DNA of 49,370 nucleotides from a virus. Of the stretch, positions 1 through 49,370 are shown piece after piece. The notes under the pieces were generated by a model, which saw only the letters and a program-made list of their open reading frames with translations, ran no database searches and was not told where the DNA came from. A program made the position numbers and the translations under genes. Numbering within the stretch: the stretch's first letter is position 1; each line of letters opens with the position of its first letter. The stretch lies in IMG/VR virus record IMGVR_UViG_3300048909_000032; one strand, written 5' to 3'.

Positions 1-127
1 ATGTAAGCTGATCCTCTCGGCTCAAGGTCAGGATAATTCCAGTAAGCACGCTATAGTGACCGCATGTCTCGCGCAGCAGATTGACCAGCACCGCATTCCG
101 CCGCTCGGCGTCCGCAAGGCGCTGCTG
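1..127. repeat. 127-bp terminal direct repeat (second copy at 49244..49370); end overlap of a circular or terminally redundant molecule
   Basis: Bases 1-127 (atgtaagctgatcctctcgg...ggcgctgctg) recur verbatim as the last 127 bases of the window. Confidence 0.95.
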
Positions 128-361
128 AAGATCATCGCCATGGTCAATCATGCGATCTAAGTGGCGGCGATCAATTGCGCAAGAATCCTGAAGGCCGGCC
201 AGCTCTTCCCGCAAAGCAGCGAGCTGGGTGAGGGCGGCATCATAGGTCTTGCGCCAGTCGGTGCCGGAACCGCTGCAAGTCACGCAAGGAACACAGCGCT
301 GACCTTGCTCAAACGTTAGAGTTTTCTCGCCTTTGCAGGTGCTGCATTTCACTTCACTCAT
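1..361 (-). CDS. Small DnaJ-type zinc-finger-like protein, N-terminal part; the ORF leaves the left edge and continues at 49243..49152 across the junction
   Basis: ATG at 361..359. It is absent from the ORF track because no stop occurs before the window edge. Own translation MSEVKCSTCKGEKTLTFEQGQRCVPCVTCSGSGTDWRKTYDAALTQLAALREELAGLQ...NAVLVNLLRETCGHYSVL has two CxxCxGxG-like motifs. The frame runs through the repeat into ORF 49152..49334. Confidence 0.6.
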   Translation of the reverse strand, partial: MSEVKCSTCKGEKTLTFEQGQRCVPCVTCSGSGTDWRKTYDAALTQLAALREELAGLQDSCAIDRRHLDRMIDHGDDLQQRLADAERRNAVLVNLLRETCGHYSVLTGIILTLSREDQLT

Positions 362-412
362 TCCAAAATCTCCCTCATTCGATAATCGACCCGGTGCCGG
401 AGTGGCTGTGGG

Positions 413-574
413 TCACACCTGAGCAGCCATCTTTACCCGCTGCGCCTTGTCCCAGCCCATCTGCCAGCGCTCCCGCGAAAACGGCGCTGCATCCTTGTCA
501 AACGGATTCTGCTTGGCGGACAATCCCTTCAGAAATGCCGCATACCCTTGCTCGAACGCCATCAGCTTTTGCAT
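413..574 (-). CDS. Rmf/CrpP-family small protein (ribosome modulation factor-like), 53 aa
   Basis: AGGAGG lies 6 nt upstream of ATG 574; the track start at 619 looks too long. MQKLMAFEQGYAAFLKGLSAKQNPF..RERWQMGWDKA matches by eye the Rmf core (GY.AG..G.....CPY....R..WL.GW..A). Confidence 0.6.
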   Translation of the reverse strand: MQKLMAFEQGYAAFLKGLSAKQNPFDKDAAPFSRERWQMGWDKAQRVKMAAQV

Positions 575-609
575 GGTCACCTCCTGGTGATCGTTGTGGG
601 ATTGATCGC

Positions 610-1215
610 TTATTGGCACGGCTCCCAGCCAGGAACGCTAAGTCGAACCAAAGTTCTGGCTGTATCCATAGGCACTGGCAGTGATTCGTGAATCATCGTC
701 ACGTTGCCGGCATAGGCCACTCCAGCGAGCAGGCGAACCTCGGAGAGCTGCGACAAATCCATCATCGAGCAGTCTCCACCCTCTCCTGGCATTTCATAGA
801 ACTCGCCGATCAATGCGCGGGATGCGCTGACATCTGAAGCAAGAATCAAGGCTTCCGGCGCAGAAAAGTCGCACTGCGACCAGCCTGGGCTTGGATTCTG
901 CCATTTTCCAGCATGGCCTCCACCTCCACCATGTCGGCCTTTAGCAGCGATCCAATACCCGTCAATATGGGCGCCGGGGCGCCGGTGCGAAGCATTCGCC
1001 CTAACTACGCCTTGATCCACCATTAGATAGATTGGGCCATCAGTATCCACGCCGACAAGCATCTGGTTGACAGTTTCCTGCCAGCGAGACAAGTCCGACG
1101 GCAGGCCTGTTTCAAGCCGGAATTCGCGCATGTAGATGCGCTCCGCCAGGAACGACGGAAACTCAACCTTGCCAATTTCAGTAACGCGACTGACATTCTT
1201 GTTTGTGTAAGTCAT
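610..1215 (-). CDS. Hypothetical protein, candidate 2OG/Fe(II)-oxygenase-like fold (tentative)
   Basis: Track ORF of 201 aa. ATGA start/stop overlap with the recombinase gene at 1212..1215. GAHIDG (HxD), then about 95 aa later MIHES, then RLS, resembles an HxD...H...RxS facial-triad pattern. Contains a Gly-rich insert HGGGGGH. Confidence 0.55.
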   Translation of the reverse strand: MTYTNKNVSRVTEIGKVEFPSFLAERIYMREFRLETGLPSDLSRWQETVNQMLVGVDTDGPIYLMVDQGVVRANASHRRPGAHIDGYWIAAKGRHGGGGGHAGKWQNPSPGWSQCDFSAPEALILASDVSASRALIGEFYEMPGEGGDCSMMDLSQLSEVRLLAGVAYAGNVTMIHESLPVPMDTARTLVRLSVPGWEPCQ

Positions 1216-1832
1216 TTCGGATCCTCGTCAATTTGTTTATCGCGAATCTTGGCTACTGTGGTCGGGCTGCACTCGGCCAATTCGGCCACCCGCTTCACCG
1301 ATAGCGTCTTGTCGGTCATCAGCGCCTTCACCCGTGCGTGCAGCAGCACGTCAACCGGCCTGCCCTTGTACTTCCCGGCCTTCTTGCTTTCTGCGATCCC
1401 TTGAGCCTGTCGGGTAGCTCGCGTCTCCCAGTCATCACGCGCCATCTGCATGGCAACCTTGAGCAGCATGTCCTGCACTGCATCGAGGATGATCCGGGCC
1501 ATTCCGCCGGCCTGAATGTCGGACAGGTCGACAATCCCCGGCACCACTAGCTTCGCCCCCTTCCCTTTGATCGCCGCAATGATCGCTTCTGCCTCTGGCA
1601 ATGGCGCCCGCGTGATGCGATCCATCTTCTCTGCGATCACCACGTCACCCGGCTGCAAATCGGCAATCATCCGATTCAGTGCAGGCCGGTCAGCGCTGGT
1701 GCCGCTCATCTTGTCCTCGTAAATCCCCGCAATGTAATAGCCTTCATCCATCGCCTTTCCTACCAATGCCCGCTGCCGCTCAAGATCCTGTTCGGCTGTG
1801 CTGACGCGCAGGTACACCCTGGCATTCTTCAT
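1212..1832 (-). CDS. Small serine recombinase (resolvase/invertase family) with C-terminal HTH
   Basis: N-terminal ARVYLRVSTAEQDLERQ catalytic-serine motif, conserved RPALNRM and DRITR segments, and C-terminal LSVKRVAELAECSPTTVAKI helix-turn-helix; 206 aa. Confidence 0.9.
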   Translation of the reverse strand: MKNARVYLRVSTAEQDLERQRALVGKAMDEGYYIAGIYEDKMSGTSADRPALNRMIADLQPGDVVIAEKMDRITRAPLPEAEAIIAAIKGKGAKLVVPGIVDLSDIQAGGMARIILDAVQDMLLKVAMQMARDDWETRATRQAQGIAESKKAGKYKGRPVDVLLHARVKALMTDKTLSVKRVAELAECSPTTVAKIRDKQIDEDPK

Positions 1833-1962
1833 AACCTGCTCACTCGTTGTTTTGAGTAGCCAGTAAATCAGAACACATTTAGGATCGTCAATATAAATAT
1901 TTGCCTATTGGAAACATTGGGCCGGGAATCGCCTCGGCTGAGGCATACCCAAAGTGAGAGGG

Positions 1963-2298
1963 TTATGCCGCATCCCGGATCAAACCGTGATTGAGCGCGT
2001 ATCGGTGAGCCTTGCGCAGCCGCTCAGGGTCAAGATCCAGCTCCCGTCCAGCCCCCTCCCAGCTTGAGCCGCGACTTCTCATGTCGTGCGCCTTCTGGAT
2101 GGAGTCGAGCGGGAATGCAGCAGGCTTGCCCGGCTTTCGGTCGTAGCCGTCGAGCCCCTTGCCGATCCCGTTGCGTACCAGATGCGATACCTGGGCCGCG
2201 ATCAGCCGAGGATCGCCACCCAATCCTTCGGCTATACGCTTCCAGCAGCAGCCCTCCTGTCTGAGTTCGTAGGCTAGGGCCAGTTCGTCAAGGGTCAT
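1963..2298 (-). CDS. Hypothetical protein, 111 aa, HTH-like segments
   Basis: Internal ATG 2298 forms an ATGA overlap with the stop of the upstream ORF (2295..2297). The longer track ORF (to 2580) overlaps that gene out of frame. MTLDELALAYELRQEGCCWKRIAEGLG... Confidence 0.55.
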   Translation of the reverse strand: MTLDELALAYELRQEGCCWKRIAEGLGGDPRLIAAQVSHLVRNGIGKGLDGYDRKPGKPAAFPLDSIQKAHDMRSRGSSWEGAGRELDLDPERLRKAHRYALNHGLIRDAA

Positions 2299-2840
2299 GG
2301 CTTCGTCTCGCCGGTATAGGTTCGCCACGGCACATTGCGGCCGCTGACCATGAAGCCCCAGTCGCCACGCCACTTGCTGGTGATGAACAGAGTGAATGCG
2401 CCTTCTGGCTGCACGTAGTCGATGCGGTGGTATTCGCCGAACGTCAGTGTCGCGGTATCGCCTGGGCGCCGAATGATCCGCACTCGTCGCGTTACCGACA
2501 GGGGTGATGCTGAGCCTTGGCGAATGGCTGGCCGCTCTTCGGTATACCCGCCGCGCAGGATGATGGTGCGCGCATTCCACGGGTGCGAGTGCAGGTCGCG
2601 GTCAGCATCCGGCCGCATGATGTGGTGAATTCGGATCGACCACGGGAACCACCAGAATTTCGCCTTGTGCGTCTCGCGGCTGTACGGGTTGAACAGCCAC
2701 CAGCGGCCCATGTACATGTCGGAACCGTCGGCGGACATGATGTGCTGGTACGGGGTGCGCTGGGCTCGGGCGATGAGCCAGTTGGCGATGGCTGGGCGGG
2801 CAAGCAGCTTGGCGAGCAGGCGCCAGAAGAGATTGATCAT
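2295..2840 (-). CDS. Hypothetical protein, 181 aa, His-rich motif HHIMRPDADRDLHSHPW
   Basis: ATG 2840 forms an ATGA overlap with the stop of the DUF2591-like gene. Hydrophobic N-terminus MINLFWRLLAKLLARPAIANWLIA. No family recognised. Confidence 0.6.
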   Translation of the reverse strand: MINLFWRLLAKLLARPAIANWLIARAQRTPYQHIMSADGSDMYMGRWWLFNPYSRETHKAKFWWFPWSIRIHHIMRPDADRDLHSHPWNARTIILRGGYTEERPAIRQGSASPLSVTRRVRIIRRPGDTATLTFGEYHRIDYVQPEGAFTLFITSKWRGDWGFMVSGRNVPWRTYTGETKP

Positions 2841-3196
2841 GATTTCACCAGTTCGGCAGGGACGCGCACGGTGTCGCCCAGCTTGTTGGCGACGATGGCG
2901 CGGCAGGCAGCAATGATCGGTGTTTCTGCATGCCATGCCGCCGTTGAATCTGTCCAAGCGCATGGGTTGCAGGCTTCATCGGAGTAGATGATGCTGACGC
3001 GATACCTAGCGATAAGCGGGCCGCACTGGTGCCAGTTGAACGATGGCATCCAAGGGGATTGCAGGCCAGGACACACGTTTATGCGCAACTCCTTGCCGAG
3101 AGAATCGTCAATCACGATTTCGCAGGCCAATGCCACTGCCCAATCCAGCGCCGGGCCAATCAGTTCAGCCGTCTTCACTTCGGTCGTCTTATCCAT
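2837..3196 (-). CDS. DUF2591 / NinX-like phage protein (paralogue of 19252..19641)
   Basis: ELIGPALDWAVA...NWHQCGPLI...IIAACRAIVANKLGDTVRVPAELV. The C-terminal CRAIV..KLGDTV.VPAELV is shared with the plus-strand paralogue. ATG 3196 in a TGATG overlap; the track start 3199 is GTG. Confidence 0.7.
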   Translation of the reverse strand: MDKTTEVKTAELIGPALDWAVALACEIVIDDSLGKELRINVCPGLQSPWMPSFNWHQCGPLIARYRVSIIYSDEACNPCAWTDSTAAWHAETPIIAACRAIVANKLGDTVRVPAELVKS

Positions 3197-3372
3197 CACT
3201 CACCCTCCTTCTGTGCCGCCCGGTACGCCCGGACGATCTTGTAAATAGCCGCCTTGCTCAACTTGAATCGCTTGGCGGCCTCGTCGGCGCTGTACGTCTG
3301 GTAGCACTCGATAATCTTGGCGTTGCGTGCTGCGTTCTTTCCCGGTTTCGGCCCGGACTTGTGCGTTTTCAT
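3196..3372 (-). CDS. Small HTH protein, 58 aa (below the ORF-track cutoff)
   Basis: Own translation MKTHKSGPKPGKNAARNAKIIECYQTYSADEAAKRFKLSKAAIYKIVRAYRAAQKEGE. ATG 3372 abuts the stop of the pentapeptide gene, and the stop overlaps the next start. Confidence 0.55.
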   Translation of the reverse strand: MKTHKSGPKPGKNAARNAKIIECYQTYSADEAAKRFKLSKAAIYKIVRAYRAAQKEGE

Positions 3373-4056
3373 TCAATCAGCCCCTTTCTCAGGCGCCTCG
3401 TACGGAACGGCAGGCGAGGCCTCAATGATGGTTTTAAGGATCGGTTTCCATATCGACCACCAGGCTGATGCGCGCGAATCCATTTCCTGAATCTCTTCTT
3501 CACTGAACGCCCACCACTCAGTCAGCGTGTGGAACTGGCAGCCGATCTGCATCTTGTCCGCTGTGTACGTCACCGGCCAGAGATCGCACTGCACAGACTT
3601 GATCTGCGACAGATTGCCGACAGCGCCCAAGATTGAAGCGGCGGAGCTCAGGTCGGCGTAGCGCAGGTCGGCGTAGCTCAGGTCGGCGTAGCGCAGGTCG
3701 GCGTAGCGCAGGTCGGCGGAGCGCAGGTTGGCGTAGCGCAGGTCGGCGTAGCGCAGGTCGGCGGAGCGCAGGTCGGCGGAGCGCAGGTCGGCGGAGCTCA
3801 GGTCGGCGGAGCGCAGGTCGGCGTAGCGCAGGTCGGCGGAGCGCAGGTCGGCGGAGCGCAGGTCGGCGGAGCGCAGGTCGGCGGAGCTCAGGTCGGCGGA
3901 GCGCAGGTCGGCGTAGCGCAGGTCGGCGGAGCGCAGGTTGGCGGAGCTCAGGTCGGCGGAGCGCAGGTTGGCCCGTTCGCCGCCCTCTTCGCTATTCAGC
4001 CACGTATGGTGCTTCTGAATGATTTCGGACAGTTGCTCAGTAGTGAAAGTTTTCAT
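3373..4056 (-). CDS. Pentapeptide-repeat protein with a non-repeat C-terminal domain
   Basis: 22 consecutive A(D/N)L(R/S)(S/Y) pentapeptides ([25 protein letters not shown]...) followed by a roughly 85-aa Trp-rich domain. SD ACGGAG lies upstream of ATG 4056. Confidence 0.9.
3641..3970. repeat. Tandem array of 22 near-identical 15-bp units encoding the pentapeptide repeats
   Basis: Units such as gcgcaggtcggcgga / gcgcaggtcggcgta / gctcaggtcggcgga / gcgcaggttggcgga repeat head to tail with only 1-3 variable positions. Confidence 0.9.
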
Positions 4057-4084
4057 TGGTCTTACTCCGTTGATTTGTGTTTGG

Positions 4085-4975
4085 TTAGAGCGCTGCTAGG
4101 GTCCGCTCGTACAGTTCGTCATGCTCGGCGGACATTGGCGATTCGGTCTGCTGGCTCTCGGTTACGGCCACGCCGCCCGACAGGAACCCGGTGACGATCG
4201 GCGCGATGGTCTTGGCCTGCGTCACCAGAAACAGGTGGCCGTCGTTGATGACGTGCAGCTGCGAGCGCGGAATCAGGTTGGCCATCATGCGCATGTTGAC
4301 CAGCGGAATCAGGGGATCATCGTTACCGGCCAGTACCAGCGTTGGCTGTTTGATCTTGTGCAGCCAGTGAGCGGAGGTCCACGCCCAAACGGCCATGGCC
4401 TGATAGTAGTAACCGCGACCGCTCGGCGATTTCATCTTGCTGGTGTGCGCGGTTGCCAGCGACTTGTCGTAACGGAAGGCGCCGCCGTAGATGTCCGGGG
4501 CGATGCGTGCGCCGTGCTCGGGGTCGGTGTAACGTCTTGGACTGGCCATCAGGCTGAGCACCTTGAGCGATGGCGGCACCATGGCCACACCGCAGGAGGT
4601 GGCAGCCAGAATCAGCCGTCTGCATCTGTGCGGCTGGTCATAGGCGAACTGCTGGGCCAGGAAACCGCCCCACGACACGCCGATCACATTCACTTGGTCA
4701 TAGCCCATCACATCCAGCATCGTGGCGACGGTCTTGGCCATGCCGCGAAAGGTGTACGGCAGCAGCGGAGCCGGCGAACCTCCGACACCGGGCACGTCGA
4801 AGGCGATGATCTCTTGGTCGGGGTCCAGCTCATTGGTGAACGGGATTACCAGATCCAGGCTGGCGCCGATACCGTTGAACACCACCAGCGGGGTCAGGTG
4901 CGATTTACCTGGGCGAACCGCCGTCCTGATTGACAACCCATCGACCTGTACAGTGCGGAAAACAAAAGCCTTCAT
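4085..4975 (-). CDS. phaZ: Alpha/beta hydrolase closely resembling Pseudomonas intracellular mcl-poly(3-hydroxyalkanoate) depolymerase PhaZ
   Basis: Near full-length resemblance recalled from Pseudomonas PhaZ: [42 protein letters not shown], lipase box [42 protein letters not shown]. Start set at ATG 4975 (GGAG 9 nt upstream); the track start 5026 is TTG. Confidence 0.85.
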
Positions 4976-4992
4976 TTCGTCGTGCTCCGGTT

Positions 4993-5010
4993 GGTCCTTA
5001 TTGATGGACT
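4993..5010 (-). promoter_or_regulatory. AGTCC-N8-GGAC operator copy just downstream of the candidate phaZ promoter -10
   Basis: The minus strand reads CATAGTGAGTCCATCAATAAGGACC. 15 of 18 positions match the late-promoter copy GAGTCCATGATTAAGGAC at 23807..23824. Confidence 0.55.
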
Positions 5011-5011
5011 C

Positions 5012-5040
5012 ACTATGCGCTGACAATCAGGTTAGGTCAA
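5012..5040 (-). promoter_or_regulatory. Candidate sigma70-type promoter of the phaZ-like moron
   Basis: Minus strand TTGACC (5040..5035), 17 nt, CATAGT (5017..5012). A second TTGAC lies just upstream. Confidence 0.4.
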
Positions 5041-5061
5041 CGAATAAGTCAACTATTCGGA

Positions 5062-5086
5062 CAAAAGGAACCCGGCGAACCGGGCT
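5062..5086 (-). terminator. Rho-independent terminator after gene 5091..5600
   Basis: Minus strand agcccggttcgccgggttcctttt: a 5-bp GC stem, tetraloop, then a T-rich tail. Confidence 0.6.
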
Positions 5087-5090
5087 AGGA

Positions 5091-5600
5091 TTATTCAGAT
5101 ATTGGTGCTGGCTTCTCCATTCTGCACCAGAATGCAACGACCTTTTCACCATCGCTCTTGAACGGAACAAGCCACTGCCCGGACACGCGCTCATAAGAAA
5201 ATGAAAGGTGTACTGCCCGAGTTCGCTCCTTGCCGTCTTCAAATACATCGCCAGGAACGCGAAGCATCGATAATGGTCGACTGTCTTGGTCGAGGGTCGA
5301 GAGTTGCTGAATAAGTTGGCGAACCGTCTTTGGCGCTCCCCACTCCGCTGGATTGGAAGTCGCCTCTATGACACCAGGAAGACCTGTGTTCCGGCAGCAC
5401 TCGATTGCCAAATCTCCCGCGTCGGTAATTTCGTAGCGAGAAAAGCCGAGCGAGCGGATCAGGCCAACGCGCGCCAGCGACTTCATGCGGTCCTTCGGAA
5501 CGTCGTATCCCTGTCCGTCCTCGCTGGTCTCAAAGAAGCGCAGAAGGTCGCGCTTCTGTAGATCGGTCATCGATAGCGATATTTCGACTTTATTACCCAT
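5091..5600 (-). CDS. Hypothetical protein, 169 aa
   Basis: ATG 5600 preceded by GAGGGA and in a TGATG overlap with the upstream micro-ORF. The longer track version (5678) lacks these signals. Confidence 0.6.
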   Translation of the reverse strand: MGNKVEISLSMTDLQKRDLLRFFETSEDGQGYDVPKDRMKSLARVGLIRSLGFSRYEITDAGDLAIECCRNTGLPGVIEATSNPAEWGAPKTVRQLIQQLSTLDQDSRPLSMLRVPGDVFEDGKERTRAVHLSFSYERVSGQWLVPFKSDGEKVVAFWCRMEKPAPISE

Positions 5601-5749
5601 CACTGATCCCTCTGGTATTTGGCCTGTCGCATCTTGGAGCAGGCCGAGTGGTTGCCGGATGCGCGGACCTTTCCGCACATATCGCAGGTGTTGCAGATGA
5701 CAAGGCGCGGCATTGGCGGGCGTGGGTTGCGGCGTCTGCGTGGGGTCAT
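5600..5749 (-). CDS. Small basic Cys-rich (zinc-ribbon-like) protein, 49 aa
   Basis: Own translation MTPRRRRNPRPPMPRLVICNTCDMCGKVRASGNHSACSKMRQAKYQRDQ. ATGA overlap with the MTase stop and TGATG overlap with the next start. Confidence 0.5.
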   Translation of the reverse strand: MTPRRRRNPRPPMPRLVICNTCDMCGKVRASGNHSACSKMRQAKYQRDQ

Positions 5750-6753
5750 TTGCTCAGTATTCCGAATGCTGCTGCTGCCACTCGCGGAACTTGTCCATTG
5801 CCAAGGGCTTTAATTCGGTCCACCCGGCTGGCCACCCCATTAGCCACTCGACCCATTCCGGGTTCAGCTGGCCACCGTCGGAAGCCATCACCGCGTGGTC
5901 CAGCCGGTCGTTCGATCTGTCCGCGCCGGACTTGCGTGTCAGTGCCGCCGGCGATGATCCTTTCGCCATGCTCGCCACGGGAGTCGGCCAAGTCCTGGCT
6001 GATACCGCCTCGATCAGAGTCCCGCCCTCGCGCCCCTTCCTTGGCGTTATCCGTCCGCCCTTGCTTCCCAGTGTTGCAGTTGGTGTCGGCCACAGTTTCG
6101 CTTCCGCAGAAAGCTTCGGCTCCCCTCGACTGTTCCACTTCCCCTGGGCGCGATTTGTCGCATCGTCCGCCACTGGCGTCTGCCATAGCTTCACCGCGCT
6201 GCTCAGACCCCATCCCGCATTCTTGCTTGAGCCCGGCTGATTGTGATTCCCGCAAACGGTTATCGTAGGCCACAACCCAGCAACGCTCGCGCTGATGGGG
6301 CGCTCCAAGGTCGGATGCTGAAACAATGCACCACTGCGCGTCATACCCCATTTCGGCAAGGTCACCGAGGACCATGGCAAGTCCTCTTCCCACAAGCAAA
6401 GGTGAGTTTTCCACGAAGACGACTTTAGGTCGTACCTCGCCGATGATTCGCGCCATTTCTCCCCAGAGTCCAGATCGGGCGCCGTCGATACCGAGGCCAT
6501 TCCCGGCAGCTGATATGTCCTGACACGGGAATCCGCCCGAAACCACGTCAACAAGGCCTCGCCATGGCTTTCCGTCAAAACTGCACACGTCAGACCAAAT
6601 TGGGAAAGTTTCGAGGATTCCATCGTTTTGTCGTTGCGCCAAAACCTGTGCTGCGTAGGCATCACGCTCAACGGCGCAGACGGTGCGCCATCCCAAGAGG
6701 TGGCCGCCGAGAATTCCGCCACCAGCGCCTGCGAAAAGAGCCAGCTCATTCAT
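5746..6753 (-). CDS. DNA (cytosine-5)-methyltransferase, frame A
   Basis: Motif I LFAGAGGG, motif IV GGFPCQDIS, motif VI FVENS, motif VIII APHQRERCW, C-terminal WPAEPGMGRVANGVASRVDRIKALGNGQVP (motif X). GGAGGA lies 5 nt upstream of ATG 6753. The middle roughly 140 aa is G/R/D/E/S-rich low complexity. Confidence 0.88.
   Translation of the reverse strand: MNELALFAGAGGGILGGHLLGWRTVCAVERDAYAAQVLAQRQNDGILETFPIWSDVCSFDGKPWRGLVDVVSGGFPCQDISAAGNGLGIDGARSGLWGEMARIIGEVRPKVVFVENSPLLVGRGLAMVLGDLAEMGYDAQWCIVSASDLGAPHQRERCWVVAYDNRLRESQSAGLKQECGMGSEQRGEAMADASGGRCDKSRPGEVEQSRGAEAFCGSETVADTNCNTGKQGRTDNAKEGARGRDSDRGGISQDLADSRGEHGERIIAGGTDTQVRRGQIERPAGPRGDGFRRWPAEPGMGRVANGVASRVDRIKALGNGQVPRVAAAAFGILSK
5754..6749 (-). 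CDS. Alternative-frame ORF (frame B, 331 codons) almost co-extensive with the MTase gene; carries TRD-like WPTP repeats and an LMGWPAGWT motif
   Basis: ATG 6749 is 4 nt downstream of the frame-A ATG and behind the same SD. Contains LWPTITV, LWQTPVADD, LWPTPTATLGSKGG, TWPTPVASMAKG and LNPEWVEWLMGWPAGWT. Third codon positions look more G/C-rich than in frame A by eye. Confidence 0.45.
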   Translation of the reverse strand: MSWLFSQALVAEFSAATSWDGAPSAPLSVMPTQHRFWRNDKTMESSKLSQFGLTCAVLTESHGEALLTWFRADSRVRTYQLPGMASVSTAPDLDSGEKWRESSARYDLKSSSWKTHLCLWEEDLPWSSVTLPKWGMTRSGALFQHPTLERPISASVAGLWPTITVCGNHNQPGSSKNAGWGLSSAVKLWQTPVADDATNRAQGKWNSRGEPKLSAEAKLWPTPTATLGSKGGRITPRKGREGGTLIEAVSARTWPTPVASMAKGSSPAALTRKSGADRSNDRLDHAVMASDGGQLNPEWVEWLMGWPAGWTELKPLAMDKFREWQQQHSEY

Positions 6754-7133
6754 GCATCCTCCAGGATATCCATCTGTTTCGTCTTGCACTCCCGCTCACC
6801 AATCGGCAGCGGTGCCAGCTGCGAGTCGCTCGGATTCTTCATCAGTTCCCGGCGCGATTCATTCTCGAACTTGTCGCGCAACGTTTTGCTGATCACGACT
6901 TTATGGCGCGGGGGTCGTAGGAACTCGACAAGCTCGGCGTCGGTCATGGCGTCCATCTTGAGGATGGCCAGCTGGATGACTTCGCTGATCTCTGGTGTGC
7001 TCGACCGATCACGGATTCGATCCATTGCCGCCTCGATGCCTGGCCGTACCTTATGTCGAAGTTCCTTTTCTGCGAGCTTGCCACGCTTGGCTGCGGCCTT
7101 CTGGCTGCGCTGCTGGGTTGTCATTGCGGTCAT
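6750..7133 (-). CDS. Hypothetical protein, 127 aa
   Basis: Track ORF. Its stop overlaps the MTase start (ATGA) and its start overlaps the upstream stop. Confidence 0.6.
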   Translation of the reverse strand: MTAMTTQQRSQKAAAKRGKLAEKELRHKVRPGIEAAMDRIRDRSSTPEISEVIQLAILKMDAMTDAELVEFLRPPRHKVVISKTLRDKFENESRRELMKNPSDSQLAPLPIGERECKTKQMDILEDA

Positions 7134-7417
7134 TTCTTCTTCCTTTTCTTCGGGGTGCCACGGCCATGGGCCAGCCAGCCGGCGCCGATCACCTGATCAC
7201 CGACTTCCTTGATCAGTTCGTCCACGCGCTCATTGACGGCCGGCACCAGGTCAAACATCAGCGCATTCGGTATCGTCATGGCGTGAACGGTCTTTTCACC
7301 GGATGGAAGGGTTAACCAGACACTGACTTCCCAGCGAATTGGCTTCGAGGGTCGCGTACCCTTCGGCAGCGTGTGCCCGCCGTTCGGGCCGATGGTGTGC
7401 AGCACTGTCATCGTCAT
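7130..7417 (-). CDS. Hypothetical protein, about 95 aa, Lys-rich C-terminus
   Basis: Track ORF 7130..7471. An internal ATG at 7417 (MTMTVLHTIG...) is preferred, but the start is uncertain. Confidence 0.5.
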   Translation of the reverse strand: MTMTVLHTIGPNGGHTLPKGTRPSKPIRWEVSVWLTLPSGEKTVHAMTIPNALMFDLVPAVNERVDELIKEVGDQVIGAGWLAHGRGTPKKRKKK

Positions 7418-7489
7418 GGGATAGCCCGCTCGGGGTGATGTTGATGTGGGATTGCCGGCGTCGTGCGGCAACCCTTGAACTGATGCGCT

Positions 7490-7975
7490 TCACTTCTTGA
7501 ATTCGATCCCGTAGGTGGCGATCAATCGTTTCGCCTTGTGATGGCCGATACCGATGTGGTTGGCGGCGAGGGTCTTTTTAATACCGACCCCGGCCAGCGC
7601 CTTGAGTCGTTCGGCCAGCTTGGCGTCCTCGACCGGATCGATAACACAGGAGCCCCGGCTCTCCGGGTTCTTCCCGGTGCCAGAAACGCACGTGATGCCA
7701 TTTTCCCGGCAAGTCCGGTTGATCCTGTCGAGCGACACGCCCAGGCGCATAACCATCTGCGTCTTGGTCATCGTCTCGCCCAGCTTCCTGACCTGCTCGA
7801 CGAAATCGCGCTGCGTTTGCTCTTCTGGCGTGACCACATGGCCATACCGCGGACGCCTTGGCTCGAACTTGGGTGGGGCCAAATGCTCGATCTGGCCGCC
7901 CGATGCGAAAAATGCAGCCTGTGCAGCGGCCAGCTCAGACCGGTCGCCCTGTCTGGTGTCGTTGTATTGGTTCAT
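7490..7975 (-). CDS. Hypothetical DNA-binding-like protein, tandem paralogue A
   Basis: Shares an ordered set of segments with 7977..8606: GG.IE.L..P.F.P, VEQV+KL.ETM...Q, D..LAER+KA. Confidence 0.65.
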   Translation of the reverse strand: MNQYNDTRQGDRSELAAAQAAFFASGGQIEHLAPPKFEPRRPRYGHVVTPEEQTQRDFVEQVRKLGETMTKTQMVMRLGVSLDRINRTCRENGITCVSGTGKNPESRGSCVIDPVEDAKLAERLKALAGVGIKKTLAANHIGIGHHKAKRLIATYGIEFKK

Positions 7976-7976
7976 G

Positions 7977-8606
7977 TCAGTGTGCTCGGGAGTTGAAAGT
8001 CGGCTGAGGGCCGCGACTGCATTTCGGATAGTCGATATTGAACTTGGCCAGGATTCGCAGGAATGGCTTAAAGGTGAGCCCGGACTTCTCCATGGCCTTG
8101 CTACGGGTAAGCCCGGCTTTCATGAAGGCCTTGATTCGCTCAGCCAGGTCGGCGTCATTCGCGCCATCGACACCACCACGCGTGTAGCCTGCTGGCTGGA
8201 ACTTGAAGCCGTATTCCTTTGCCATGGAGAACAAAGTCTTTCGCGACAGCCCGGTGCGCAGGATCGCCTGCGAGTAGCTCATGGTTTCGGCGAGCTTTTT
8301 GACCTGCTCAACAAGCTCTGCTCGAGCCCTTTCGGCAATTTCGGCTCGCTCTTCGCGTTCGATTTCGCGCAAGGTCATTTTTGTGACCTTTTCGGGTTCG
8401 GCTACAGCCTTGGGCGTCACTGGTTTGGCGGCCTTTCTGCGAGGCGGCGGTTCATGCCTCGCGGGTGGCGGCACGAAACTCGGCCCCTGCAACACCTCAA
8501 TAACCCCGCCCTTTCTCAAGAAATCCCGCTCAAGCATTGCGATCTCATAGCTCCTGGCCGCGTTCTCTTTGACCATGTTCAATTCGGTGCTGACGTATGC
8601 GCTCAT
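7977..8606 (-). CDS. Hypothetical DNA-binding-like protein, tandem paralogue B
   Basis: As above. 209 aa with a Pro/Lys-rich linker. Confidence 0.65.
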   Translation of the reverse strand: MSAYVSTELNMVKENAARSYEIAMLERDFLRKGGVIEVLQGPSFVPPPARHEPPPRRKAAKPVTPKAVAEPEKVTKMTLREIEREERAEIAERARAELVEQVKKLAETMSYSQAILRTGLSRKTLFSMAKEYGFKFQPAGYTRGGVDGANDADLAERIKAFMKAGLTRSKAMEKSGLTFKPFLRILAKFNIDYPKCSRGPQPTFNSRAH

Positions 8607-8627
8607 GGCGACCTCGCTTTCGGCCCC

Positions 8628-8655
8628 AAAAGAAAAGGGCGCTCTATTGGCGCCC
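8628..8655 (-). terminator. Rho-independent terminator after the exonuclease gene
   Basis: Minus strand gggcgccaatagagcgcccttttctttt: GGGCGC/GCGCCC stem then a T-run. Confidence 0.6.
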
Positions 8656-8674
8656 AGTTGGTTGGATTGGCTGA

Positions 8675-9355
8675 TTACTTCTTCAGCGCTTTGATCAGGT
8701 ACGGATCGACGTCGGCCTGGCCGAGTAGCCAGCGCTTATAGTCGGCAGGGATGTCGGCGATTTTCGATCCGGCGTGCTTGCCGAAGCGGATCACGGTCGG
8801 GATGCGTGCCTCTTCTGAGATTTCCCACAACCGTTCCCAGCTTCCCAGTTCCTGACCGGGCTCAAAATTCAGGCAATTAATGATCGCGATCAGCAGTCGG
8901 CGGCAGTTGTGCACGTCGTCGAGCGCAGCGTGAGCGTTCTTCAGCAGCTCTCGCGCCTGGTCCCGGTAGTGCAGGTAGATCATCGCCGATTGGCTGTGCG
9001 AGTCAGCATCCGGCCAGAGCGAACGGCTCAGCGCCTGGGTGCAGATGCGTTTCACGTCAGGCTGACCGATCACGCCCCAGTCATAGTCGACGTTGTGGCC
9101 GATGATGTAGGTGGTGCCGTCGGGAAGCGTGAAGTCCGTGTGAGGCGGACAGTCGACCAGATCCTCGTCGAGGATATGCGCGGTAGCCAAGGCGCCAAGC
9201 TCAATCGGCTTTGATGGTTTGTAGCGCTGAAGGAACTGCTCGGCGACCGTCAGCGTCTGGATGCTATCCAGTCGAAGCCATGCCGCCTCAGTTGGCTGCG
9301 GCTCTTTCAGGCCGGTTGTTTCGAAATCAAGAATAATTGCTGTCATGTAGGTCAT
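8675..9355 (-). CDS. DnaQ-like DEDDh 3-5 exonuclease (ExoX-like) with C-terminal KH.G..I.DIP.DY..W motif
   Basis: Exo I ILDFETTG, Exo II IIGHNVDYDW, Exo III HAALDDV; C-terminal FGKHAGSKIADIPADYKRWLL. Confidence 0.85.
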   Translation of the reverse strand: MTYMTAIILDFETTGLKEPQPTEAAWLRLDSIQTLTVAEQFLQRYKPSKPIELGALATAHILDEDLVDCPPHTDFTLPDGTTYIIGHNVDYDWGVIGQPDVKRICTQALSRSLWPDADSHSQSAMIYLHYRDQARELLKNAHAALDDVHNCRRLLIAIINCLNFEPGQELGSWERLWEISEEARIPTVIRFGKHAGSKIADIPADYKRWLLGQADVDPYLIKALKK

Positions 9356-9394
9356 CCGTTTTCAGTGTGATGGGCTGGTGGCTCGAGCGAGGAT

Positions 9395-9850
9395 CTAGAA
9401 CGGGATTTCTGGATCGTATTGCGAGTCATCAGGCTGCTGCGCTGATTGCTGGCTCCGTTGCTGCGATTGTTGACGCGACGCCGATTGCTGCTGGTCGCCA
9501 TCCTGCGGCTTGCCGCCGAGCAGCTGCATGGTGCCCTGCATGTCCACGATGATTTCCGTGGTGTAACGCTTGACCCCATCCTTCTCCCATTCACGGGTTT
9601 GTAGCTTGCCTTCGATGTACACCTGAGAGCCTTTACGCAGGTACTCCCCGGCAATCTCGGCGACCTTACCGAACAGACAGACCCTATGCCATTCGGTTTT
9701 TTCGACCTTCTGGCCGGTTTGCTTGTCGGTCCACTGTTCGCTGGTGGCCAGGCTCAGATTTGTTACTGCGTTGCCGTTGGGCATGTAGCGAACTTCAGGA
9801 TCCTGTCCGCATGTGCCGACCAAAATTACTTTATTGACGCCGCGTGCCAT
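9395..9850 (-). CDS. ssb: Single-stranded DNA-binding protein
   Basis: [40 protein letters not shown]...[32 protein letters not shown]-rich tail ending DPEIPF. Confidence 0.92.
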
Positions 9851-9899
9851 ATTTCTCTACCTCGATTTGATACCCCGGCACCGGCCGGGGCTTGATTGG

Positions 9900-10490
9900 T
9901 TATGCCGCTTGGCCCTGTGGTGCCAGTTCAGCCTTACGCTTGTCTTTTGCCTTGCCGAAGGTCTCGCCCATTTTCTTGTTGTTCGCGTCCTTCGCTGCTG
10001 CAAGGCCGGCGTCGAATGCATTTTTCAGCGACGCCATGTCCGGCGCCTTGGCGATGTCAGCAATCATGGCTGTCCAGTCGTACTGGTTCGTCGATTGCTG
10101 CCGGCTCTGCTGCTGAGCCCCTGTCGTCGAATCGAGTGCGTCGTGCTCGACGATTTCCAGCGCCGTCACATACAGGTAGCGCCGCTGGTAGGTCTCAACT
10201 GCGCCGATGTTCTGGACTTCGTGGCAGCCCTTGAGCGCCGCACTGCCCATCGGGCTGGTGAACTCGACAGACGTGCCGTCTTCCACGTCCACAACCTTCA
10301 GGGTGGCAAGCTCAACCCCGAACGAGACGATCCCGCACAGACCCTTCTCTTTGAAAAGGTCATTGATTGCCGGCAGGAAGTCGCCCAGCTCGAAGTAGCT
10401 GTAGCCAGCAAACTTGTTCTCGCCGGTCTTTTTCAGGGTCATGCGCTGCATTTCGCAGCGGGCTTCTTGGAGCTTTTTGTAGACGCTCAT
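9900..10490 (-). CDS. erf: ERF-family single-strand annealing protein
   Basis: MSVYKKLQEARCEMQRMTLKKTGENKFAGYSYFELGDFLPAINDLF...VETYQRRYLY. GAGGTG SD before ATG 10490; the track start 10520 is less likely. Confidence 0.8.
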   Translation of the reverse strand: MSVYKKLQEARCEMQRMTLKKTGENKFAGYSYFELGDFLPAINDLFKEKGLCGIVSFGVELATLKVVDVEDGTSVEFTSPMGSAALKGCHEVQNIGAVETYQRRYLYVTALEIVEHDALDSTTGAQQQSRQQSTNQYDWTAMIADIAKAPDMASLKNAFDAGLAAAKDANNKKMGETFGKAKDKRKAELAPQGQAA

Positions 10491-10498
10491 GGCGCACC

Positions 10499-10642
10499 TC
10501 AAATTGGTTGGTTGTCCCACTGGCGTTCAATCTTGATCGCCTCGTCTTCGTACTCTTTGCGGTCATCGCCCTGGAACTGCTCGGGGTCGAACGCGCCTAC
10601 CGTCATCCAGTCGAGCTGGGCGGTCAGTCGTGGTGTGTTCAT
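10499..10642 (-). CDS. Small acidic hypothetical protein, 47 aa
   Basis: ATG 10642 with GAGG 6 nt upstream, directly after the stop of 10650..11744. MNTPRLTAQLDWMTVGAFDPEQF... Confidence 0.4.
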   Translation of the reverse strand: MNTPRLTAQLDWMTVGAFDPEQFQGDDRKEYEDEAIKIERQWDNQPI

Positions 10643-10649
10643 GGGCGCC

Positions 10650-11744
10650 TCAGAAGTTGATGGTGATGTTCGGCACTTCACCGCGGTAGATTTTCAGAAC
10701 GAGCGCCTTGGCCAGTTCTTCGGTGACGTTCATCGACATGATTGCCAGCTTCGCCTCGCCCATGATTTTCGACTTGTGCGCCGTATCGGCTGCGCGGGCG
10801 TTCTGCTGGCGGACAATCTCGGCGGCGGCATCGTCTGCGCGCTTCTGCTCATCCAGACGCGCCTGCTCGACTGCCTGCTCTTGCCGGGTTGCAGCCTCCT
10901 TGCGCTCACGTTCGGCGCGCTGCTCGGCCTCTTCCTGGTCGCGCTTTGCCTGCTCAGCCTTGCGCTCAGACTCGGCCGCAGCCAGCTTCAGGTCGTTCTC
11001 GCGCTTGGCTGCTGCCGCCTGCTCGTCCTTCACCCGCTGCGCTTCTGCATCCCGCTCGCGCTGCGCCTTCTGTTCCGCCTCGATGCGCGCCTTCTCGGCA
11101 GCCTCGTGGGCGATTCGTTGCTCGCGGTCTTTCTGCTCCTGCGCCTCTTTCTCGGCGCGCAGCCTGATCAGTTCGGCCTGTTCCGACTCGTACTGCTCCT
11201 GGTCGGCCAGGGCCTTGCGCAGAATCACCAAGGCGGCAGCCTTTGCCCGGTGCGCGTCGGCCTCGAACTCTTCCAGCTCCTGGTTGATCTCCAGACTGTC
11301 CAGGTCCTGGACCTTGGCGCCGATCAGTGCCGCGGTCATGCCGGCGGTGTCGGTGTTTTCGATGTGCGCGATCACGGCCTTGTGCGCAGCGACCCGGGCT
11401 TCCTCTTTCTCCTCCCACTCATTCAGTGGGCGGCGAACCTGCTCCTGCAGCGACTCCAGGGTTTCGCGCATTCGCTTGCGCTCGGCGTCGATCAGCTTCG
11501 GGACTTCCTTCAGCTCGGCGACCAGCTTTTTGCCGGCGTCGTCCAGGGCCACTTTCGACTTCGCGACCTTGTGGGCGATCGAGGCGATGGCGGCGCGACC
11601 CTTGGCGGTGCTGGTGTCCGGCACGAACGACATAACCTCGTCGCGGATCTTTTGTAGCCATGGCTCCAGGCCGTTCGGCGCGCTGTACACGGCCAGCGCT
11701 GTTTCTTTCGGTGGCACGGTGGCCAATTCAGTAGTTGCAGACAT
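10650..11744 (-). CDS. Coiled-coil phage protein, DUF1351-like, typical partner of ERF/SSB modules
   Basis: 364 aa. The N-terminal TELATVPPKETALAVYS and the long E/A/K/R/Q coiled coil resemble DUF1351 proteins. Position is upstream of erf. Confidence 0.5.
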   Translation of the reverse strand: MSATTELATVPPKETALAVYSAPNGLEPWLQKIRDEVMSFVPDTSTAKGRAAIASIAHKVAKSKVALDDAGKKLVAELKEVPKLIDAERKRMRETLESLQEQVRRPLNEWEEKEEARVAAHKAVIAHIENTDTAGMTAALIGAKVQDLDSLEINQELEEFEADAHRAKAAALVILRKALADQEQYESEQAELIRLRAEKEAQEQKDREQRIAHEAAEKARIEAEQKAQRERDAEAQRVKDEQAAAAKRENDLKLAAAESERKAEQAKRDQEEAEQRAERERKEAATRQEQAVEQARLDEQKRADDAAAEIVRQQNARAADTAHKSKIMGEAKLAIMSMNVTEELAKALVLKIYRGEVPNITINF

Positions 11745-11789
11745 GCGTGTATCTCCCGCGCCATCCGGGACCGGGGCGCCGCGCTTGGG

Positions 11790-11906
11790 TTAGTTGGTGA
11801 GCTGACCGACGTAGGCGCTGGCCAGCATGACGAAGGTGGTGCCGATGAGGACGATGGCTGAGCCTCGGAGCAGGTAGATGCGCTTGGCTCGCTGGTAGGA
11901 GGTCAT
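11790..11906 (-). CDS. Micro-ORF, 38 aa, one predicted TM helix
   Basis: Own translation MTSYQRAKRIYLLRGSAIVLIGTTFVMLASAYVGQLTN. ATGA overlap with the upstream micro-ORF. Confidence 0.4.
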   Translation of the reverse strand: MTSYQRAKRIYLLRGSAIVLIGTTFVMLASAYVGQLTN

Positions 11907-12067
11907 GGCTTCAGCACCTTGACCCAGAGCCTGCCGAGCTTGAGAACCTTCACATGCCCGTTACGCTCGCTGAACAATGGGGTGTAGCCGTCTTTCGTCC
12001 ATCGAAAGTGCAGGCCCCAGCCGCGAACCCGAAACCACCAGTAGGATGCTTTTTCGAATCGGATCAT
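11903..12067 (-). CDS. Micro-ORF, 54 aa, Trp/Arg-rich
   Basis: Own translation MIRFEKASYWWFRVRGWGLHFRWTKDGYTPLFSERNGHVKVLKLGRLWVKVLKP. ATGA overlaps at both ends. Confidence 0.45.
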   Translation of the reverse strand: MIRFEKASYWWFRVRGWGLHFRWTKDGYTPLFSERNGHVKVLKLGRLWVKVLKP

Positions 12068-12180
12068 TTCGTCACCGCCACAGGAAGGCTGAACTGCTCA
12101 CTCTGGATCTCACGCATCTCTGCGTAGATGCCCCAGTAGAAGGCGGTCAGGACGGTTAGGAACCAGAAGAATGGTTTCAT
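12064..12180 (-). CDS. Micro-ORF, 38 aa, one predicted TM helix
   Basis: Own translation MKPFFWFLTVLTAFYWGIYAEMREIQSEQFSLPVAVTK. ATGA overlaps at both ends. Confidence 0.45.
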   Translation of the reverse strand: MKPFFWFLTVLTAFYWGIYAEMREIQSEQFSLPVAVTK

Positions 12181-12557
12181 GGCGCCACCTTCAGCAGTTG
12201 TTCGCCTATGACGCGTAGGCTGTTTCGAATCTTGGCTCCCCCAGCGTTAATCGCCTTTCGGTTGTCGAGCAGCATCGCCATTGAGCGATAGGCGCATTCC
12301 TCGCCAAGGTCCGTCTCGTCATCCCAGTCCTGACACGTCACGACCGCATGCAGCCAGCCTCTCCAGACAATGCTGCATTCAGGATCATCCGTGACCTCGC
12401 CGCTCATGTAGCGGTTTCGGTAAGGCTTCAGGTCTACGTAGGCATCTACGTCGTCATGCAGTTCGCGAATAGCTTGCGCGTTGTCGCGCAATGCCTGCCG
12501 ATGATTTGCGTACTTTATTGCAAGGGTCTCCAGCCTTTCTGCGATAGTTGGTTTCAT
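12177..12557 (-). CDS. Hypothetical protein, 126 aa
   Basis: Track ORF, translationally coupled to its neighbours. Confidence 0.6.
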   Translation of the reverse strand: MKPTIAERLETLAIKYANHRQALRDNAQAIRELHDDVDAYVDLKPYRNRYMSGEVTDDPECSIVWRGWLHAVVTCQDWDDETDLGEECAYRSMAMLLDNRKAINAGGAKIRNSLRVIGEQLLKVAP

Positions 12558-12751
12558 GGTCGCCGCTCCCTCACCGCAATCCGCTTCCCCTTCTGGCTCG
12601 CCGCCAACTGAGCCGGCAGATCCGCGACCAGTTCGTCACGACCCCGGCCTATCACCTCGTTGAACGGCAGTCCGAAGCGAATTATGGAGATCCGTCTTTC
12701 GATCAGCTCCAGCTCTTCGTCGATCAGGGATTTAATGACTGGGGTTGTCAT
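12554..12751 (-). CDS. Hypothetical protein, 65 aa
   Basis: Track ORF with 4-nt overlaps on both sides. Confidence 0.55.
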   Translation of the reverse strand: MTTPVIKSLIDEELELIERRISIIRFGLPFNEVIGRGRDELVADLPAQLAASQKGKRIAVRERRP

Positions 12752-13314
12752 GGCTTCACCTCTTTGCGAAAGCCTGCGTCATAGATCATGCCGCAGCGGA
12801 TGTATTCAGCCGTGCCGGGATTGTCCATGCCGAGCGCGCTGACCATTTCGGAAATCGCCTCGGTGCGAGCTTGAGCCTCGACCTGCTCTGGCGTGTGGAT
12901 GGGGTAGAAGCAATCCGCGACTGCCTGCTCAACCTGCCGGCCGTTCACACCTTCAAAAGTGAAGGCGGCAAGCTCTCCTCCGGCAGTAGCCTGGAAGTGC
13001 GCAATCACCGAAACACTCATGCCATCATTCAATTCCCTGTGCCAGTCTGCGGAGCCGATCCTTTTGAACTCGCACACAGTCCCTACTGGCGGCAGGCCTT
13101 CGCCATCCCATTCGCCAATCGCTGCCTTTGGCTTCGCGAGGGTAATGCGGCGAAATTCCTGAAGACCGAATTTCTTGTCGCCGTTATGCGACGTACAAAC
13201 GAATTCCAGGTCGTTGATCTTGACGACGTCGCGGCCGCTGAATGATTGCTGAAATTGAGCCTGAAGCGCTTCACTGTCGGTAACGAGTTCGACATAACTT
13301 GTTGGATTAATCAT
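12748..13314 (-). CDS. Hypothetical protein, 188 aa
   Basis: Track ORF, coupled to its neighbours. Confidence 0.6.
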   Translation of the reverse strand: MINPTSYVELVTDSEALQAQFQQSFSGRDVVKINDLEFVCTSHNGDKKFGLQEFRRITLAKPKAAIGEWDGEGLPPVGTVCEFKRIGSADWHRELNDGMSVSVIAHFQATAGGELAAFTFEGVNGRQVEQAVADCFYPIHTPEQVEAQARTEAISEMVSALGMDNPGTAEYIRCGMIYDAGFRKEVKP

Positions 13315-13532
13315 GCTGCCTTCCCCTTCAAAAGTTCGACATACCGCGTCAGTTCCAGCCCGCGAATCGTTTTGGTATAGGCGTCACGCTCGACGCCGGT
13401 GATCGCGTCCAGGCTGTGCGCCATGAACACCGCCATTCGCGCAACCGAGGCGGCCATGACCGGGAATTCAGTGGCCGGGATCGTCTCGATTTCCTTTTCG
13501 ATCATGTGCACTGCAGTGTCGTGCGTGTTCAT
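13311..13532 (-). CDS. Hypothetical protein, 73 aa
   Basis: Track ORF, coupled to its neighbours. Confidence 0.55.
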   Translation of the reverse strand: MNTHDTAVHMIEKEIETIPATEFPVMAASVARMAVFMAHSLDAITGVERDAYTKTIRGLELTRYVELLKGKAA

Positions 13533-13777
13533 TCCTTGACTCCGTTGTAGCCGAAGAAGTCGCCGATCTGCTCGACTGCGGCAGCGATTCGCAGCGCCGC
13601 TGCCTTGCGTTCCGCGCGAAGAATCTTCCTTCGTTCGTCGAGCTGCCGGGTCTGTTCCTCGTAGTCGTGGAACTGGTCAGCCTGTACCTTCTTCGGTCGC
13701 CCGTAGGCGTCGTAGCGCCGGTCCCACTCTCGGGCCTGCGCACTGTCTGCGTAGCTGGTTGACATGGTTGCCTCCAA
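13529..13777 (-). CDS. Hypothetical protein, 82 aa
   Basis: Track ORF, coupled to its neighbours. Confidence 0.55.
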   Translation of the reverse strand: MEATMSTSYADSAQAREWDRRYDAYGRPKKVQADQFHDYEEQTRQLDERRKILRAERKAAALRIAAAVEQIGDFFGYNGVKE

Positions 13778-13793
13778 GGGTGGGTGCGGGTTT

Positions 13794-13988
13794 CTAGATC
13801 AGGTTGGCGGGCGCCGCTTCGCGAAAACGGGAAGGGCTCCAGTCGCAAGCTTCGTCGGCAGGGATATGGCCGAACATCATCGTGCAGCGCTTGCAGTGCA
13901 CGCAGTCGCCGCAGGTCTTGCCTTCCGGCAGGTTCATCGCGTCTTCGTTTGTGGCTGATCGCGGGTATGGCTTTCTTTGCTCACTCAT
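13794..13988 (-). CDS. Small Cys-rich protein, 64 aa
   Basis: GKTCGDCVHCKRCTMMFGH...CDW cluster of cysteines. Confidence 0.55.
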   Translation of the reverse strand: MSEQRKPYPRSATNEDAMNLPEGKTCGDCVHCKRCTMMFGHIPADEACDWSPSRFREAAPANLI

Positions 13989-14001
13989 GACTTACTCCTT
14001 C

Positions 14002-14130
14002 TCAGGCGATATACCCGCCCGGCATAGTGGTGATAACGCGTTGCGCAACCGGCGCCTGCATCCGCCCCTTGGCGCAGTCGTGCAGATCGGGGCGAGCCTT
14101 CTTGACGGTCTTGCGTGGGGTGGTTGGCAT
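14002..14130 (-). CDS. Micro-ORF, 42 aa, basic
   Basis: Own translation MPTTPRKTVKKARPDLHDCAKGRMQAPVAQRVITTMPGGYIA. Strong SD GGAGGAATC before ATG 14130. Confidence 0.4.
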   Translation of the reverse strand: MPTTPRKTVKKARPDLHDCAKGRMQAPVAQRVITTMPGGYIA

Positions 14131-14236
14131 GATTCCTCCGGTATGCGTCCGTAATTAGTCCTTTCGGCTTGCGACAGCGGCTGTTAGTGCCGCCTTCTTT
14201 CCAGTGCGAGGGCTTTGGCTTCCATGGCGAATCCCC

Positions 14237-14341
14237 TTAAAGGCCAAACAGCGCGCTGATGCTGCGAATCCAGGACACCGGAACGAGCAGCGCGAACGCC
14301 AGGCCGGCCGACATGCAAATGACACCTACGTAACGTTTCAT
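14237..14341 (-). CDS. Micro-ORF, 34 aa, hydrophobic peptide; first gene of the leftward operon
   Basis: Own translation MKRYVGVICMSAGLAFALLVPVSWIRSISALFGL. Its SD ACGGAG lies inside the palindrome at 14350..14367. Confidence 0.35.
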   Translation of the reverse strand: MKRYVGVICMSAGLAFALLVPVSWIRSISALFGL

Positions 14342-14349
14342 GCGTGCTT

Positions 14350-14367
14350 ACTCCGTAATTACGGACC
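14350..14367. promoter_or_regulatory. Operator-like palindrome ACTCC-GTAATTAC-GGACC (core TCCGTAATTACGGA is a perfect 14-bp palindrome)
   Basis: Read directly. It overlaps the SD of the first leftward micro-ORF and belongs to the AGTCC-N8-GGACT family. Confidence 0.5.
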
Positions 14368-14430
14368 TGCGTCCGTGGTCGATTCTTTCCCGCTGCGGCC
14401 TCTCTCAAAGCCACACTGGTGAAAGGTGTT

Positions 14431-14466
14431 CCCAGGCCCGCTACTGGCGACGGCCTGGGTTTATTG
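14431..14466 (+). other. Strong hairpin followed by a T-rich tract (terminator-like) inside the ORF-free control region
   Basis: cccaggcc-cgctactggcgac-ggcctggg then tttattg: an 8-bp GC-rich stem. Confidence 0.4.
14437..14453 (+). repeat. 17-nt direct repeat, copy A (cccgctactggcgacgg)
   Basis: 16 of 17 positions match copy B at 14705..14721, which lies 268 bp away. Confidence 0.7.
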
Positions 14467-14704
14467 CTTCAGCGGTGTTGGCCAGTTGCCCGCTGCTGAT
14501 TGCAGGTCTGGCCGGTCGTCTTCGTGGGTGGGCTTCGAGCTTCCTACTCATGGCGTCAATCAGCATCTGTTCGCCATGGATCACAGGTCCTTACAACATG
14601 CACGCTACAGCTCTGAATGCCCGATTTAGTGGGGCAGGGTGCATGAGGTCCGGCGTTCCCAGCCGAGGCTATCGGGATCACTAATTCAAATCTGTTCGCC
14701 GCAA

Positions 14705-14721
14705 CCCGCTACTGGCGTCGG
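14705..14721 (+). repeat. 17-nt direct repeat, copy B (cccgctactggcgtcgg)
   Basis: See copy A. Confidence 0.7.
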
Positions 14722-14929
14722 TCACTGGCTTGAATCTTCTGTCATTCCAGCCGCGGGCCTTTCGGCTTATCTCCCGCTGGATAACTGTTCTTGGCGTTTT
14801 ACGCTGCACACCCGGGTCAGTTGCCAACCCTCTGAACCGTTAAGGCCGGTTCATCGCTGCCTTTGAATCTGGGCCGGTGGTTATCCGGCAGAGATGTTGC
14901 GGTGTAACTAAAGATCGTTTTGCCATCGC

Positions 14930-14947
14930 AGTCCCTGTGTGTGGACT
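14930..14947. promoter_or_regulatory. AGTCC-N8-GGACT operator copy
   Basis: agtcc ctgtgtgt ggact, with perfect 5-bp inverted arms. Confidence 0.55.
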
Positions 14948-14972
14948 CGATGGAATGGACTTTACAGATCAG

Positions 14973-14984
14973 AAACGTAGCGCG
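14973..14984 (+). promoter_or_regulatory. AAACGTAGCGCG motif, copy 1
   Basis: The identical 12-mer also occurs at 16105..16116 and 25834..25845, always on the plus strand upstream of plus-strand genes. Confidence 0.5.
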
Positions 14985-15050
14985 CAAGTCCTTTTGTAAA
15001 ATATTTTTCAACTCGGAAACGCAGGCGACGGACGGACCAATAATGGACCA

Positions 15051-15088
15051 TTGCGCAATTGTTTCGGAACGGCAATAATGGCCGAAAC
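15051..15088 (+). promoter_or_regulatory. Candidate rightward early promoter flanked by inverted repeat GTTTCGG-N14-CCGAAAC
   Basis: TTGCGC (15051), 17 nt, AATAAT (15074). The inverted-repeat arms at 15061..15067 and 15082..15088 bracket the -10. CAATAATGG occurs twice (15038, 15073). Confidence 0.4.
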
Positions 15089-15104
15089 CAGCACAGGAGG
15101 ATTT

Positions 15105-15359
15105 ATGGCAGACCTGAAAAAAGGCTTTAAAGGGCCGAAGAACGATGCACTGATGAACTGGCTGGAATTAGCCACCGATGCGCAGGTCAAAGCGACCGGC
15201 GCCTCGCGCAGCCACTTGCGCCTGATCGCCTACGGGCACCGCAAAACAGCCCCCGAATATGCGGCTATGATTGAGGCAGCGACTCAGGGACTGATTACGC
15301 GCCAGCAGCTTCGCCCGGATGACTGGAAGGTGATCTGGCCGGAGCTGAAAGCAGCATGA
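15105..15359 (+). CDS. Cro / YdaS-like small HTH regulator, 84 aa
   Basis: AGGAGG lies 5 nt upstream of ATG 15105. ...ATGASRSHLRLIAYGHRKTAPEYAAMIEAATQGLITRQQLRPDDW resembles the YdaS/Cro family ending (T.G.VTR..LRPD). Confidence 0.6.
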   Translation: MADLKKGFKGPKNDALMNWLELATDAQVKATGASRSHLRLIAYGHRKTAPEYAAMIEAATQGLITRQQLRPDDWKVIWPELKAA

Positions 15360-15411
15360 AACACGAATCCGGGTAAAGACCCGGCAAATACCCACTGACT
15401 AGGTAACCCCT

Positions 15412-15618
15412 ATGGCATACGATGACAAAATCCACCGGCATGACCGGCAAGTGAAGATCATGCTCAACACGGGCATCTTCGATGACCTGCGCGACGTGGC
15501 TGTGGCCAACGGCCTGCAACACAGCGTCCTCGCTCGCGAAGTGATCGAAGCCTTCCTCAAGGCTGTGGAAGAAACCGGCAAACTCCCCCTGGGCCTGGAT
15601 CAAAGAAAACGCGCCTGA
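15412..15618 (+). CDS. Ribbon-helix-helix (CopG/Arc-like) protein, 68 aa
   Basis: RQVKIMLNTGIFDDLRDVAVANGLQHSVLAREVIEAFL matches the beta-alpha-alpha RHH pattern. Confidence 0.6.
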   Translation: MAYDDKIHRHDRQVKIMLNTGIFDDLRDVAVANGLQHSVLAREVIEAFLKAVEETGKLPLGLDQRKRA

Positions 15619-15635
15619 TCACGTAATTAAGGACT
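15618..15635. promoter_or_regulatory. Half-site copy of the operator family (atcac-gtaattaa-ggact)
   Basis: The right arm and spacer ATTAAGGACT are identical to the late-promoter copy. The left arm is degenerate. Confidence 0.35.
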
Positions 15636-15643
15636 AATACAAG

Positions 15644-15901
15644 ATGCCCGGAAAAAATGCAGTTGTGATGGACTTCAGCGCTTCTTCTCAGCAGAGACTG
15701 GAGCGCATAGCGTCAATGTTGGGCATTACCGTGGATGATCTGGCCGACGCGGCTCTGACCATCGGCCTACCGGGCATCAAGCAGGCGCTGCAAAGCGCCT
15801 GTGATACCAGCCCCGTGGAAAAGGTTCAGGTGGGTGGCGTGATGGCCAATGTGGTGTGTTTGTGGAGCAAGCAGCCGATCGCCAGGGAGGCCAGTGGCTG
15901 A
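15644..15901 (+). CDS. Hypothetical protein, 85 aa
   Basis: Track ORF with AAGGAC upstream of the ATG. Confidence 0.5.
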   Translation: MPGKNAVVMDFSASSQQRLERIASMLGITVDDLADAALTIGLPGIKQALQSACDTSPVEKVQVGGVMANVVCLWSKQPIAREASG

Positions 15902-15907
15902 CCGCGA

Positions 15908-15925
15908 AGTCCGTAATTCTGGACT
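15908..15925. promoter_or_regulatory. AGTCC-N8-GGACT operator copy
   Basis: agtcc gtaattct ggact, immediately after the stop of 15644..15901. Confidence 0.55.
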
Positions 15926-15964
15926 GGTTCCCAAAGTGGTAGGAAAGATGCACAATCAGCAGGC

Positions 15965-16013
15965 AAAAAAAAGCCACCTGGCGGGTGGCTTCTCAACAAC
16001 GTCTAACTATGTG
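15965..16013 (-). ncRNA. Predicted leftward sRNA of about 50 nt ending in a strong intrinsic terminator
   Basis: Minus strand cacatagttagacgttgttgagaagccacccgccaggtggctttttttt: GCCACC/GGTGGC stem plus T8. It lies 7 nt downstream of the promoter at 16020..16047. Confidence 0.4.
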
Positions 16014-16019
16014 GACTTC

Positions 16020-16047
16020 ATTGTATGAACATTGCTCAAAATTGCAA
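16020..16047 (-). promoter_or_regulatory. Candidate sigma70 promoter on the minus strand (TTGCAA-N16-TACAAT)
   Basis: -35 at 16047..16042 and -10 at 16025..16020. It is followed by GAAGTCC-N8-AGACG, an imperfect operator copy placed as at the late and phaZ promoters. Confidence 0.45.
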
Positions 16048-16079
16048 TACCTCCGTTCGTCTTCTCAAAGGTGAACAAT

Positions 16080-16119
16080 CCGCGCCACAAAATGCGACAA
16101 ACGAAAACGTAGCGCGGAA
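16080..16119 (+). promoter_or_regulatory. Conserved leader element, copy A (CCGCGCCAC...GAAAACGTAGCGCGGAA) ending 7 nt before ATG 16127
   Basis: Aligns with 25808..25848. CCGCGC and GCGCGG can pair as a stem. Confidence 0.5.
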
Positions 16120-16126
16120 AGAAACA

Positions 16127-16801
16127 ATGAACAGCATCGACTTGCTAGATCTGGTCAATGCTGCCCGCCTTGAATTCGGTGAAAGCGAGGTCCGTCGCTC
16201 GGACTTCACCGCTCGCTGCAAGGATGAGCTGTCCGGCGAATACTACGAAACTTTCGTAGTTCATAATTTGCGCGGACCAGCCTCGGAAGCGCTAACCCTC
16301 ACCCTCGATCAGTGCATGCTGGTTTCAATGCGCGAGTCGAAGTCCGTCCGCCGGACCGTCCTGCAAAAGCTCAAGGATATAGAGAAGCCTCGCGAACTTT
16401 CCCGCATGGACCTTATTCAGCTTGCCTTGGCTGCCGAACAGGAAAAGCTTCAGATCGCCGCCGAGCGTGATCAAGCCGTCGCCACCAAGGCCGAGATTGG
16501 AAGTCGCCGCGAAGCCACCGCCATGGCCACCGCCTCATCCGCCGTAAAGCGCGTCAACAAACTTTTGGGCGAACTGGGCCGAAACGCCAAAGCCGCAACC
16601 GTCATTGCCGTCGAGAATGCAGGCAGCAGAAATTTCGGTAGCCAGGGCTTTCGACCACTCAAGAAGTGGTGCACGGCCAGGGGTATTTCTCCGGACAAGG
16701 TTCCATGCCCAAGGTTTGGTTATGCCGTTGCATGGCCGGCTCAAGCATGGCTCGACTGCTACGACATTGACCTGAGCGTCGTGTTCGGGGGTGAAGCATG
16801 A
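16127..16801 (+). CDS. Phage regulatory protein, Rha/antirepressor-like (tentative)
   Basis: Start moved to ATG 16127 (MNSIDLLDLVNAARLEF...). LTLDQCMLVSMRESKSVRRTVLQKLKDIE resembles the Rha-domain end. Coiled-coil middle. Confidence 0.45.
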   Translation: MNSIDLLDLVNAARLEFGESEVRRSDFTARCKDELSGEYYETFVVHNLRGPASEALTLTLDQCMLVSMRESKSVRRTVLQKLKDIEKPRELSRMDLIQLALAAEQEKLQIAAERDQAVATKAEIGSRREATAMATASSAVKRVNKLLGELGRNAKAATVIAVENAGSRNFGSQGFRPLKKWCTARGISPDKVPCPRFGYAVAWPAQAWLDCYDIDLSVVFGGEA

Positions 16802-17037
16802 GCACTCTCGACCCTTCTAACGTCATTGAGTTGCGCAACATCGCGCATGAACTGAAAACCTACAAGGTCGGAGGTGATCGCGAGCTTGGCCGCTTTCAAA
16901 AGGGATTGGCCTTGCGAATCCTGCAAAGCATTTCTGGCATCTGTAAAACCTGTGCCGGTGCTGGCGAGATCGGATGCCTTCGTCCTGATGGGTATGACTG
17001 CGAGCCATGCCCTGAGTGTGCGGAGGCGTCCCGATGA
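16798..17037 (+). CDS. Small zinc-finger protein (CxxCxGxG plus CxxCxxC)
   Basis: CKTCAGAGEIGCLRPDGYDCEPCPEC. ATGA overlap with the upstream gene. Confidence 0.6.
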   Translation: MSTLDPSNVIELRNIAHELKTYKVGGDRELGRFQKGLALRILQSISGICKTCAGAGEIGCLRPDGYDCEPCPECAEASR

Positions 17038-17843
17038 GCAAGAAGGACATCAACATCCAGAAGGCCACACCGACCGAACTGTTCGCCAAGAAGGCCCCGT
17101 ACAGCTCACTCAGCAATGATGTGGTGGCATCCATACGCAACCCTGATGCCTTGGCTATCTGGGTCTACCTACAGACCCGCTCGGGCGATTGGAAGGTAAT
17201 TGGCTCGTATCTGCAAACCCACTTCGACATCGGCCGCGACCGGTACCGCAAGGCTATGGCAGACCTGACGGCGCTGTCCCTGATCAGTCATGAATTGCAA
17301 CGTGATCCCGAGAACGGCCAGGTACTGGGCAAGCGAATCATCGTCCACTACGAGCCGAACATACAGGTTTCCGCACCTTCGGAACCTGAGGATTCACCGA
17401 ACATACAGGTTTCCCACTATTCGGCCGATCCACACTCTGGGGAAACAGCCCCCTACTTAATAAAGGATTCTATTACTGGATTATTAGAGGAAGAACCAAC
17501 GGGTGATAAATCACCCTCGCTGCCGCGCAAGTCGAGCAAGTTCGATCCAATCCCTGCCAAGCCCGCCAACGTATCCGCCGAGGCCTGGTCCGACTGGTGC
17601 CAACATCGCCGGGAGATCCGCAAGCCCCTGACCGCCAAGACCTGTGAGCAACAGGCCAAGGCGCTGCTGGCTCACTCATCCCCTGACGCCGTGATCAACC
17701 TGTCGATCAGCAACGGCTGGACCGGTCTATTCCCGGACAAGGTGCTGCCGACCAACAGCGTGGCATCGCGGCACAATGGCTTCGCTGGTCGCGACTACAG
17801 CGCCGGCCTTACCCCTCGCGAAGGGGGTGGCTATGCGTTCTGA
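17034..17843 (+). CDS. Replication initiator (lambda O-like role; wHTH N-terminus, DnaT-like C-terminus)
   Basis: ATG 17034 in an ATGA overlap. N-terminus ...LAIWVYLQTRSGDWKVIGSYLQTHFDIGRDRYRKAMADL; C-terminus WSDWCQHRREIRKPLT...SISNGWTGLF. Internal iterons and an AT-rich tract. Followed by the DnaC-like loader. Confidence 0.6.
   Translation: MSKKDINIQKATPTELFAKKAPYSSLSNDVVASIRNPDALAIWVYLQTRSGDWKVIGSYLQTHFDIGRDRYRKAMADLTALSLISHELQRDPENGQVLGKRIIVHYEPNIQVSAPSEPEDSPNIQVSHYSADPHSGETAPYLIKDSITGLLEEEPTGDKSPSLPRKSSKFDPIPAKPANVSAEAWSDWCQHRREIRKPLTAKTCEQQAKALLAHSSPDAVINLSISNGWTGLFPDKVLPTNSVASRHNGFAGRDYSAGLTPREGGGYAF
17355..17414 (+). repeat. Two perfect 18-bp direct repeats (ccgaacatacaggtttcc), 42 bp apart; putative origin iterons
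   Basis: 17355..17372 and 17397..17414. An AT-rich stretch follows at about 17455..17500. Confidence 0.5.
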
Positions 17844-18639
17844 AATCGTCACCCTGCCGAAAGCCACCGACCCGGGCACGGTCACCCGGGAAGCGCTGTG
17901 CGATGACCACGGCCCGTTCTCCCAGAAGACCATCAAGATTCTGAACAGCACGTTTGAAACTGAGTGCCCGTCCTGCGCAACCATCCGCAAGGAGGCCGAG
18001 AAGGCTGCGGAAATCGCGCAGGCGGCGCTTGAGGCGAAAATGCGCATGGAGCGTAAGCTTGGCTCCGCATTGATCCCCAAGCGCTTCGCAGAGCGCACGC
18101 TGGACGGGTACACCGTCGAGAACGAAGGGCAGAAGGAGGCGCTGCGGATCTGCCGCAAGTACGCCGCGGTGTTCCCTGAGATCTACAAGGCCGGTCGCTG
18201 CCTGCTGCTACTGGGGAAACCCGGCACCGGCAAGACGCACCTGGCCGTGGGCATTGCCAACGAGATCATGCGCACCTCGGCCTCTACCGCCGTGTACCGC
18301 ACTGTCGGCTCGCTCCTGCAAGCCATTCGGGGCTCCTACGACAAATCCGGCACGCAGAACGAGGCGCAGATCCTGGCCAGCATGATCGAGCCGTCCCTGC
18401 TGATCCTCGACGAGATTGGCGTCAGCAAGGAGAAGCCGAGCGACTTCGAGCTGACCACCCTGTTCGCCGTGATCAACGGCCGCTACGAGCAGCAACGCCC
18501 GACGGTGATCATCAGCAACCTGGACGCCGAGCATTTGCCGATGGCCATGGGTGATCGGTGTGTCGACCGTTTGCGGGAAGGTGGCGGGATCGCCGTAAAA
18601 TTCGATTGGGAATCACAGCGTGGGAAGGAGTTCTTTTGA
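17833..18639 (+). CDS. DnaC/IstB-like AAA+ helicase loader
   Basis: Walker A LLLLGKPGTGKTHLA, Walker B LLILDEIG, sensor PTVIISN. ATG 17833. Confidence 0.88.
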   Translation: MRSEIVTLPKATDPGTVTREALCDDHGPFSQKTIKILNSTFETECPSCATIRKEAEKAAEIAQAALEAKMRMERKLGSALIPKRFAERTLDGYTVENEGQKEALRICRKYAAVFPEIYKAGRCLLLLGKPGTGKTHLAVGIANEIMRTSASTAVYRTVGSLLQAIRGSYDKSGTQNEAQILASMIEPSLLILDEIGVSKEKPSDFELTTLFAVINGRYEQQRPTVIISNLDAEHLPMAMGDRCVDRLREGGGIAVKFDWESQRGKEFF

Positions 18640-19109
18640 TGACTACTGAAAAGATGCGTGAAGAGTTTATCGACTGGCTGGCCGACGTGCACGACCTTGA
18701 AAGCGAGTGGCAGGAAGAGCGGAACTGCTTCAAGGATTTCCCTGCGCACTTGGCATTTCAGGCTTGGCAGGCCTCCCGCGCGGAGCTGGTGATCGAACTG
18801 CCGAACTTCAAGCCGAAAGTAGTCCGTGGGCTTGGTGGCGGGAAAGTGCAGTTTGGTGTCACAGCTCAGGGAGCGCTCAACGAGTGCGTCTGCGTGCTGG
18901 AAATGGCCGGCCTGACGGTTAGGGTAGCGCCAAGGGAGGACCGTATTTTTATCCGAACTCCCCTGATGCTGGAGTGGGCCACGGCCTGCATGAAAGACAT
19001 GCAGATCCTGTGGCGGAGCGGATACCCGTCAGTTGTCACCAGCATCAATGGCGGCTATTGCGACCTGACCGAAGTTGTGTATGCCAAGCAATCGAAGGTG
19101 ACCCCATGA
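18639..19109 (+). CDS. Hypothetical protein, 156 aa
   Basis: ATG 18639 in a TGATG overlap, with GGAAGGAG upstream. Confidence 0.6.
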   Translation: MTTEKMREEFIDWLADVHDLESEWQEERNCFKDFPAHLAFQAWQASRAELVIELPNFKPKVVRGLGGGKVQFGVTAQGALNECVCVLEMAGLTVRVAPREDRIFIRTPLMLEWATACMKDMQILWRSGYPSVVTSINGGYCDLTEVVYAKQSKVTP

Positions 19110-19255
19110 ACCTCCTAGTCATGTCCAGCACTGGCCGTATGCAGTCCTCTTGGCTGAAGGTCAACCTGATCCGTATCGGCTTGTGGCGCCCTCAGATCTG
19201 CGATGACGCTACGTCGGATGGTCCGCACTGCAAGATTCGTTGGGGGATGAAATGA
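19106..19255 (+). CDS. Micro-ORF, 49 aa
   Basis: ATGA overlaps at both ends. MNLLVMSSTGRMQSSWLKVNLIRIGLWRPQICDD... Confidence 0.4.
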   Translation: MNLLVMSSTGRMQSSWLKVNLIRIGLWRPQICDDATSDGPHCKIRWGMK

Positions 19256-19641
19256 TGAGTCAGATGATCGAAGTGAATACCGCCGAACTAACCGGGCAGG
19301 CGCTGAATTTTGCCGTAGCAATCTCAGACGGCTGGTCGTGGGATGGCCAGAAAGGCTATGACGGCTATATGGCGGCAGCTTGGCTTTCCAAGGATGGCAC
19401 GAGAGAGCAATTTCAGAATTTTCGGTATTCATGCAGCTGGCACTTGGTCGGACAATTGATCGAGAAGTACCGCCTGGCATGGCAGTACCTTGAAGAGGAT
19501 GAGATTGAGGCGTGGGTTTTGGGAAAGTCAAAATCAACCGGCATGATTGGCGGCACCCAGATCATTGCTTCATGCCGAGCAATCGTGAAGCTAAAGCTCG
19601 GCGACACCGTTAAAGTCCCTGCCGAACTGGTGACGCCATGA
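19252..19641 (+). CDS. DUF2591 / NinX-like protein (paralogue of 2837..3196)
   Basis: ELTGQALNFAVA...SCSWHLVGQLIEKY...IIASCRAIVKLKLGDTVKVPAELV. Confidence 0.7.
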   Translation: MMSQMIEVNTAELTGQALNFAVAISDGWSWDGQKGYDGYMAAAWLSKDGTREQFQNFRYSCSWHLVGQLIEKYRLAWQYLEEDEIEAWVLGKSKSTGMIGGTQIIASCRAIVKLKLGDTVKVPAELVTP

Positions 19642-19814
19642 CCCCTCCCCAAGCAATGCAGGTCGCCCGCCTCCAGTCCCAAGGCTTCGCGCTGACCCAG
19701 GAACTCAAGGACGCCGTTCGGATGGTCAAGGGTGCGGATATTCGCATCGTGATGAGCGACGGAACGATGAAACGAGGACACCATGAGAGCAGGCCGCACA
19801 AGGAGAAGGTGTGA
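19638..19814 (+). CDS. Micro-ORF, 58 aa
   Basis: Own translation MTPPQAMQVARLQSQGFALTQELKDAVRMVKGADIRIVMSDGTMKRGHHESRPHKEKV. Coupled at both ends. Confidence 0.45.
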   Translation: MTPPQAMQVARLQSQGFALTQELKDAVRMVKGADIRIVMSDGTMKRGHHESRPHKEKV

Positions 19815-20329
19815 TGGGCAAAACATTCGCTGAAAACCTGATTTTGGCTAGATCCAAGACCGGCATGACACAAAAAGAACTGGCGCGGAAAAGCGGCTTG
19901 AGTACTCAGCAGTTAGCTGGGTATGAAGTTGGTGACTCCGGATCAATATCAAGTCCACCCCTAACGCACGTGATCAAATTGGCAAGCGTTCTCGGAATTA
20001 GCATCGATGATCTGGTTCCCATTCATAAATTCAATGCTGAACCATCTCTGGCGAACCTGATCGCCGAGATTGACCGCCTGAAATCCGATCTGCGTGAGTC
20101 AGAGGATCTGGTTGAGCATCTGCAGGACAAGCGGACCGAGCTGCAGCGGGAGGTTGAGATGCTGCGCAAGGCTGCCGGAGATGCATCTGCCGAACTGTAC
20201 AAGGCCGTCGGCTGGATCTGTCGGGAAGTCGAGGCCGGCACCAAGTCAGCGACCCACTGGGCAATCCGGCTTGGTAGCAGCGCCAAGGTGCTAGAGGCAG
20301 CCATTGCCAAAGGGGGCTCCAATGGCTGA
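19814..20329 (+). CDS. XRE-family HTH protein with C-terminal coiled coil
   Basis: FAENLILARSKTGMTQKELARKSGLSTQQLAGYEVG...LASVLGISIDDLV. No S24 peptidase domain seen. Confidence 0.75.
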   Translation: MGKTFAENLILARSKTGMTQKELARKSGLSTQQLAGYEVGDSGSISSPPLTHVIKLASVLGISIDDLVPIHKFNAEPSLANLIAEIDRLKSDLRESEDLVEHLQDKRTELQREVEMLRKAAGDASAELYKAVGWICREVEAGTKSATHWAIRLGSSAKVLEAAIAKGGSNG

Positions 20330-20792
20330 TAAAATCAGCGTCAACAGCCAAGCCAAGCTTTCCGAGGCGATCACCTGCCTGACAGCCATGTACCGGGAGA
20401 AGAGGTTTGTTGTCGTCTCGCTGCGGCCCGGCAAGGATCGTACCCTTGATCAGAACGCCCTATGGTTCGCCCTGTACAAGCGAATTGCGGAAATGACGCA
20501 GATAGGCGATGTCGAGGACGCTCGCCGGTACTGTAAGCTGCACTTCGGTGTGGTGATCATGCGTGGCGAAAGCGAGGAATTTCGCGACGGCTGGAACCGG
20601 ATGTTCCTGCATCTGGAGTACGAGCAGAAGCTTGAGCTGATGGGGCCGTGTTCGATCTTTGGGCCGGATGGCTTCCCGGTGACGCGATTGTTCAACCGGG
20701 CGCAAGGAATTCTGTACACGGATCGCATCGTTTCGGAGTTCACGGGAAGGGGCGTTTTCTTCGGCGATTTGCTGAAAGAGGAAGCCGCATAA
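20322..20792 (+). CDS. ninB: NinB/Orf-family recombination mediator
   Basis: VVVSLRPGKDRTLDQNALWFALYKRIAE parallels lambda NinB ...RNRSLDQNRKLWACLGDVS. Confidence 0.65.
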   Translation: MADKISVNSQAKLSEAITCLTAMYREKRFVVVSLRPGKDRTLDQNALWFALYKRIAEMTQIGDVEDARRYCKLHFGVVIMRGESEEFRDGWNRMFLHLEYEQKLELMGPCSIFGPDGFPVTRLFNRAQGILYTDRIVSEFTGRGVFFGDLLKEEAA

Positions 20793-20817
20793 AATAGTTA
20801 CCAATCGGCAAAAAATA

Positions 20818-20847
20818 AGTCCCTAACCACGGACTATGCGCTATAAT
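20818..20847 (+). promoter_or_regulatory. AGTCC-N8-GGACT operator copy directly upstream of a TATAAT box
   Basis: agtcc ctaaccac ggact atgcgc TATAAT (20842..20847). The operator sits where a -35 would be. Confidence 0.5.
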
Positions 20848-20880
20848 CGCCTGACGAAAACGGACGTGAGGCAGGCGGTT

Positions 20881-21177
20881 ATGCGAGTAATTTCCAAAAA
20901 GCTCAGAGAGTCCGCAAGAGATCAATCTTGCACTCTGCGCCTAAGTGGCTGCCAGCATGATCACGGCGTCGTGCTGGCCCACCTTCCCTGTGGTCAGAAG
21001 GGTGTCGGGATGAAGGGTCCAGACGTAATTGCCTGTTTTGCCTGTGACCACTGTCACTCAGTCATTGATTCCCGCGTCCGCGGCGAATACACCGGCGCTG
21101 ACCTGCTGCGCGCCCTTGCTGAAACTCAAATGTACTGGATCGAGAAAGGCCTGATAACGGTCAAGGGGGCTGCGTGA
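20881..21177 (+). CDS. YbcO-like (DUF1364) putative nuclease
   Basis: RESARDQSCTLRLSGCQHDHGVVLAHL...KGPDVIACFACDHCHSVID...ETQMYWIEKGLI parallels E. coli YbcO. ATG 20881 was chosen because the track start 20836 precedes the TATAAT box. Confidence 0.65.
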   Translation: MRVISKKLRESARDQSCTLRLSGCQHDHGVVLAHLPCGQKGVGMKGPDVIACFACDHCHSVIDSRVRGEYTGADLLRALAETQMYWIEKGLITVKGAA

Positions 21178-21446
21178 GCCATCAATTCAAAGAAGGCGAC
21201 TTGGCTCTCACCATCGTCGATGACGAATTTATCCCCGCCTACAGCGTAGTGACGCTCAACTCCAGAGCAACGAAAGGTGAGCCGTGCTTCACGTGGGATG
21301 ACAAGCCGGATTTCGCTGAGGATGATGGATGGTTTGTCCTACACCCCAGCAGCAAAGAGGCATGGTTTTATGCCGACAAGGAGTTGATCCCACTGAAAGG
21401 CGATTTCGATCCAGTCCAGCAGAAGGATCGCGAGGTAGTCGCATGA
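21174..21446 (+). CDS. Hypothetical protein, 90 aa (GTG start)
   Basis: Track ORF in a GTGA overlap, with AAGGGGG upstream. Confidence 0.5.
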   Translation: MSHQFKEGDLALTIVDDEFIPAYSVVTLNSRATKGEPCFTWDDKPDFAEDDGWFVLHPSSKEAWFYADKELIPLKGDFDPVQQKDREVVA

Positions 21447-21523
21447 CCGCCATCACCCTACTCGCCATCGCCTGGTTCTGCCTTCGGGGCCAGGTCATCA
21501 ACTGGTGGAGGTCGTGCAAGTGA
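21443..21523 (+). CDS. Micro-ORF, 26 aa, hydrophobic
   Basis: MTAITLLAIAWFCLRGQVINWWRSCK. ATGA overlap. Confidence 0.3.
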   Translation: MTAITLLAIAWFCLRGQVINWWRSCK

Positions 21524-21678
21524 AGAAACCTTGCCCGATCAACGCCAACCACGACACATCTGCATTCAGCACCTATCAGGATTTGTGGTGCCACGACTGC
21601 CGGAAATTCCACCCTTGGCCGCTGAAGCCTGATCAGCGACCGTTGCATTCTGACCCCAGAGACAAGCGGAGTAAGTGA
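21520..21678 (+). CDS. Micro-ORF, 52 aa, Cys/His-containing (GTG start)
   Basis: VKKPCPINANHDTSAFSTYQDLWCHDCRKFHPW.... Coupled at both ends. Confidence 0.35.
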   Translation: MKKPCPINANHDTSAFSTYQDLWCHDCRKFHPWPLKPDQRPLHSDPRDKRSK

Positions 21679-22133
21679 TGAAAGTAACAGATGCGGAAAT
21701 TCTGAAAGCTATTTGGCGCGAACAAATCAAGAAGACAGCGCATGGGGTAATTGATAATTACATCGGCGGAACCAAGTCGGTTTCTTATGGCCAATTCCGC
21801 CAGGGGTATGCGCAAAACCTCTACATGATAAGTCGTCAGCAGCTGGGCCTGCCGCTGAGTAAAGGTCATCTGGGTCGACGCCTGAAGGCTTTGATCAGTT
21901 CCGGTGGTCCATTGCAGTGGGATGGCAGGGAAGGTAATGCATACCACTTCAAGTGCAAGGCCAGTGATGATGTGTATGCCGCCGCCCGTGAGTGGTGGGC
22001 AGGTAAGGGCGTGCCGACAGGGTTTGATGAAGAGAACAAACGCACACGTACGGCCCTCGTCGACGACTTCGACGGCAAGGTCGCGCAGCTTCAGCAGGAC
22101 CTGCTGTCCAAGTTCGGGAGCATGCAGCCATGA
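21678..22133 (+). CDS. Hypothetical protein, 151 aa
   Basis: Track ORF. ATG 21678 in a TGATG overlap. Confidence 0.6.
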   Translation: MKVTDAEILKAIWREQIKKTAHGVIDNYIGGTKSVSYGQFRQGYAQNLYMISRQQLGLPLSKGHLGRRLKALISSGGPLQWDGREGNAYHFKCKASDDVYAAAREWWAGKGVPTGFDEENKRTRTALVDDFDGKVAQLQQDLLSKFGSMQP

Positions 22134-22258
22134 TGGATACGACTGAGCTGAAGAAACTGGCCGAGGCTGCTGAAAATAACAGTTTGTCCCGGCAGGACGA
22201 GATCAATAGCCTGCGTGAGCGGCTTGCTCGCCTTGAACTGAAGGCGGTGAAGCCATGA
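22130..22258 (+). CDS. Small coiled-coil protein, 42 aa, sharing its C-terminal motif with 48916..49155
   Basis: ...RQDEINSLRERLARLELKAVKP compared with ...YQDEINSLRERLARLEPKGVKP. Confidence 0.45.
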   Translation: MMDTTELKKLAEAAENNSLSRQDEINSLRERLARLELKAVKP

Positions 22259-22560
22259 CCCGCAAACACAATCATTATTTTAAAAGCGTGTCACACCTAT
22301 CCGAAATCGACGTGTACCGGGTACTAGACCTGTTCGCCGTGACCAATCCCAGCATCCAGCACGCGACCAAGAAGCTGCTGTGTGCGGGCGGACGTGGCAC
22401 CAAGGACTTCGAGAAGGATCTGCGCGAGGCGCGGGATTCGATTGAGCGGGCATTGCAGATGATCGCGGAGGACAGAAGCCAGATCAGCGAGCCGTTATCG
22501 CTGGTGCCGCTGAGCGCCTGCACATGCTTCGAGAGGGATTGCGCATGTCTTCAGGCGTAA
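22255..22560 (+). CDS. Hypothetical phage protein, 101 aa
   Basis: HYFKSVSHLSEIDVYRVLDLF..T.PSIQHATKKLLCAGGRGTK is a widespread phage motif of unknown function. Confidence 0.6.
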   Translation: MTRKHNHYFKSVSHLSEIDVYRVLDLFAVTNPSIQHATKKLLCAGGRGTKDFEKDLREARDSIERALQMIAEDRSQISEPLSLVPLSACTCFERDCACLQA

Positions 22561-22973
22561 CCGCAAGGAAGCCCAAGGCGATCGCCCTGCCGGTGCCGAC
22601 GGAGCATGTCGAACAGGTGAAAGTTATTACGTGGTTCCGCCTGCAATACCCGGCGATCAAGGAACTGCTGATCGCAATCCCGAATGGCGCACATCTGGCC
22701 GGGACGCCGATCCAGCGAGCCAAGAAGATTCAGCGCATGAAGGCCGAAGGGTTCACCACTGGGGTGGCGGACCTGTTCCTGATGAAGCCGTCTTTCGGGT
22801 ATTCCGGCCTATGGATCGAAATGAAGCGACTCAAGTATTCGCCATCCGACGTGAGCGACGACCAGAAGGCGTTCCAGGTGAGAGCGCTGGATAACGGGTA
22901 TCAGGCAGTGGTGTGCGGCGGCTTCGAGGCTGCGCGGGAAGCGATCAAGGCATATTTGCAGGGGGTGGTATGA
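22545..22973 (+). CDS. VRR-NUC domain nuclease
   Basis: EHVEQVKVITWFRLQYP...IPNGAHL...GFTTGVADLFLMKP....GLWIEMK...Q..F...L...GY.AVVC (D...ExK core). Confidence 0.8.
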   Translation: MSSGVTARKPKAIALPVPTEHVEQVKVITWFRLQYPAIKELLIAIPNGAHLAGTPIQRAKKIQRMKAEGFTTGVADLFLMKPSFGYSGLWIEMKRLKYSPSDVSDDQKAFQVRALDNGYQAVVCGGFEAAREAIKAYLQGVV

Positions 22974-23179
22974 GCAAGTGGGTGGCGCGGGTCCGCTGCA
23001 AATGCGGCCATGCATATTCAGGGGAAATATTCAGTGCATCTGACTTTCGGATAATCCAAGTATGCCCAACCTGCGGGAGCAAGAAGGAATGGCGCGACAC
23101 GGTAGAGCGCTGGGTATCAACCTCGAAGTGGAATAGTCCGCGCACATGGGGTACTGGCTACTGGGAGGTTAAGGCATGA
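22970..23179 (+). CDS. Small zinc-ribbon protein, 69 aa
   Basis: MSKWVARVRCKCGHAY...VCPTCGSKKEW. ATGA overlaps. Confidence 0.5.
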   Translation: MSKWVARVRCKCGHAYSGEIFSASDFRIIQVCPTCGSKKEWRDTVERWVSTSKWNSPRTWGTGYWEVKA

Positions 23180-23715
23180 AATATCTAAACATCGTCACAG
23201 CAGTGGTCCGGGCACTATCGACCGACAACATGGGCGGCGGCATGAACTTCGAGCCTCGGGTGCAGGACACCAAGCTCAAGGGGGAGATCACTGGCAAGGA
23301 TGACCAGCTGCTGCACGACAGTATGATCCGGGCTCGCCTGCATGCCACGCTGGCCCCGGAACACTGGGAGATCCTGAAGGCCAAGTTCTCGCCGGACCTG
23401 AACCACAAGCGCGAATCCATTCGGGCGGTGCGTACCCGAGTGAAGACGCCTGCGCCGGAACGGTTCAGGGATGCTGCGGTGCTGACCTGGGCCATGCCGA
23501 AACTGCCGGGGAAGGATGGGAAGCGCTCAGCTACCACGCTGCCGGCCGAATGGTACGAAACTGATCGCTGGTGTGACGATCCTGTGCCAGAGAGAACCAA
23601 GCAGCGCTGGAGGCGTGACATTTCCATCGGGTTGGAGGCGGAAGTGAACAAGGCGCTAGCCATTGCTCAGGAAGCGCTGGAGCCGCTGGGAATCTTCCGC
23701 GAACAGGTAGCGTGA
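23176..23715 (+). CDS. Hypothetical protein; a late-gene regulator (Q-like) candidate by position only
   Basis: It is the last gene before the late promoter-leader-terminator and lysis genes. No motif recognised. Confidence 0.55.
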   Translation: MKYLNIVTAVVRALSTDNMGGGMNFEPRVQDTKLKGEITGKDDQLLHDSMIRARLHATLAPEHWEILKAKFSPDLNHKRESIRAVRTRVKTPAPERFRDAAVLTWAMPKLPGKDGKRSATTLPAEWYETDRWCDDPVPERTKQRWRRDISIGLEAEVNKALAIAQEALEPLGIFREQVA

Positions 23716-23776
23716 TAAATATATTTACTGGCCCATTGCCAAGACTGGCGCTGTGGCGTATCGTATTGTCATCCTG

Positions 23777-23825
23777 TTGCAATTGCGTTCAGGGCTTGAA
23801 TATATAGAGTCCATGATTAAGGACT
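23777..23825 (+). promoter_or_regulatory. Candidate late promoter (TTGCAA-N17/18-TATATA) with an AGTCC-N8-GGACT operator at the start site
   Basis: ttgcaa ttgcgttcagggcttga atatata g agtcc atgattaa ggact. Confidence 0.45.
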
Positions 23826-24082
23826 GCGAGTTTCAACCAGCGGCCAGAGTTGCCCGACTAGTTCCCTCCTTCGAGTCGGGGTATCTGGATACGGTTTAGC
23901 CGGTTCGTACCGTAACATCGCAAAACACCGGCAGCCTGCGAGCCCTACTAACGCTTACTCAGGGGGTTGTGCAGGCGGGAGGAAGGGGAAGACCTTCACG
24001 AATCAACCAACGCCGCCGACCGACTCGGCAAATCGCGGAGATGCACCGCATTGAGTCAGCCCGCAGATGCGGAATTAATTCT

Positions 24083-24159
24083 GGCGAGTTCCACTGTCTG
24101 GTGATGTGGCAAGGCTCATAACCTTGATCAGGTCGGTTCGATCCCGACACTCGCTACCA
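24083..24159 (+). tRNA. tRNA with anticodon CAU (Met or Ile2), 77 nt, CCA encoded
   Basis: Hand fold: acceptor GGCGAGU/ACUCGCU (G1-U72), D arm CACU-gucugguga-UGUG, anticodon arm CAAGG-CUCAUAA-CCUUG, variable AUCAG, T arm GUCGG-UUCGAUC-CCGAC, then ACCA. Confidence 0.8.
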
Positions 24160-24167
24160 ATTCCAAG

Positions 24168-24193
24168 GCCTCGCCATCGTGCGGGGCTTTTTC
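24168..24193 (+). terminator. Rho-independent terminator directly after the tRNA
   Basis: gcctcgc-catcgt-gcggggc then ttttt. Confidence 0.65.
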
Positions 24194-24299
24194 AATTTCG
24201 GCACCCACGCAACCGTCCTTGCCCCGAGCGGACGCGATATGCGCGGAGTGCCGGACCTATTTCCGCTCCAATCATGGGGCATTCACCGGATGCTCAATC

Positions 24300-24614
24300 A
24301 TGCCAGACAGACCTGAGAGCTGGGCCAAGTTCTGGGATGCGTTGACCAATCCGCTCATCCAAGGCGCGATCATGGCGATTCTCATTTCCTTCCTTCGCGT
24401 CCTGTACGACTCCAAAGAAACCAACAAGTGTCGGATCTTCTCCGAGGCGATGATCTGCGGCGGCCTGAGTCTATCGGCCAGCAGCATCATTTCGTGGATG
24501 GCCTGGCCGGAGAATCTGTCGGTCGCTGCCGGTGGGGCCATTGGCTTCCTCGGCGTGACGGCGATCCGCGAGATCCTGGTCAAGTTCCTCGGCAGAAAGG
24601 CGGATTCATTATGA
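24300..24614 (+). CDS. Lambda-family (class I) holin
   Basis: GAIMAILISFLRVLYDSKE....RIFSEAMICGGLS and GAIGFLGVTAIREILVKFLGRKA parallel lambda S ([39 protein letters not shown]). ATG 24300. Confidence 0.8.
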   Translation: MPDRPESWAKFWDALTNPLIQGAIMAILISFLRVLYDSKETNKCRIFSEAMICGGLSLSASSIISWMAWPENLSVAAGGAIGFLGVTAIREILVKFLGRKADSL

Positions 24615-24985
24615 GAGCCATCGCCGCAGCAATCATCATCGCCCTGGTCGCCCTGCTGCTCATTGGCGTCCAGCAGTATCGCGTCACCACCTTGCGCGCC
24701 GAAATGCAGATCGAAACCAAGAGCAAGGAAGACGCCATTGCGGCGAACGCCGAAAGCCAGGCGACGATCACCACCCTGCAAGCCGAAGCCAAACGCAACG
24801 CTGACTACAGCGCCGACCTGGCCAAACGCATCAAGGCCAGCGAAGACAAAGCCAAAAAGGCGAGGAAAGACTTTGAAGACCTCAAACGCAGCAGCAAACC
24901 TGTTCGTGATTGGGCTGCTCAGCCTCTGCCTGACGGCCTGCGCACCAAACCCAGTGGTGACCAAGGCCAGCGCAATACGAATTGA
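24611..24985 (+). CDS. Rz-like inner-membrane spanin
   Basis: N-terminal TM MRAIAAAIIIALVALLLIGV, coiled coil, and C-terminal PVRDWAAQPLPDGL. ATGA overlap with the holin gene. Confidence 0.75.
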   Translation: MRAIAAAIIIALVALLLIGVQQYRVTTLRAEMQIETKSKEDAIAANAESQATITTLQAEAKRNADYSADLAKRIKASEDKAKKARKDFEDLKRSSKPVRDWAAQPLPDGLRTKPSGDQGQRNTN

Positions 24986-25139
24986 AGCGCCCGAGCTGAT
25001 CCCTTGCGAACGGGTAGGTGATGACACCGACCTGAGCGACAACGGCTCACTGTGGGATCTGAAAGACCAAGCCATCAAGCTGCTCGATACCTGCGCCGAC
25101 CAAGTGGACGCCCAGATCTTGCGCAGCCAGAGCAAGTGA
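24873..25139 (+). CDS. Rz1-like outer-membrane lipoprotein spanin, overlapping the end of the i-spanin gene in the +1 frame
   Basis: Lipobox LSLCLTAC after a hydrophobic stretch. Proposed TTG start at 24873 with AGGAAAG 4 nt upstream (start uncertain). Extends 154 nt beyond the Rz stop. Confidence 0.6.
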   Translation: MKTSNAAANLFVIGLLSLCLTACAPNPVVTKASAIRIEAPELIPCERVGDDTDLSDNGSLWDLKDQAIKLLDTCADQVDAQILRSQSK

Positions 25140-25149
25140 GGACCGCACC

Positions 25150-25377
25150 ATGCAACTGATCGACAACGCAAGTGGATGGCACAAGCTCTGGTCTGTGCGC
25201 GTGGCTCTGGCCGGATCGGTCCTGAACGCCATGGTCATTGGCTGGACCGTCTTCCAAGGCTCGGTAAACCCGCTGCTCTACGCCGCCATCAACATGGGGC
25301 TTGGCGTCTGCGTGGCTGTGGTGCGTGTGCTGCCTCAGGGTAAGCCTGATGACAGCGCGGCTGGTCCTGAAGCTTGA
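25150..25377 (+). CDS. Small membrane protein (two predicted TM helices)
   Basis: WSVRVALAGSVLNAMVIGWTVF and LLYAAINMGLGVCVAVVRVL. GAGGA SD. Confidence 0.55.
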   Translation: MQLIDNASGWHKLWSVRVALAGSVLNAMVIGWTVFQGSVNPLLYAAINMGLGVCVAVVRVLPQGKPDDSAAGPEA

Positions 25378-25391
25378 ATTGAGGAATCGAC

Positions 25392-25550
25392 ATGAAAGTC
25401 AGCCGGATAACGGTAAGCATCAGGCTGGCTTGGTGGCTGCGCGCATATCTGCATGGCGTGCGGCTTATATCCGAACTGACCGGACTCGAACCTGATTACG
25501 ACAAAGTCTCGTACTGGGTGAGTCGCGGAACAAAGCTCAAGGTGACGTGA
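25392..25550 (+). CDS. Micro-ORF, 52 aa
   Basis: MKVSRITVSIRLAWWLRAYLHGVRLISELTG.... GAGGAA SD. Confidence 0.4.
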   Translation: MKVSRITVSIRLAWWLRAYLHGVRLISELTGLEPDYDKVSYWVSRGTKLKVT

Positions 25551-25798
25551 TGACCGCAGAACAGTTTGCATATTGGTTGCAGGGCTTCGTCGAGCTGACA
25601 ATTGGCCGGCAGCCAACGCCAGAACAGTGGAAGTCAGTCACTGAGCACCTGGGTACGGTGTTCAACAAGGTGACGCCGCCGGTTCGAATCGGCCCTGGCC
25701 CCTACCCGCGCATCTTTGATGACGGTTTGAGGGACCACCAGCGAGCTATCGGTCCTCGTCCATGGTTCGACGGACAGGCGATTCAGATCACCTGCTGA
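25550..25798 (+). CDS. Hypothetical protein, 82 aa
   Basis: Track ORF. ATG 25550 in a TGATG overlap. Confidence 0.55.
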   Translation: MTAEQFAYWLQGFVELTIGRQPTPEQWKSVTEHLGTVFNKVTPPVRIGPGPYPRIFDDGLRDHQRAIGPRPWFDGQAIQITC

Positions 25799-25807
25799 CC
25801 CATTATC

Positions 25808-25848
25808 CCGCGCCACGAAATCAATCAAGCGTGAAACGTAGCGCGGAA
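25808..25848 (+). promoter_or_regulatory. Conserved leader element, copy B (CCGCGCCAC...GAAACGTAGCGCGGAA) ending 12 nt before the portal ATG
   Basis: Aligns with 16080..16119. The 15-mer AAACGTAGCGCGGAA is identical in both. Confidence 0.5.
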
Positions 25849-25860
25849 TAGGAAAGAAAT

Positions 25861-27273
25861 ATGGCCGAGTCAAAACCGCGAATTCAAGTCCAAGATGGAA
25901 AGATTGTCTCGACTGATAGCCTGTCCAACCTGGTCGCCAACATCGGAACCGGTCGCGACAAGCGCACGCACAACAGCTTCGGTTATGAATACGTCAACCA
26001 GATGGAGCTGGAAGCGGCCTATCAGTCCAACTGGATCGCCCGTCGCATTGTCGACAAGCCGAACGAAGACGCACTGCGTGAGTGGCGCACCTTCAACGGC
26101 AAGCAGGCCAAGCTGATCGAGACTGAAGAGCGCCGCCTGGGTGTGCAGCAACACTACCTCGACACCTGCTGCTGGGCCGACCTGTACGGTGGCGCAGCCC
26201 TGCTGATGGTGACTGACCAGGATCTGGGCAAGCAGCTTGACCTGAAGAAGATCAAGAAGGGCAGCCTGAAGAACCTGGTGGTCCTCGATCGCTGGGACAT
26301 CCAGCCGACCGACTTCAACCTGACCGACCCGCTCCAGCCGAACTGGATGCAGCCGAACTACTACATGATGGTCAACGGCACGCAGCCGATCCACTACAGC
26401 CACATCATCCGCCGCACCGGGGCTCGCCTGCCTCGGCGCATGCGCATGTTCGAACAGGGCTGGGGTGACAGTCGCCTACGCCGCTGCATGTCTGACCTGC
26501 GCGACGTGGTGGCCACCAAGGGCGGTATTGCCTCTCTGGTGCTGGAAGCCAACGTCGACACGATCGGTGTGAAGGGTCTTCAAGCAGCCTTGGCCAGTGC
26601 GCAGAGCAATCAGGTCACCGAGCGTTACCGCCTGTTCGGCATGCTCAAGTCGATCGTGAACCTCGGCCTGCTCGATCAGGATAACGAGAAATACGAACGC
26701 AACAGCATCAGCTTCAGCGGCCTCAGCCAGATCATGGAGCAGTTCATGGTGTGGACGGCGGGCGCTGCTGAAATGCCGGTGACCGAACTGTGGGGCCAAT
26801 CGGCTGCTGGGCTCAGTGCTACTGGCGAAGGCGACCGCAAGACCTACGAAGGCACGATCAAGGGTAAGCAGGACGGCCAGATGCGTCTGGACCTCGAACT
26901 GCTTGACCAGGTGCTGATCCGCTCGGCGCTGGGCAACTACCCGGAAGGTATCGAGTTCGAGTGGAATCCGCTGTCGCTGCCAACCGGTGTCGAGCAGGCT
27001 CAGGAAGGTCTGGCCGATGCGCAGGCCGATGGCATCTACCTCGAAACCGGGGTGATTCGCCCAAGCCATGCCATGCGCCGCGCTCAGGGTAAAGGAACCT
27101 ACGCCATCACCGACGAGCAGATCGCCGCCCAAGAGAAGCTGGAGAAGGATCAGGACAATGCAGCCTTCGACAAAGACGACGGCGCCGACCTCCCCGGTTT
27201 CTCCCTCGGCGGCCCTGACGGCGATAAACCAGACGCTCCTGGCAAAACGAAAGACGAAACCCAAGGCGCCTAA
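25861..27273 (+). CDS. Portal protein
   Basis: 470 aa, first gene of the morphogenesis block, followed by a Mu-F/SPP1-gp7-like gene. Acidic C-terminus. Resembles DUF1073-type portals from memory. Confidence 0.8.
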   Translation: MAESKPRIQVQDGKIVSTDSLSNLVANIGTGRDKRTHNSFGYEYVNQMELEAAYQSNWIARRIVDKPNEDALREWRTFNGKQAKLIETEERRLGVQQHYLDTCCWADLYGGAALLMVTDQDLGKQLDLKKIKKGSLKNLVVLDRWDIQPTDFNLTDPLQPNWMQPNYYMMVNGTQPIHYSHIIRRTGARLPRRMRMFEQGWGDSRLRRCMSDLRDVVATKGGIASLVLEANVDTIGVKGLQAALASAQSNQVTERYRLFGMLKSIVNLGLLDQDNEKYERNSISFSGLSQIMEQFMVWTAGAAEMPVTELWGQSAAGLSATGEGDRKTYEGTIKGKQDGQMRLDLELLDQVLIRSALGNYPEGIEFEWNPLSLPTGVEQAQEGLADAQADGIYLETGVIRPSHAMRRAQGKGTYAITDEQIAAQEKLEKDQDNAAFDKDDGADLPGFSLGGPDGDKPDAPGKTKDETQGA

Positions 27274-27280
27274 GCCGGTG

Positions 27281-28129
27281 ATGCCCAGCAAGGAGGCTGA
27301 GCTGTACTACCACCGACAGCTCCGGTCACTGGTCAAGGCCATGGCTTCCGAGCTGGCCGCCTCCATCGTGCCCGAACTGAAGCGCCTCAAGCCCGACTAC
27401 ATCGCTGACGCTATGGTGACCCTGGACGGCTGGACGGATCAGATCCTCGCCGCCATCCGCCGGGTGTCGCAGCGGTACACCTCCACCCTGTTCGAATCGC
27501 AGATTCAGCGGGTGGCCGCCGGCACCATCAGCCGCGCCGAGGCCGACAACGCCGAAGACTTCCGCGACTCGATCAACAAGGCCGTAGGGGTTGACTTCCA
27601 GCTGATCACCAAACCCAAGGGCATGGTCGACTACCTGGAGGCCTCGACTGCCGAGAACGTCAACCTGATCAAGTCCATCCCGGCCGACTACTTCAGCAAG
27701 GTCGAGACGCTGGTGCTGGGCGGCATGAAGTCAGGGCTCGCTCCCACGGCCATCGCCAAGCAGATTCAGGAAGAGACGGGTGTCACCGCGCGACGGGCCA
27801 AGCTGATTGCCCGCGACCAGGTATCGAAGCTCAACTCCGACCTGACCCGACAGCGCCAGGCAGCGGCCGGTATTGAGTTCTACAAAGCTGTGGACGCCAA
27901 CGACCAGCGCGTCAGTGGCAACCCGGGCGGCAAATACCCCAACGCCAAGATCAGCTGCTGGGACATTGCGCGGCAGGACATTGGCTACGGCCCCGGCGTG
28001 TACAAGGTCGCCGACGGTGCCAGCTGGAAAGGCGAAACCAACCTGCACCCGGGGAAGCACCACGTGCTTTGCCGCTGCGTCGGAATCGCCATGATCCCCG
28101 GCGTGAACTACTTCCCCGACAAGGGCTGA
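27281..28129 (+). CDS. Head morphogenesis protein (SPP1 gp7 / Mu F-like)
   Basis: RAKLIARDQVSKLNSDLTRQRQAAAGIEFYKAVDANDQRV....HPGKHHVLCRC. ATG 27281 lies just after the portal stop. Confidence 0.75.
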   Translation: MPSKEAELYYHRQLRSLVKAMASELAASIVPELKRLKPDYIADAMVTLDGWTDQILAAIRRVSQRYTSTLFESQIQRVAAGTISRAEADNAEDFRDSINKAVGVDFQLITKPKGMVDYLEASTAENVNLIKSIPADYFSKVETLVLGGMKSGLAPTAIAKQIQEETGVTARRAKLIARDQVSKLNSDLTRQRQAAAGIEFYKAVDANDQRVSGNPGGKYPNAKISCWDIARQDIGYGPGVYKVADGASWKGETNLHPGKHHVLCRCVGIAMIPGVNYFPDKG

Positions 28130-28131
28130 CC

Positions 28132-29244
28132 ATGAAAAGAATGACCATCGACGAGGCCTTCAAGCCTACGTCGCGAACACTCACGCCCGAGGGTTTCCTC
28201 TGCGTGAAAGGGGTTGCAGCGCGCACGGGGGTTTATCAGTACCTGTCGAGCGAGCTGGACCTGGACGGCCCCGAGCGGATCGTCAACGTCTACCGCCCGC
28301 CCGGCGAGGTGTTCAACCCTGCATCGATGGCCAGCTACGCCGACAAGGATGTGACCAACGACCACCCGGACGATCTGGTCGACTCGACCACCTTCAAGGA
28401 AGTGTCGGTCGGCCACGTGCGCGGCGTGGAACAGCAAGGCGACAACGTCGAGATTGATCTGATCATCAAGGACCAGGCCGCCATCGACGACATCGACTCC
28501 GGCAAGGCCGAGCTATCCCCCGGCTACCTGGCCGAGTACGTCGAAGCCCCCGGCATCGCCCCTGACGGTACCCCATACGAATACGAGCAGCGTGACATCC
28601 AGATCAACCACGTCGCCGTTGTAGAAGCAGCGCGAGGCGGCAAGGTCGCCCGCATTTTTGACCACAAACCGAAAGGTGTACCAATGGCACAACGGAAAGT
28701 CTTTTTAGACTCCAAGAAAAGCCGCTCCATCATTCTCGACGAAGAGGCAGCTTCGGTAGTCGAAGACGCCGTTGCAGCGCTTCAGAAGTTCGCGGATGAA
28801 GAGTCGGATCGCGCAGACAAGGCCGAAGCCACCAAGGACGAAGCCGAAGAGAAGCTGGAAGAGGCCAAGAAGGAAACTTCTGACGCCGCTATCGGCGCTC
28901 GCGTGAAGTCCACCCTCGACACCATCGCCCTCGCCTCCAAGGTTGTGAAGTCGTTCGACGCGAAGGGCCTGGTGTCCCCGCTCGAAATCAAGCGTGCCGC
29001 CATGGCGCAGCTGAAGCCGACCCGCGACTGGGCTGGCAAGTCCGAAGCCTACGTGCTGGCTGCCTTCGACGCCGCTGCTGATGAGGCAGACGAGAAGAAG
29101 GAAACCGAGGACGAGGATGACGACGACAAGTCGAAAACCAACGACAGCCTGGCTCGCTTCGCTGCTGATGCCGCCAAGCGTGGCCTGAAGCCGACCACTG
29201 ACGGTTCGGACGCCTACAACAAATACCTGCGAGGTGAGAAATAA
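28132..29244 (+). CDS. Scaffold/prohead-protease-like protein (DUF2213-like) with an acidic coiled-coil C-terminus
   Basis: LTPEGFLCVKGVAARTGVYQY...VYRPPGEVF....DVTNDHP....ELSPGY resembles DUF2213. Position between Mu-F-like and capsid genes. Confidence 0.6.
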   Translation: MKRMTIDEAFKPTSRTLTPEGFLCVKGVAARTGVYQYLSSELDLDGPERIVNVYRPPGEVFNPASMASYADKDVTNDHPDDLVDSTTFKEVSVGHVRGVEQQGDNVEIDLIIKDQAAIDDIDSGKAELSPGYLAEYVEAPGIAPDGTPYEYEQRDIQINHVAVVEAARGGKVARIFDHKPKGVPMAQRKVFLDSKKSRSIILDEEAASVVEDAVAALQKFADEESDRADKAEATKDEAEEKLEEAKKETSDAAIGARVKSTLDTIALASKVVKSFDAKGLVSPLEIKRAAMAQLKPTRDWAGKSEAYVLAAFDAAADEADEKKETEDEDDDDKSKTNDSLARFAADAAKRGLKPTTDGSDAYNKYLRGEK

Positions 29245-29753
29245 TGGGCATTGCAGTCGATACCTTTGGCCAGTACGCCGGCAAGGCCTACGAAGGTCAG
29301 GTCAATGACCTGTCGATGGCCGACATCACCACCGCCGTGGTAACGCTCGCCGTTCCGTTCGGTCGCGCCGTGGTGTCCGACACCGCTGACCGCTCGGGCA
29401 AGCTGCCTGCCGCTGGTGCCGGTTTCTTCCTCGGCGTCTCGGCCCGCAACGTGGTCGGTGTCAGTGGCACCTACCAGACTGGCCAGTCCTCGGACAACGG
29501 CAACGTGGTCGGCGGCTACCGCTCCGGTCAAGAAGCCAGCCTGGTCGCTCACGGTCGCATCTGGGTCAAGACCCTGGGTGGCGCCACCAAGGGTGCGCAG
29601 GTCTACGCCCTGCCAACCACTGGCGAGTTCACCAACGCTGCGACCGCCGGCAACCACGTTCTGGCCGGCTGCACGTTCCTGACCGCCGCTGCCGCTGGTG
29701 AATTGGTGCTGGTACAGATCAAAGCCATCGCGCCTACCACCATCGCCGCATAA
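29244..29753 (+). CDS. Head accessory/decoration-like protein (DUF2190-like)
   Basis: 169 aa, Gly/Ala/Val-rich, directly upstream of the major capsid gene. Confidence 0.45.
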   Translation: MGIAVDTFGQYAGKAYEGQVNDLSMADITTAVVTLAVPFGRAVVSDTADRSGKLPAAGAGFFLGVSARNVVGVSGTYQTGQSSDNGNVVGGYRSGQEASLVAHGRIWVKTLGGATKGAQVYALPTTGEFTNAATAGNHVLAGCTFLTAAAAGELVLVQIKAIAPTTIAA

Positions 29754-29763
29754 GGACTGACCA

Positions 29764-30741
29764 ATGCGAACTTTTGACGCAGCTGCCCAGGCTCAACTGG
29801 GCTTCCTCATTGGTCAATTGACCTATGTCGAGCAGGAGGTATTGCGCCAGCCATACCCCGAAATCAAATACCCGTCGATCCTGACGGTGGACACCTCGGC
29901 CCCGGACTACACCGAGTCGATCGCCTTCAAGGTGCTCGACTACAAGGGTGAGCCGGCACCAATCGGCGACACCTCCCACGACTTCCCGCTGGCCGAGATT
30001 GCCGCCAAGATGGGTGGCGTGGACGTCGTGCAGGCTGGTCTGGGCTATGCCTACAGCCAGATCGAAGTCGGCAAGGCCATGGAAATGGCGAACGCACAAG
30101 GCTTCGGTGGTGCAATCAACTACCTGGCTGAGAAGCCAATTGCCGTCCGCACCCTGACCGAACAGTGGCTGGATCGTGTGGCCATGGTCGGTGATGCACG
30201 CTGGCCTTCGCTGGCCACCGGTGGCCTGCTGAAGTATCCAGGTGTTCCTGTGCTGGCTACCGGCACCCTGCTCGGCGGTTCGAACAAGACCTTCGCGCAG
30301 ATCCTGGCGCAAGCACCGGACACCGCTGCCAGTGACATGCTGACCCTGCTGAACAACTTCATCCTGCAGGTGTACTCGGTACAGACCAACAGCATCTTCC
30401 GTCCGACGCACATCCTGCTGCCGCTGACTCAGTACGGCCAGTTGATCACCTTCCGCATTCCGAACACTGCGGAAACCTTGATCGGCTACCTGCAGCGCGT
30501 GCTGAACGTCATCTTCGAGCCGATTCTTCAGCTCAAGGGTGCGGGTGCTGGCAGCACTGACCGGATGATGGCTTACACCAAGAACGTTCAGTTCGCCAAG
30601 TTTCACCTTCCATTGCCGTTCAATTTGAACGCACCGATCCCGTCGCACGGCGGCCTGAAGTTCGAGGCTGCTGGTGTTGTGCGCACTGCTGGTACCGAGC
30701 TGCGCGTTCCGCAAAGTCACGCGTACTGCGACGGCATCTAA
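29764..30741 (+). CDS. Major capsid protein (DUF2184-type, HK97-fold class)
   Basis: 325 aa. LGFLIGQLTYVEQEVLRQPYPEIKYPSILTVDTS... is typical of this capsid family. Strong SD. Confidence 0.8.
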   Translation: MRTFDAAAQAQLGFLIGQLTYVEQEVLRQPYPEIKYPSILTVDTSAPDYTESIAFKVLDYKGEPAPIGDTSHDFPLAEIAAKMGGVDVVQAGLGYAYSQIEVGKAMEMANAQGFGGAINYLAEKPIAVRTLTEQWLDRVAMVGDARWPSLATGGLLKYPGVPVLATGTLLGGSNKTFAQILAQAPDTAASDMLTLLNNFILQVYSVQTNSIFRPTHILLPLTQYGQLITFRIPNTAETLIGYLQRVLNVIFEPILQLKGAGAGSTDRMMAYTKNVQFAKFHLPLPFNLNAPIPSHGGLKFEAAGVVRTAGTELRVPQSHAYCDGI

Positions 30742-30750
30742 GGGGGTCAC

Positions 30751-31092
30751 ATGGCTCGCAAACAAGGCAAGGCAGACGAGGCCGCTTCGGCGGACCTCAT
30801 TGTCTGGACCAACGTCAGCCGGAACCCAGTAGTCCTGGATGATGGCAGCACGGTGAATCCAGGCGAAAGCACCACTCCCGAGCAGGCCGAGTTCGCTGAA
30901 GGCTCGTTCTGGGAAGAGCACGGCGTGTTGGTGTCCGGCTCGCCGGTGCTGACCGACGACGGCGCTGGCCAGATCGAAGCGCTGGGCGCCGAGATCGAAG
31001 GTCTGCGCGCTCAGCTGGTCGCCGCTGGCAGCGAGAAAGACGCGCTGCTGGCCGAGATCGAAGCGCTGAAGGCCAAGATTCCAAAGGCCTAG
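30751..31092 (+). CDS. Hypothetical protein with C-terminal coiled coil, 113 aa
   Basis: Track ORF with AAGGGGG SD. Confidence 0.55.
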   Translation: MARKQGKADEAASADLIVWTNVSRNPVVLDDGSTVNPGESTTPEQAEFAEGSFWEEHGVLVSGSPVLTDDGAGQIEALGAEIEGLRAQLVAAGSEKDALLAEIEALKAKIPKA

Positions 31093-31108
31093 TAACACCC
31101 GGTACGGC

Positions 31109-31139
31109 CATGGCCCATCTTGAGCTAAGATGGGCCATG
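31109..31139 (+). other. Perfect 13-bp stem hairpin (catggcccatctt-gagct-aagatgggccatg)
   Basis: Read directly. No T-run follows. Confidence 0.7.
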
Positions 31140-31164
31140 ACAACCGACCGCCAAGGATTCCACC

Positions 31165-31443
31165 ATGAACGAATTCAAGGACCTGTACGAGTGCAAGTTC
31201 GAGCTATCCGATAGCGATTTTCTTTTGGTGCAGCTTGCCGAAAAGTACCATCGTGTAACGGAGGCCTACGACCTCACGGTATGCACAGGCCCAATTGTTC
31301 ATGGTTCGATAATGCCCGCGACTCACTTTGAGCGCGAAAGGATCAGTCGCAACGCTCGCGGAGTGTTTGAGTCGATTGTTCTGGAATACCCGCAGTTCTC
31401 GCGATCCGAGTTAAGGCGCGCAATCAGCGCTGCCGACCGGTAA
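31165..31443 (+). CDS. Small hypothetical protein (92 aa) inserted in the head module; moron-like
   Basis: Own SD AAGGA. Visibly more AT-rich than its neighbours. Bracketed by the hairpin at 31109 and the terminator at 31466. Confidence 0.6.
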   Translation: MNEFKDLYECKFELSDSDFLLVQLAEKYHRVTEAYDLTVCTGPIVHGSIMPATHFERERISRNARGVFESIVLEYPQFSRSELRRAISAADR

Positions 31444-31465
31444 CGCACGCACCAACACACAGAAG

Positions 31466-31487
31466 ACCCGCCAAGTGCGGGTTTTTT
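31466..31487 (+). terminator. Rho-independent terminator after the moron-like gene
   Basis: acccgc-caagt-gcgggt then tttttt. Confidence 0.7.
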
Positions 31488-31506
31488 GCATTCTGGAGTC
31501 TGACCC

Positions 31507-31941
31507 GTGGCTGAACTGACCATTGAAGTGACGCCGGCGATCATTGCTGACTTCCGAGCGTTCTACGAAGAATTTTCCGACAGTGCCACATGGTCTGATT
31601 CCAAGATCACGAAGGCGCTGTACATCGCACGCGGCGAGCTCGATGCCTGCCGCTGGGGCGACTACAAACCCTACTCGTTCCTCCAGCGAGGCTGGTTCGC
31701 CCTGGCGGCGCATTACCTGACCTGGAACAAGGCGACGACCGACGCCACGACCGCAGACGGCAGCGCCTCGACACCCTTCGCGCAGGCCAGCAAGTCCGTG
31801 CGTGACGAATCTGTGTCCTACGCCATCCCGGCAGCAATGGCCAACCTGACGACGTGGGAAGCGGCTCTGGCCCTGACCCCCTACGGCAACGAATACCTGC
31901 ACCTGCGTGATCGGGCTGGCATGGGCGCGGTCTGCGTATGA
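31507..31941 (+). CDS. Head-tail connector-like protein (DUF4054-like), GTG start
   Basis: ADFRAFYEEFSDSATWSDSKITKALYIARGELD..RWGDY resembles DUF4054. GGAG SD. Confidence 0.55.
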   Translation: MAELTIEVTPAIIADFRAFYEEFSDSATWSDSKITKALYIARGELDACRWGDYKPYSFLQRGWFALAAHYLTWNKATTDATTADGSASTPFAQASKSVRDESVSYAIPAAMANLTTWEAALALTPYGNEYLHLRDRAGMGAVCV

Positions 31942-32435
31942 TCCGCCCCGAAATCAGCCTGATCGGCAAGCAGCAGGTCGAGGAAGCGCTGAAGGATCTG
32001 GCCAAGAAGCTGGAAGGCGATATGCGCGTGCTGGCCGGCGTACCGAAAGGCGCTGGCACCTACGAAGACGGCTTGACCCTAGCAACCATCGCCGCTGTCA
32101 ACAACTTCGGCTCGGCCGACGGCAAGATCCCTGCCCGTCCGGTGCTTGAGCCCGCCATTACCAAAGGCGCTCCGCAATATCAGCGACTCGCCGAGGTGAT
32201 GTTGCCCAAGGTGCTCAGCGGCGAAATGACCATGCGCATCCTTCTGGAGCAGATGGGTCAGTTGGCCGAGGGGCACATCAAGCAGGAAATCACCGACCTG
32301 AAGACGCCGCCCAATGCGCCGTCGACGATCAAGAAGAAGGGTTCCGACAACCCGCTGATCGACACCAGCGCCTTCCGCCAGTCCATTCGTTACGTCATCG
32401 ACGACGGCTCTGAACCAATCGAAGAGGGTCTGTGA
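31938..32435 (+). CDS. Head-tail joining protein (HK97 gp10-like role)
   Basis: Position, size and coupling to neighbours. The NFGSADGKIPARP segment is typical of this class. Confidence 0.5.
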   Translation: MIRPEISLIGKQQVEEALKDLAKKLEGDMRVLAGVPKGAGTYEDGLTLATIAAVNNFGSADGKIPARPVLEPAITKGAPQYQRLAEVMLPKVLSGEMTMRILLEQMGQLAEGHIKQEITDLKTPPNAPSTIKKKGSDNPLIDTSAFRQSIRYVIDDGSEPIEEGL

Positions 32436-32929
32436 TGGGCTTGAACATGCGCGGCCACGTAAGCGGCCCCTTCGTGACGCACAAGGGCGTGATCCTGAAC
32501 CGCTACACCAGCGAGATCGTCGACTTCGAGCCGGCCCTGACCCTGAGCTACACCGACAGCTTCAACGCCAACGTGCAGCCGGTCAGCGACAAGGAAATCG
32601 AATTCCTGCAAATCGGCGCCGAGCGCATCAACGACGTGCGGGTGATCCACCGCAATGACGGCAAGGGCATCGAGGTATCCACCCCGGGCAAGCTCGCCGA
32701 CATCCTGGTGTTCGCCGAGACGCCTGACAAGGAGCCGACCTGGTGGAAGTCCATCGCGACCGACTTCAGACCCTGGCACAACTTCTGCCGCGCCGTGGTG
32801 GCCAAGCTGGACCAGTCCGAGATTGACCGACTGGATCTGAATATTCTGGTCACTGCCATCGAGCCGGTCGCCCAAGACACCTACGACTACGCCAACACCA
32901 CACTGCCCGAGGACGTAGGACATGCTTGA
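32435..32929 (+). CDS. Neck/head-tail protein, hypothetical
   Basis: Track ORF. ATG 32435 in a TGATG overlap. Confidence 0.5.
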   Translation: MGLNMRGHVSGPFVTHKGVILNRYTSEIVDFEPALTLSYTDSFNANVQPVSDKEIEFLQIGAERINDVRVIHRNDGKGIEVSTPGKLADILVFAETPDKEPTWWKSIATDFRPWHNFCRAVVAKLDQSEIDRLDLNILVTAIEPVAQDTYDYANTTLPEDVGHA

Positions 32930-33479
32930 CGACCTCGAAATGACCAAGGCCGTGTGCAGGATCGTCGTAGCGGCCACTGGACTACCGGCGAACAAGGTCA
33001 TCATTGGCGACCCGGGTGACGCCTCACCGACCGGCAGCTACTGCGCTGTACGTCTGGACAATCCATCCCAGTACGGTCAGGCGCTCAACTCGCAAACCGA
33101 TGTCGTCGCCACTGATGACCCGCAGTACAACGACATCCTCGCCAAGGTCGCCACCCAGTTCACCCTGGGCTTCAGCCTCAACTTCTACCGAGCGGGCGCC
33201 AAGCGTTACGCCGCCGCGATCTGCGAGGCGAACAAGCGCGAGCCGATTGCGGCCATCCTGCGTACCGCCAAGCTCGGCTGGTCCCGCGTGTCACCGATCA
33301 ACAACCTGACCGGCCTCTACCAGGCGGCCATGGAAGAACGCGCACAACTCACCCTGTACCTGTATGGCGAATCGATCGCCGAAGACCGCGTTCAGCGGAT
33401 CTATCGCGCGGAATTCTCCGTGCAAACCGAACAATCTGGCGCCATTGCGCAAGGGGAAGTAAATGGCTTATCCGGCTGA
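32922..33479 (+). CDS. Neck/tail-terminator-region protein, hypothetical
   Basis: Track ORF immediately upstream of the sheath-like gene. Confidence 0.5.
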   Translation: MLDDLEMTKAVCRIVVAATGLPANKVIIGDPGDASPTGSYCAVRLDNPSQYGQALNSQTDVVATDDPQYNDILAKVATQFTLGFSLNFYRAGAKRYAAAICEANKREPIAAILRTAKLGWSRVSPINNLTGLYQAAMEERAQLTLYLYGESIAEDRVQRIYRAEFSVQTEQSGAIAQGEVNGLSG

Positions 33480-34593
33480 AGAAATTATCAACATCAACGT
33501 CCTGATCAACTCGGCCGGGCTGGGCACCTCCAACTTCGGTGCAGGCATGGTCTTCGCAGACTTCGATTCGTCGAGTGATGTGACCTTTGTCGAGGGCACC
33601 TACCGCGACTACGGCTCGCCCACTCAGGTGGCGGCTGACTTCAACATCGCCTCCGACCCCTACGCTGCCGCACTGGCATGGTTCTCGGCCGTTCCGAAGC
33701 CGAAGAGCCTGCGTATCTACCTGCGCATCGAGAACGACACCGCCGTTGAGTCGTTGAATGACGCGATCAGCAAAGGGATCTGGTTCTACTGGTACGAGTT
33801 CGAAACCTCGATCCGCGCTGTTGATGCTGACGTGCTGGCGCTGGGTGCCGCTGGCGATGCCGCGAACAAGTTCTTTGCCTTCACCACCAACCAGGCCGGC
33901 GTGCGCGATCCATCGGTCACGACCGATATCGTCACCAAGGCCTTCACCCAAGGCTCGCGCCGCATGTTCGTTGTGAGTCACGCCACTGAGCTGTATGCAG
34001 GCTTCGAGCTGGCGGCCGTGTTCAGTCGTGTCAACTTCAACGCAGCGAACTCGACCATCACCGGCGAATTCAAGAAGCTGCCCGGCATCGACGCCGAAAG
34101 CCTGACCCCGACCGCTTACGGTGCGATGAAGTCTAAGGGCGCCATCTTCTACACCGTCGTTGAAACCGGTGGTGAGAAGGATATGGGGCGCGTTATCAAC
34201 TCCAAGACCACGTCGGCCTTCGGCGAGTACATCGACGACGTCTTCAACTTGGACGCTTTCGTCAACTACGAGCGGGTTGGCCTGTACAACGCCATGGTCA
34301 AGGTTCCGACCAAGCTGCGCCAGACCCCGCCAGGTCAGCAAGTCTTGATCGATGCCGGCTCGCAGGTGGGTGAGGTCTTCATCGGCAACGGCTATCTGGG
34401 CGAGCGAAACTTCACCGACGACGAAACCGGTGAAGAGAAGACCAGTCGTGGCTACGAAATGCTGACCAAGGCCAACGAGATTCTGCTGATCTCCGACGCT
34501 GAGCGTGCTGCTCGCGGCTCGGCACCGATCCGTATGCGTCTCTTCCGTGCTGGCGCTATCCATGCCGTCGACCTGACGGCCAACGTAGAATAA
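33463..34593 (+). CDS. Tail sheath-like protein (DUF3383-type)
   Basis: 376 aa, followed by a tube-like gene, chaperone and tape measure. Family recalled from memory. Confidence 0.6.
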   Translation: MAYPAEEIININVLINSAGLGTSNFGAGMVFADFDSSSDVTFVEGTYRDYGSPTQVAADFNIASDPYAAALAWFSAVPKPKSLRIYLRIENDTAVESLNDAISKGIWFYWYEFETSIRAVDADVLALGAAGDAANKFFAFTTNQAGVRDPSVTTDIVTKAFTQGSRRMFVVSHATELYAGFELAAVFSRVNFNAANSTITGEFKKLPGIDAESLTPTAYGAMKSKGAIFYTVVETGGEKDMGRVINSKTTSAFGEYIDDVFNLDAFVNYERVGLYNAMVKVPTKLRQTPPGQQVLIDAGSQVGEVFIGNGYLGERNFTDDETGEEKTSRGYEMLTKANEILLISDAERAARGSAPIRMRLFRAGAIHAVDLTANVE

Positions 34594-34606
34594 GGGGCGC
34601 TGACTC

Positions 34607-35011
34607 ATGTCTTTAGCTGATCTTTCTGTAGAAAACACCATCATCGTGATCACCGGCGTCGGCCAGATCAATGACTGGGGCAAGACCGATCCACCCTTCA
34701 CCATTGAGCCGATCGACGACAAGTCGACACTGATTCGTGGCTTGGGTGGTCGCGCCGTCAAGTTTACCCGGATCAACCCGGGTCAGCGCCTCACCCTGAA
34801 CCTGCTGCCCGGCAGTCCTCAGGCCGTCGGCTTGCAGGCACTGATCAATGCAGGCACTGAAGTGTCTGGCTCGTATGCTTCGATCGCCGGCCTCGAAGGC
34901 GCGATCTTCTCGGAAGGCGTCGGCACCAAGGGTAAATCCATGGCGCGCGGCGGTCCCGGCATGAACGACGCGACCTTCATCTTTGAATTCAACGCAGGTA
35001 TCGCGCAATGA
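34607..35011 (+). CDS. Tail tube-like protein (DUF3277-type)
   Basis: 134 aa, between the sheath-like and chaperone genes. Confidence 0.55.
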   Translation: MSLADLSVENTIIVITGVGQINDWGKTDPPFTIEPIDDKSTLIRGLGGRAVKFTRINPGQRLTLNLLPGSPQAVGLQALINAGTEVSGSYASIAGLEGAIFSEGVGTKGKSMARGGPGMNDATFIFEFNAGIAQ

Positions 35012-35493
35012 GTTTGGCCGAAGCCTACATTCGCACCATCGAGCATGACGGCGTGACCTACCGCTTCGGCATGCCGAGTGCCGAGAAGCAGCGGGCCGTG
35101 CTGTTCCGGCTGGGCAAGTATGGCGTCGAGCCGATGATTCGCGGCCTGGCCTTGGCTGAGCTTGGGCAGGCATCTGAATTCATGGTCGCTGGCGGCATCG
35201 TCGGCACCATGCTCGCGCGCATGCCTGAAGACGACTTCAACTTCGTCTGCGACTCCATGCTGGGCAAGCTGTTCAAGGAAGGCTCGACCACTCCGCTGAC
35301 TATGGAAGATTTCTCTGGCCGACTGAAGACCTACTTCACCATCGTGGTGCTGGCCCTCGGGAATGTCTTTGCGGATTTTTCGGGGCTCCTGACCCTCTTC
35401 CAGAAATCTACCGATTCAGCAAAGGCGGCGGATTCGAGTCAGGAGAACGCCTCAACCCAGCCGTCGACTGGGAACTCTGGAGACCCTGCGTAG
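35008..35493 (+). CDS. Tail assembly chaperone (G-like)
   Basis: Position upstream of the tape measure, with an open -1 frame extension. Confidence 0.55.
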   Translation: MSLAEAYIRTIEHDGVTYRFGMPSAEKQRAVLFRLGKYGVEPMIRGLALAELGQASEFMVAGGIVGTMLARMPEDDFNFVCDSMLGKLFKEGSTTPLTMEDFSGRLKTYFTIVVLALGNVFADFSGLLTLFQKSTDSAKAADSSQENASTQPSTGNSGDPA

Positions 35494-35639
35494 GGATACC
35501 CGGCCTGTGCCCGCCGCTGTGCACCTACAAAGACCTCACGGATGGAACCTATTCGCTCGGCTGGGTCAAGCGGGCGAATTTGGTCATGGATGAAATGATT
35601 TACGCCCGGCACATGGCCAAGGCCAATAACCCAGAATAG
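35008..35639 (+). CDS. Predicted -1 frameshift product of the tail assembly chaperone (GT-like)
   Basis: The -1 frame is open from 35229 to TAG 35637..35639. A T5 run at 35375..35379 (GAT TTT TCG) allows P-site slippage. The extension reads ...VGIPGLCPPLCTYKDLTDGTYSLGWVKRANLVMDEMIYARHMAKANNPE. Confidence 0.4.
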
Positions 35640-35666
35640 CCCTGCACTTGCGGGGCTTTTTGTTTT
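35640..35666 (+). terminator. Terminator-like hairpin between the chaperone and tape measure genes
   Basis: ccctgc-actt-gcgggg then ctttttgtttt. Confidence 0.4.
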
Positions 35667-35680
35667 CAAGGAGCCGGCCT

Positions 35681-37273
35681 GTGAAGGTGCTCGAAAGTTT
35701 CATGATCGCCCTCGGCCTCAAGGTCGACAAAAAGTCCTTCGAGTCGGGCGAGGCAGCATTCAGCGGCCTGACCAAGACGGCGTTGCAACTCGGCGCGGTA
35801 CTGGCCAGCAAATTGGCCATCGACAAGGTGGTGGGCGACTTCAAAAACGCCGGCACCGAACTGGATCGCTTCAACAAGCTGACGGGGATCAGCACGAATA
35901 ACGTGCAGACCCTGGGTCAGGCGATCAAGGCTCAGGGCGGCGATGCGGCTGCGGCCTTCTCCGACCTTAAGAAGATTCAGGACCTGATGGCCTCACCGAT
36001 CACCGGCAATACGGGCTGGTTTGGTGATGTGGCCAAGTTGGGGCTGAATCCGAACGCCATCATCGGCGCCAAGGACACCGCTGACGCGCTGGTCAACATC
36101 GCTGCTGAGTTCGAGCACATGACTCCGCTCAATCAGAGACTGGCTGGTCAAGCGCTGGGCCTGGATGATTCGACCGTGCGCCTACTGATGCGTGGGCGTG
36201 ACGAGGTCGAAAAGCAACTGGATTCGCGCGGCAAGCTGGCGATCATGACTCAGAAGCAGATCGAAGACTCGGCGCGCTTGACCAAGGCGACCAGCGAACT
36301 GGATCAGGTGTTCACCGACATGGGTAACACCATTGCCGGCGAGCTGGCCCCCGCCTTTGCCGATATGGCCGAGGACTTCGTCGCCTTCTACCGCGACAAC
36401 AAGGATCTGATCGACTCAGGGCTGAAGGAATTCTTCGGTGACCTGGCTGACAACATTGAACTGGTCGCCATCGCCATGGGATTGATGGGCGGCAGTGCTG
36501 CACTTAAGGGGCTTGCCTCGCTGCGGGCCATCATCGGCTTGGGTGGTGCTACCGCTGCGGCGAAAGCTGCTGCCGGCGCCGCCGCTCCCGCCGCTGGTGC
36601 GTCCATGCTTGCCGTGGCCGGCGGCAGTGCCGCAGCCCTGCTCTATTCCAGCAAGCTCAACGAAGGCGAAGACACCGAACTGCTGAACAATCGCCTGAAG
36701 ATGGGCGGCGGCGAAGCGGTCGGCGCAACCGTCGACTTCTTCATGAAGAAAGGCTGGACCCGCGAGCAGGCAGAAGGCATCGCGGCCAACCTCGATCAGG
36801 AGAGCGGATTCAAGCATGACGCCGAGGGTGATGGCGGCAACGCTTACGGCATGGCGCAGTGGCATCCAGACCGCCAGGCTGAATTCGCCAAGAAGTACGG
36901 CAAGGACATTCGCAAGTCGACCGGTGCCGAGCAGCTGGACTTCGTTAACTACGAATTGACCCGTGGCAACGAGAAGGCCGCCGGTAAAAGCCTGCGCACC
37001 GCGACCAGTGCTTACGACGCCGCCTCGATCGTCTCGCTCAAGTACGAGCGTCCCGGTGAAGATGATATGGCCAGGGATCGAGAAGCGGCCAGCCGTGGCG
37101 GTCGTGCCGACAGCTACAGCGCGAAAGGCGGCAGCACCGGCCCCTCCTACACCGACAACCGCCAGTTCCACATTCACGGCGCAGACACCGAGAAGGTCAA
37201 GCAGCTCTACACCGAGCAGCTGAGCAACCTCACCGAGCAAACGATGCAGGACTTCCGGAGCCCTGAAAAATGA
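35681..37273 (+). CDS. Tape measure protein with C-terminal tail-lysozyme-like domain
   Basis: GTG 35681 with GGAG 7 nt upstream (ATG 35702 is an alternative). Ala/Gly-rich hydrophobic centre. GWTREQAEGIAANLDQESGFKHDAEGDGGNAYGMAQWHPDR resembles the phage tail lysozyme domain. Confidence 0.7.
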   Translation: MKVLESFMIALGLKVDKKSFESGEAAFSGLTKTALQLGAVLASKLAIDKVVGDFKNAGTELDRFNKLTGISTNNVQTLGQAIKAQGGDAAAAFSDLKKIQDLMASPITGNTGWFGDVAKLGLNPNAIIGAKDTADALVNIAAEFEHMTPLNQRLAGQALGLDDSTVRLLMRGRDEVEKQLDSRGKLAIMTQKQIEDSARLTKATSELDQVFTDMGNTIAGELAPAFADMAEDFVAFYRDNKDLIDSGLKEFFGDLADNIELVAIAMGLMGGSAALKGLASLRAIIGLGGATAAAKAAAGAAAPAAGASMLAVAGGSAAALLYSSKLNEGEDTELLNNRLKMGGGEAVGATVDFFMKKGWTREQAEGIAANLDQESGFKHDAEGDGGNAYGMAQWHPDRQAEFAKKYGKDIRKSTGAEQLDFVNYELTRGNEKAAGKSLRTATSAYDAASIVSLKYERPGEDDMARDREAASRGGRADSYSAKGGSTGPSYTDNRQFHIHGADTEKVKQLYTEQLSNLTEQTMQDFRSPEK

Positions 37274-37890
37274 GCACCATGAGCATATTTGCCAAGACCC
37301 TGCCGAAGATTGGATCTCTGGAGTTCGACGCCAAACTGGAAGGCGCCACCAACAAAAGCGTCTACCTCACCCAGTTTCCGGTTGAGTTCGGCGCCAACAT
37401 GAACGACCACGCGATACTCCTGCCGAACCGTTACCTGCTGACCGGGGCCGTGTCGAATAGCCCGCTCGGCCTGGACCTGAACGACGTCGGCATGATGGGT
37501 GTCGGCGCGGTGGCATCTGCCGTCGGTGGCGTCGGTGGAGCGGCAATCAGCGCCGTCTCGGCCTACCTGCTGTCCGGCAGTGACAAAACCCGTGCCGCCA
37601 CGGCCTGGGCTTCACTGACCGCCATTCTGGAGGCTCGCGCCAAGTTCGATCTGGACACCGGCATGGAAATCATGCGCGACATGATGTTGGTTCGTCTGGA
37701 TCAGCGTACCCGGCCCGAGGACGAAGACGGCTTGATATTCATCGCCGAGCTTCAACAGGTTCGCATCGTCAAGTCGAAGGTCGGCAAGGGCGTGACCTCG
37801 GCGGATCAGCTCATGCAGAACGATACGGTAACCACGCAAGGAGCACCGATGGTCGACAACGGTGACACATCGGTCGAGGTGATCCAATGA
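37270..37890 (+). CDS. Baseplate/distal-tail protein, hypothetical
   Basis: Track ORF. ATGA overlap with the tape measure gene. Confidence 0.5.
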   Translation: MSTMSIFAKTLPKIGSLEFDAKLEGATNKSVYLTQFPVEFGANMNDHAILLPNRYLLTGAVSNSPLGLDLNDVGMMGVGAVASAVGGVGGAAISAVSAYLLSGSDKTRAATAWASLTAILEARAKFDLDTGMEIMRDMMLVRLDQRTRPEDEDGLIFIAELQQVRIVKSKVGKGVTSADQLMQNDTVTTQGAPMVDNGDTSVEVIQ

Positions 37891-38189
37891 GCCGCTACAA
37901 GGTCGCCATGGCCGCCCTGCCCGCGCCGAAGTTCAGCGCGCGACTGGGCAAGAGCACCCTGACCATCGAGCTGCAATGGATGGCCCGGCTGGAAGTATTC
38001 CGCGTCAACATCCTGACCTCGACAGGCGTGATCCTGACCGCGGGGCGCTTCCTGCAACCCGGTTCCGACCTGCTCGCCGGCCTCTACCCGCCACCGAAGA
38101 ACACCTACGGCTCCCTGATCCTGGAGGGCGACCAACCGACCCCGGGCAACCTGGGGGTCACCAACCTGCTGGTATGGTCCGATGAGTGA
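37887..38189 (+). CDS. Baseplate-region protein, hypothetical
   Basis: Track ORF, coupled to neighbours. Confidence 0.5.
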   Translation: MSRYKVAMAALPAPKFSARLGKSTLTIELQWMARLEVFRVNILTSTGVILTAGRFLQPGSDLLAGLYPPPKNTYGSLILEGDQPTPGNLGVTNLLVWSDE

Positions 38190-39135
38190 TGAACTGTTCC
38201 TGCGCAGCTACCGGCTGAAACTGGGTCGTGGCAGTGGATCGAAAATCTACCAGATGCGCGTTGGCGAGATCGTCCCGGGCGACAATGACGGTCTGCGCAT
38301 CACTTTCCAGGTCACCCACTTCGCCGGCGGCGCGTTCAGCGTGGCCGAGATCACCATCTTCAACGTGTCGCAGGGCAGCACCAACCAGATGCTGGGCGAC
38401 GGATCCGAGAAACGTTACGAGTTCATTTCACTGGAAGCCGGCTATGCCGATCTGTTTGGCGTGATCTTCGTCGGGCAGATCACCAACGTGCAGCGTGTAC
38501 TTGAAGACGGTGGCGCCACCAAGGGCATTCGCTTCTTCTGCAAGTCGTCGGCCAAGGAGCGCGACGAGAACCTGATCAACCTGACCCTGGCCCCGGAAAC
38601 CGACCCGGTTCAGATCATCGAGGCCTGCGCTGAGCCATTTGGTGCAGAGATCCAGTTCTACGGCGACTTCTCCAGCCTTCAGCGGCGCTCGCGCGGCACC
38701 GTTCTGCAAGGCAGCCCCACCGCCTGCATGAATGAGCTGAGCGAAACATTCCAGTTTGACTGGATGGTCGAGAACGGCGCGATCAAGATCATCAAAAGAG
38801 ATTCCGCGCTGGACAACTCTGTCTATGTGATCAGCGCCAGCACTGGGATGATCGGCTCGCCCGTGGTCACGGATACCGAAGTCGGCATTCGCTACACCCT
38901 AAACCCCAAGATCAAGCTGGGCGACACCATCAAGCTGGAATCGATGGCGCCGCGCTTCGAGTTCTCCGGGGCGTTCTTCTACGACATCCCGCGCACGATT
39001 GGCGAGGGTTATTACAAGGTCAACTCACGGGTGTTTGCCGGGGATTCCCACGGCGACCAGTGGGAGGTCCAACTCAGCTGCCTGCGTCTAAGCGCAGCGG
39101 CACAGGCCGGCATTTCCGACAGGGCAACCCGATGA
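38182..39135 (+). CDS. Baseplate hub-like protein
   Basis: 317 aa, positioned before the spike and wedge genes. Confidence 0.5.
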   Translation: MSDELFLRSYRLKLGRGSGSKIYQMRVGEIVPGDNDGLRITFQVTHFAGGAFSVAEITIFNVSQGSTNQMLGDGSEKRYEFISLEAGYADLFGVIFVGQITNVQRVLEDGGATKGIRFFCKSSAKERDENLINLTLAPETDPVQIIEACAEPFGAEIQFYGDFSSLQRRSRGTVLQGSPTACMNELSETFQFDWMVENGAIKIIKRDSALDNSVYVISASTGMIGSPVVTDTEVGIRYTLNPKIKLGDTIKLESMAPRFEFSGAFFYDIPRTIGEGYYKVNSRVFAGDSHGDQWEVQLSCLRLSAAAQAGISDRATR

Positions 39136-39809
39136 GTAGTGATCCGCTTGCCTCGCGTACCCAGGCCCAGTTTTCCAAAATGCTGCGCGATGCGTTCGGC
39201 GAATACCTCAAAAGCAACATGCGCACCAGCGTGCCCGGCCACGTCCTGAGCTTTGACTCGTCAAGCCAGCAGGCCGAAGTGCAGATTGGGTTGATGCTTG
39301 AGGACCGTCAAGGCAATCAGGCTGAGCGCCGGCCGATCATCTGCGTCCCTGTGCAGTTTTGGGGCGCCTCGGGCGGAACCCTTGAATGTCGCGTGGGAGC
39401 GGGCACTGAGGGCGTGTTGTTCTTCAGCCAGGAATGCATTGACTCCTGGGTCGACCAGGGCGGCGTGGCGGTCAAATCCGAGCCGCGGCGCTTCTCGATC
39501 AACGACGCCTACTTCGTCCCCGGCATTCGCTCCAAGCCTGGCGCGATCACCGACTTTGCCAACGACGGCCTACGCCTGCGCAGCAACGACGGCTCGGCCT
39601 ACTTCTGGATTCACGACGACAAGACGCTGGAAGTGGGCGGTGTGTCGCTAAATTGCAAGTGCCCTGCCGTATTTGAGCAAGCGGTCAACTTCAAGCAAGC
39701 CGTGACCACTGAGACGACCATCACCAACCACGGCGTGAGCATCGGCTTCGAGCACACCCACAACGGCGTGCAGTCGGGCAGCGGCAATTCTGGAGTGGTC
39801 AACCCATGA
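39132..39809 (+). CDS. Central spike / baseplate assembly protein V-like (Gp138-N-like)
   Basis: ATG 39132 in an ATGA overlap. TSVPGHVLSFDSSSQQAEVQIG...PI..VPVQF.G is typical of the spike N-domain. Confidence 0.55.
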   Translation: MSSDPLASRTQAQFSKMLRDAFGEYLKSNMRTSVPGHVLSFDSSSQQAEVQIGLMLEDRQGNQAERRPIICVPVQFWGASGGTLECRVGAGTEGVLFFSQECIDSWVDQGGVAVKSEPRRFSINDAYFVPGIRSKPGAITDFANDGLRLRSNDGSAYFWIHDDKTLEVGGVSLNCKCPAVFEQAVNFKQAVTTETTITNHGVSIGFEHTHNGVQSGSGNSGVVNP

Positions 39810-40171
39810 CGGTACGAAAACTGGACGCTGACGGCGATCTGGCGCTGGGCAAGGAAGAATTCCTGACCGGCTACAGCGCCGAAGAGGTTGCGCAAAACGT
39901 CGTGACCCGCCTCAAGTTCTTCTTGGGTGAATGGTTCCTAAACACCACCGACGGCACCGACTGGTTCGGCAGCGTGCTCGGCAAGGGCTCGGCCCTGGCC
40001 TCCCGCGAGTCGGTGATCCGTCGCCGCATCCTACTGACGCCTGGCTGCGCCGGCATGACCGCCTTCAGCGTGACCTCGGATGCTCTAACCCGAGAATTGA
40101 CGGTCAGCGCCTCCATTGTCAGCACCTCCGGCGAAACCGCCGACATCAATTTTGTCCAGGCGATCATCTAA
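39806..40171 (+). CDS. Small baseplate wedge protein (W/gp25-like role)
   Basis: 121 aa, directly upstream of baseplate J. Confidence 0.45.
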   Translation: MTVRKLDADGDLALGKEEFLTGYSAEEVAQNVVTRLKFFLGEWFLNTTDGTDWFGSVLGKGSALASRESVIRRRILLTPGCAGMTAFSVTSDALTRELTVSASIVSTSGETADINFVQAII

Positions 40172-41430
40172 TGGCTGAAATCACCGAACAAGGAATTACC
40201 GGGCGCTCGCTCAACGAGTACCTGAGCGATATCGAAACACGGACGCTGGCGATCGATCCTGACTGGAACATCGACGCCGACTCTCCGGACGGTCAACGCA
40301 TCGGTATCGACTCCGAGCTGCTGGCCAACCTGGACGAGGCAGTAGTCGCCGTCTACCGCAGCAAAGATCCAGACAGCGCCACCGGTGAAGCCTTGCGCGA
40401 TATCGGCAAGATTTCCGGCGTACCGATCCGCGAGGCGACCTACTCCATTGCACCAATCACTGTGGTCGGCGCGGCTGGAACAGCCATACCGGCGAACTCG
40501 CAAGTGCGCAGTCGCATCGACAACAGTGTCTGGCTGACCACCGCCATTATCGTCATCGGCCTCAGCGAGACGGCCACCGGTTTCGCTACCTGCGCCACTC
40601 CGGGCCGTGTGCTGGCCTCGGCCGGTGAGCTGACCGTCATCGGCACGCCCTACCCTGGCTGGGCAACGGTCACCAATGGCGAGGCGGCTGCTGGCGAAAA
40701 CGCGGAAACCGATACCGATTTCCGCAAGCGCCGCAATGAATCCGTGGCTCGCGCAGGCAGCAACATGCGCGACAACATGGTGGCCAACCTCGCCAGCGTG
40801 CCTGGCGTGACCGATGTCAAGGTGTTGGAGAACAGCAGCGACGACCCGTTCGATGTCGACGGCGTTCCCTATTGCGGCATCGCCATCATCGTTAACGGTG
40901 GCAGCGATGCGGACGTGGGGCTGGCGATCTACCAGAAGCACAACCCAGGCACACCAATGCTGCCACGGTACAGCGCCAAGACTGACACCTGGATCGATCC
41001 GCAAGGGGCGAATGGCGTCAAGGTCGAAGTGACCTCACCCGTCACCGGCAACAAGGACACCGTGACCTTCCAGCGCGCCACCGGCCTGCCGATCTTCGTG
41101 CACGTCACCTACCAAAAGGAAGGCGACCTGCCGAGCGACATCGACACGCAGCTCAAGAACGCCATCGTCGCCGACTCGACCCGCCAGCTGTTCGACGGCG
41201 AAACCACCACCGGTTTCAACAAGGGCGGTTATGACATCGGCGAGAAGGTTGTGCCGGGTCGCCTGTACACGCCGGTGAACAAGGTGCTAGGTAAGTACGG
41301 CGACAGCTACGTCACCGCGCTGACCATCGGCCTTAACGCTATCAGTCAAGGCCTGACCCCGATCCAGCCGACCATCGCCCAGATCGCCACCTTTGACGCC
41401 GACAACATCGCGGTTACGGTGATCCCATGA
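40171..41430 (+). CDS. Baseplate J-like protein
   Basis: ATG 40171 (TAATG). SPDGQRIGIDSELLANLDEAVVAVYRSKDPDSATGEALRDIGKISGVPIREATYS is typical of the Baseplate_J N-terminus. Confidence 0.75.
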   Translation: MAEITEQGITGRSLNEYLSDIETRTLAIDPDWNIDADSPDGQRIGIDSELLANLDEAVVAVYRSKDPDSATGEALRDIGKISGVPIREATYSIAPITVVGAAGTAIPANSQVRSRIDNSVWLTTAIIVIGLSETATGFATCATPGRVLASAGELTVIGTPYPGWATVTNGEAAAGENAETDTDFRKRRNESVARAGSNMRDNMVANLASVPGVTDVKVLENSSDDPFDVDGVPYCGIAIIVNGGSDADVGLAIYQKHNPGTPMLPRYSAKTDTWIDPQGANGVKVEVTSPVTGNKDTVTFQRATGLPIFVHVTYQKEGDLPSDIDTQLKNAIVADSTRQLFDGETTTGFNKGGYDIGEKVVPGRLYTPVNKVLGKYGDSYVTALTIGLNAISQGLTPIQPTIAQIATFDADNIAVTVIP

Positions 41431-42086
41431 TTATGGACCACGTCGCGCGCGCCAAGTCGCGCATCATCAACGAATACCGCGACAAGCAGCGCATGATGCG
41501 CTGGCTGACCATTACGCCCGAGATTGCCAATCAGTATCTGGAAGCGCCGCTGGATACGCTCTATGGCAGCTACGACGTCGACACCGTGACCGGCGACATG
41601 CTGGACATCATCGGCATCATCGTCGGGGTGCGCCGGCCAATCCTGCGCGGTACGGCGTTCGACGTCTTCGGCTATGCGGGTAACGACAGCTACACCAACT
41701 ACAACATCGCGCCCTACATCGGTGAGGGCGGCATCATTGATGCGCCGCTGAACAACGACCTGTATCGCAAGATGATCAAGGCGAAGATCGCCCGCAACAT
41801 CAGCGACGGCACGGCCGACAGCATCATCCAGCTGGTGGAAATCATCATCGGCGTGAAGGTCACGGCGCTGATCTGCAACGGCGACAAGTCCTTCGACATC
41901 GGTATCGCCTCGGAACTGGACAACACCACGCTGTACCTGATCGAGAATTTCGACCTGATCCCGCGCCCGCAAGGCACGCGCATTGGCGAGATTTTCATCC
42001 TGCCGCCGAACATCACCAACATCGAATCGTCGTCGGAGCACATCTACGACTACGCCAACGTAACCCTTCCCGGAGATATAGCCTGA
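41427..42086 (+). CDS. Baseplate wedge/tail-fibre adaptor protein (gpI-like role)
   Basis: Position after baseplate J and before the fibre gene. Confidence 0.45.
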   Translation: MIMDHVARAKSRIINEYRDKQRMMRWLTITPEIANQYLEAPLDTLYGSYDVDTVTGDMLDIIGIIVGVRRPILRGTAFDVFGYAGNDSYTNYNIAPYIGEGGIIDAPLNNDLYRKMIKAKIARNISDGTADSIIQLVEIIIGVKVTALICNGDKSFDIGIASELDNTTLYLIENFDLIPRPQGTRIGEIFILPPNITNIESSSEHIYDYANVTLPGDIA

Positions 42087-42925
42087 TGGCACGACAGCCT
42101 TTTAATACGCGCTGGGCTCAGGGCGTGGAAACCGAGGACAACCTGAACAGCTTCAAGCTTCCCGGGGATGTGCGTATTTCCACCGGCTGGGAAGGTGGAC
42201 AGGACAAGGATGCCCCTCCGGCCGGGCAGGAAAACTGGTGGCATAACCGGGTCGACACGGCGCTGCAGGACATCGAGCGTCAAGGGGTGATGACCTGGCA
42301 CGCCCAGGCGATTTACGGCCTTGGCGCGCCCTGCTACGCCACTGACGGTTATTACTACGAGTCGCTGACCACCGCCAACACCAACAACAACCCGCTGACC
42401 AGCCCACTCTACTGGCGGCAGATCGGCCAGACGCTGTACGCGAGTTTCAGCATTGCCGAATACAAGGACGTGGCACACAACGGCGCTCCCGATAATGGCT
42501 GGCTGAAGTGTGTTGGCGCGGTCCTGCTGCGATCGGCCTACCCGAAGCTGTTTGCCGTCATCGGCACGACCTACAACACCGGTGGCGAGCTGAGCACGCA
42601 ATTCCGCCTGCCGGATTGGCGCGGTGTATTCCCTCGCTTTCTGGACGATGGTCGCGGCATCAACACCGGTCGAACCCTCAGCAACATCATCGAGCCCAGT
42701 CAGAACCTGGCGCACGGACACGGCGTGAATGACCCAAGCCACACGCATGGGTACGGCTCATCAGCATTTGGCACGGAGATGCAGGGCGGCGGCACCAACA
42801 GCTACGCCAGACCGGTCTTCGGCCAGACTAGCAGCGCCACTACAGGCATCAGCATCCAGTCTGCCGGTGGCGCTGAAGCTCGCCCCTCCAACCTCGCGCA
42901 AGTTCGTTGGATTCGATACCTATGA
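42086..42925 (+). CDS. Tail fibre protein with phage tail-collar domain
   Basis: FRLPDWRGVFPRFLDDGRGINTGRTLSNIIEPSQNLAHGHGVNDPSHTHG...ARPSNLAQVRWIRY. Confidence 0.7.
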   Translation: MARQPFNTRWAQGVETEDNLNSFKLPGDVRISTGWEGGQDKDAPPAGQENWWHNRVDTALQDIERQGVMTWHAQAIYGLGAPCYATDGYYYESLTTANTNNNPLTSPLYWRQIGQTLYASFSIAEYKDVAHNGAPDNGWLKCVGAVLLRSAYPKLFAVIGTTYNTGGELSTQFRLPDWRGVFPRFLDDGRGINTGRTLSNIIEPSQNLAHGHGVNDPSHTHGYGSSAFGTEMQGGGTNSYARPVFGQTSSATTGISIQSAGGAEARPSNLAQVRWIRYL

Positions 42926-43119
42926 GCCAGAAGACCGTTTACCAATACGACGCCAACGGCTGGTACGTGGGCGAAACGCTGGCCGATGCCGATCCGGTCG
43001 TGATCGGTAGTTGGCTGATCCCGGCCGGCTGCGTCGACGTCAAACCACCACTCTTTACCGCCGGCAAGATCCCCAAATGGGTCGGCTATAAGTGGAAACT
43101 CATAACCCCGCAGGTGTGA
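42922..43119 (+). CDS. Small fibre-associated protein (possible assembly chaperone), 65 aa
   Basis: ATGA overlap. MSQKTVYQYDANGWYVGETLADADP...IPAGCVDVKPP resembles tail-fibre-assembly N-termini. Confidence 0.4.
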   Translation: MSQKTVYQYDANGWYVGETLADADPVVIGSWLIPAGCVDVKPPLFTAGKIPKWVGYKWKLITPQV

Positions 43120-43121
43120 AT

Positions 43122-43571
43122 ATGGAAAGGCCAAAGAAGCGTCGTTTCACTGACAAAATGGAGGCGTTCTGTCTCGCCTACATGGAGACGGGCAACGCTT
43201 CCGAGTCCTACCGCCGCACCTACAATGTCGCCAACATGGCCGAGAAGAGCATGCAGCGCGAGGGCTGGAACCTGTTTCAACGGCCGCAGGTGCAGGAGCG
43301 GCTGGCTGAGCTAAGGGAAAAGGTCATGGACAGGCATAACATCACCGTCGATACGCTGCTGGCCGAACTGGAAGAGGCACGCCAGAAGGCCATGAATGCC
43401 GAGACACCTCAAGCCTCGGCCGCCGTCTCGGCCACCATGGGCAAGGCCAAGCTGCTAGGCCTGGACAAGAAGATTGTCGAAATCACCGGCAAGAACGGCG
43501 GCGACATCAAGACCAGTTCCACCGTGACCGTGTCCGAGAAGGTCATGAACTCCATCATTGATCGCCTATGA
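43122..43571 (+). CDS. terS: Terminase small subunit (P27/Terminase_2-like)
   Basis: MEAFCLAYMETGNASESYRRTYNVANMAEKSMQREGWNLFQRPQVQERLAELRE. ATG 43122. Confidence 0.7.
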   Translation: MERPKKRRFTDKMEAFCLAYMETGNASESYRRTYNVANMAEKSMQREGWNLFQRPQVQERLAELREKVMDRHNITVDTLLAELEEARQKAMNAETPQASAAVSATMGKAKLLGLDKKIVEITGKNGGDIKTSSTVTVSEKVMNSIIDRL

Positions 43572-45178
43572 GCGCCCTGCTCGATTGGGACTCAATGGAT
43601 GACGCGGAAAAGCAGGCGGTCAAGATTATTGGCGAGCATTCGCCGCTGTCCTTCATGCGCGTCTTTTTCCAGTTGAACCAGGGCATGAAGATGCTCTGCA
43701 ACTGGCACCACCGCTACATGGATCACACCGCGCTCAAGGTATTGTCGGGCGAGCTGAAGAACGTCGTGTTCAACATGCCGCCGGGCGGTACCAAGACCGA
43801 ATACTGGTCGATTCACCTGCCCGCCTACGCCATGACCGTGCTCGACCGGACGCGCACGCTCAACGTCTCCTACTCGAAATCCCTGGTCGAGGAAAACTCG
43901 AACCGCATCAAGTCGATTATCACCAGCGACGAATACCAAGGCCTATGGCCGTGCGCGCTGGGTAAGGCTGACGTGGCCAACTGGGTCGTTACCGATGATC
44001 GCGGGCGTAACAAGCACCAGATCTTCAGCCGCTCCACTGGCGGGCAGATCACCGGTGTACGTGGCGGCTATATCTCCGAAGGCTTCACCGGGTTCATCAA
44101 CCTGGACGACCCGGAGAAGGCCGACAGCGCTTTCAGCGCGACCATGCGGGCCAAGGCGCAGCGAATCGTCACCAACACCCTGCGCAGCCGTAGGGCGTCT
44201 CCGGATACGCCGGTCATCTGCACCCAGCAGCGCCTGCACACGGATGACGTGTCGGGCTTTCTGCTCAAGGGTGGCATGGGGCTGGACTTCGCGCACATCA
44301 AGGTGCCGGCGCTGGTCACGCGCGAGTACATCGCCAGCCTGCCGGATGAGATCCGCGAACACGCCGAGCGGGACGTTTTTAGCAGTCCATCAATCGTCCG
44401 TGGCGGTGTCGAATACTGGTCCTACTGGCCCGCCAAGGAAACCGTTGCCGACCTGATGGCGCTGTGGGATCGCGACCCGTACACGATGGTCAGCCAGTAC
44501 CAGCAGGAGCCGGTGGCGCTGACGGGCGGCATGATCGATGCCGACTGGTTCAAGACCTATCAGCAACTGCCTTTTCTGGTTTGGCGCGGCGTGTACGTCG
44601 ACACCGCGCAGAAGACCGGCGAGCAGCACGACTACTCGGTCTTCAGTCATTGCGGCCTGGGCGTCGACGGCAACCTGTACATCATCGAGATCCACCGCGG
44701 CAAGTACGACGCGGGCGACCTTGAGACGACCGCCCTGCGCCTATGGCAGCAATGGAAGACCTGGGACCAATACCGCCCGGCCGCCCTGCGTTACATGCGC
44801 GTCGAGGACAAGTCGAGCGGCACCGGCCTGATTCAGACCATCAGCAAAAAGGGCTCGATTCCGATCGAGGCGCAGCCACGTGGTCCGGCGGCCAACAAGG
44901 TCACGCGCTGCATGGATGCCGTGCCATGGTTCAAGTCGGGTCGGGTATTCGTCCCAGCCATCTACGACGACCAAGGCCGCAAGCTGGAGCACGTCAAGGA
45001 TCATCGTGGCGAGATCGTCGCCTCGACGGACTGGGTCACGCCCTTTCTCACCGAGGCTTCGGCCTTCACCGCCGACGACAGCCACGACTTCGACGATCAG
45101 GTCGACACCATCTTCGACGCGGTGGCCGACATGCTGATCAGCAATAACGGCGAATTCTTCTCCGGCAACTGGCTGTAA
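43568..45178 (+). CDS. terL: Terminase large subunit
   Basis: 536 aa. Walker-A-like NMPPGGTKT, then a DD-containing segment GFINLDDPEK, and a C-terminal acidic nuclease-like region. ATGA-coupled to terS. Confidence 0.85.
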   Translation: MSALLDWDSMDDAEKQAVKIIGEHSPLSFMRVFFQLNQGMKMLCNWHHRYMDHTALKVLSGELKNVVFNMPPGGTKTEYWSIHLPAYAMTVLDRTRTLNVSYSKSLVEENSNRIKSIITSDEYQGLWPCALGKADVANWVVTDDRGRNKHQIFSRSTGGQITGVRGGYISEGFTGFINLDDPEKADSAFSATMRAKAQRIVTNTLRSRRASPDTPVICTQQRLHTDDVSGFLLKGGMGLDFAHIKVPALVTREYIASLPDEIREHAERDVFSSPSIVRGGVEYWSYWPAKETVADLMALWDRDPYTMVSQYQQEPVALTGGMIDADWFKTYQQLPFLVWRGVYVDTAQKTGEQHDYSVFSHCGLGVDGNLYIIEIHRGKYDAGDLETTALRLWQQWKTWDQYRPAALRYMRVEDKSSGTGLIQTISKKGSIPIEAQPRGPAANKVTRCMDAVPWFKSGRVFVPAIYDDQGRKLEHVKDHRGEIVASTDWVTPFLTEASAFTADDSHDFDDQVDTIFDAVADMLISNNGEFFSGNWL

Positions 45179-45231
45179 CCCTACCGACCTTCTCGGGTCG
45201 CACTCATTAAATTCGCCCCAAGGAAATACGC

Positions 45232-47736
45232 ATGGCCAACCAGACCCAGCGGCTCGAACTCGCCACGGTTAACGCCGAACTCGGCAGCCACATTCTTTTC
45301 CGGTTCGCCAATGACGCCGTTGGTGCCGCCCTGATTCCGACCGACTCCGGCGATATCAAGAACCTGAAACAGGTTGTCGTCGACATCCAGGCGGACGGTG
45401 CGGAGAAGATCAGCTTCGCCACCACGATCTATCCGACCACGGCGGCCGGTATTGCCGCGACTACGGATGGCGCTATTTTTCTGGTGAAGTCGTCTGATCC
45501 GGACGAGATTTATGCCGTCTACAGCAACACGGCTGGCGTGGCGGTTGACACTGGGAAGCGGGCTCTGTCATCGCAGGCTATCGAAGATGCCATGACGGCC
45601 TCACAGGCCAGCGCTGATAACGCGGCTACCTCTGCTGGAGACGCTCAGGACTCTGCTGATGCTGCCACCGCCAGAGTCGCCCCGCTCTTGGGGCCATTTG
45701 CTTCGGCGCCGACCACGCGTAACGATGCATCTGCACTGCAGGAGGGTGACGAGTACCAAAACACCGTCGACCATCTTCGGTACAACTGGACCGGCGCGGC
45801 ATGGGTGGCGCTGAACAGCAGCGCGGCGTCTCTAGAAACGCGATTGGCAGACCAGACCGACCCAAGCAAAGGCTTGGCCTTGGTCGGCATGATGGGCACG
45901 GATGCGGCCACGTATCTTAAACAACTCCGCGTTCCCATAGAGCGCTTCGGCGCCGTCGGCGATTTTAACCCTTCGACACTGACAGGCACCAACAACAACG
46001 CGGCGTTCGCAGCGGCCAAGGCTTCCGGGCTAAAAATCCAGCTGAAGGCCGGCGCCAACTACATGTTTAGCACTGGCATTACGGTTTACGACGGCATGGA
46101 CTGGAAAGGTGATGATCGCGACTCATGCATTATCTCCTGCAAGCCAACCGCATCCGGTGTGATAGGTATTAGCGCCCCGCTGACCGGTCCAGCCATCAAT
46201 AACGTAACGCTGAAAGGCTTCTCGGTGGCTCGCGTCGGTTCTTTCGCAGAACACGGCGTATTGCTGGACAATATAAATGGCCTTGACGCAGAAATCGGGG
46301 TCCTCGGCAACGGCACCGCCCTCGGTGGCGCTTTCGGCATGTCCGCGTTCTACCCGCGCAACCGCCCCTCTACCAACTGTAAGGTGAGAGCAAAAATCGA
46401 CAAGGGCGGCAACTTCGGCCTGCAGTTCGGCAACGTAGACGGCGGCATAATGAAGGTGGACGCGACGGACACGATGCGCGAGGTTATCGGCATCGAGCCT
46501 TACGCTTTGGGGCGGTTCAACTTCGTCCAGGCAAACGTCACCGCCGATGCGATCACGCTCACCGCTCACGGACTGACGACCGGCTACCCGCTGCTGTACG
46601 CACCTCTCGGCAATTCAATCATTCCTGCGCTTACCCGTGCGGATTACTGGTTTGCCGTCGTGATTGACGCCAACACGATCAAGCTGGCGGCGACCAAGGC
46701 TCAGGCACTGGCTGGTACTACTGTTGCGCTCGCAGCGTTCACTGGCACTCACTGCCTGCTGAAATGCGGTATCGCTCGAAATATCAGGGTAGAGCAGTCA
46801 GCTATCACTGTGGGCGATGTCGCCTCATTCGGAACCACGACCGGGCTTGTCGACATCACCGCAGCCTCTGGCGGCTATCACGAAGGGATTTCTGTCGGAA
46901 AGGTCGTTGTTATCGAGAGAAACCCGACCTCCGGCAACCATGGGCTTTTCATCGGCGGCGCTCACAACGTGACCGTCTCCGGCTTCGAGTCTATCGGGTG
47001 CAAGCTGACGGCAGTGATGATCGACGCCGCTACCATTAACGCGATTTCGGACGCGACTGGCGCCATTGCGCCATCGCCCGCTATTACCTGTCGTCCGGTG
47101 GATGTTGTTGTTGATGCTCCGCAAGGACGTGAGTTTATTGGCGTAGGCGTGCGCGTTCGTAACGGCACGGTCATCGTCAGGCAGCCATACATGAGCAGTA
47201 CTGTAGCAGGTGCTATTGGCTTGCAGATGGAGGCAAACGCCGAGGTTATAGGCAGTCGCATCACCGGCGGGACAGCGGACTGCATAAACGGCACGGCGCT
47301 CTCCATGAGCGTGTATGGAAACAACCGCGACGTAAACGCGCAGAACATTCGGGATCGCCTAATAGAGCGCGTGGAGCGGCAGGCCATTCGGAAAACCGCC
47401 TCTGGTGCAAGCATTGCCGTGGCCACGCTGTCCGCTCAAGACGGCGGCACAAATCTGTATGCAGGCCAACTGTGCGTCATGGTGCGGACCTCAAATTTCA
47501 GCTCGGCAACGGTCGCCATGTACACGATTGATATTGTGAAAGCCAACACCGCGGCTTCCGCAGTCTTGTCCACAACTCATTCCCTGGGCCCTACTGCTGG
47601 CGCAGCATCAACTGATCCTAGCTTTACGTTCAGCATGGTTGGGAATGTGCTGACCGCAACGCCGGTTGGCAGTACATCGACGTCCACCGCCTGGAACTTC
47701 AACATTTCAGCGCTTGGCGACCTTGGCCTGTCGTGA
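45232..47736 (+). CDS. Tailspike / depolymerase-like receptor-binding protein (right-handed beta-helix, pectate-lyase-3-like)
   Basis: 834 aa. IERFGAVGDFNPSTLTGTNNNAAFAAAKASG matches the GA.GDG..DDT.A pectate-lyase-3 start. Gly/Asn/Val-rich repeats follow. Confidence 0.7.
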   Translation: MANQTQRLELATVNAELGSHILFRFANDAVGAALIPTDSGDIKNLKQVVVDIQADGAEKISFATTIYPTTAAGIAATTDGAIFLVKSSDPDEIYAVYSNTAGVAVDTGKRALSSQAIEDAMTASQASADNAATSAGDAQDSADAATARVAPLLGPFASAPTTRNDASALQEGDEYQNTVDHLRYNWTGAAWVALNSSAASLETRLADQTDPSKGLALVGMMGTDAATYLKQLRVPIERFGAVGDFNPSTLTGTNNNAAFAAAKASGLKIQLKAGANYMFSTGITVYDGMDWKGDDRDSCIISCKPTASGVIGISAPLTGPAINNVTLKGFSVARVGSFAEHGVLLDNINGLDAEIGVLGNGTALGGAFGMSAFYPRNRPSTNCKVRAKIDKGGNFGLQFGNVDGGIMKVDATDTMREVIGIEPYALGRFNFVQANVTADAITLTAHGLTTGYPLLYAPLGNSIIPALTRADYWFAVVIDANTIKLAATKAQALAGTTVALAAFTGTHCLLKCGIARNIRVEQSAITVGDVASFGTTTGLVDITAASGGYHEGISVGKVVVIERNPTSGNHGLFIGGAHNVTVSGFESIGCKLTAVMIDAATINAISDATGAIAPSPAITCRPVDVVVDAPQGREFIGVGVRVRNGTVIVRQPYMSSTVAGAIGLQMEANAEVIGSRITGGTADCINGTALSMSVYGNNRDVNAQNIRDRLIERVERQAIRKTASGASIAVATLSAQDGGTNLYAGQLCVMVRTSNFSSATVAMYTIDIVKANTAASAVLSTTHSLGPTAGAASTDPSFTFSMVGNVLTATPVGSTSTSTAWNFNISALGDLGLS

Positions 47737-47745
47737 CCCAATCCC

Positions 47746-47769
47746 GCCCGCCACCGCGCGGGCCTTTTT
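47746..47769 (+). terminator. Rho-independent terminator after the tailspike gene
   Basis: gcccgc-caccgc-gcgggc then cttttt. Confidence 0.6.
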
Positions 47770-47785
47770 CCCCATGGAGCAACCC

Positions 47786-48406
47786 ATGCCCATCACCCCG
47801 CAGCAGCTGCTGCAGATCCTCCCGAACGCCGGCCCAGTTGCCGGCGTTTTTGCGCCTGCGCTGAATGAGGCGATGGCGCGCTTCAAGATTGACACGCCAT
47901 TGCGCGTGGCTGCGTTCATTGCCCAGTGTGGCCATGAGTCCGGCCAGTTGCGCCAATTGGTCGAAAACCTGAACTACAGCGCCGAGGCCTTGCTCCGCAC
48001 CTGGCCGAAGCGCTTCACTCCGCAGACGGCCGCCGCAGTTGCGCGCAAGCCTGAGCAGATCGCGAACATCGTCTATGCCTCGCGCATGGGCAATGGGCCG
48101 TCGGTTACGGGGGATGGGTGGAAGTACCGCGGGCGTGGTGGATTTCAAATCACTGGATGGCTGAACTACCAGGCCTGTGGCCAAGCACTTAGCCTCGACC
48201 TGCTGACCAAGCCCGAACTGCTGGAGCAGCCAGTGTATGCCGCGCTGTCGGCTGCATGGTTCTGGTCGAGCAATGGGTTGAATGAACTGGCTGATGCTGG
48301 TCGGATCGAGGATGTGACCCGCCGGGTTAATGGCGGGCTTAATGGGCTTGATGATCGGATAGCAATCTACAAGCGTGCGCTAAATGTACTTGGCGTAGAA
48401 GTATGA
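47786..48406 (+). CDS. Endolysin, glycoside hydrolase family 19 (chitinase-like)
   Basis: RVAAFIAQCGHESGQLRQLVENLNYS...YASRMGNG....GDGWKYRGRGGFQITG..NY. GGAG lies 6 nt upstream of ATG 47786. Confidence 0.85.
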   Translation: MPITPQQLLQILPNAGPVAGVFAPALNEAMARFKIDTPLRVAAFIAQCGHESGQLRQLVENLNYSAEALLRTWPKRFTPQTAAAVARKPEQIANIVYASRMGNGPSVTGDGWKYRGRGGFQITGWLNYQACGQALSLDLLTKPELLEQPVYAALSAAWFWSSNGLNELADAGRIEDVTRRVNGGLNGLDDRIAIYKRALNVLGVEV

Positions 48407-48433
48407 GGCGCCCGGAGGCACCTGTGGGAAGGG

Positions 48434-48919
48434 TTATTGATTCAGCTCCTTGACCTTGTCGATGGCATTATTCCATCCTTCTGCGTAGGCAACTTCATCA
48501 ATGTTCGTGTTGTATAACTCAGTTTCCGGAACATGCTCGCGCTCAGGCAGCACCACCGATACCGGCGCTGGCGGCACACGGAAAAGCGGAACAAGGCAGC
48601 CTCCGTGTCGATTCTGAGTTTCGAGCAGATCGGTGATTTGGAAGTCCAGCGAGCTTCCGCCGACTGAGCCATCAAGGAGCCAGGCCGTCGGCTCAACCAT
48701 CCCGAGCAGTTCCTCGACATGCCCCGCTTCCTGAGCGAGAACGGCGCGCTCGTTCCACTTCTCAATCATTTTCTGAGAGAGCCAATCACGGCCTTTATGC
48801 ATCCAGCGCTGCTGACGCCCCGAGTGGCAGCTCGAACATTTTGTCTCCAGTCCGTCTGCTCGGTATTGCTTGAGGACTGGCTCTCCACCACAAAATGGAC
48901 ACGGTTTCAATTCACTCAT
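48434..48919 (-). CDS. Protein with N-terminal Lar-family (restriction alleviation) zinc ribbon
   Basis: MSELKPCPFCGGEPVLKQ.......KCSSC matches the Lar family start (L.PCPFCGG). The C-terminal 100 aa is unassigned. Confidence 0.55.
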   Translation of the reverse strand: MSELKPCPFCGGEPVLKQYRADGLETKCSSCHSGRQQRWMHKGRDWLSQKMIEKWNERAVLAQEAGHVEELLGMVEPTAWLLDGSVGGSSLDFQITDLLETQNRHGGCLVPLFRVPPAPVSVVLPEREHVPETELYNTNIDEVAYAEGWNNAIDKVKELNQ

Positions 48920-49155
48920 GGCTTCACTCCTTTTGGCTCTAGGCGTGCAAGACGTTCGCGCAAGGAATTGATCTCATCTTGATACTGATCAGCCAAGTCC
49001 GTCAGGTCATTGAAGTTGACCCAGTGGCCGTGCTTTTCCGGAACCCGGATAACACTGCCTTTTTCATCCTCGCCACCGCGCCAGAAGTTGAAGCGTGGCA
49101 ATTCATGAACCTTGTCCCACAGGTCAAAACCTTCGCGTGTTTGGATATTTCTCAT
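48916..49155 (-). CDS. Hypothetical protein, 79 aa, with the C-terminal coiled-coil motif shared with 22130..22258
   Basis: Track ORF, coupled to neighbours. Confidence 0.55.
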   Translation of the reverse strand: MRNIQTREGFDLWDKVHELPRFNFWRGGEDEKGSVIRVPEKHGHWVNFNDLTDLADQYQDEINSLRERLARLEPKGVKP

Positions 49156-49370
49156 GACTTGGCCTCTTCGGGTTTGTTGAGGGCGGCGTTTATTTTCTTG
49201 CCGTGATCGCAGGCCGCATAAGCGCTCTTGCGCATCGGCTCTGATGTAAGCTGATCCTCTCGGCTCAAGGTCAGGATAATTCCAGTAAGCACGCTATAGT
49301 GACCGCATGTCTCGCGCAGCAGATTGACCAGCACCGCATTCCGCCGCTCGGCGTCCGCAAGGCGCTGCTG
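49152..49370 (-). CDS. C-terminal part of the junction-spanning zinc-finger ORF (see 1..361)
   Basis: The frame is open to the right edge, and 49244..49370 duplicates 1..127. It ends ...SEPMRKSAYAACDHGKKINAALNKPEEAKS. Confidence 0.55.
   Translation of the reverse strand, partial: QQRLADAERRNAVLVNLLRETCGHYSVLTGIILTLSREDQLTSEPMRKSAYAACDHGKKINAALNKPEEAKS
49244..49370. repeat. Second copy of the 127-bp terminal repeat
   Basis: Identical to 1..127. Confidence 0.95.

Follow-up and report, generated by a model that had tools for sequence, protein, structure and literature searches.

A phage-borne gene of the PhaZ family as a candidate auxiliary metabolic gene for mobilization of host polyhydroxyalkanoate

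Introduction

Pseudomonads store carbon and energy chiefly as polyhydroxyalkanoate (PHA), which is also an industrial bioplastic. The viral record IMGVR_UViG_3300048909_000032, the whole 49,370-nucleotide stretch of which is referred to here as the window, harbors an open reading frame that a first-pass annotation, made from the letters alone, took to be a homolog of the intracellular mcl-PHA depolymerase PhaZ of the host. The locus raises the question of whether a phage encodes an enzyme that mobilizes the carbon store of its host, where such a gene came from, and how it is placed in the phage genome. On the sequence evidence presented below, the gene product is likely (probability of about 60%) to be a cytoplasmic, catalytically competent depolymerase of medium-chain-length (mcl) PHA, its gene being retained by the phage as an auxiliary metabolic gene (AMG). 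If phages routinely carry such a depolymerase, storage-polymer mobilization would join photosynthesis, nucleotide metabolism, and sulfur metabolism among the functions reprogrammed by phages.

Results and Discussion

Phage Genome

The ends of the window are identical over 127 nt, which shows the assembly to be circular, representing a complete tailed-phage genome of 49.2 kb. It encodes a portal, protease, major head protein, sheath, tape measure, baseplate, and TerL, together with a holin, endolysin, Erf, SSB, and O-like and DnaC-like proteins. With this closure and full gene set, phaZ resides on a genuine phage genome. Two long ORFs in antisense orientation (7554..8741 and 9813..11657) run across genes that gave strong PHROG hits and were discarded as high-GC artefacts. 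Near-identity searches of deposited phages turned up nothing close to this genome; the best match, with ∼77% over the structural half, was an unannotated "Bacteriophage sp." record. Portal relatives (76–85% identity) were found in Pseudomonas genomes, six of them on contigs of 59–439 kb, a length consistent with prophages. The features of the phaZ region are listed in Table 1.

Table 1. Features of the phaZ region and the related late-region site (positions in the window).
Feature	Position	Strand	Remarks
Pentapeptide-repeat protein gene	3373..4056	−	Co-oriented; starts 28 nt after the phaZ stop codon
phaZ-like CDS	4085..4975	−	296 aa; ATG at 4975
Catalytic codons of phaZ	Ser101 4675..4673; Asp220 4318..4316; His247 4237..4235	−	
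Putative RBS of phaZ, GGAG	4985..4988	−	9 nt before the ATG; direct reading of the sequence
18-mer ("operator" candidate) GAGTCCATCAATAAGGAC	4994..5011	−	Inverted arms GTCC...GGAC; immediately 3' of the −10 hexamer
Sigma-70-like promoter candidate TTGACC-N17-CATAGT	5012..5040	−	9/12 consensus match
Intrinsic-terminator-like hairpin AGCCCGG-UUCG-CCGGGUU and U-rich tail	5061..5086	−	Directly 3' of the stop codon of the upstream gene
Upstream ORF, function not assigned	5091..5678	−	Only the first ∼29 codons common to relatives
Second 18-mer copy GAGTCCATGATTAAGGAC	23807..23824	+	Matches GAGTCCATCAATAAGGAC at 16/18 positions

Identity and Fold of the Phage PhaZ

The protein matched TIGR02240, the poly(3-hydroxyalkanoate) depolymerase equivalog (cutoff 250.6), with 408.7 bits (E 1e-122) over profile positions 2–264 of 276, while the runner-up family reached 112 bits, below its own cutoff; Pfam Abhydrolase_1 was also matched. 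The PhaZ enzymes of Pseudomonas putida KT2442/KT2440 and P. aeruginosa belong to the same TIGR02240 family, and the phage protein shared 63% identity over 90% of the length with the P. putida enzyme (Q8KQ22, P0112) and 64% identity with that of P. aeruginosa. The first-pass annotation had described a resemblance to PhaZ over nearly the whole length, and both the equivalog match and the identity to PhaZ bear this out, placing the protein in the PhaZ family rather than among generic α/β hydrolases. The GxSWG nucleophile elbow, the positions of Asp and His, the similar length, and the cytoplasmic nature are also common to the Pseudomonas enzymes, and neither an N-terminal signal-like segment nor a membrane segment was apparent in the phage sequence.

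The motifs G99-V-S101-W-G103, N-D219-D220-P-L-I-P, and D-G246-H247-L-F, with the serine at the residue expected earlier, were present and invariant across 125 aligned homologs. S101, D220, and H247 fell into the same alignment columns as the P0112 triad with an offset of 1, the numbering in P. putida being S102/D221/H248. Judged by its sequence, the gene thus encodes a genuine PhaZ-family member with an intact triad. Every close homolog begins with MKAFVFRT, which makes an alternative TTG start at 5026 unnecessary.

Structure prediction, proposed earlier as a check, yielded a confident AF2 model (pLDDT 90.3, pTM 0.89) of an α/β hydrolase with a helical cap formed by helices 137–197 between strands. 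The closest solved structures were esterases (8v16; TM-score 0.79 by query length and 0.85 by target length), and the structural neighbors included general esterases, a membrane phospholipase A, and an esterase degrading acyl-homoserine lactones (AHL). No mcl-PhaZ structure was found in the PDB, and a fold search of BFVD returned generic giant-virus α/β hydrolases only. Residues ∼267–296 form a C-terminal linker and helix, the helix spanning residues 283–295; both were seen only in the window/L009 lineage and set the phage protein apart from Pseudomonas PhaZ.

Genomic Neighborhood of phaZ

Within the leftward early arm of the genome, the gene occupies the distal end. Since no terminator-like site was detected on the minus strand from 4085 down to 1 and the next co-oriented gene begins 28 nt downstream, phaZ would head a multi-gene unit, in which the pentapeptide-repeat gene is probably co-transcribed. 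The two genes were linked in all close relatives, and the linkage was not found outside the lineage of the window. Positions 3196..3372 encode a 58-aa Mor-like HTH protein. The earlier description of the gene as a "self-contained" moron therefore had to be abandoned, whereas its accessory nature was confirmed. At least six syntenic relatives (L025, L028, L029, L035, L036, and L041; at least 5 kb downstream checked) lack phaZ and share homologs of g10650, the exonuclease (not L041), g7490, and g6750, some also of Erf and SSB. Homology with relatives that carry phaZ breaks off exactly where the upstream gene reaches its stop codon, directly ahead of the hairpin, and the upstream ORF by its sequence marks the variable flank of the cassette.

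Lambdoid morons, in the Hendrix-type definition, are promoter–gene–terminator units inserted between conserved genes. As in these, phaZ is present in some syntenic phages and absent from others, is sharply bounded in homology, has its own promoter candidate, and stands at the end of an operon. Unlike them, it has its terminator-like site upstream and not downstream, is followed by further genes, and is not deviant in composition (GC of 61.6% vs. 59.1% for the genome).

In Pseudomonas, PhaZ is encoded in the chromosomal phaC1-phaZ-phaC2-phaD operon, close to phaFI, whereas no phaC, phaD, or phasin gene was found near the phage gene. Among the 164 fetched loci, which cover ∼3–10 kb on each side of each phaZ homolog, and in the window, PhaC was found at L019 only; the canonical phaC1-phaZ-phaC2 layout was seen only at the chromosomal homolog P0042 and does not occur in the window.

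The Upstream Cassette

All three elements proposed earlier upstream of phaZ, i.e., the hairpin, the promoter candidate, and the 18-mer, were found. The terminator-like hairpin (5086..5069) consists of 7 pairs with a UUCG loop (−11.3 kcal/mol) followed by UUCCUUUUGU, and the site forms the left boundary of the conserved cassette. The TTGACC and CATAGT hexamers were invariant in five related contigs with a variable spacer between them, and the 18-mer GAGTCCATCAATAAGGAC was invariant in relatives as well. Promoter-like and terminator-like sites were no more numerous in the phaZ region than in shuffles, and the chance of an 18-mer with ≤2 mismatches occurring anywhere in the window was estimated, without bias, at ∼0.2. 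Consensus matching by itself is hence weak evidence for these sites, and conservation is the stronger argument. The 111-nt intergenic cassette showed 7 and 10 differences to two relatives with a phaZ pS of 0.28, and the −35, −10, and 18-mer together showed 0/30 differences. By this comparison, the terminator/promoter/leader cassette is under constraint beyond that on phaZ synonymous sites. It was not shared by the L009-type copies, which carry a different short upstream region.

The second 18-mer copy GAGTCCATGATTAAGGAC is intergenic. The gene 23176..23715 precedes it, and tRNA-Met, a strong hairpin (24165..24190), and the holin follow; this region is presumed to be the start of the late operon. 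The late-promoter candidate was ambiguous, being either TTGCCA-N17-TATCGT (23736..23764) or, by direct reading of the sequence, TTGCAA-N18-TATATA. The first-pass annotation had seen in the 18-mer an operator shared with the late promoter; the match at 16 of the 18 positions was indeed found, while the proposed wiring into phage regulation hangs on this one match and on a late promoter that can be read in two ways. A scan of IMG/VR gave 52 matches to the 18-mer, close to a rough chance estimate and relevant only within the lineage of the window, and at the loci in Pseudomonas genomes that are related through the portal, neither the 18-mer nor the late intergenic region was conserved. For these reasons, the 18-mer does not generalize as an "operator".

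The promoter, terminator, and operator are accordingly named here as candidates on consensus and conservation. The gene lies behind a terminator-like site and is preceded by a promoter candidate and a conserved leader. As this leader has its 18-mer in common with the beginning of the late region, phaZ may be expressed independently of early read-through and possibly be co-regulated with the late genes. The conserved leader with the shared 18-mer is a small and tractable candidate regulatory element.

The Phage PhaZ Clade

The closest relatives of the protein (64–75% identity) were all encoded in phage genomes. All of the sampled contexts outside the chromosomal clade (10/10) were phage-like, ranging from lambdoid to jumbo phages, and at least 53 IMG/VR viral contigs of 5–307 kb carry family members; NAD-salvage genes, thymidylate synthase, DHFR, RtcB, and Ro60 occur among the large carriers. 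The closest chromosomal relatives shared ≤67% identity with saturated dS, and an unrooted split separated the phage PhaZ from the chromosomal (phaC1-phaZ-phaC2) PhaZ with a bootstrap support of 100/100. With RP12 as the outgroup, the phage sequences appeared paraphyletic to the chromosomal clade, and the phylogenetic inference was drawn from the unrooted split alone. The term "homolog of host enzyme", in the sense of a recent capture from the host, is thus at variance with the data, which point to a diversified phage-borne clade.

The phage clade differs from Pseudomonas PhaZ in six clade-specific residues (S39, F105, P135, M181, Y191, and V196), the fixed substitutions including A105F near the nucleophile helix and G135P, W191Y, and G196V in the cap. 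On the TIGR02240 model, nine other phage copies scored 291–474 bits and chromosomal PhaZ 588–620 bits, the phage clade lying ∼150–200 bits below the chromosomal enzymes (∼200 bits for the window protein).

The clade is spread across many unrelated phages and, as far as the literature search shows, has not been analyzed previously. This search, for phage-encoded or AMG-type PHA depolymerases, retrieved only one list entry and one candidate from Gloeobacter. The former concerns the Ralstonia jumbo phages RP12 (ORF269) and RP31 (ORF266), whose proteins are listed as "poly(3-hydroxyalkanoate) depolymerase" in an annotation without analysis (PMC5468394) and are labelled "esterase/lipase" in RefSeq. 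This homolog was the only strong match (47.7% identity) among 50,697 deposited phage records. It belongs to TIGR02240 (291 bits), shares its triad with the window PhaZ, retains chromosomal-type residues at three of the six signature positions, and was used as the outgroup, on a long branch; RP12 and RP31 are phiKZ-like, and their host genus differs from that of the window phage. The Gloeobacter (cyanobacterial) prophage case embodies the same idea, a depolymerase of host polyester as a proposed carbon-utilization AMG; as described, it concerns a polyhydroxybutyrate (PHB) depolymerase in a single vOTU, and the description does not extend to clade-level, selection, or context analysis. The gene was earlier considered unusual, which holds in part, given the annotated member in RP12/RP31 and the IMG/VR carriers.

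The lower family scores and fixed substitutions make a substrate shift in the phage clade possible. In that case, a descendant of PhaZ would now cleave lipids of the envelope and so promote lysis in the manner of mycobacteriophage LysB, or act on AHLs or another host metabolite. The general esterases, phospholipase A, and AHL-degrading esterase among the structural neighbors fit such an enzyme, and PHROG 789 is labelled "esterase/lipase" only. Ralstonia solanacearum, the host of RP12/RP31, makes short-chain PHB rather than mcl-PHA, which favors a shifted substrate and counts against an mcl-PHA role. However, all the phage copies pass the equivalog cutoff over the whole length, cap included, and are 60–67% identical to authentic PhaZ; phaZ lies outside the lysis cassette (holin at 24219 followed by spanin-like ORFs, endolysin at 47666), and an enzyme of the envelope is not suggested by a sequence devoid of apparent signal peptide or membrane segment. 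A shifted substrate is therefore considered unlikely.

Selection on phaZ was assessed from dN/dS, which was 0.056–0.068 against close relatives at a dS of 0.35; the L009 group gave 0.13–0.15, and the comparison of L013 with L015 gave 0.049. At values of ∼0.05–0.15, the sequences indicate that phaZ is maintained under purifying selection in the phage lineages. This bears on the suspicion that the gene is recently captured host DNA without a phage role, or that the contig is chimeric or a misclassified piece of bacterial chromosome, for which its metagenomic origin and the otherwise typically chromosomal nature of PhaZ could be cited. Such a reading is effectively refuted by the circular closure with the full phage gene set, the finding of phaZ at this very position in five or more independent contigs of other samples, the strong selection, the deep separation from chromosomal PhaZ, and the lack of pha neighbors.

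Proposed Role of the Phage PhaZ

With phaZ being a host-type metabolic gene that has viral genes on both sides and is under purifying selection, the AMG part of the earlier proposal ("AMG or lysogenic-conversion gene") agrees with the sequence. From these data, we infer the substrate of PhaZ, its physiological benefit, the use of the promoter, and the timing of expression as follows. Upon infection of a PHA-accumulating Pseudomonas, the phage PhaZ would bind to the host PHA granules and hydrolyze the polyester to (R)-3-hydroxyalkanoic acids, which the acyl-CoA synthetase and β-oxidation of the host would convert to acetyl-CoA, reducing power, and ATP to fuel the replication of the phage. The benefit would be greatest where the host cells are starved, limited in nutrients, or loaded with PHA. 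Phage yield is usually considered to be limited by nutrients other than carbon and energy, which counts against such a benefit; the spread of the clade across many unrelated phages suggests that phages tap the host carbon store. If true, this would offer a concrete and testable mechanism for the productive infection of starved cells.

A broader proposal, tentative and rated at slightly less than even odds, is that the phage mcl-PHA depolymerases constitute a distinct old clade swapped horizontally among Pseudomonas-type phages of all lifestyles (lambdoid or temperate, ∼90–120-kb presumably lytic, and jumbo) and an unrecognized class of AMG liquidating PHA granules for replication in starved or nutrient-imbalanced cells. 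The PHA status would then contribute to the outcome of infection in soil, rhizosphere, and wastewater Pseudomonas. The clade would also be a ready source of diverged putative mcl-PHA depolymerases for biotechnology.

The lysogenic-conversion part of the earlier proposal is uncertain, as no integrase was found among the window ORFs of ≥300 aa; the sole recombinase is a 206-aa serine recombinase of the invertase type. Here, PhaZ would be active chiefly in lysogens, with its own promoter driving phaZ in an otherwise silent prophage, and a second PhaZ would speed up PHA turnover and aid survival of starvation or stress. The terminator and own-promoter layout is typical of prophage-expressed morons, repressor-like and antirepressor-like genes are present in the window, six of its portal relatives in Pseudomonas genomes are consistent with prophages, and the P0077 homolog lies in a lambdoid, ParA/ParG-bearing element. 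The chromosome of Pseudomonas sp. LB3P58 contains an integrated prophage with an L009-type phaZ (72% identity) close to one of its ends; this copy surfaced only through a cluster look-up, and phaZ peptide patterns scanned against GTDB genomes detected no prophage copy. On the other hand, many carriers appear to be large lytic or jumbo phages, for which lysogeny is unlikely, and the 18-mer recurs in the late region and not in the immunity region. Taken with the missing integrase, this makes a role mainly in lysogens rather improbable. The biochemistry would be the same as in the preferred reading of an AMG mobilizing PHA during infection, the two differing only in when the benefit arises. Prophage copies of phaZ such as that of LB3P58 could alter the PHA yields of production strains and the carbon turnover in the environment.

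Family assignment and predicted structure of the phage PhaZ

The phaZ ORF was found as the first-pass annotation had described it. All close homologues begin with MKAFVFRT, which upholds the ATG start and makes a longer ORF from TTG-5026 unnecessary; a GGAG motif lies 9 nt 5' of this ATG. In a profile search, the product scored 408.7 bits (E 1e-122) against NCBIfam TIGR02240, an equivalog model for poly(3-hydroxyalkanoate) depolymerase with a cutoff of 250.6, and spanned positions 2-264 of its 276, whereas the runner-up family, the PcaD-type enol-lactonases, reached 112 bits, below its own cutoff. The proposed membership in the PhaZ family was thus confirmed. The Pfam assignment was Abhydrolase_1, and the PHROGs label was 'esterase/lipase' only. 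Identity was 63% over 90% of the length to the Pseudomonas putida PHA depolymerase (P0112) and 64% to the Pseudomonas aeruginosa enzyme (P0079). The anticipated lipase-box Ser and the Asp and His regions correspond to G99-V-S101-W-G103, N-D219-D220-P and G246-H247-L-F (S101, D220 and H247), which are invariant in 125 aligned homologues and align with their P. putida PhaZ counterparts with a one-residue offset.

Structure prediction with AlphaFold2 gave a confident model (pLDDT 90.3, pTM 0.89) with an alpha/beta-hydrolase core and a helical cap (residues 137-197), after which come a linker modelled at low confidence and a terminal helix (283-295). The closest solved structures were the esterases 8v16 and 6eb3 (28% identity; TM-score 0.77-0.79 by query length, 0.85 by target length); no mcl-PhaZ structure was found in the PDB.

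Coordinates of phaZ, candidate regulatory sites and other features
Feature	Location	Strand	Remarks
Serine recombinase, invertase-type	1212..1832	minus	206 aa; sole recombinase in the window
NinX-like paralogue	2837..3199	minus	phrog_4389, PF10765
Pentapeptide/decapeptide-repeat gene	3373..4056	minus	3' of phaZ; repeats 3564-4043
phaZ CDS	4085..4975	minus	ATG start, 296 aa
18-mer GAGTCCATCAATAAGGAC	5011..4994		16/18 match to second copy
Candidate promoter TTGACC-N17-CATAGT	5040..5012		consensus match
Terminator-like hairpin with U-rich tail	5086..5069		7 pairs, UUCG loop, -11.3 kcal/mol
C5 DNA methyltransferase	5746..6789	minus	not in closest phaZ-bearing relatives
phrog_9129 paralogue	7490..7975	minus	function unassigned in PHROGs
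phrog_9129 paralogue	7977..8606	minus	function unassigned in PHROGs
NinX-like paralogue	19240..19641	plus	phrog_4389, PF10765
Gene preceding second 18-mer	23176..23715		phrog_3412 (function unassigned); position of lambda Q
Second 18-mer GAGTCCATGATTAAGGAC	23807..23824
tRNA-Met	24083..24159		3' of second 18-mer
Strong hairpin with U-run	24165..24190		-15.2 kcal/mol, just before holin
Portal	25861..27273	plus
TerL	43568..45178	plus
Lar-like ORF	48434..48919	minus	opposite strand
LB3P58 prophage block	L112 5085-15840		JBUBVE010000001.1

Phage location of the nearest homologues

The ORF had been read as a homologue of the host enzyme, which suggests a host source. The main departure from that reading is that the nearest homologues are phage-borne. 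Beyond the window's own lineage, the best homologues were 64-75% identical and all sampled contexts were phage, while the nearest homologue in a phaC1-phaZ-phaC2-phaD-phaFI cluster (P0042) showed 67% identity. A neighbour-joining tree separated 54 chromosomal-type sequences, including every homologue source-named as Pseudomonas, Halopseudomonas or Zestomonas, from the other 71, including all 13 phage-verified copies and that of Ralstonia phage RP12, with 100/100 bootstrap support. Six positions are fixed differently, being S39, F105, P135, M181, Y191 and V196 in the phage group. The tested phage copies all exceeded the TIGR02240 cutoff, at 291-474 bits vs 588-620 for chromosomal enzymes, and dN/dS in the phage lineages was 0.05-0.15, i.e., strong purifying selection.

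A profile-guided scan found family members on 53 IMG/VR contigs of 5-307 kb. In a ~90-kb myovirus (L002/L003/L004, around 8001-8846), phaZ lies antisense among the tail and baseplate genes, a second moron-like placement that is independent of the one in the window. Together with three small ORFs 5' and a 226-aa ORF 3' of it, phaZ forms an antisense island between tail-tube-initiator/baseplate genes and other tail genes. Phages of >116 kb carry phaZ with NAD-salvage genes, RNase T, Band_7 and Ro60. In L013 and L015 (contigs of 52 kb and 116 kb), it was observed inside a host-takeover/metabolic block with RNase T, Band_7, Ro60/TROVE with vWA, metallophosphatase and RNase H, with NAPRTase and a PRPP-synthetase-like protein in L013 only. 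Further contexts were an 86-kb phage also encoding RdgC, a 105-kb contig where phaZ adjoins DHFR, a 95-kb contig with an intein, RtcB and GIY-YIG, and jumbo-phage-like contigs of 222 kb and up to 308 kb. PhaC was absent from the 164 fetched loci (~3-10 kb to either side of a phaZ homologue), save L019.

More distant members of the window's own phage family (L009, L011, L012) also carry phaZ. An L009-type copy, WP_461999339.1 (72% identical to the window phaZ), resides in an integrated prophage on the 6.67-Mb chromosome of Pseudomonas sp. LB3P58, directly after a diversity-generating retroelement (bAvd and reverse transcriptase) and with an AlpA-type gene and host genes a few kb on. The L009-type phages and prophage have phaZ directly 3' of bAvd, RVT_1 reverse transcriptase and Lcl_C-type target-like genes, and L009 and the LB3P58 prophage share 91% nucleotide identity over this 4-kb block.

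Accessory status and upstream cassette

At the same place, phaZ was found in five independent IMG/VR contigs with 97-100% amino acid identity, and their homology to the window sets in precisely where the upstream gene ends, at its stop codon, shortly ahead of the hairpin. Further upstream the gene content is not the same: these phaZ-bearing relatives have other genes in place of the 195-aa ORF and the C5-methyltransferase of the window. At least six other relatives have homologues of g10650, the exonuclease, g7490 and g6750 (window genes; 40-89% amino acid identity), with the exonuclease missing in L041 and Erf and SSB common to only some of the six; phaZ was not found in their following 5-7 kb. 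These syntenic relatives indicate that phaZ is accessory in this phage group. The methyltransferase gene, which adjoins the cassette, is likewise mobile and accessory; it is ~80% identical in nucleotides to methyltransferase genes from phages of Salmonella, Klebsiella, Acinetobacter and P. aeruginosa.

The pentapeptide-repeat gene begins 28 nt past the phaZ stop and accompanies phaZ in every close relative. Between phaZ and position 1, no terminator-like site was found on the phaZ strand, and the notion of a self-contained unit does not hold. The repeat gene is built on a 15-nt tandem array of 22 registers, and its product varies in sequence and length (75-83% amino acid identity among relatives vs 97-98% for phaZ). 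Weaker homologues (34-44%) adjoin distant g10650 homologues in L043, L044, L046 and L047.

The hairpin, the promoter candidate and the 18-mer shared with the late region were all present as annotated. Counts of promoter- and terminator-like sites equal those of shuffles, and the estimated chance expectation for such an 18-mer match is ~0.2. Consensus matching alone is a weak argument, and conservation is the better one. The 111-nt intergenic cassette differs at 7 and 10 sites from relatives with a phaZ pS of 0.28; the changes are located in the spacer and between elements, with 0/30 in the -35, -10 and 18-mer.

The layout at 23720-24220 (+) resembles lambda PR'-tR', with promoter-like sites, the 18-mer, tRNA-Met, hairpin and holin, followed by spanin-like ORFs and the portal. 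The phrog_3412 gene occupies the place expected for an antiterminator or late activator. The second 18-mer was kept in 2/2 relatives with that region retrieved and was not found in more distant portal-related loci of Pseudomonas genomes. A regulatory site shared by phaZ and the late region is thus plausible, with the 18-mer as the candidate. As to the operator suggested at the late promoter, the copy is present, and the candidate promoters in that region are TTGCCA-N17-TATCGT at 23736..23764 and TTGCAA-N18-TATATA directly abutting the 18-mer.

Proposed function

The PhaZ enzyme family itself is well known. A phage-encoded member is listed without comment for the Ralstonia jumbo phages RP12 and RP31 (PMC5468394), and no paper on a phage-specific mcl-PhaZ clade, its breadth or a functional test was found in the searchable literature. 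The phage gene is classed as one for a PhaZ-family enzyme, proposed to act as a phage auxiliary metabolic gene or moron.

The best-supported reading is that phages retain phaZ as an auxiliary metabolic gene and that its product is probably a depolymerase of PhaZ type, functional and cytoplasmic. In P. putida, PhaZ is bound to the granules and liberates (R)-3-hydroxyalkanoic acids, which, once activated to CoA esters, feed into beta-oxidation. The phage copy could liquidate the host PHA reserve for energy and acetyl-CoA during infection, and starved or nutrient-imbalanced cells would be where it gains most. The wide occurrence of the gene in presumably lytic and jumbo phages favours a lytic-cycle role; lysogenic conversion is a less likely variant, to which the LB3P58 prophage copy and a phaZ-bearing lambdoid element (P0077) with lambda-P, ParA/ParG and holin would point. 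It is also conceivable that the phage clade has shifted to another ester substrate, which would fit its lower TIGR02240 scores, fixed residues and esterase structural neighbours; the host of RP12 is Ralstonia, a PHB producer. The gene as a passenger or artefact is effectively refuted. A PHA-mobilizing depolymerase would provide a directly testable link between the carbon-storage state of the host and phage success.

Phage genome and host

Positions 1-127 are identical to 49244-49370, which shows that the assembly closes into a circle of 49,243 bp; the overlap size suggests a k-mer of 127. The predicted genes include the complete complement of a tailed phage: portal, head-morphogenesis protein, protease, major head protein, sheath, tape measure, baseplate hub and wedge, tail fibres, TerL, holin and endolysin, with a lambdoid-style early region (Erf, SSB, exonuclease, O-like and DnaC-like replication proteins, NinB, NinX-like proteins, HNH, repressor-like and antirepressor-like proteins). 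No integrase was found in the window (none of ≥300 aa). The host is almost certainly Pseudomonas: nucleotide matches are to Pseudomonas phages, and portal relatives (76-85% identity) occur in P. fontis, P. proteolytica, P. rhodesiae, P. lactis and other genomes, six of them on contigs of 59-439 kb, consistent with candidate prophages.

On the circle, the serine recombinase and the tail-fibre/endolysin end face each other across the junction. TerL does not adjoin the portal but lies ~17 kb away, beyond the baseplate and tail-fibre genes, and the lysis genes (holin, spanin-like ORFs) are directly 5' of the portal. The oppositely oriented NinX-like paralogues explain two long inverted repeats, I2 and I6 (48 nt, 83% complementary). 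The adjoining phrog_9129 paralogues share a 70-nt direct repeat of 70% identity, and relatives have either version.

Follow-up and report, generated by a model that had tools for sequence, protein, structure and literature searches.

The window analysed here, ie the whole 49,370-nt stretch of IMG/VR record IMGVR_UViG_3300048909_000032, is from a Pseudomonas phage in which at least five transcription units have a short recurring palindrome in their control regions (Table 1). The early region carries a predicted leftward promoter, PL, and a putative rightward promoter, PR. Rightward of the latter lie genes for a Cro-like protein of the YdaS family (15105-15359), a ribbon-helix-helix-like protein (RHH1), a second small protein and a Rha/Ant-like protein. 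The predicted promoter of a leftward antisense sRNA overlaps the start codon of ant/Rha (16025). Among the ORFs that were scanned, none encoded a CI-type repressor or an integrase.

Table 1. Sites, promoters and genes considered in the window (strand. = palindromic site)
Feature	Position	Strand	Sequence	Remarks
Site	4993..5010	minus	AGTCCATCAATAAGGACC	One mismatch; 1 nt past the -10 of the moron promoter
Moron promoter	5040..5035, 5017..5012	minus	TTGACC-N17-CATAGT	Predicted
Weaker copy	14350..14367	.	ACTCCGTAATTACGGACC	Two mismatches
Site	14930..14947	.	AGTCCCTGTGTGTGGACT	Exact; ~+5..+22 of the leftward early promoter PL
PL	14987..14982, 14964..14959	minus	TTGCGC-N17-TAAAGT	Predicted
Direct 7-4-7 heptad pair	15032..15049	+	ACGGACC-aata-ATGGACC	Read from sequence; abuts -35 of putative PR
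Putative PR	15051-15056, 15074-15079		TTGCGC-N17-AATAAT	Sequence prediction
RHH1, 68 aa, phrog_4113	15412..15618	+		Ribbon-helix-helix-like; proposed site-binding regulator
Second small protein, 85 aa	15644..15901	+		From translation; RHH-like sequence pattern; possible partner
Site	15908..15925	.	AGTCCGTAATTCTGGACT	Exact; 7 nt past the stop of the second small gene
Putative ant promoter	15929-15934, 15952-15957		TTCCCA-N17-CACAAT	Sequence prediction; 3 nt downstream of the 15908 site
Antisense sRNA unit	15953..16047	minus	TTGCAA-N16-TACAAT (promoter, 16047..16020)	Predicted
Intrinsic terminator of predicted sRNA	~15958-15985	minus		
Rha/Ant-like protein, phrog_4936	16025..16801	+		Weaker matches to anti-repressor Ant
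Site	20818..20835	.	AGTCCCTAACCACGGACT	Exact; covers -35/spacer region of a predicted promoter
Q-type late promoter	23736-23764		TTGCCA-N17-TATCGT	Predicted; conserved across the whole gp23176 family
Site	23808..23825	.	AGTCCATGATTAAGGACT	Exact; late leader, ~+38..+55 of the Q-type late promoter

The original prediction described an AGTCC-N8-GGACT family, and its exact copies at 14930, 15908, 20818 and 23808 are indeed present, against 0.05 expected from dinucleotide shuffles (four or more in 0 of 100 shuffles). The copy at 4993 is a fifth real member, and the non-coding location claimed for the copies was borne out for all five. Over the window, allowing one mismatch gave 7 matches against 1.2 expected, but the class with up to two mismatches was not enriched (24 against 19), and weak copies cannot therefore be accepted on sequence alone. 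The remaining one-mismatch matches, at 27672 and 32748, are both within coding sequence and are probably due to chance. A scan of GTCC-Nk-GGAC spacings peaked at k=8 with five matches, other spacings giving 0-3. The refined site has a 7-4-7 form, AGTCCnT-N4-AnGGACT, and this 12-position consensus has six matches with up to one mismatch (0.05 expected), five of them non-coding although approximately 83% of the window is coding. Its centre is A/T-rich, and its half-site centres are 11 bp apart, placing both on one face of the helix.

The weaker copies in the original prediction fared unevenly. That at 14350 overlaps the Shine-Dalgarno of the first leftward gene, as described, and is conserved, being identical in the relative L052 and reading GCTCCGTAATTATGGACC in L130 despite differing flanks; its membership of the family is uncertain. 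The copy at 14147, which L052 retains, repeats its halves directly (GTCC-N7-GTCC) and is not inverted. The 15618 copy is the next gene's Shine-Dalgarno (AAGGA), and L130, L133 and L134 do not keep the palindrome; for the 16000 copy the closest relative retains the left half-site only. The heptad pair at 15032 is tentatively included. It is kept in L133, which shares the Cro type of the window; L052, L054 and L130 have in its place an inverted AGTCCAT-N4-AAGGACG, directly upstream of TTGCGC/TTGCGA/TTGTGC-N18-AATAAT. In the spacing scan direct GGAC-N7-GGAC was not enriched over other spacings.

Conservation in related phages was then checked, and L052, L054, L130, L133, L134, L003, L004 and L006 share four positions. 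Over six to eight related phages the pairwise identity was 92% in the arms, 61% over the inner part and centre of the site, and 58% for 10-nt flanks; the site family is under selection. The PL leaders of L052, L054, L130 and L133 each have a homologue of the 14930 site at their 5' end, and imperfect ones occur there in many heteroimmune Pseudomonas phages; PL itself is kept as TTGCGC-N17-TAACTT in L001 and L054. The 15908 position is kept in L052, L054, L130, L133 and L134, and approximately 40 further Pseudomonas prophages have two palindromes, TCCCTAATTAGGGA and GTCCCTCATAAGGGAC, syntenic to it. The 20818 arrangement recurs in L052 (15255), L130 (14668, TATATT 7 nt downstream) and L006 (8084, TATGAT 8 nt downstream). 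The 23808 copy is kept in L003, L004 and L130 and weakened in L006 (AGTCC-N8-AGACC), and the 4993-type site is identical in L052, at 271. L130 carries eight sites in all, and L006 three (2473, 8084 and 10632). Other arrangements are an everted AGGGACT-cgat-AGTCCCT in Medea1 and a direct AGGGACC-agaa-AGGGACC in L006.

Three promoters had been credited with a shared order of -10 hexamer, G and operator. This is clear only at the moron promoter (TTGACC-N17-CATAGT-G-AGTCC), where an alpha/beta-hydrolase gene has its ATG (4975) 18 nt downstream of the site. A leftward copy in L130 is comparable, lying 4 nt after a -10-like ATTATT for which no clear -35 was found. The late copy lies approximately 38 nt downstream of the predicted start of the Q-type late promoter, preceded by a conserved TTGAATATATAG; L003 and L004 do not retain the -35 previously assigned to it (TTGCAA). 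At the sRNA promoter the AGTCC at 16013 is a half-site only. The 20818 copy was correctly placed near a TATAAT box: it ends 6 nt before a perfect TATAAT (20842-20847), and this promoter precedes a YbcO / VRR-NUC / Q-like gene block (nin/Q). With copies at +5..+22 of PL, immediately upstream of the -35 of the putative PR and ant promoters, and in the -35/spacer region at 20818, the positions are heterogeneous; as they range from upstream of the -35 to +38, one uniform mechanism of repression is not evident.

A transcribed palindrome would form a small hairpin with a stem of 5-7 bp. An antitermination factor might load on this hairpin as on boxB/nut, or the hairpin might serve RNA stability or processing close to the 5' end, marking operon starts. 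The PL copy, at +5..+22 of the transcript, stands at the 5' end of a long leader, and many related phages add a second hairpin and then an rrn-type boxA, GCUCUUUAACAA, perfect in these relatives and approximately 25 nt downstream, a layout similar to that of rrn or nut leaders for antitermination. The late leader RNA includes the 23808 copy, which immediately precedes the Proteo-phage-1 RNA, and the 15908 copy has a location like that of nutR, with the cro-proximal genes before it and a terminator after it. The hairpins have predicted stabilities of -5 to -9 kcal/mol, U-G pairing is compatible with several variants (eg GTCTCT/AGGGAC), and the everted Medea1 form retains the hairpin while losing the geometry for a dimer. 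However, the arms are sequence-invariant and never co-vary over 54 distinct sites. Positions 6/13 are C-G or, often, mismatches (TT, AA, CC), with one T-A, one A-T and no G-C, so that there is no compensatory pattern, and most PA-type phages have a fixed, uncompensated mismatch in the PL-leader copy (AGTCCCT...AGTGACT). The loop is not conserved. The left arm of the moron site is upstream of the predicted start and would not be transcribed; nor would the 20818 and PR sites, upstream of a -10 or -35, be in those transcripts, so that several copies would not be transcribed from the adjacent predicted promoter. A boxA accompanies the PL copy only, is degenerate in the window, and follows the hairpin, unlike the boxA/boxB order of lambda nut. 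Finally, the direct arrangements at PR (window and L133), at 14147 (window and L052) and in L006 keep the same 11-bp phase but cannot fold. Action as an RNA element appears quite improbable to us.

Because the arms are invariant without compensation, the centre is A/T-rich and the half-sites are 11 bp apart, the data point to one sequence-specific DNA-binding regulator. The single regulator of the original prediction is thus retained as the best and most economical reading, although the uniform architecture and two of the binders offered with it, gp23176 and the XRE protein, are not. The RHH candidate is the only one that tracks the motif, and its binding would fit the following distribution. 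All multi-site relatives covering the early region (L052, L054, L130, L133 and L134) encode RHH1, with 74-100% identity, and nearly all of 45 IMG/VR loci fetched with RHH1 have palindromes 240-270 nt downstream. In the reverse test 28 IMG/VR stretches were picked solely by TCCCT-N4-AGGGA-N11-GTCCCT-N4-AGGGAC; one, L074, was already in the RHH1-fetched set, and in the 27 newly fetched stretches RHH1 was directly upstream wherever enough upstream sequence was present. The sites are therefore genomically linked to the RHH1 gene, but co-occurrence less than 300 bp apart may reflect common descent of the cassette rather than binding. Some second small gene always stands between RHH1 and the site, non-homologous genes of 69-77 aa replacing, in relatives, that of the window, whose product, RHH-like by our reading of its pattern, has 51% identity in L054 and is undetectable by BLAST in L130 or the PA-type loci. 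The sRNA terminator and the arrangement of the unit are conserved in relatives, and ANT, BRO or Rha variants occupy the position of the 16025 gene.

The N-terminus of RHH1, MAYDDKxHRHDxQVK, is invariant between window-type and PA-type proteins that are approximately 50% identical overall and share the same arms, and in MR15, whose homologue is very divergent, the syntenic palindromes are altered. The profile of RHH1, aligned with those of Arc, Mnt, CopG, omega and ParG, was in register (44% probability, E=2.3e-4), setting Q13-K15-M17 of RHH1 on Q9-N11-R13 of Arc. RHH1 had no match in Pfam or among PDB sequences, and a single-sequence AlphaFold model was poor (mean pLDDT 61) and showed no N-terminal strand; assignment to the RHH fold is weak.

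The operators might be bound instead by a host Pseudomonas regulator or by another phage protein, which could be the Cro-like protein or the second small protein. The same arms occur across heteroimmune phages of different Pseudomonas groups; L006 has its three sites with no RHH1 homologue in 20 kb, and tblastn found none in the phage collection, although UFJF_PfDIW6 keeps an imperfect PL-leader copy. The PL and PR sites are where a Cro-type protein would act, and the recognition-helix region of the Cro-like protein looks similar by eye in the window and L001, the proteins being 51% identical overall. Against this, the Cro-like protein diverges to approximately 50% identity while the sites are unchanged, many PA-type loci with palindromes have unrelated Cro proteins, and the second small gene is not conserved. 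We know of no host regulator with such a site, and a host factor leaves unexplained the RHH1 gene beside pattern-selected palindrome pairs wherever upstream sequence is present. We regard such a binder as unlikely. Far less probable, to the point of near dismissal, are gp23176 (23176-23715) and the XRE protein (19814-20329). The former is the only protein common to the window, L003, L004 and L006, all with late and nin-type copies, and the latter has an HTH_3 domain with a coiled-coil tail and is encoded just upstream of the 20818 site. But gp23176 homologues hold the Q position in D3, F10, JBD44, MR15 and PS-1, and a promoter follows each of them, its spacer holding a direct repeat specific to the phage, with an invariant CATCCTGT thereafter. 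On sequence grounds this co-varying repeat with CATCCTGT is a Q21-like loading site; gp23176 is a Q-like antiterminator with a site of its own. Homologues at 32-71% identity have a late leader lacking the AGTCC palindrome, and L130 has the palindromes with a Q only 46% identical. The XRE gene is absent from L130, with its eight sites, and from L006.

We consider the chances about even that a single sequence-specific regulator, encoded by the phage, uses the copies as its DNA operators, RHH1 being the most likely candidate; action on DNA, the identity of the bound protein, the direction of regulation and every transcription start are inferred from sequence. Like Arc and Mnt, RHH1 would form a dimer of dimers on its site, possibly joined by the product of the small gene that follows. 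The ancestral module to which it belongs is a cassette resembling P22 immI, with an RHH gene, a second small gene, operator(s), an antisense sRNA and an antirepressor-like gene; in most Pseudomonas prophages the cassette has two or three sites only and lies beside an ordinary CI/Cro switch. In the lineage of the window the sites have spread to PL, PR and the putative ant promoter, and further to the nin/Q promoter, the late leader past the Q-loading promoter, and the moron promoter, where the start site is overlapped. Protein made early in infection from PR could occupy them, blocking initiation where a site overlaps the -35, -10 or +1 and elongation where it is downstream. In this way a single protein would switch off early-left, ant, nin/Q, late and moron transcription together.

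P22 immI consists of two protein repressors, an antisense RNA and ant (PMC2629481). The window resembles this region (mnt, arc, sar RNA, ant) in that an antirepressor-like gene is immediately preceded by one or more small RHH-type genes, the ant start codon is overlain by the promoter of a short antisense RNA, predicted here, and the intervening DNA has palindromic operators whose half-sites are separated by about one turn of the helix. Unlike P22, RHH1 has no Arc/Mnt sequence homology detectable in Pfam or PDB, the cassette is in the early-right operon and not the late operon, the operators follow the RHH genes and are not at a promoter preceding them, and sites have spread to at least five other transcription units. 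The Mnt operator has a half-site similar to the GTCC(A/C)/GGAC found here, with a GTCC-to-GGAC spacing of approximately 5 bp as against 8 bp. If RHH1 binds the sites, the circuit would be a variant of a known phage control circuit, an RHH repressor beside an antirepressor gene.

For L5, 20-30 stoperator sites are reported, most of them not promoter-associated (PMC6550527). The gp71 stoperators of L5/Bxb1 likewise involve one regulator and many genome-wide sites, some in promoters and some downstream; downstream copies could block elongation, and here the 23808 and 14930 sites are downstream of predicted starts. Stoperators, however, are 13 bp long, asymmetric and aligned with the direction of transcription, and an HTH immunity repressor binds them, whereas the window, from a Gram-negative lambdoid phage, has 5-8 symmetric 18-bp sites, and the proposed binder is an RHH protein that need not be the immunity repressor. 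The conserved inverted repeats of phiC31 are further distributed repressor sites in an actinophage. Omega of pSM19035 and ParG of TP228 are small RHH dimers acting on short direct or inverted repeats at several promoters. Their repeats differ from ours in sequence and length, but here too heptads with 4-bp spacers are inverted, direct (window PR, L006) or everted (Medea1), the last two being few and not statistically enriched. L006 encodes ParA and a small downstream ORF that we read as RHH-like, and one of its sites lies between the ParA gene and divergent rightward genes.

The original prediction, that AGTCC-N8-GGACT palindromes form an operator family in this genome, was confirmed at the level of motif counts: four exact copies were found, against 0.05 expected from shuffled sequence, and seven with no more than one mismatch, against 1.2. 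The class with up to two mismatches was not enriched. A spacing scan of GTCC-Nk-GGAC gave a sharp peak at k = 8. Positions 7 (T) and 12 (A) are also conserved, and the site is therefore described as 7-4-7, ie AGTCCnT-N4-AnGGACT. The refined consensus, allowing one mismatch, gave six matches (0.05 expected), five of them non-coding in a window that is about 83% coding. The expected conservation was likewise borne out, the same four positions being occupied in the relatives L052, L054, L130, L133, L134, L003, L004 and L006. Between relatives the sites are pairwise 92% identical in the arms, against 61% at inner and centre positions and 58% for the flanking bases, and each genome carries five to eight symmetric sites. 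Among the weaker copies, the one at 14350 is conserved in L052 and L130 and the one at 14147 in L052, yet the latter is a direct and not an inverted repeat. The copies at 15618, which is the Shine-Dalgarno sequence of the next gene, and at 16000, a half-site of which the left half is kept in the nearest relative, were both removed from the family.

Several other elements of similar appearance were seen. The first two small leftward genes have conserved elements containing CCGTAATTA on or beside their Shine-Dalgarno sequences (14147-14164 and 14350-14367, also in L052 and L130); these may be weak copies of the operator, or else hairpins that act on translation by hiding the Shine-Dalgarno sequence. 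Four of the five plus-strand CGTAATT heptamers of the window fall within 14150-15912. Two GTCC-N7-GGAC palindromes with GC-rich centres, AGGTCCGTCGCTCGGACTT and AAGTCCGTCCGCCGGACCG, lie inside the Rha/Ant-like coding sequence (16190-16208 and 16342-16360); they are one base shorter than the family spacing and may be due to chance. Matches from an IMG/VR scan for TATAKAGTCC-N8-GGACT were mostly due to chance and lay outside the family. The sites at 20818 and 23808 were scored as terminator-like on the minus strand, but no minus-strand gene ends there and a terminator role was rejected. No Rfam family matched the sites themselves; the sole match above threshold, Proteo-phage-1, adjoins 23808.

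The window is a lambdoid phage genome of 49 kb and 59% G+C from the Pseudomonas fluorescens group. Against GenBank phages it matches at the nucleotide level only over short stretches, all in Pseudomonas phages, and a close relative is a 48-kb metagenomic contig (L001/L052/L098). The gene map, built from ORFs, Pfam and PHROGs, is given in the table. No S24/CI-type repressor or integrase was found among the scanned ORFs of the window, nor a CI-type repressor or integrase in L130, and no CI gene was seen between PL and PR in the lineage of the window. The sole recombinase is a resolvase/invertase-type serine recombinase of 206 aa (1212-1832). The lineage may be non-integrating, as a plasmid-like prophage, or lytic. 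A moron-like block within 3373-6749 has its own terminator and promoter.

Features of the window and where they lie
Feature	Position	Strand or direction	Remarks
Pentapeptide-repeat protein	3373-4056		moron-like block
Alpha/beta hydrolase	4085-4975		moron-like block
DNA methyltransferase-like gene	5754-6749		upstream of hydrolase/pentapeptide block
Early-left arm	up to 14342	leftward	ERF, SSB, exonuclease, methyltransferase, moron cluster
ORF-free early-left leader, 560 nt	14370-14930	minus-strand transcript	also in L007, L008, L055, L056, L064, L072, L083-L087, L092
Cro-like gene	15105-15359	rightward	YdaS family
RHH-like gene (RHH1)	15412-15618	rightward	68 aa
Second small gene	15644-15901	rightward	85 aa
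Predicted antisense sRNA, about 55 nt	15953-16047	minus	promoter TTGCAA-N16-TACAAT and strong intrinsic terminator
Rha/Ant-like gene (ant)	16025-16801	rightward	
O-like and DnaC-like replication genes, then NinX		rightward	
XRE protein gene	19814-20329	rightward	
NinB, YbcO, VRR-NUC, gp23176		rightward	after XRE
gp23176 locus	23176-24190		also in L003, L004, L006, L050, L056-L095, L099, L130
Proteo-phage-1 RNA	23838-23936		late leader; Rfam, 55.9 bits
tRNA-Met	24083-24159		late leader
Intrinsic terminator	24165-24190		late leader, before late genes
Terminase and structural genes			3' of late leader

The relation of the sites to the nearest promoters varies. At PL (predicted as TTGCGC-N17-TAAAGT, with TAACTT in L001 and L054, and conserved) the site occupies about +5 to +22. 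At PR (predicted as TTGCGC-N17/18-AATAAT and conserved in five phages) an inverted site lies directly upstream of the -35 in L052, L054 and L130; in the window and L133 this place is taken by a pair of direct heptads, ACGGACC-aata-ATGGACC. Statistically, the window shows no enrichment of direct-repeat heptads at the 11-bp phase. The 15908 site stops 3 nt short of a putative ant promoter, TTCCCA-N17-CACAAT; this promoter is conserved in relatives of the window type. The 20818 site spans the -35/spacer region of a predicted promoter with a perfect TATAAT, a layout repeated in L052, L130 and L006, and the 4993 site begins 1 nt after the -10 of a predicted moron promoter, TTGACC-N17-CATAGT. In L130 a leftward copy is placed similarly, 4 nt beyond a -10-like ATTATT, but a clear -35 was not found there. 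The arrangement of -10, G and operator that several promoters were thought to share is thus clear at the moron promoter and only there. For the late copy, the -35 then invoked is not conserved in L003 or L004. The promoter 5' of the invariant sequence CATCCTGT matches instead the layout of a Q-type site, and the 23808 palindrome is therefore placed at about +38 to +55 of that transcript.

Judged from their sequence, the sites probably act at the DNA level through one DNA-binding regulator; this much of the earlier interpretation stands, whereas the uniform architecture and two of the four proteins put forward as binders do not. The arms are invariant rather than co-varying; in 54 distinct sites, positions 6/13 hold either C-G or an uncompensated TT, AA, CC or GT, and apart from being A/T-rich the centre varies. 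In most other phages the PL-leader copy carries a fixed uncompensated mismatch. Direct-repeat versions with the same 11-bp phase occur, and for the moron, nin and PR copies the nearest predicted start site is downstream of all or part of the copy. All of this speaks against a role for the palindromes as RNA, which we consider improbable even though the late copy is inside leader RNA, the hairpins of the sites have moderate predicted stability, Medea1 has an everted version, and the PL copy stands at the beginning of a long conserved leader. In many phages a second hairpin and a perfect rrn-type boxA, GCUCUUUAACAA, follow the palindrome at the start of that leader. A lambda-type nut site, ie boxA plus boxB RNA, differs in that the hairpin pairing of the present sites lacks covariation; boxA adjoins only the PL copy of relatives and is degenerate in the window (CGAUCUUUAGUUAC, about 14893-14906), and the moron, nin and PR copies would be partly or wholly outside the predicted transcripts. 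The ORF-free leader of the early-left operon, 450-560 nt long, is shared by heteroimmune Pseudomonas phages at nucleotide identities of 73-90%. It has no Rfam match and may be an rrn-like or RNA-based antitermination leader.

RHH1, the small RHH-like protein encoded between the Cro-like gene and the second small gene, is the best candidate for the regulator acting on DNA. We give even chances to the complete statement, that the sites are DNA operators of one regulator and that this regulator is RHH1. The heptads AGTCCnT/AnGGACT are 4 bp apart with centres 11 bp apart, a spacing that would suit RHH operators, in which a dimer of dimers binds repeated half-sites about one helical turn apart. RHH1 is 74-100% identical in all window-type relatives covering the early region, including L130 (84%), which has eight site copies. 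Forty-five IMG/VR prophage loci were fetched with RHH1 (about 50% identity), and nearly all have two palindromes with the same arms as the window sites, TCCCTAATTAGGGA and GTCCCTCATAAGGGAC, 240-270 nt downstream; these follow the second small gene and precede a leftward terminator and an ANT, BRO or Rha gene. The reverse test, in which IMG/VR was selected by the DNA pattern of the palindrome pair alone, returned 28 stretches, one of which, L074, was already among the loci fetched with RHH1. In the 27 new ones RHH1 and the small gene were directly upstream wherever the sequence reached that far. Such tight physical linkage can reflect descent alone. The N-terminus MAYDDKxHRHDxQVK is invariant between the window-type group and the PA-type group of the wider Pseudomonas prophage loci. 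An hhalign comparison of 12 RHH1 homologues with Arc, Mnt, CopG, omega and ParG was in register over residues 13-50 (E = 2.3e-4), and the placing of the N-terminal stretch on the DNA-contacting strand is only suggestive because the alignment has 44% probability. RHH1 has no Pfam match at E < 0.01 and no PDB sequence match, and a PDB profile search was uninformative. A single-sequence AlphaFold model (mean pLDDT 61), likewise uninformative, made the N-terminus helical, where the RHH fold has a beta-strand and then two helices.

For RHH1, tblastn against GenBank phages found no match and a word-index protein search gave only four clusters. The very divergent homologues in MR15 and Medea1 were detected through synteny or HMM only. 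The MR15 homologue is accompanied by altered palindromes, but a de novo search of MR15 and PS-1 found no repeated palindrome family, and the argument from operator/protein covariation consequently rests on few data points. Two genomes count against RHH1: L006 has three sites and no RHH1 homologue within 20 kb, and UFJF_PfDIW6 keeps the leader copy with no RHH1 homologue found in the phage collection. The other proteins fared worse. The XRE protein was rejected as binder since it is absent from L130 and L006. So was gp23176, which occupies the position of a Q protein and is accompanied by co-varying direct repeats of its own. The palindrome does not accompany its homologues of 32-71% identity, whereas it is present in L130 with a Q of only 46% identity. 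Phages with identical arms encode Cro-like proteins of about 50% identity to one another, many PA-type loci have unrelated ones, and the 85-aa second small gene is replaced in relatives.

The window has the order RHH1, small gene, Rha/Ant-like gene, and in the relatives inspected the last is an ANT, BRO or Rha gene. A P22 immI-type cassette consists of repressor(s), an antisense RNA and an antirepressor (PMC2629481). The window cassette shares with P22 immI a small repressor-like gene or genes adjoining the antirepressor gene, but RHH1 is not recognisably homologous to the immI repressors, having no Pfam Arc/Mnt or PDB match; its similarity to Arc/Mnt is at the fold level of profiles only. The strong promoter-like site of the predicted antisense sRNA lies over the start codon of ant, and dozens of prophages keep a terminator at the sRNA position. 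In this layout the predicted unit resembles P22 sar or lambda oop.

From its sequence context, gp23176 (phrog_3412) looks like a member of an undescribed family of Q-type late antiterminators. Its homologues, which include D3 orf84 and those of F10, JBD44, MR15 (gp72) and PS-1 (gp41), are always the last early-right gene. Every one of them, down to 32% identity, is followed by a predicted promoter whose spacer carries a phage-specific direct repeat: CTGGCG/GTGGCG in the window (23745-23758), and two copies each of CTTGCG in L004, TGTCGC in L006, TGCAAC in L076 and TGTCCG in L085. The repeat changes with the protein. The sequence CATCCTGT lies 3' of the repeat at about -1 to +7, contains a -10-like CATCCT at about -1 to +5, and is usually followed by a short leader and terminator. 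The window promoter was also flagged by a promoter scan. The antitermination site of Q21 has a direct-repeat binding element, and the gp23176 promoter layout matches it. Gene position, embedded element, -10-like pause element and terminator would thus all be those of a Q-type system, although gp23176 has no sequence homology to known Q families in Pfam. Scans of genomes and metagenomes for closer gp23176 relatives, and also for the late-leader sequence, gave almost nothing. In the late leader (23838-24190), Proteo-phage-1 lies between the Q-type loading site and the first terminator; a literature search for it returned nothing.

The ancestral unit would have been a P22 immI-type cassette located in the early-right operon; two of its operators would have preceded ant and a third would have opened the PL leader. 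The operator would then, in the lineage of the window, have been copied to PR, the nin/Q-upstream promoter, the late leader and the moron promoter. RHH1, made early from PR, would damp PL, PR, ant, the supply of Q, late transcription and the moron, in the late case by forming a roadblock immediately beyond the Q-loading site. At PR and ant, where the site precedes the -35, the effect could instead be activating. Tentatively, and with more doubt than we attach to RHH1 itself, we propose that in this CI-less lambdoid Pseudomonas lineage the Arc-like RHH protein of an immI-like cassette became a master regulator, its 18-bp operator having spread to PL, PR, ant, nin/Q, late leader and moron, as a Gram-negative counterpart, with symmetric sites, of the mycobacteriophage stoperators. 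These and the plasmid RHH global regulators are the closest analogues of the distributed set; symmetry, site number and host group differ. The L5 gp71 stoperators are distributed and partly downstream of promoters, the only aspect common to the window (PMC6550527). They are 20-30 asymmetric sites oriented with transcription, bound by the immunity repressor, in contrast to five to eight symmetric ones with RHH1 as candidate binder. CI/Cro-type immunity operators, which form a cluster between the divergent PL/PRM/PR promoters and are particular to one immunity type, differ too: heteroimmune phages share the palindrome, and their own OL operators vary and are found upstream of it.

Most Pseudomonas prophages have two or three sites in the cassette. 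If RHH1 binds them, a local antirepressor-control cassette would have become a genome-wide regulon by the copying of one short operator, giving a handle on gene control in Pseudomonas fluorescens-group phages without a recognisable CI. To our knowledge, early and late control is poorly characterised in Pseudomonas lambdoid phages, and for these the analysis predicts five to eight defined sites, one 68-aa protein and the promoters PL, PR, ant, nin/Q and moron. A side yield is a candidate Q-type antiterminator family with binding repeats that co-vary with the protein.

Two minor observations concern other genomes. Medea1 (L101), which has only a distant paralogue of RHH1 (gp52), carries at about 1436-1470 everted heptads with 4-bp spacers, AGGGACT-cgat-AGTCCCT-gaaa-AGGGAGG; this array lies across the stop codon of a small ORF that is not annotated and precedes the Rha gene. 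In the region 1273-2452 of L006, a ParA gene is followed by a small ORF which, read by eye, has an RHH-like appearance.

Follow-up and report, generated by a model that had tools for sequence, protein, structure and literature searches.

A phage C5-methyltransferase locus with two conserved, nearly co-extensive reading frames

Two reading frames on the same strand of a phage cytosine methyltransferase locus are each open for about 1 kb, and each holds a different part of a canonical enzyme. Does such a locus encode two proteins, a single protein assembled by recoding, or one broken gene with an accidental companion? We addressed this question in a window of 49,370 nucleotides, the whole stretch of DNA in IMG/VR virus record IMGVR_UViG_3300048909_000032. 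An earlier note, made from the sequence alone, had described two almost co-extensive minus-strand open reading frames (ORFs) behind a single Shine-Dalgarno (SD) sequence, and had offered three explanations: (i) a genuinely overprinted pair, (ii) recoding between the two frames, and (iii) assembly indels. Both the coordinates and the open frames were confirmed. Frames A and B constitute one ~1-kb prophage gene that is free of stops across its full length in both frames, B lying +1 relative to A, with its ATG 4 nt downstream of that of A (Table 1). We infer, with a probability of about 0.8, that the locus specifies an alpha/beta heterodimeric C5 methyltransferase by dual initiation. That both frames are translated, that a heterodimer forms, and that it is active all belong to this inference, as no expression or activity data exist here or in the relatives; its starting points, namely the two ORFs, their conservation, selection on both, and the assignment of motifs to frames, are observed.

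Distribution of methyltransferase motifs between two frames

Table 1. Features of the locus (positions in the window)
Feature	Position	Strand	Remark
Frame A ORF (putative alpha-like subunit, 335 aa)	5746..6753	minus	ATG 6753 to stop 5748-5746
Frame B ORF (putative beta-like subunit, 331 aa)	5754..6749	minus	ATG 6749 to stop 5756-5754
SD GGAGGA, common to A and B	6757..6762	minus	3-nt gap to A start, 7 nt to B start
TGA stop of upstream gene (6750-7133)	6750..6752	minus	overlaps A start (ATGA), abuts B start (TGAATG)
A motif I, FAGAGGG	6735-6715	minus	
A motif IV, GGFPCQD (PCQ)	6537-6517	minus	
A motif VI, ENS	6411-6403	minus	
A motif VIII, QRER	6294-6283	minus	
A spacer (A aa 166-293), G/R/E/S/D-rich, stop-free	5875..6258	minus	same DNA as B target-recognition region
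A motif X tail, SRVDRIKALGNGQVPRVAAAAF	5764..5829	minus	aligns to SRSDQLKAIGNGVCPPQAYAAI of Gordonia phage Leonard gp5, 5e-6
B N-terminal half (B aa 1-163)	6259..6753	minus	overprinted on A motifs I-VIII
B element RYDLKSSSWKT	6437-6405	minus	
B element LPKWGMTRSG	6359-6330	minus	
B target-recognition region, four W/L-P-T-P modules	5875..6258	minus	B 182-315 aligns with Filuzino gp68 target-recognition domain and motif IX, 1e-6
B W/L-P-T-P modules	6278-6255, 6188-6162, 6095-6054, 5993-5958	minus	
B motif IX, QLNPEWVEWLMGWPAGWT	5817..5870	minus	aligns to LNAAFAEWMMMLPAG of Leonard gp5 (2e-4) and EWMMGWPAGW of Filuzino gp68
Conserved B tail, ELKPLAMDKFREWQQQHSEY	5816-5757	minus	same DNA as A motif X
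Stretch ~80% DNA-identical to actinobacteriophage methylase genes	6284..6374	minus	DNA matches at query 527-617

The start region is preserved among relatives. A purine-rich SD sequence with equal spacing was found in most of 55 distinct upstream contexts, in 23 of which the upstream gene stops at the TGA that overlaps the A start and abuts the B start. The B start codon is ATG in 52 contexts and GTG in the other three, even where A starts with GTG or TTG. No restriction gene was noticed beside the methyltransferase among the few flanking ORFs that were inspected without a family-library scan.

Frame A satisfies the definition of a C5 cytosine DNA methyltransferase, with motifs I, IV (including the catalytic Cys), VI, and VIII on one chain, and also has the C-terminal motif X (GNxV/xxP) of these enzymes. 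It matches Pfam PF00145 over aa 4-180 (E=7e-33), M.HhaI 15-175, and TIGR00675 (dcm; 1.5e-24, under the curated cut-off of that family), and a match to phrog_363 spans aa 1-330. The motif coordinates, the Pfam match, and the alignment of its tail to Leonard gp5 bear out the earlier view of frame A as a catalytic part followed by a motif X tail. The target-recognition domain (TRD) and motif IX that a single-chain enzyme carries between motifs VIII and X are not found in frame A, where a low-complexity spacer without any match occupies this position.

Recognizable segments of frame B are GLWPTITV, LWQTPVADD, LWPTPTATLGSKGG, TWPTPVASMAKG, and QLNPEWVEWLMGWPAGWT, and the proposal that its middle is a target-recognition region is supported by the alignment with Filuzino gp68. 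The frame stops 20 residues past motif IX. The earlier note had called for separate searches of the two frames; A is identified by PF00145 as above, and profile searches of Pfam, NCBIfam, and PDB sequences with B gave no match. At least 6849 homologues of B are nevertheless called as proteins, and the B-like proteins collected at E<=1e-30 form 3732 clusters (50% identity). The stretch that is similar to actinobacteriophage methylase genes encodes GYDAxW...GAPHxRER in A and GMTRSG... in B, and Wander ORF2 has the GMTRSG element too, in its +1 frame.

It had also been suggested that one stretch of DNA encodes two C-terminal motifs in two frames. This is true of their flanks, which overlap, but not of their cores, which abut without being superimposed: the core of motif IX (B, 5870-5817/5823) and that of motif X (A, 5829-5764) are adjacent and share only a few bases. 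The impression by eye that B has the more G/C-ending codons was correct, GC at third positions being 0.69-0.74 in B versus 0.43-0.63 in A; a higher value for B is partly expected, because position 3 of B is position 1 of A. AlphaFold2 monomer models had a mean pLDDT of 49 for B and 48 for A, and much of the Pfam-certified A aa 1-93 was below 60, so that the models carry no weight for or against folding.

Single-chain relatives align across both frames in turn: with the N terminus of A (Filuzino gp68, 2e-36), then with the TRD and motif IX of B (1e-6), and then with motif X of A (5e-6). Mycobacterium phage Filuzino gp68 and Gordonia phage Leonard gp5 have the same motif set as the window, with an LPTP-repeat TRD and the EWMMGWPAGW motif IX, but carry all of it in one frame, without a long open +1 frame.

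By analogy, the sole characterised precedent for a split between two frames is M.EcoHK31I (YGGCCR, Escherichia coli; Lee, Kam and Shaw 1995), a C5-methyltransferase composed of alpha and beta chains. According to PMC2836561 and PMC3404938, its beta is encoded in another frame within the alpha gene, its alpha needs beta, and activity is lost when the beta starts are removed. The window resembles it in having a putative two-chain layout with the second ORF on the same strand, in a different frame, and inside the first gene. Moreover, M.EcoHK31I alpha (~309 aa) has a length within that of frame A proteins (239-344 aa), and, as in M.EcoHK31I, the predicted alpha of the window has motifs I-VIII and X without IX (no IX pattern occurs in A), while the predicted beta has motif IX (QLNPEWVEWLMGWPAGWT). 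However, the 176-aa beta of M.EcoHK31I is nested, with its start within alpha, whereas B is co-extensive with A (331 versus 335 aa) and shares its SD; the TRD of M.EcoHK31I is predicted in the literature to be on alpha, whereas the TRD repeats of the window are on B; and M.EcoHK31I belongs to a restriction-modification system, whereas no restriction gene was noticed among the few flanking ORFs inspected in the window.

M.AquI (CYCGRG; Karreman and de Waard 1990, cited in PMC3404938) is likewise a natural two-chain enzyme with motifs I-VIII on one chain and IX on the other, but its beta has both IX and X and its genes lie side by side, whereas the window has X on the putative alpha and a complete gene overlap. 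The M.AquI-type partition is absent from the window, where A runs on to motif X. It is present in some relatives, namely mycobacteriophage Wander (gp79/gp78), Streptomyces phage Sebastisaurus (gp34/35), and Paraburkholderia loci L149 and L162. In the overlaps of lambda Rz1 inside Rz and phiX174 E inside D, a second protein also comes from another frame of the same strand. Those overlaps are ~180-280 nt and their products unrelated, whereas the window would have ~1 kb of dual-coding DNA with products that are halves of one ancestral enzyme.

Conservation of the layout and constraint on both frames

The A/B pair is present in 81 of 83 viral loci (IMG/VR plus phage) and in 64 of 75 diverse bacterial genomes from many phyla, and B extends back to A motif I in all but one of these 64. 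The dual layout also occurs in Acinetobacter, Salmonella, Pseudomonas, and Vibrio phages. Across relatives the lengths of A and B co-vary from 239 to 344 aa, with the third frame open for 7-17 codons only. Thousands of phages and prophages have conserved the layout, which usually appears in annotation as a single gene: this is A in PGAP and, with some gene callers, B labelled “hypothetical”; annotation of both is rare. In three Paraburkholderia loci (L149, L162, and L165), motif X is in frame B and A stops just after motif VIII; B still covers the whole of A, which provides a natural control.

Breaks are few. One stop interrupts the A spacer in 5 of the 75 genomes, and a stop is found in B in 1 of the 83 loci; because of these stops, the dual arrangement can decay or is tolerant of breaks.

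Selection was assessed by tests conditioned on changes that are silent in A or silent in B. They replaced an OLGenie-style dNN/dNS ratio, which was 0.52 for B but 1.6 for the non-coding third frame and is confounded by position-specific constraint in A. A-silent changes that create a stop in B were seen in 2 of 20 possible cases, versus 222 of 343 for other A-silent changes (p=1e-6); in the third-frame control for this test, 10 of 13 were seen. Conversely, B-silent changes that create a stop in A were seen in 1 of 9 cases versus 79 of 88 for the others (p=1e-6), and a further B-silent comparison in the A spacer region gave 3 of 7 for stop-creating changes versus 42 of 46. Judged by these substitution patterns, both ORFs are held open by selection.

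Constraint on amino acids was also assessed. It is weak in the A spacer (p=0.025 and 0.26). In the N-terminal half of B, A-silent changes were conservative in their effect on B (p=9e-7, against 0.01 in the third-frame control), and the blocks B 2-60 and B 60-125 each exhibit both stop avoidance and conservative change (p=0.002-0.003). The tail of B, encoded by the DNA of A motif X, is constrained in B as well (p=8.5e-5). On the evidence of these comparisons, the amino acids of the B N-terminal half are constrained beyond the demands of A.

The earlier note had considered it improbable that the off-frame stretches are open by chance. When synonymous codons were permuted within genes, each off-frame part remained open in ~6% of trials (median); for the window itself, the same shuffles left the N-terminal half open in 20% and the middle in 0 of 500. 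These shuffles are conservative in that they retain a codon usage on which the overlap has already left its mark. That the pair is beyond chance is upheld by the result for the middle and by the recurrence of the pair in nearly all relatives.

Dual initiation and competing explanations

In the proposed mechanism, ribosomes loaded at the single SD, or finishing the upstream gene at its TGA, would have two places to initiate: the start of A, which is ATG, GTG, or TTG at a distance of 4-5 nt from the SD, and the ATG that opens B, 8-9 nt from it. From frame A would come an alpha-like subunit in three parts: a large domain for AdoMet binding and catalysis (motifs I-VIII), a spacer of ~130 residues on which no demand can be detected other than that it be free of stops, and the motif X segment. 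Frame B would give a beta-like subunit whose N-terminal half, overprinted on the catalytic domain, probably docks onto alpha (by analogy with M.EcoHK31I beta), and whose modular WPTP-repeat target-recognition region and motif IX together would make up the small domain. Alpha and beta may then assemble into an active enzyme that methylates phage or prophage DNA against restriction. Among the explanations offered earlier, it is the overprinted pair of a catalytic subunit and a TRD protein that is favored by the conserved ORFs with both their starts, by stop avoidance, and by the M.EcoHK31I precedent.

A single canonical methyltransferase could instead be made by recoding, if translation began in A, shifted +1 into B after motif VIII, and shifted -1 back into A after motif IX. 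Because the segments are collinear with those of canonical single-chain enzymes, double recoding is not impossible; motif IX (B) adjoins motif X (A) on the DNA, and the TTAAAG present at this junction in most loci includes an A_AAG that could permit a low level of -1 slippage. However, A_AAG is replaced in several loci (L001, L002, L003, L035, L040, L043, and L056, among others) with both ORFs retained. No slippery heptamer exists at the IX-X junction, the sole junction compared across loci, and no conserved slippery site was found there; at the A-to-B junction, inspection of the window sequence by eye detected no homopolymer or known +1 site. Furthermore, recoding requires the frames to be open only in part, yet the B N-terminal half and the A spacer are kept stop-free and B retains its start codon. 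The characterised precedent has two chains, and the B element GMTRSG, common to the actinophage beta ORF, is encoded by the same DNA as A motifs VII-VIII, and thus one chain cannot hold both. Recoding, which fails to explain the open off-frame segments, is therefore not supported, and we regard it as very unlikely. Even less credence can be given to an artefact or pseudogene, in which two indels (from assembly or recent decay) broke a single-frame gene and left long off-frame ORFs by accident. Two frameshifts do separate the layout from single-chain relatives, and a few relatives (L013, L131, and L158) have an extra stop, but independent isolates and complete genomes of several phyla have exactly this layout, at lengths from 239 to 344 aa, and stops are selected against in both off-frame parts, whereas the third frame meets one every 7-17 codons. 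Assembly indels are excluded by the conservation of both ORFs across phages and bacterial phyla. Two ancient, fixed frameshifts are the likely evolutionary origin of the arrangement.

It is also conceivable that the heterodimer is only partial, with B translated from an internal start (its first 45-125 codons being open for another reason), or that A is active without B, which would then be an independent accessory protein. Nested B-like ORFs that begin 130-200 nt within A are indeed found in SG4, Microbacterium R1, Stenotrophomonas SBP2phi2, and Paenibacillus Jacopo, and conservation of B is poor over its first 100 residues in PS-1 and Vibrio, whose versions are more distant. In addition, M.EcoHK31I beta tolerates the loss of ~40 N-terminal residues in vitro, and internal Met starts are possible in it (PMC2836561). 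Against an internal start, in the proteobacterial clade essentially all loci have a B frame that stays open up to a start codon (ATG or GTG) at 8-9 nt from the SD, and the frame is open that far even in Paraburkholderia, where A ends early; the constraint on both N-terminal blocks of B described above points the same way. Activity of A alone is difficult to reconcile with its lack of a TRD and motif IX, given that M.EcoHK31I needs its motif IX chain for activity. We thus consider these possibilities unlikely, though less so than recoding.

The dual-initiation reading can be extended to the family as a proposal that we hold at even odds. The whole ~1 kb would be dual-coding in thousands of phage and prophage methyltransferases, and the B N-terminal half would have originated in the +1 frame of motifs I-VIII and function in docking onto alpha. 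Beta would determine DNA specificity, and its TRD modules could be swapped as long as alpha stays stop-free. The series of single-chain, split, nested, and co-extensive forms would then represent a route to long overlaps by partition of one gene between frames, and not by invention of a new protein.

In the limited collection of literature that was searched, we found no earlier description of this phage methyltransferase family as overlapping genes. Should both frames be translated, the doubly read part would come to ~996 of 1008 nt, and the pair would be among the longest and most widely conserved same-strand overlapping pairs in bacteria and viruses. Among the relatives the layouts grade naturally from single chain through split and nested to co-extensive, with a further variant in which motif X has changed frame, and can serve for the study of how overlaps originate and how constraint is shared; the relatives would also supply many natural heterodimeric C5-methyltransferases, a kind of enzyme already used in split-enzyme targeted methylation. 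Because only one frame is usually called, the subunit that putatively confers specificity on a large class of phage methyltransferases directed against restriction would be missing from annotation and from methylome-to-gene assignments. If the dual-coding reading is true, the short “DNA cytosine methyltransferase” genes of this family in bacterial genomes are half an enzyme.

The overlapping reading frames of the window

The earlier note described two nearly co-extensive same-strand ORFs at the C5-methyltransferase locus, each holding a different part of the enzyme, and this description proved accurate. In the separate database searches that it proposed, frame A matched PF00145 in Pfam (residues 4-180; E = 7e-33) and M.HhaI residues 15-175; its C-terminal end reads SRVDRIKALGNGQVPRVAAAAF. 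Frame B had no match in Pfam, NCBIfam or PDB sequences but matched PHROG families labelled DNA methyltransferase; within it, QLNPEWVEWLMGWPAGWT comes after four W/L-P-T-P modules. The third-position GC content of frame A, noted earlier as low by eye, is 0.43 to 0.63, versus 0.68 to 0.80 in the other window genes, as is expected if these positions double as second positions of frame B.

Single-chain relatives allow the motifs to be assigned. Residues 5-206 of Mycobacteriophage Filuzino gp68 align with A 5-187 (2e-36), and its LPTP-repeat target-recognition region (TRD) and EWMMGWPAGW align with B 182-315 (1e-6). For Gordonia phage Leonard gp5, the C terminus matches the window twice: at 5870-5823, read in frame B (motif IX; 2e-4), and at 5829-5764, read in frame A (motif X; 5e-6). 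Therefore, the canonical order runs A, B, A. The claim that the same DNA encodes two C-terminal motifs is slightly overstated, as the motif cores abut and do not coincide. A 90-nt stretch (6374-6284) has about 80% DNA identity with actinophage genes; translated, it gives GYDAxW...GAPHxRER in frame A and GMTRSG in frame B.

A leftward operon of small genes carries the methyltransferase at its distal end (positions 1-5100 and 5100-49370 compared), with coupling junctions at both ends of the methyltransferase gene; from about 16 kb, the ORFs are long and rightward, resembling a late or structural module by layout. The closest relatives are Pseudomonas prophages, and by layout the window resembles a lambdoid prophage, with unmapped ends, integrated in a Pseudomonas-like host. 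Two long antisense ORFs over the TRD/spacer region are probably shadow ORFs resulting from two sense frames without TTA, CTA and TCA.

Features of the window and of comparison loci (L-numbers) from viral contigs, phages or bacterial genomes
Feature	Sequence	Coordinates	Strand	Remark
Frame A ORF	window	ATG 6753 to stop 5748-5746	minus	335 aa
Frame B ORF	window	ATG 6749 to stop 5756-5754	minus	331 aa; +1 relative to A
GGAGGA (Shine-Dalgarno site, SD)	window	6762-6757	minus	read from sequence
TGA of upstream gene	window	6752-6750	minus	overlaps A ATG, abuts B ATG: ATGAATG (6747-6753)
3' junction	window	5746-5749		A stop overlaps ATG as ATGA
Cys-rich ORF	window	5749-5600		49 aa; starts at the ATG overlapped by A stop
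Antisense ORF	window	5648-6268	plus	206 aa
Antisense ORF	window	5713-6240	plus	175 aa
Two methylase genes	L085 (Wander)	1120-2215
Nested B-like ORF	L086 (Mycobacterium phage SG4)	1059-1667
Nested B-like ORF	L088	1065-1664
Nested B-like ORF	L089	1092-1646
Paraburkholderia variant	L149	1483-2997		motif X in frame B
Paraburkholderia variant	L162, L165	1339-2571		motif X in frame B
HNH insert	L044	~2038-2480
HNH insert	L072	~134-575
HNH insert	L066	~1946-2497
Stop in B	L013	~2850		A intact

Conservation and variants of the dual layout

Both frames are open end to end in 81 of 83 loci (80 IMG/VR contigs and three phages, with the window in the same analysis), and the paired lengths covary from 239 to 344 aa. 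The two starts are 4 nt apart in Acinetobacter phage ABMM1 (A/B, 304/298 aa), Salmonella phage S9-5 (244/247 aa) and Pseudomonas phage phPA-G (239/242 aa) and 19 nt apart in Vibrio phage 1.091.O (240/232 aa); Pseudomonas phage PS-1 (234/228 aa) keeps the ATGAATGAG context, with the annotated A start further upstream. A more diverse set of 75 loci, selected from species-representative genomes solely via motif IX at the B end, includes Pseudomonas, Acinetobacter, Burkholderiales, Verrucomicrobiota, Planctomycetota, Bacteroidota, Chloroflexota and Campylobacterota. In 64 of them, frame A is uninterrupted over motifs I, IV and X, and in 63 of these 64 frame B extends back to motif I; the third same-strand frame, our noncoding control, is open for merely 7 to 17 codons in most. 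At 50% identity, B-like proteins fall into 33,574 clusters (E ≤ 0.001), 3,732 of them at E ≤ 1e-30. In E. coli, PGAP annotation covers A only.

The architectures form a series. All parts share one frame in the single chains of Filuzino and Leonard, whereas in split pairs (Wander gp79/78 and Sebastisaurus gp34/35) the TRD, IX and X are on a +1 ORF. Two consecutive “DNA methylase” genes are annotated in hundreds of actinobacteriophage records; the second lies in the +1 frame, and its ORF reaches far upstream of the start annotated for it (in Wander, GTG 1481 versus 1631), where it overlaps motifs VII-VIII of the first gene. In nested pairs (SG4, Microbacterium R1, Stenotrophomonas SBP2phi2 and Paenibacillus Jacopo), the B-like ORF begins 130 to 200 nt into an A-like ORF in which motif X is present again; both CDSs are annotated in Jacopo, and in three loci nested B-like ORFs (185 to 202 aa, with motif IX) lie unannotated inside annotated methyltransferase genes. 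The window and its proteobacterial relatives are co-extensive. In a Paraburkholderia variant, a single frame, B (411 to 505 aa), contains the TRD, IX, a DLAP...W..Q tail and, last, motif X, and A ends right after motif VIII, so that alpha is wholly nested in beta. This variant is a natural control: the middle of A is kept free of stops only where motif X is in the A tail.

In three loci, the first seven methyltransferase codons are followed directly by an inserted HNH-type endonuclease gene (MNTCPVCNQEF...HHKNEIKTDN...). The original ATGAATGAGCTGGCTCTTTTC persists upstream, and A begins anew downstream, as M/L-RELALFAG, behind an SD of its own. Although the three copies have diverged, in each of them no stop interrupts frame B over 146 codons across the insert; it starts with MSWLFS (L044, L072) or MTWLFS (L066).

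Constraint on both frames and alternative explanations

Under within-gene synonymous-codon permutation, each off-frame part remained open in about 6% of trials (median), and that of the window middle in 0 of 500. Our selection tests, a comparison across relatives of the kind suggested earlier, considered only changes that are silent in the established functional frame, and stop-creating changes were depleted in both frames. In the N-terminal half, 2 of 20 A-silent changes creating a B stop were seen, versus 222 of 343 other A-silent changes (p = 1e-6); for the third frame, the count was 10 of 13. The A-silent changes seen were also more conservative in B than the unseen ones (combined p = 9e-7; control, 0.01), a signal detectable separately in B 2-60, 60-125 and 125-160. 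Therefore, protein-level constraint acts on frame B from end to end. For the middle, B-silent changes are near saturation (79/88 and 42/46), those stopping A were seen just 1/9 and 3/7 times, and amino acid constraint on A is weak; this part of A behaves as a spacer whose sole requirement is to stay open. As the loci are phylogenetically related, these p values apply to patterns over sites and do not treat lineages as independent.

The comparative data exclude an assembly error or a pseudogene, including the two assembly indels that had been considered. The arrangement does occasionally decay: B has one stop in L013, the A spacer has one stop each in L131 and L158 (B intact, A tail still open), and A is interrupted in L148, L160 and L171 (span analysis only). 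In these copies, several of which are MAG contigs, sequencing error, decay and tolerated breaks are indistinguishable. Recoding from A to B and back, also raised earlier, would build one chain and is consistent with segments collinear with the single-chain order. However, double frameshifting leaves the protected off-frame segments and the conserved B start unexplained, and no conserved slippery site was found at the IX-X junction, the only one compared (the A-to-B junction was viewed just by eye, and in the window alone). Some of the B product could still arise from internal starts.

A proposed two-chain enzyme

In 55 distinct contexts, the A start (ATG, 40; GTG, 13; TTG, 2) lies 4 to 5 nt from the SD and the B start (ATG, 52; GTG, 3) 8 to 9 nt from it. 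We infer that a single mRNA with a single SD would serve both starts, and that the catalytic large domain and motif X would come from alpha (A), the TRD and motif IX from beta (B); the overprinted segment ahead of the B TRD probably binds alpha. Translation of both frames, assembly and activity are inferred and have not been demonstrated.

Natural two-chain enzymes are known in M.AquI (PMC3404938) and M.EcoHK31I, in which beta is coded wholly in another frame inside alpha and activity is lost after silent removal of the beta starts (PMC2836561, PMC3404938). Our literature search, in a limited library, found no paper describing this phage/prophage methyltransferase family as an overlapping pair. 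Homology to M.EcoHK31I is not established; in contrast to that enzyme, B of the window is co-extensive with A from a common initiation site, the TRD is recognizable in beta, and the pair is a member of a very large, mostly unannotated phage/prophage family.

What the first reader, a model, noticed from the sequence alone, without database searches (positions are those of the whole stretch)
14973..25848. Conserved leader element of about 40 nt (CCGCGCCAC...AAACGTAGCGCGGAA) immediately upstream of two operon-leading genes, plus a third core copy
Segments 16080..16119 and 25808..25848 align as CCGCGCCAC-R-AAAT-(about 10 nt)-GAAACGTAGCGCGGAA and end 7 and 12 nt before the ATGs of the Rha-like gene and the portal gene. 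The outer CCGCGC and GCGCGG can pair, which would place a stem-loop directly against the ribosome-binding region. The 12-mer AAACGTAGCGCG occurs a third time at 14973, upstream of the Cro-like gene. Three identical 12-mers in 49 kb, all on one strand and all in 5-prime leaders, is very unlikely by chance. The element could be a translational operator, an RNA processing or antitermination site, or a phage-specific promoter element.
Basis: seen in the sequence. Interest (0 to 1): 0.62.

Follow-up and report, generated by a model that had tools for sequence, protein, structure and literature searches.

The report
Conserved hairpin element in Pseudomonas phages
The two look-alike 40-base stretches are copies of an undescribed short palindromic element carried by many Pseudomonas phages; one copy is always hidden inside a small conserved early gene, the others sit at gene and module borders, and it probably controls expression of the genes downstream and also serves as a crossover point between phages.

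Summary
The sequence observation is correct. The two segments (16080-16117, 25808-25846) are real copies of one element: (C)CGCGC-C-ACG, a 16-19 nt variable spacer with A/T borders, then CGT-R-GCGCG(G). The 12-mer at 14973 is only a solo right arm.

The element is not local. A covariance model finds 128 distinct copies in about 100 Pseudomonas phage and prophage contigs, 1-5 per genome, and essentially none elsewhere. No Rfam family matches it.

One copy lies in the coding sequence of a small basic early protein (phrog_5439; here 6750-7133, minus strand). That protein is the only family shared by all eight complete element-bearing genomes. In this gene the DNA is conserved rather than the peptide: synonymous sites in the arms are frozen, and the right arm is read in two different frames in different homologues.

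Other copies lie inside transcription units, mostly in the sense direction. They sit between a stop codon and the next ribosome-binding site, in the 5' ends of Rha/antirepressor ORFs, or just before terminators, and they coincide with mosaic breakpoints.

The best reading (about 35%) is an RNA stem-loop recognised by the phrog_5439 protein. A double-stranded DNA site (about 28%) is nearly as likely. The mechanism is inferred, not shown.

The parts
16080..16117 (+). Element copy A: CCGCGCCAC-AAAATGCGACAAACGAAAAC-GTAGCGCGG. It lies within ORF 16025-16801 and ends 9 nt before the internal ATG 16127.
   Evidence: Covariance model 49.5 bits, E 3e-10. Homology with relative G003 ends at 16118.
25808..25846 (+). 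Element copy B. It lies between the stop codon TGA 25796-25798 of a small gene and the ribosome-binding site AGGAAAG (25850-25856) and ATG 25861 of the portal gene.
   Evidence: 51.6 bits, E 1e-10. Homology with G003 starts at 25803. Conserved before the portal gene in G003, G002 and MT835615.
6872..6913 (-). Element copy C, inside the coding sequence of the phrog_5439 gene in the sense direction (CCGCGCCAT...AAAACGTTGCGCG, which encodes PRHKVVISKTLRD).
   Evidence: 22.6 bits, E 0.0016; sequence. The same position carries a copy in 70 of 76 loci that hold homologues of the gene. Synonymous sites are frozen there.
14973..14984 (+). Solo right-arm 12-mer AAACGTAGCGCG in the non-coding region upstream of the cro-like gene. 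It is not a full element.
   Evidence: Exact match. No left arm and no model score. Lies in a region not shared with G003. A remnant or chance; about 0.007 exact copies expected, my estimate.
6750..7133 (-). Gene for a 127-aa basic, helical early protein (phrog_5439, function unknown). It is the candidate partner of the element.
   Evidence: phrog_5439, E 5e-21. The only protein family shared by all 8 complete element-bearing genomes. 88 homologues, all unnamed. No Pfam, NCBIfam or fold match.
16025..16801 (+). Rha/antirepressor-like regulator gene (phrog_4936). The start is either 16025 or 16127. The body after the element is replaced by a different Rha gene in G003.
25861..27273 (+). Portal gene (Phage_portal_3), the first gene of the head module downstream of copy B.
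25547..25798 (+). Small variable gene that ends 9 nt before copy B. It is absent from, or replaced at, the same place in G003.
15973..15989 (.). GC hairpin (GCCACC-tggc-GGGTGGC) about 90 nt upstream of copy A. It has an A8 run on one side, so it reads as an intrinsic terminator mainly on the minus strand.
   Evidence: Read. The stem covaries in G003 (GCCGCC/GGCGGC). It was not listed by the consensus scan.

Best explanation
The segments are copies of a phage-specific imperfect palindrome: a 9-bp GC-rich stem, (C)GCGC-C-ACG / CGT-R-GCGC(G), usually with a C.A mismatch in the middle, around a 16-19 nt variable loop with A/T-rich borders.

I propose that it works on the transcript. The sense-strand RNA stem-loop would be the recognition site of the small basic early protein phrog_5439 (here 6750-7133, minus strand), whose own gene always carries a copy. 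Binding would set the output of what lies just downstream. That could be translation where the hairpin abuts a ribosome-binding site or start codon (portal, Rha/antirepressor genes). It could be read-through or processing where the hairpin sits 10-15 nt before an intrinsic terminator. It could be feedback on the distal early-left operon through the in-gene copy.

As a by-product, 36-40 bp of sequence shared among co-infecting phages gives a preferred crossover point, which explains why copies sit at mosaic junctions.

Shown: the family exists, the in-gene copy is under selection at the nucleotide level, most copies are co-oriented with the genes, the phrog_5439 gene co-occurs with the element, and homology breakpoints are enriched at elements.

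Inferred: that RNA rather than DNA is the active form, that phrog_5439 is the binder, and the direction of the effect.
For: - **Family size and host range.** There are 128 distinct copies, 1-5 per genome, in Pseudomonas phage contigs and named phages. A scan of 596 Gb of bacterial genomes gave 73 hits, and only the six Pseudomonas ones, which read as prophages, carry the full signature.
- **Position and direction.** Copies lie inside transcription units. In the eight complete genomes every asymmetric copy is on the strand of the surrounding genes. Hand checks turned apparent exceptions into sense copies (L228). Two related copies (L248, L255) read U.G when read in the gene direction; by my own knowledge U.G is isosteric with C.A.
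- **Pairing changes.** L8-R8 changes C-G to A-T in two copies whose genomes keep a standard copy elsewhere. L5-R5 changes G-C to A-T once. The central position shows C.A, C-G and U-A.
- **Selection on the in-gene copy.** The codons are fixed at CCG in 58 of 59, CGC in 61 of 62, CAC in 62 of 63, GAA in 49 of 49 and GCG in 37 of 37 sequences. Other four-fold sites in the gene have 1.2-1.9 bits of entropy. The right arm AAAACGTKGCGCG is read as K-T-L-R-D in some homologues and as N-V-A-R-E in others.
- **Partner protein.** phrog_5439 is the only family in all 8 complete genomes. It is Lys/Arg-rich and helical. Its best solved-structure sequence hits are the RNA-binding ribosomal protein S20, but this is weak (E 0.06).
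- **Context of the 64 other copies.** 26 are followed within 25 nt by an ORF start, and 7-8 by an intrinsic terminator within about 30 nt.
Against: - The sense RNA is the weaker folder. The antisense strand folds better in 104 of 128 copies (-19.4 against -15.5 kcal/mol for copies outside the gene), because the sense strand has C.A and A.C where the antisense strand would have G.U.
- The arms are conserved in sequence and rarely covary. The few double changes are not statistically strong.
- The A/T borders of the loop do not covary: AAA/AAA is as common as UUU/AAA.
- An automated strand call on fragmentary contigs gave 25 sense against 8 antisense for C.A copies. Several of the 8 proved to be miscalls, but not all were checked.
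- phrog_5439 has no recognisable RNA-binding or DNA-binding domain. The S20 similarity is only 16% probability by hhalign, and the Pfam S20 model does not hit it.
- A site 215 nt inside its own ORF is an odd place for a translational operator.
- Phage UFJF_PfDIW6 has only the in-gene copy.
Confidence: 0.35

Rival explanations
1. The element is a double-stranded DNA site: a split palindrome of two half-sites, CGCGCYACG with an A/T flank, 16-19 bp apart. It would be bound by a phage protein (phrog_5439 or another) that acts on elongating RNA polymerase or on local promoters, as a roadblock or operator in the manner of mycobacteriophage stoperators.
For: - The arms are conserved in sequence rather than covarying, and each half-site tolerates C or T at the same position.
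- The A/T flanks are kept A/T-rich but not complementary.
- The sense RNA hairpin is systematically weakened while the DNA dyad is kept.
- Orientation relative to transcription does not exclude a DNA site. L5 stoperators are oriented in this way (own knowledge).
- A cis site inside the gene of its own binding protein is common for DNA transactions, for example lambda ori in O and P22 pac in gene 3 (own knowledge).
- There are weak NCBIfam hits of two family members to plasmid repressor RepA2/CopB (E 0.03).
Against: - Spacer length varies from 16 to 19 bp.
- Compensated double changes occur in single copies while another copy in the same genome stays standard (L340, L345, L339).
- Copies at operon ends just before terminators and inside ORFs are odd places for operators.
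- No DNA-binding domain was detected.
- The strong bias of C.A over its mirror T.G relative to gene direction needs an extra explanation.
Confidence: 0.28
2. The element is mainly a recombination linker or a selfish mini-palindrome. It would be a short conserved hairpin-forming sequence, possibly active as a bottom-strand DNA hairpin like an integron attC site, that spreads and mediates exchange of gene cassettes between phages, with no regulatory role of its own.
For: - Homology with G003 stops at 16118 and starts at 25803, exactly at the element borders.
- HSP ends lie within 20 nt of elements 17 times against 4.0 expected across eight genomes.
- Different Rha/Ant genes follow the same element.
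- Copies sit in frame in linkers of unrelated proteins, as Rickettsia palindromic elements do (own knowledge).
- The bottom strand folds better.
- These phages encode exonuclease and SSB recombination genes.
Against: - Orthologous copies persist over long divergence. The portal-upstream copy is present at 79% gene identity, and the in-gene copy is present in 70 of 76 loci.
- The arms are under strong purifying selection at synonymous sites.
- There is no target-site duplication, no presence/absence polymorphism with clean edges, and no dedicated recombinase shared by all genomes.
- Copy number is low (1-5 per genome).
Confidence: 0.15
3. The element is a promoter for a phage-specific or alternative sigma factor.
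For: It is a conserved sequence just upstream of some start codons. It has a loose resemblance to AAAT/AAC ... CGT motifs of ECF/PvdS-type promoters (own knowledge; spacing read).
Against: - The start codon follows within 5-12 nt in many copies.
- Copies lie inside ORFs, directly after stop codons and directly before terminators.
- The AAAT part is replaced by TTT in half of the copies.
- No sigma-70-like site overlaps the copies.
Confidence: 0.03

Closest known systems
Extended start-associated sequences (ESAS/SAS) of cluster K mycobacteriophages (Pope et al. 2011, PMC3203893)
   Same: Imperfect inverted repeats with a variable spacer, repeated several times per phage genome, almost all in one orientation, placed just upstream of the translation starts of a subset of genes, conserved across related phages, and of unknown function.
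   Different: The sequence, host and phage lineage are unrelated. ESAS arms are 17 bp with a 4-13 bp spacer and are coupled to a 13-bp SAS that includes the ribosome-binding site. The element here has 9-bp arms and a 16-19 nt spacer, and it also occurs inside ORFs and before terminators. A conserved copy inside a conserved gene is not described for ESAS.
Stoperators of mycobacteriophage L5 and cluster A phages (own knowledge: Brown et al. 1997)
   Same: Many short conserved sites inside transcription units, in short intergenic spaces, oriented with transcription, and thought to act on elongating polymerase.
   Different: Stoperators are 13-bp asymmetric double-stranded DNA sites bound by the immunity repressor, with 20-30 copies per genome. 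Here the sites are palindromic and few, and they are shared by phages whose immunity regions differ, so the binder cannot be the immunity repressor.
Lambda nut sites (boxA + boxB) with N protein
   Same: A sense-strand RNA hairpin inside early transcripts, paired with a small basic protein encoded in the early-left operon. Some copies sit just before terminators.
   Different: The loop is 16-19 nt, not a GNRA-like pentaloop. There is no boxA near the copies. Copies also occur in the late region and inside ORFs. There is no detectable similarity of phrog_5439 to N.
Rickettsia palindromic elements and integron attC sites (own knowledge)
   Same: Palindromic elements that can sit in frame inside protein-coding genes (Rickettsia elements). 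Structured sites with conserved arms, a variable centre and fixed orientation at cassette borders, where the bottom strand folds better (attC).
   Different: The element here is much shorter (about 38 nt against 57-150 nt). It has no GTTRRRY core, no IntI-type integrase and only a few copies, and there is no evidence of transposition.

Membership tests
Any Rfam 15 RNA family | Covariance-model match at or near the gathering score | tested here: not met
   The whole window at gathering thresholds gave only Proteo-phage-1 at 23838-23936. A permissive scan of 25740-25900 gave only chance-level hits with E above 1.
Lambda-type nut site | boxB: a short hairpin with a 5-nt GNRA-like loop | tested here: not met
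   The stem is 9 bp and the loop 16-19 nt in all 128 copies.
Lambda-type nut site | A boxA (YGCTCTTTA) a few nt upstream of the hairpin | tested here: not met
   There are 5 matches with up to 1 mismatch in the window against 12.6 expected. None is next to a copy on the right strand.
Lambda-type nut site | Restricted to the early-left and early-right transcripts, upstream of terminators | tested here: not met
   Copies also lie before the portal gene and other structural genes and inside ORFs.
Cluster K mycobacteriophage ESAS/SAS | A 13-bp SAS (GGGATAGGAGCCC) 3-8 bp before the start codon, with 17-bp inverted repeats upstream | tested here: not met
   No such sequence is present. The arms are 9 bp with a different sequence. 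The resemblance is in architecture only.
Host REP/REPIN-type repeats | Tens to hundreds of copies in the host chromosome | tested here: not met
   A scan of 596 Gb of bacterial genomes gave 73 hits, about the chance number. The six Pseudomonas hits are single copies with the full signature, and their flanks read as prophage.
Intrinsic terminator | A GC hairpin followed directly by a T/U run | tested here: not met
   The sequence after the stem is GGAA, GCAA or GACA. It is not listed by the terminator scan. Separate terminators follow 7-8 of the copies.
RfaH ops element | The 12-nt GGCGGTAGNNTG on the non-template strand | tested here: not met
   The right arm AAACGTAGCGCG matches 7 of 12 positions. 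The C3:G8 pair and T11 are missing (read; the consensus is from my own knowledge).
Integron attC | RYYYAAC ... GTTRRRY core sites and an IntI integrase nearby | tested here: not met
   The arms are CGCGCCACG / CGTRGCGCG. No recombinase family is shared by the element-bearing genomes.
Ribosomal protein S20 family (for the phrog_5439 protein) | Match to Pfam Ribosomal_S20p, or a significant profile-profile match | tested here: not met
   The PDB profile search gives S20 as the best hit, but only at E 0.06. There is no Pfam hit. The Pfam S20 model finds only the host genes in five prophage-bearing genomes. hhalign probability is 16%.
Ribbon-helix-helix DNA-binding proteins (for the phrog_5439 protein) | Match to an RHH profile or fold | tested here: inconclusive
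   By eye the sequence resembles strand-helix-helix (residues 25-62). There is no Pfam RHH hit, no fold match and no profile match to the window's own RHH-like protein. A monomer model cannot show the dimeric sheet.

The most novel reading that the evidence does not exclude
The element and the phrog_5439 protein form a previously unknown phage regulator-and-site system. A small basic protein, possibly distantly derived from ribosomal protein S20, would recognise one conserved stem-loop present in the early-left, early-right and late transcripts, including inside its own mRNA. It would use that stem-loop to time translation or terminator read-through across the whole genome. This would be a Pseudomonas-phage counterpart of N/nut with a different protein and a different RNA.
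Probability: 0.2. Interest if true: 0.8.

Novelty: new variant of a known kind. Interest (0 to 1): 0.6.

Why it matters
Repeated, oriented short elements in phage genomes (stoperators, SAS/ESAS, nut sites) are keys to how phages time gene expression and how they swap modules, and several of them are still unexplained. This element is simple and widespread. It occurs in over 100 Pseudomonas phage contigs and in isolated phages such as Medea1, UFJF_PfDIW6 and PseuP_222. It comes with a single candidate partner gene, so the question can be tested directly at the bench.

The copy kept inside a coding sequence, read in two different frames and with frozen synonymous sites, is a clean case of a nucleic-acid signal overriding codon choice. 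It also matters for annotation. Gene callers place the starts of Rha/antirepressor genes inconsistently around the element. The element also marks the points at which these phage genomes are mosaic.

Tried and rejected
- **Host repeat (REP-like).** Rejected. The genome-wide scan gave chance-level numbers, and the only true-looking hits, six in Pseudomonas, read as prophage contexts.
- **Known RNA family.** None found.
- **Sigma-70 promoter or intrinsic terminator at the copies.** None found.
- **boxA/nut.** Absent.
- **RfaH ops.** Only 7 of 12 positions match.
- **A conserved peptide motif (APR....QNVAR) as the real signal.** Rejected. Spacers of 19 nt break the frame. Many copies follow stop codons. 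The right arm is read in two frames. Synonymous sites are frozen.
- **The 14973 12-mer as a third element.** No model score. The analogous place in G003 holds only a degenerate look-alike (2.2 bits).
- **Function of phrog_5439.** Pfam, NCBIfam, PHROG, PDB sequence search, an AlphaFold model with Foldseek against PDB and BFVD, and hhalign against S20 and against the window's RHH-like protein were all negative or marginal.
- **Automated strand assignment of flanking genes from GC3.** Noisy, with several miscalls found by hand. I therefore rely on the complete genomes and on manual reading.
- **Earlier scan notes.** Nothing found.
- **Literature searches.** They gave no description of this element.

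Full report
**1. The observation**

The window is a complete phage genome of 49.2 kb and 59% G+C. Positions 1-127 repeat at 49244-49370. Its few DNA matches are to Pseudomonas phages.

The 12-mer AAACGTAGCGCG occurs exactly three times, all on the + strand (14973, 16105, 25834). With up to one mismatch there are 5 matches against 0.24 expected. The full pattern CCGCGCCAC-N-GTAGCGCGG occurs twice, at 16080-16117 and 25808-25846, with 0 expected. These two copies end 7 and 12 nt before ATG 16127 and ATG 25861.

So the sequence facts are right.
- The portal gene is not operon-leading. It follows the lysis cassette and a small gene whose stop codon (25796-25798) lies 9 nt before the element.
- At the Rha-like gene the reading frame is open from ATG 16025 through the element. 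PHROG profiles align from residue 26-28 of that long ORF.
- The 14973 copy is a solo right arm with no covariance-model score.
- A genuine third copy was missed. It lies at 6872-6913 on the minus strand, inside a gene (22.6 bits, E 0.0016).

**2. A widespread family**

- Exact-pattern scans of viral contigs showed about 20 further contigs with GCGCCAC-N18/19-ACGTAGCGC, all carrying the same signature around it.
- I built a covariance model from 23 copies. It found 1-5 distinct sites in each of 19 viral records and further copies in the flanks of 76 other loci. In all there are 128 distinct sequences.
- A scan of 596 Gb of bacterial genomes gave only 73 hits, about the chance number. Only the six hits in Pseudomonas carry the full signature, and their flanks read as prophage. 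The element is therefore phage-borne, not a host repeat.
- Isolated phages carry it: UFJF_PfDIW6, Medea1, PseuP_222, psageB2, Aurca01, AH02, PotUPM1 and phiAH14b. In these records it is unannotated or falls under 'hypothetical protein'.
- Rfam has no matching family.

**3. Anatomy**

- The left arm is (C)GCGC-C-ACG and the right arm is CGT-R-GCGC(G).
- Nine positions can pair. Positions 5-8, 10 and 11 pair in 97-100% of copies.
- The central position is C.A in 41 of 64 copies outside the phrog_5439 gene, C-G in 17 and T-A in 5. Inside that gene it is C-G (34), C.T (23) or C.A (7).
- The spacer is 16-19 nt and free in sequence, except for A/T-rich borders. The 3' border is nearly always AAAA. 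The 5' border is AAA or TTT about equally, so these borders do not covary.
- True double changes are few. L8-R8 changes C-G to A-T in L340 and L345, whose genomes keep a standard copy elsewhere. L5-R5 changes G-C to A-T in L339.
- The arms are thus mainly conserved in sequence, which points to sequence-specific recognition of a paired or dyad structure.

**4. Position and direction**

- In the eight complete genomes every asymmetric copy lies on the strand of the surrounding genes.
- An automated call on fragmentary contigs was noisier, giving 25 sense against 8 antisense for C.A copies. Hand checks showed miscalls. For example, the L228 copy lies in frame inside a 171-aa ORF in the sense direction.
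- Two related copies (L248, L255) are truly inverted. Read in the gene direction they carry U.G, the isosteric counterpart of C.A.
- Of the 64 copies outside the phrog_5439 gene, 26 are followed within 25 nt by an ORF start, and 7-8 by an intrinsic terminator within about 30 nt. Others overlap the stop codon of the upstream gene or lie in frame in ORFs.
- Before Rha/antirepressor-type genes the ATG follows the stem by only 4-5 nt, with no Shine-Dalgarno sequence. An upstream in-frame ATG with a good Shine-Dalgarno sequence exists in four independent contexts. These copies may therefore be coding.

**5. The copy inside a gene**

- All-against-all comparison of the eight complete genomes gave one protein family present in all of them: the 127-aa protein of 6750-7133 on the minus strand (phrog_5439, unknown function).
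- Its gene holds the element about 215 nt from the start, in the sense direction, in 70 of 76 loci with a homologue.
- The nucleotide sequence is what is kept. The right arm AAAACGTKGCGCG is read as K-T-L-R-D in some homologues and as N-V-A-R-E in others, through a compensated +1/-1 shift.
- Synonymous third positions in the arms are frozen: CCG in 58 of 59, CGC in 61 of 62, CAC in 62 of 63, GAA in 49 of 49 and GCG in 37 of 37. Other four-fold sites of the same gene have 1.2-1.9 bits of entropy.
- Phage UFJF_PfDIW6 has this copy only. The gene plus its internal copy is therefore the core unit, and the other copies are additions.

**6. Mosaic junctions**

- Homology between the window and its nearest relative (G003, the same record as G001) ends at 16118 and resumes at 25803, exactly at the element borders. 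Different Rha genes follow copy A, and different small genes precede copy B.
- Over all pairs of the eight genomes, 17 alignment ends fall within 20 nt of an element against 4.0 expected. The events are not fully independent.
- A phage whose portal DNA is only 79% identical still has the element before the portal gene, with the same arms and an unrelated loop.

**7. Folding**

- Both strands fold into the expected hairpin. As DNA, copies A and B give z-scores of -2.5 to -3.7. As RNA in a longer context the sense strands give only -1.8 and -1.4.
- Across all copies the antisense strand folds better in 104 of 128. For copies outside the gene the means are -19.4 against -15.5 kcal/mol. The reason is that the sense strand has C.A and A.C where the antisense strand has G.U.
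- This is the main point against a simple sense-RNA hairpin. It can also be read as a hairpin that is kept deliberately weak, or as a sign that duplex DNA or the bottom strand is the active form.

**8. The candidate partner protein**

- phrog_5439 is Lys/Arg-rich at its N-terminus. The model is all-helical with moderate confidence (pLDDT 68). The element-encoded peptide lies in a predicted linker.
- There are no Pfam, NCBIfam or fold matches.
- The best PDB sequence hits are ribosomal protein S20 over nearly its full length, but at E 0.06. hhalign gives 16% probability, and the Pfam S20 model does not detect the protein. I treat this as a lead only.
- A ribbon-helix-helix reading by eye has no profile support.

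**9. Explanation**

I commit to an element that acts inside transcription units as the recognition site of the phrog_5439 protein, most likely as the sense RNA stem-loop. It would control translation, processing or terminator read-through of what lies downstream. A secondary role is as a crossover point between phages. I put this at about 0.35.

A double-stranded DNA site of the stoperator or roadblock kind is nearly as likely, at about 0.28. A recombination linker or selfish palindrome without a regulatory role stands at about 0.15. A promoter is unlikely, at about 0.03.

Established here:
- The family is real.
- The in-gene copy is under selection at the nucleotide level.
- The element and the phrog_5439 gene occur together.
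- Copies coincide with mosaic junctions.

Strongly indicated but not fully settled: the bias toward the direction of the genes. It rests on the eight complete genomes and on contexts read by hand.

Inferred only: the active molecule, the binder and the effect.

**10. Comparison with what is known**

- The nearest analogue in architecture is the ESAS/SAS system of cluster K mycobacteriophages. These are inverted repeats with a variable spacer just upstream of the starts of a subset of genes, almost all in one orientation, and of unknown function.
- L5 stoperators and lambda nut sites are the nearest functional models.
- In-frame residence in genes recalls Rickettsia palindromic elements.
- The element fails the defining features of each of these families (see the membership table), so it is a new element of a known general kind.

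Noticed in passing
window 1-127 and 49244-49370: A 127-bp exact terminal direct repeat. The window is a complete genome of 49,243 bp, either circularly assembled or with terminal repeats.
   Followed up: partly
window 43092-45178: The terminase genes (TerL 43568-45178, phrog_38) lie after the tail module instead of before the portal gene. The portal gene follows the lysis cassette. The same order is seen in relatives G003 and G002, so it is not an assembly error.
   Followed up: partly
window 23736-24190: A promoter-like site (23736-23764), a Proteo-phage-1 RNA (RF03044, 23838-23936, 55.9 bits), tRNA-Met (24083-24159) and an intrinsic terminator (24165-24190) lie in a row just after the phrog_3412 gene and before the lysis genes. 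This looks like a late-promoter leader region.
   Followed up: no
window 15973-16047: The hairpin 15973-15989 has an A8 run on its left, so it is a textbook terminator for the minus strand. A minus-strand promoter-like site (TTGCAA-16-TACAAT, 16047-16020) points at it, which would give a leftward RNA of about 45 nt just upstream of element copy A. The stem covaries in G003.
   Followed up: partly
window 3564-4043: An array of about 30 tandem 15-bp repeats lies inside minus-strand gene 3373-4056, giving a pentapeptide-repeat protein. The repeat contains CGTAGCGC.
   Followed up: no
window 13800-15100: No cI-type repressor and no integrase were recognised among the ORFs I searched. About 750 bp (14345-15100) upstream of the cro-like gene has no convincing ORF and holds repeated CGCTACTGGCG motifs (14440, 14708). 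The immunity system may be unusual.
   Followed up: no
window 15412-15618 and 15644-15901: Two small genes after the cro-like gene share an internal DNA repeat (15483-15513 and 15736-15766). By eye they look like ribbon-helix-helix proteins placed ahead of the Rha/antirepressor-like gene, an arrangement that recalls P22 immI (arc/mnt-ant).
   Followed up: partly
window 5754-6749: A DNA methyltransferase gene (phrog_1008 match; the ORF from the upstream GTG reads FAGAGGG, which I take to be C5-methyltransferase motif I) starts at the stop codon of the phrog_5439 gene. Relatives carry different genes at this position. The element arms are rich in GCGC/CGCG, a link I did not explore.
   Followed up: no
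window 7490-7975 and 7977-8606: Adjacent paralogous genes (both phrog_9129, unknown function), with a 70-nt DNA repeat at 7732-7801 and 8243-8312.
   Followed up: no
L228 24-1097: A TnpB-like (IS605 OrfB-type) gene is inserted in a related phage contig, about 400 nt upstream of an ORF that carries an in-frame element copy.
   Followed up: no
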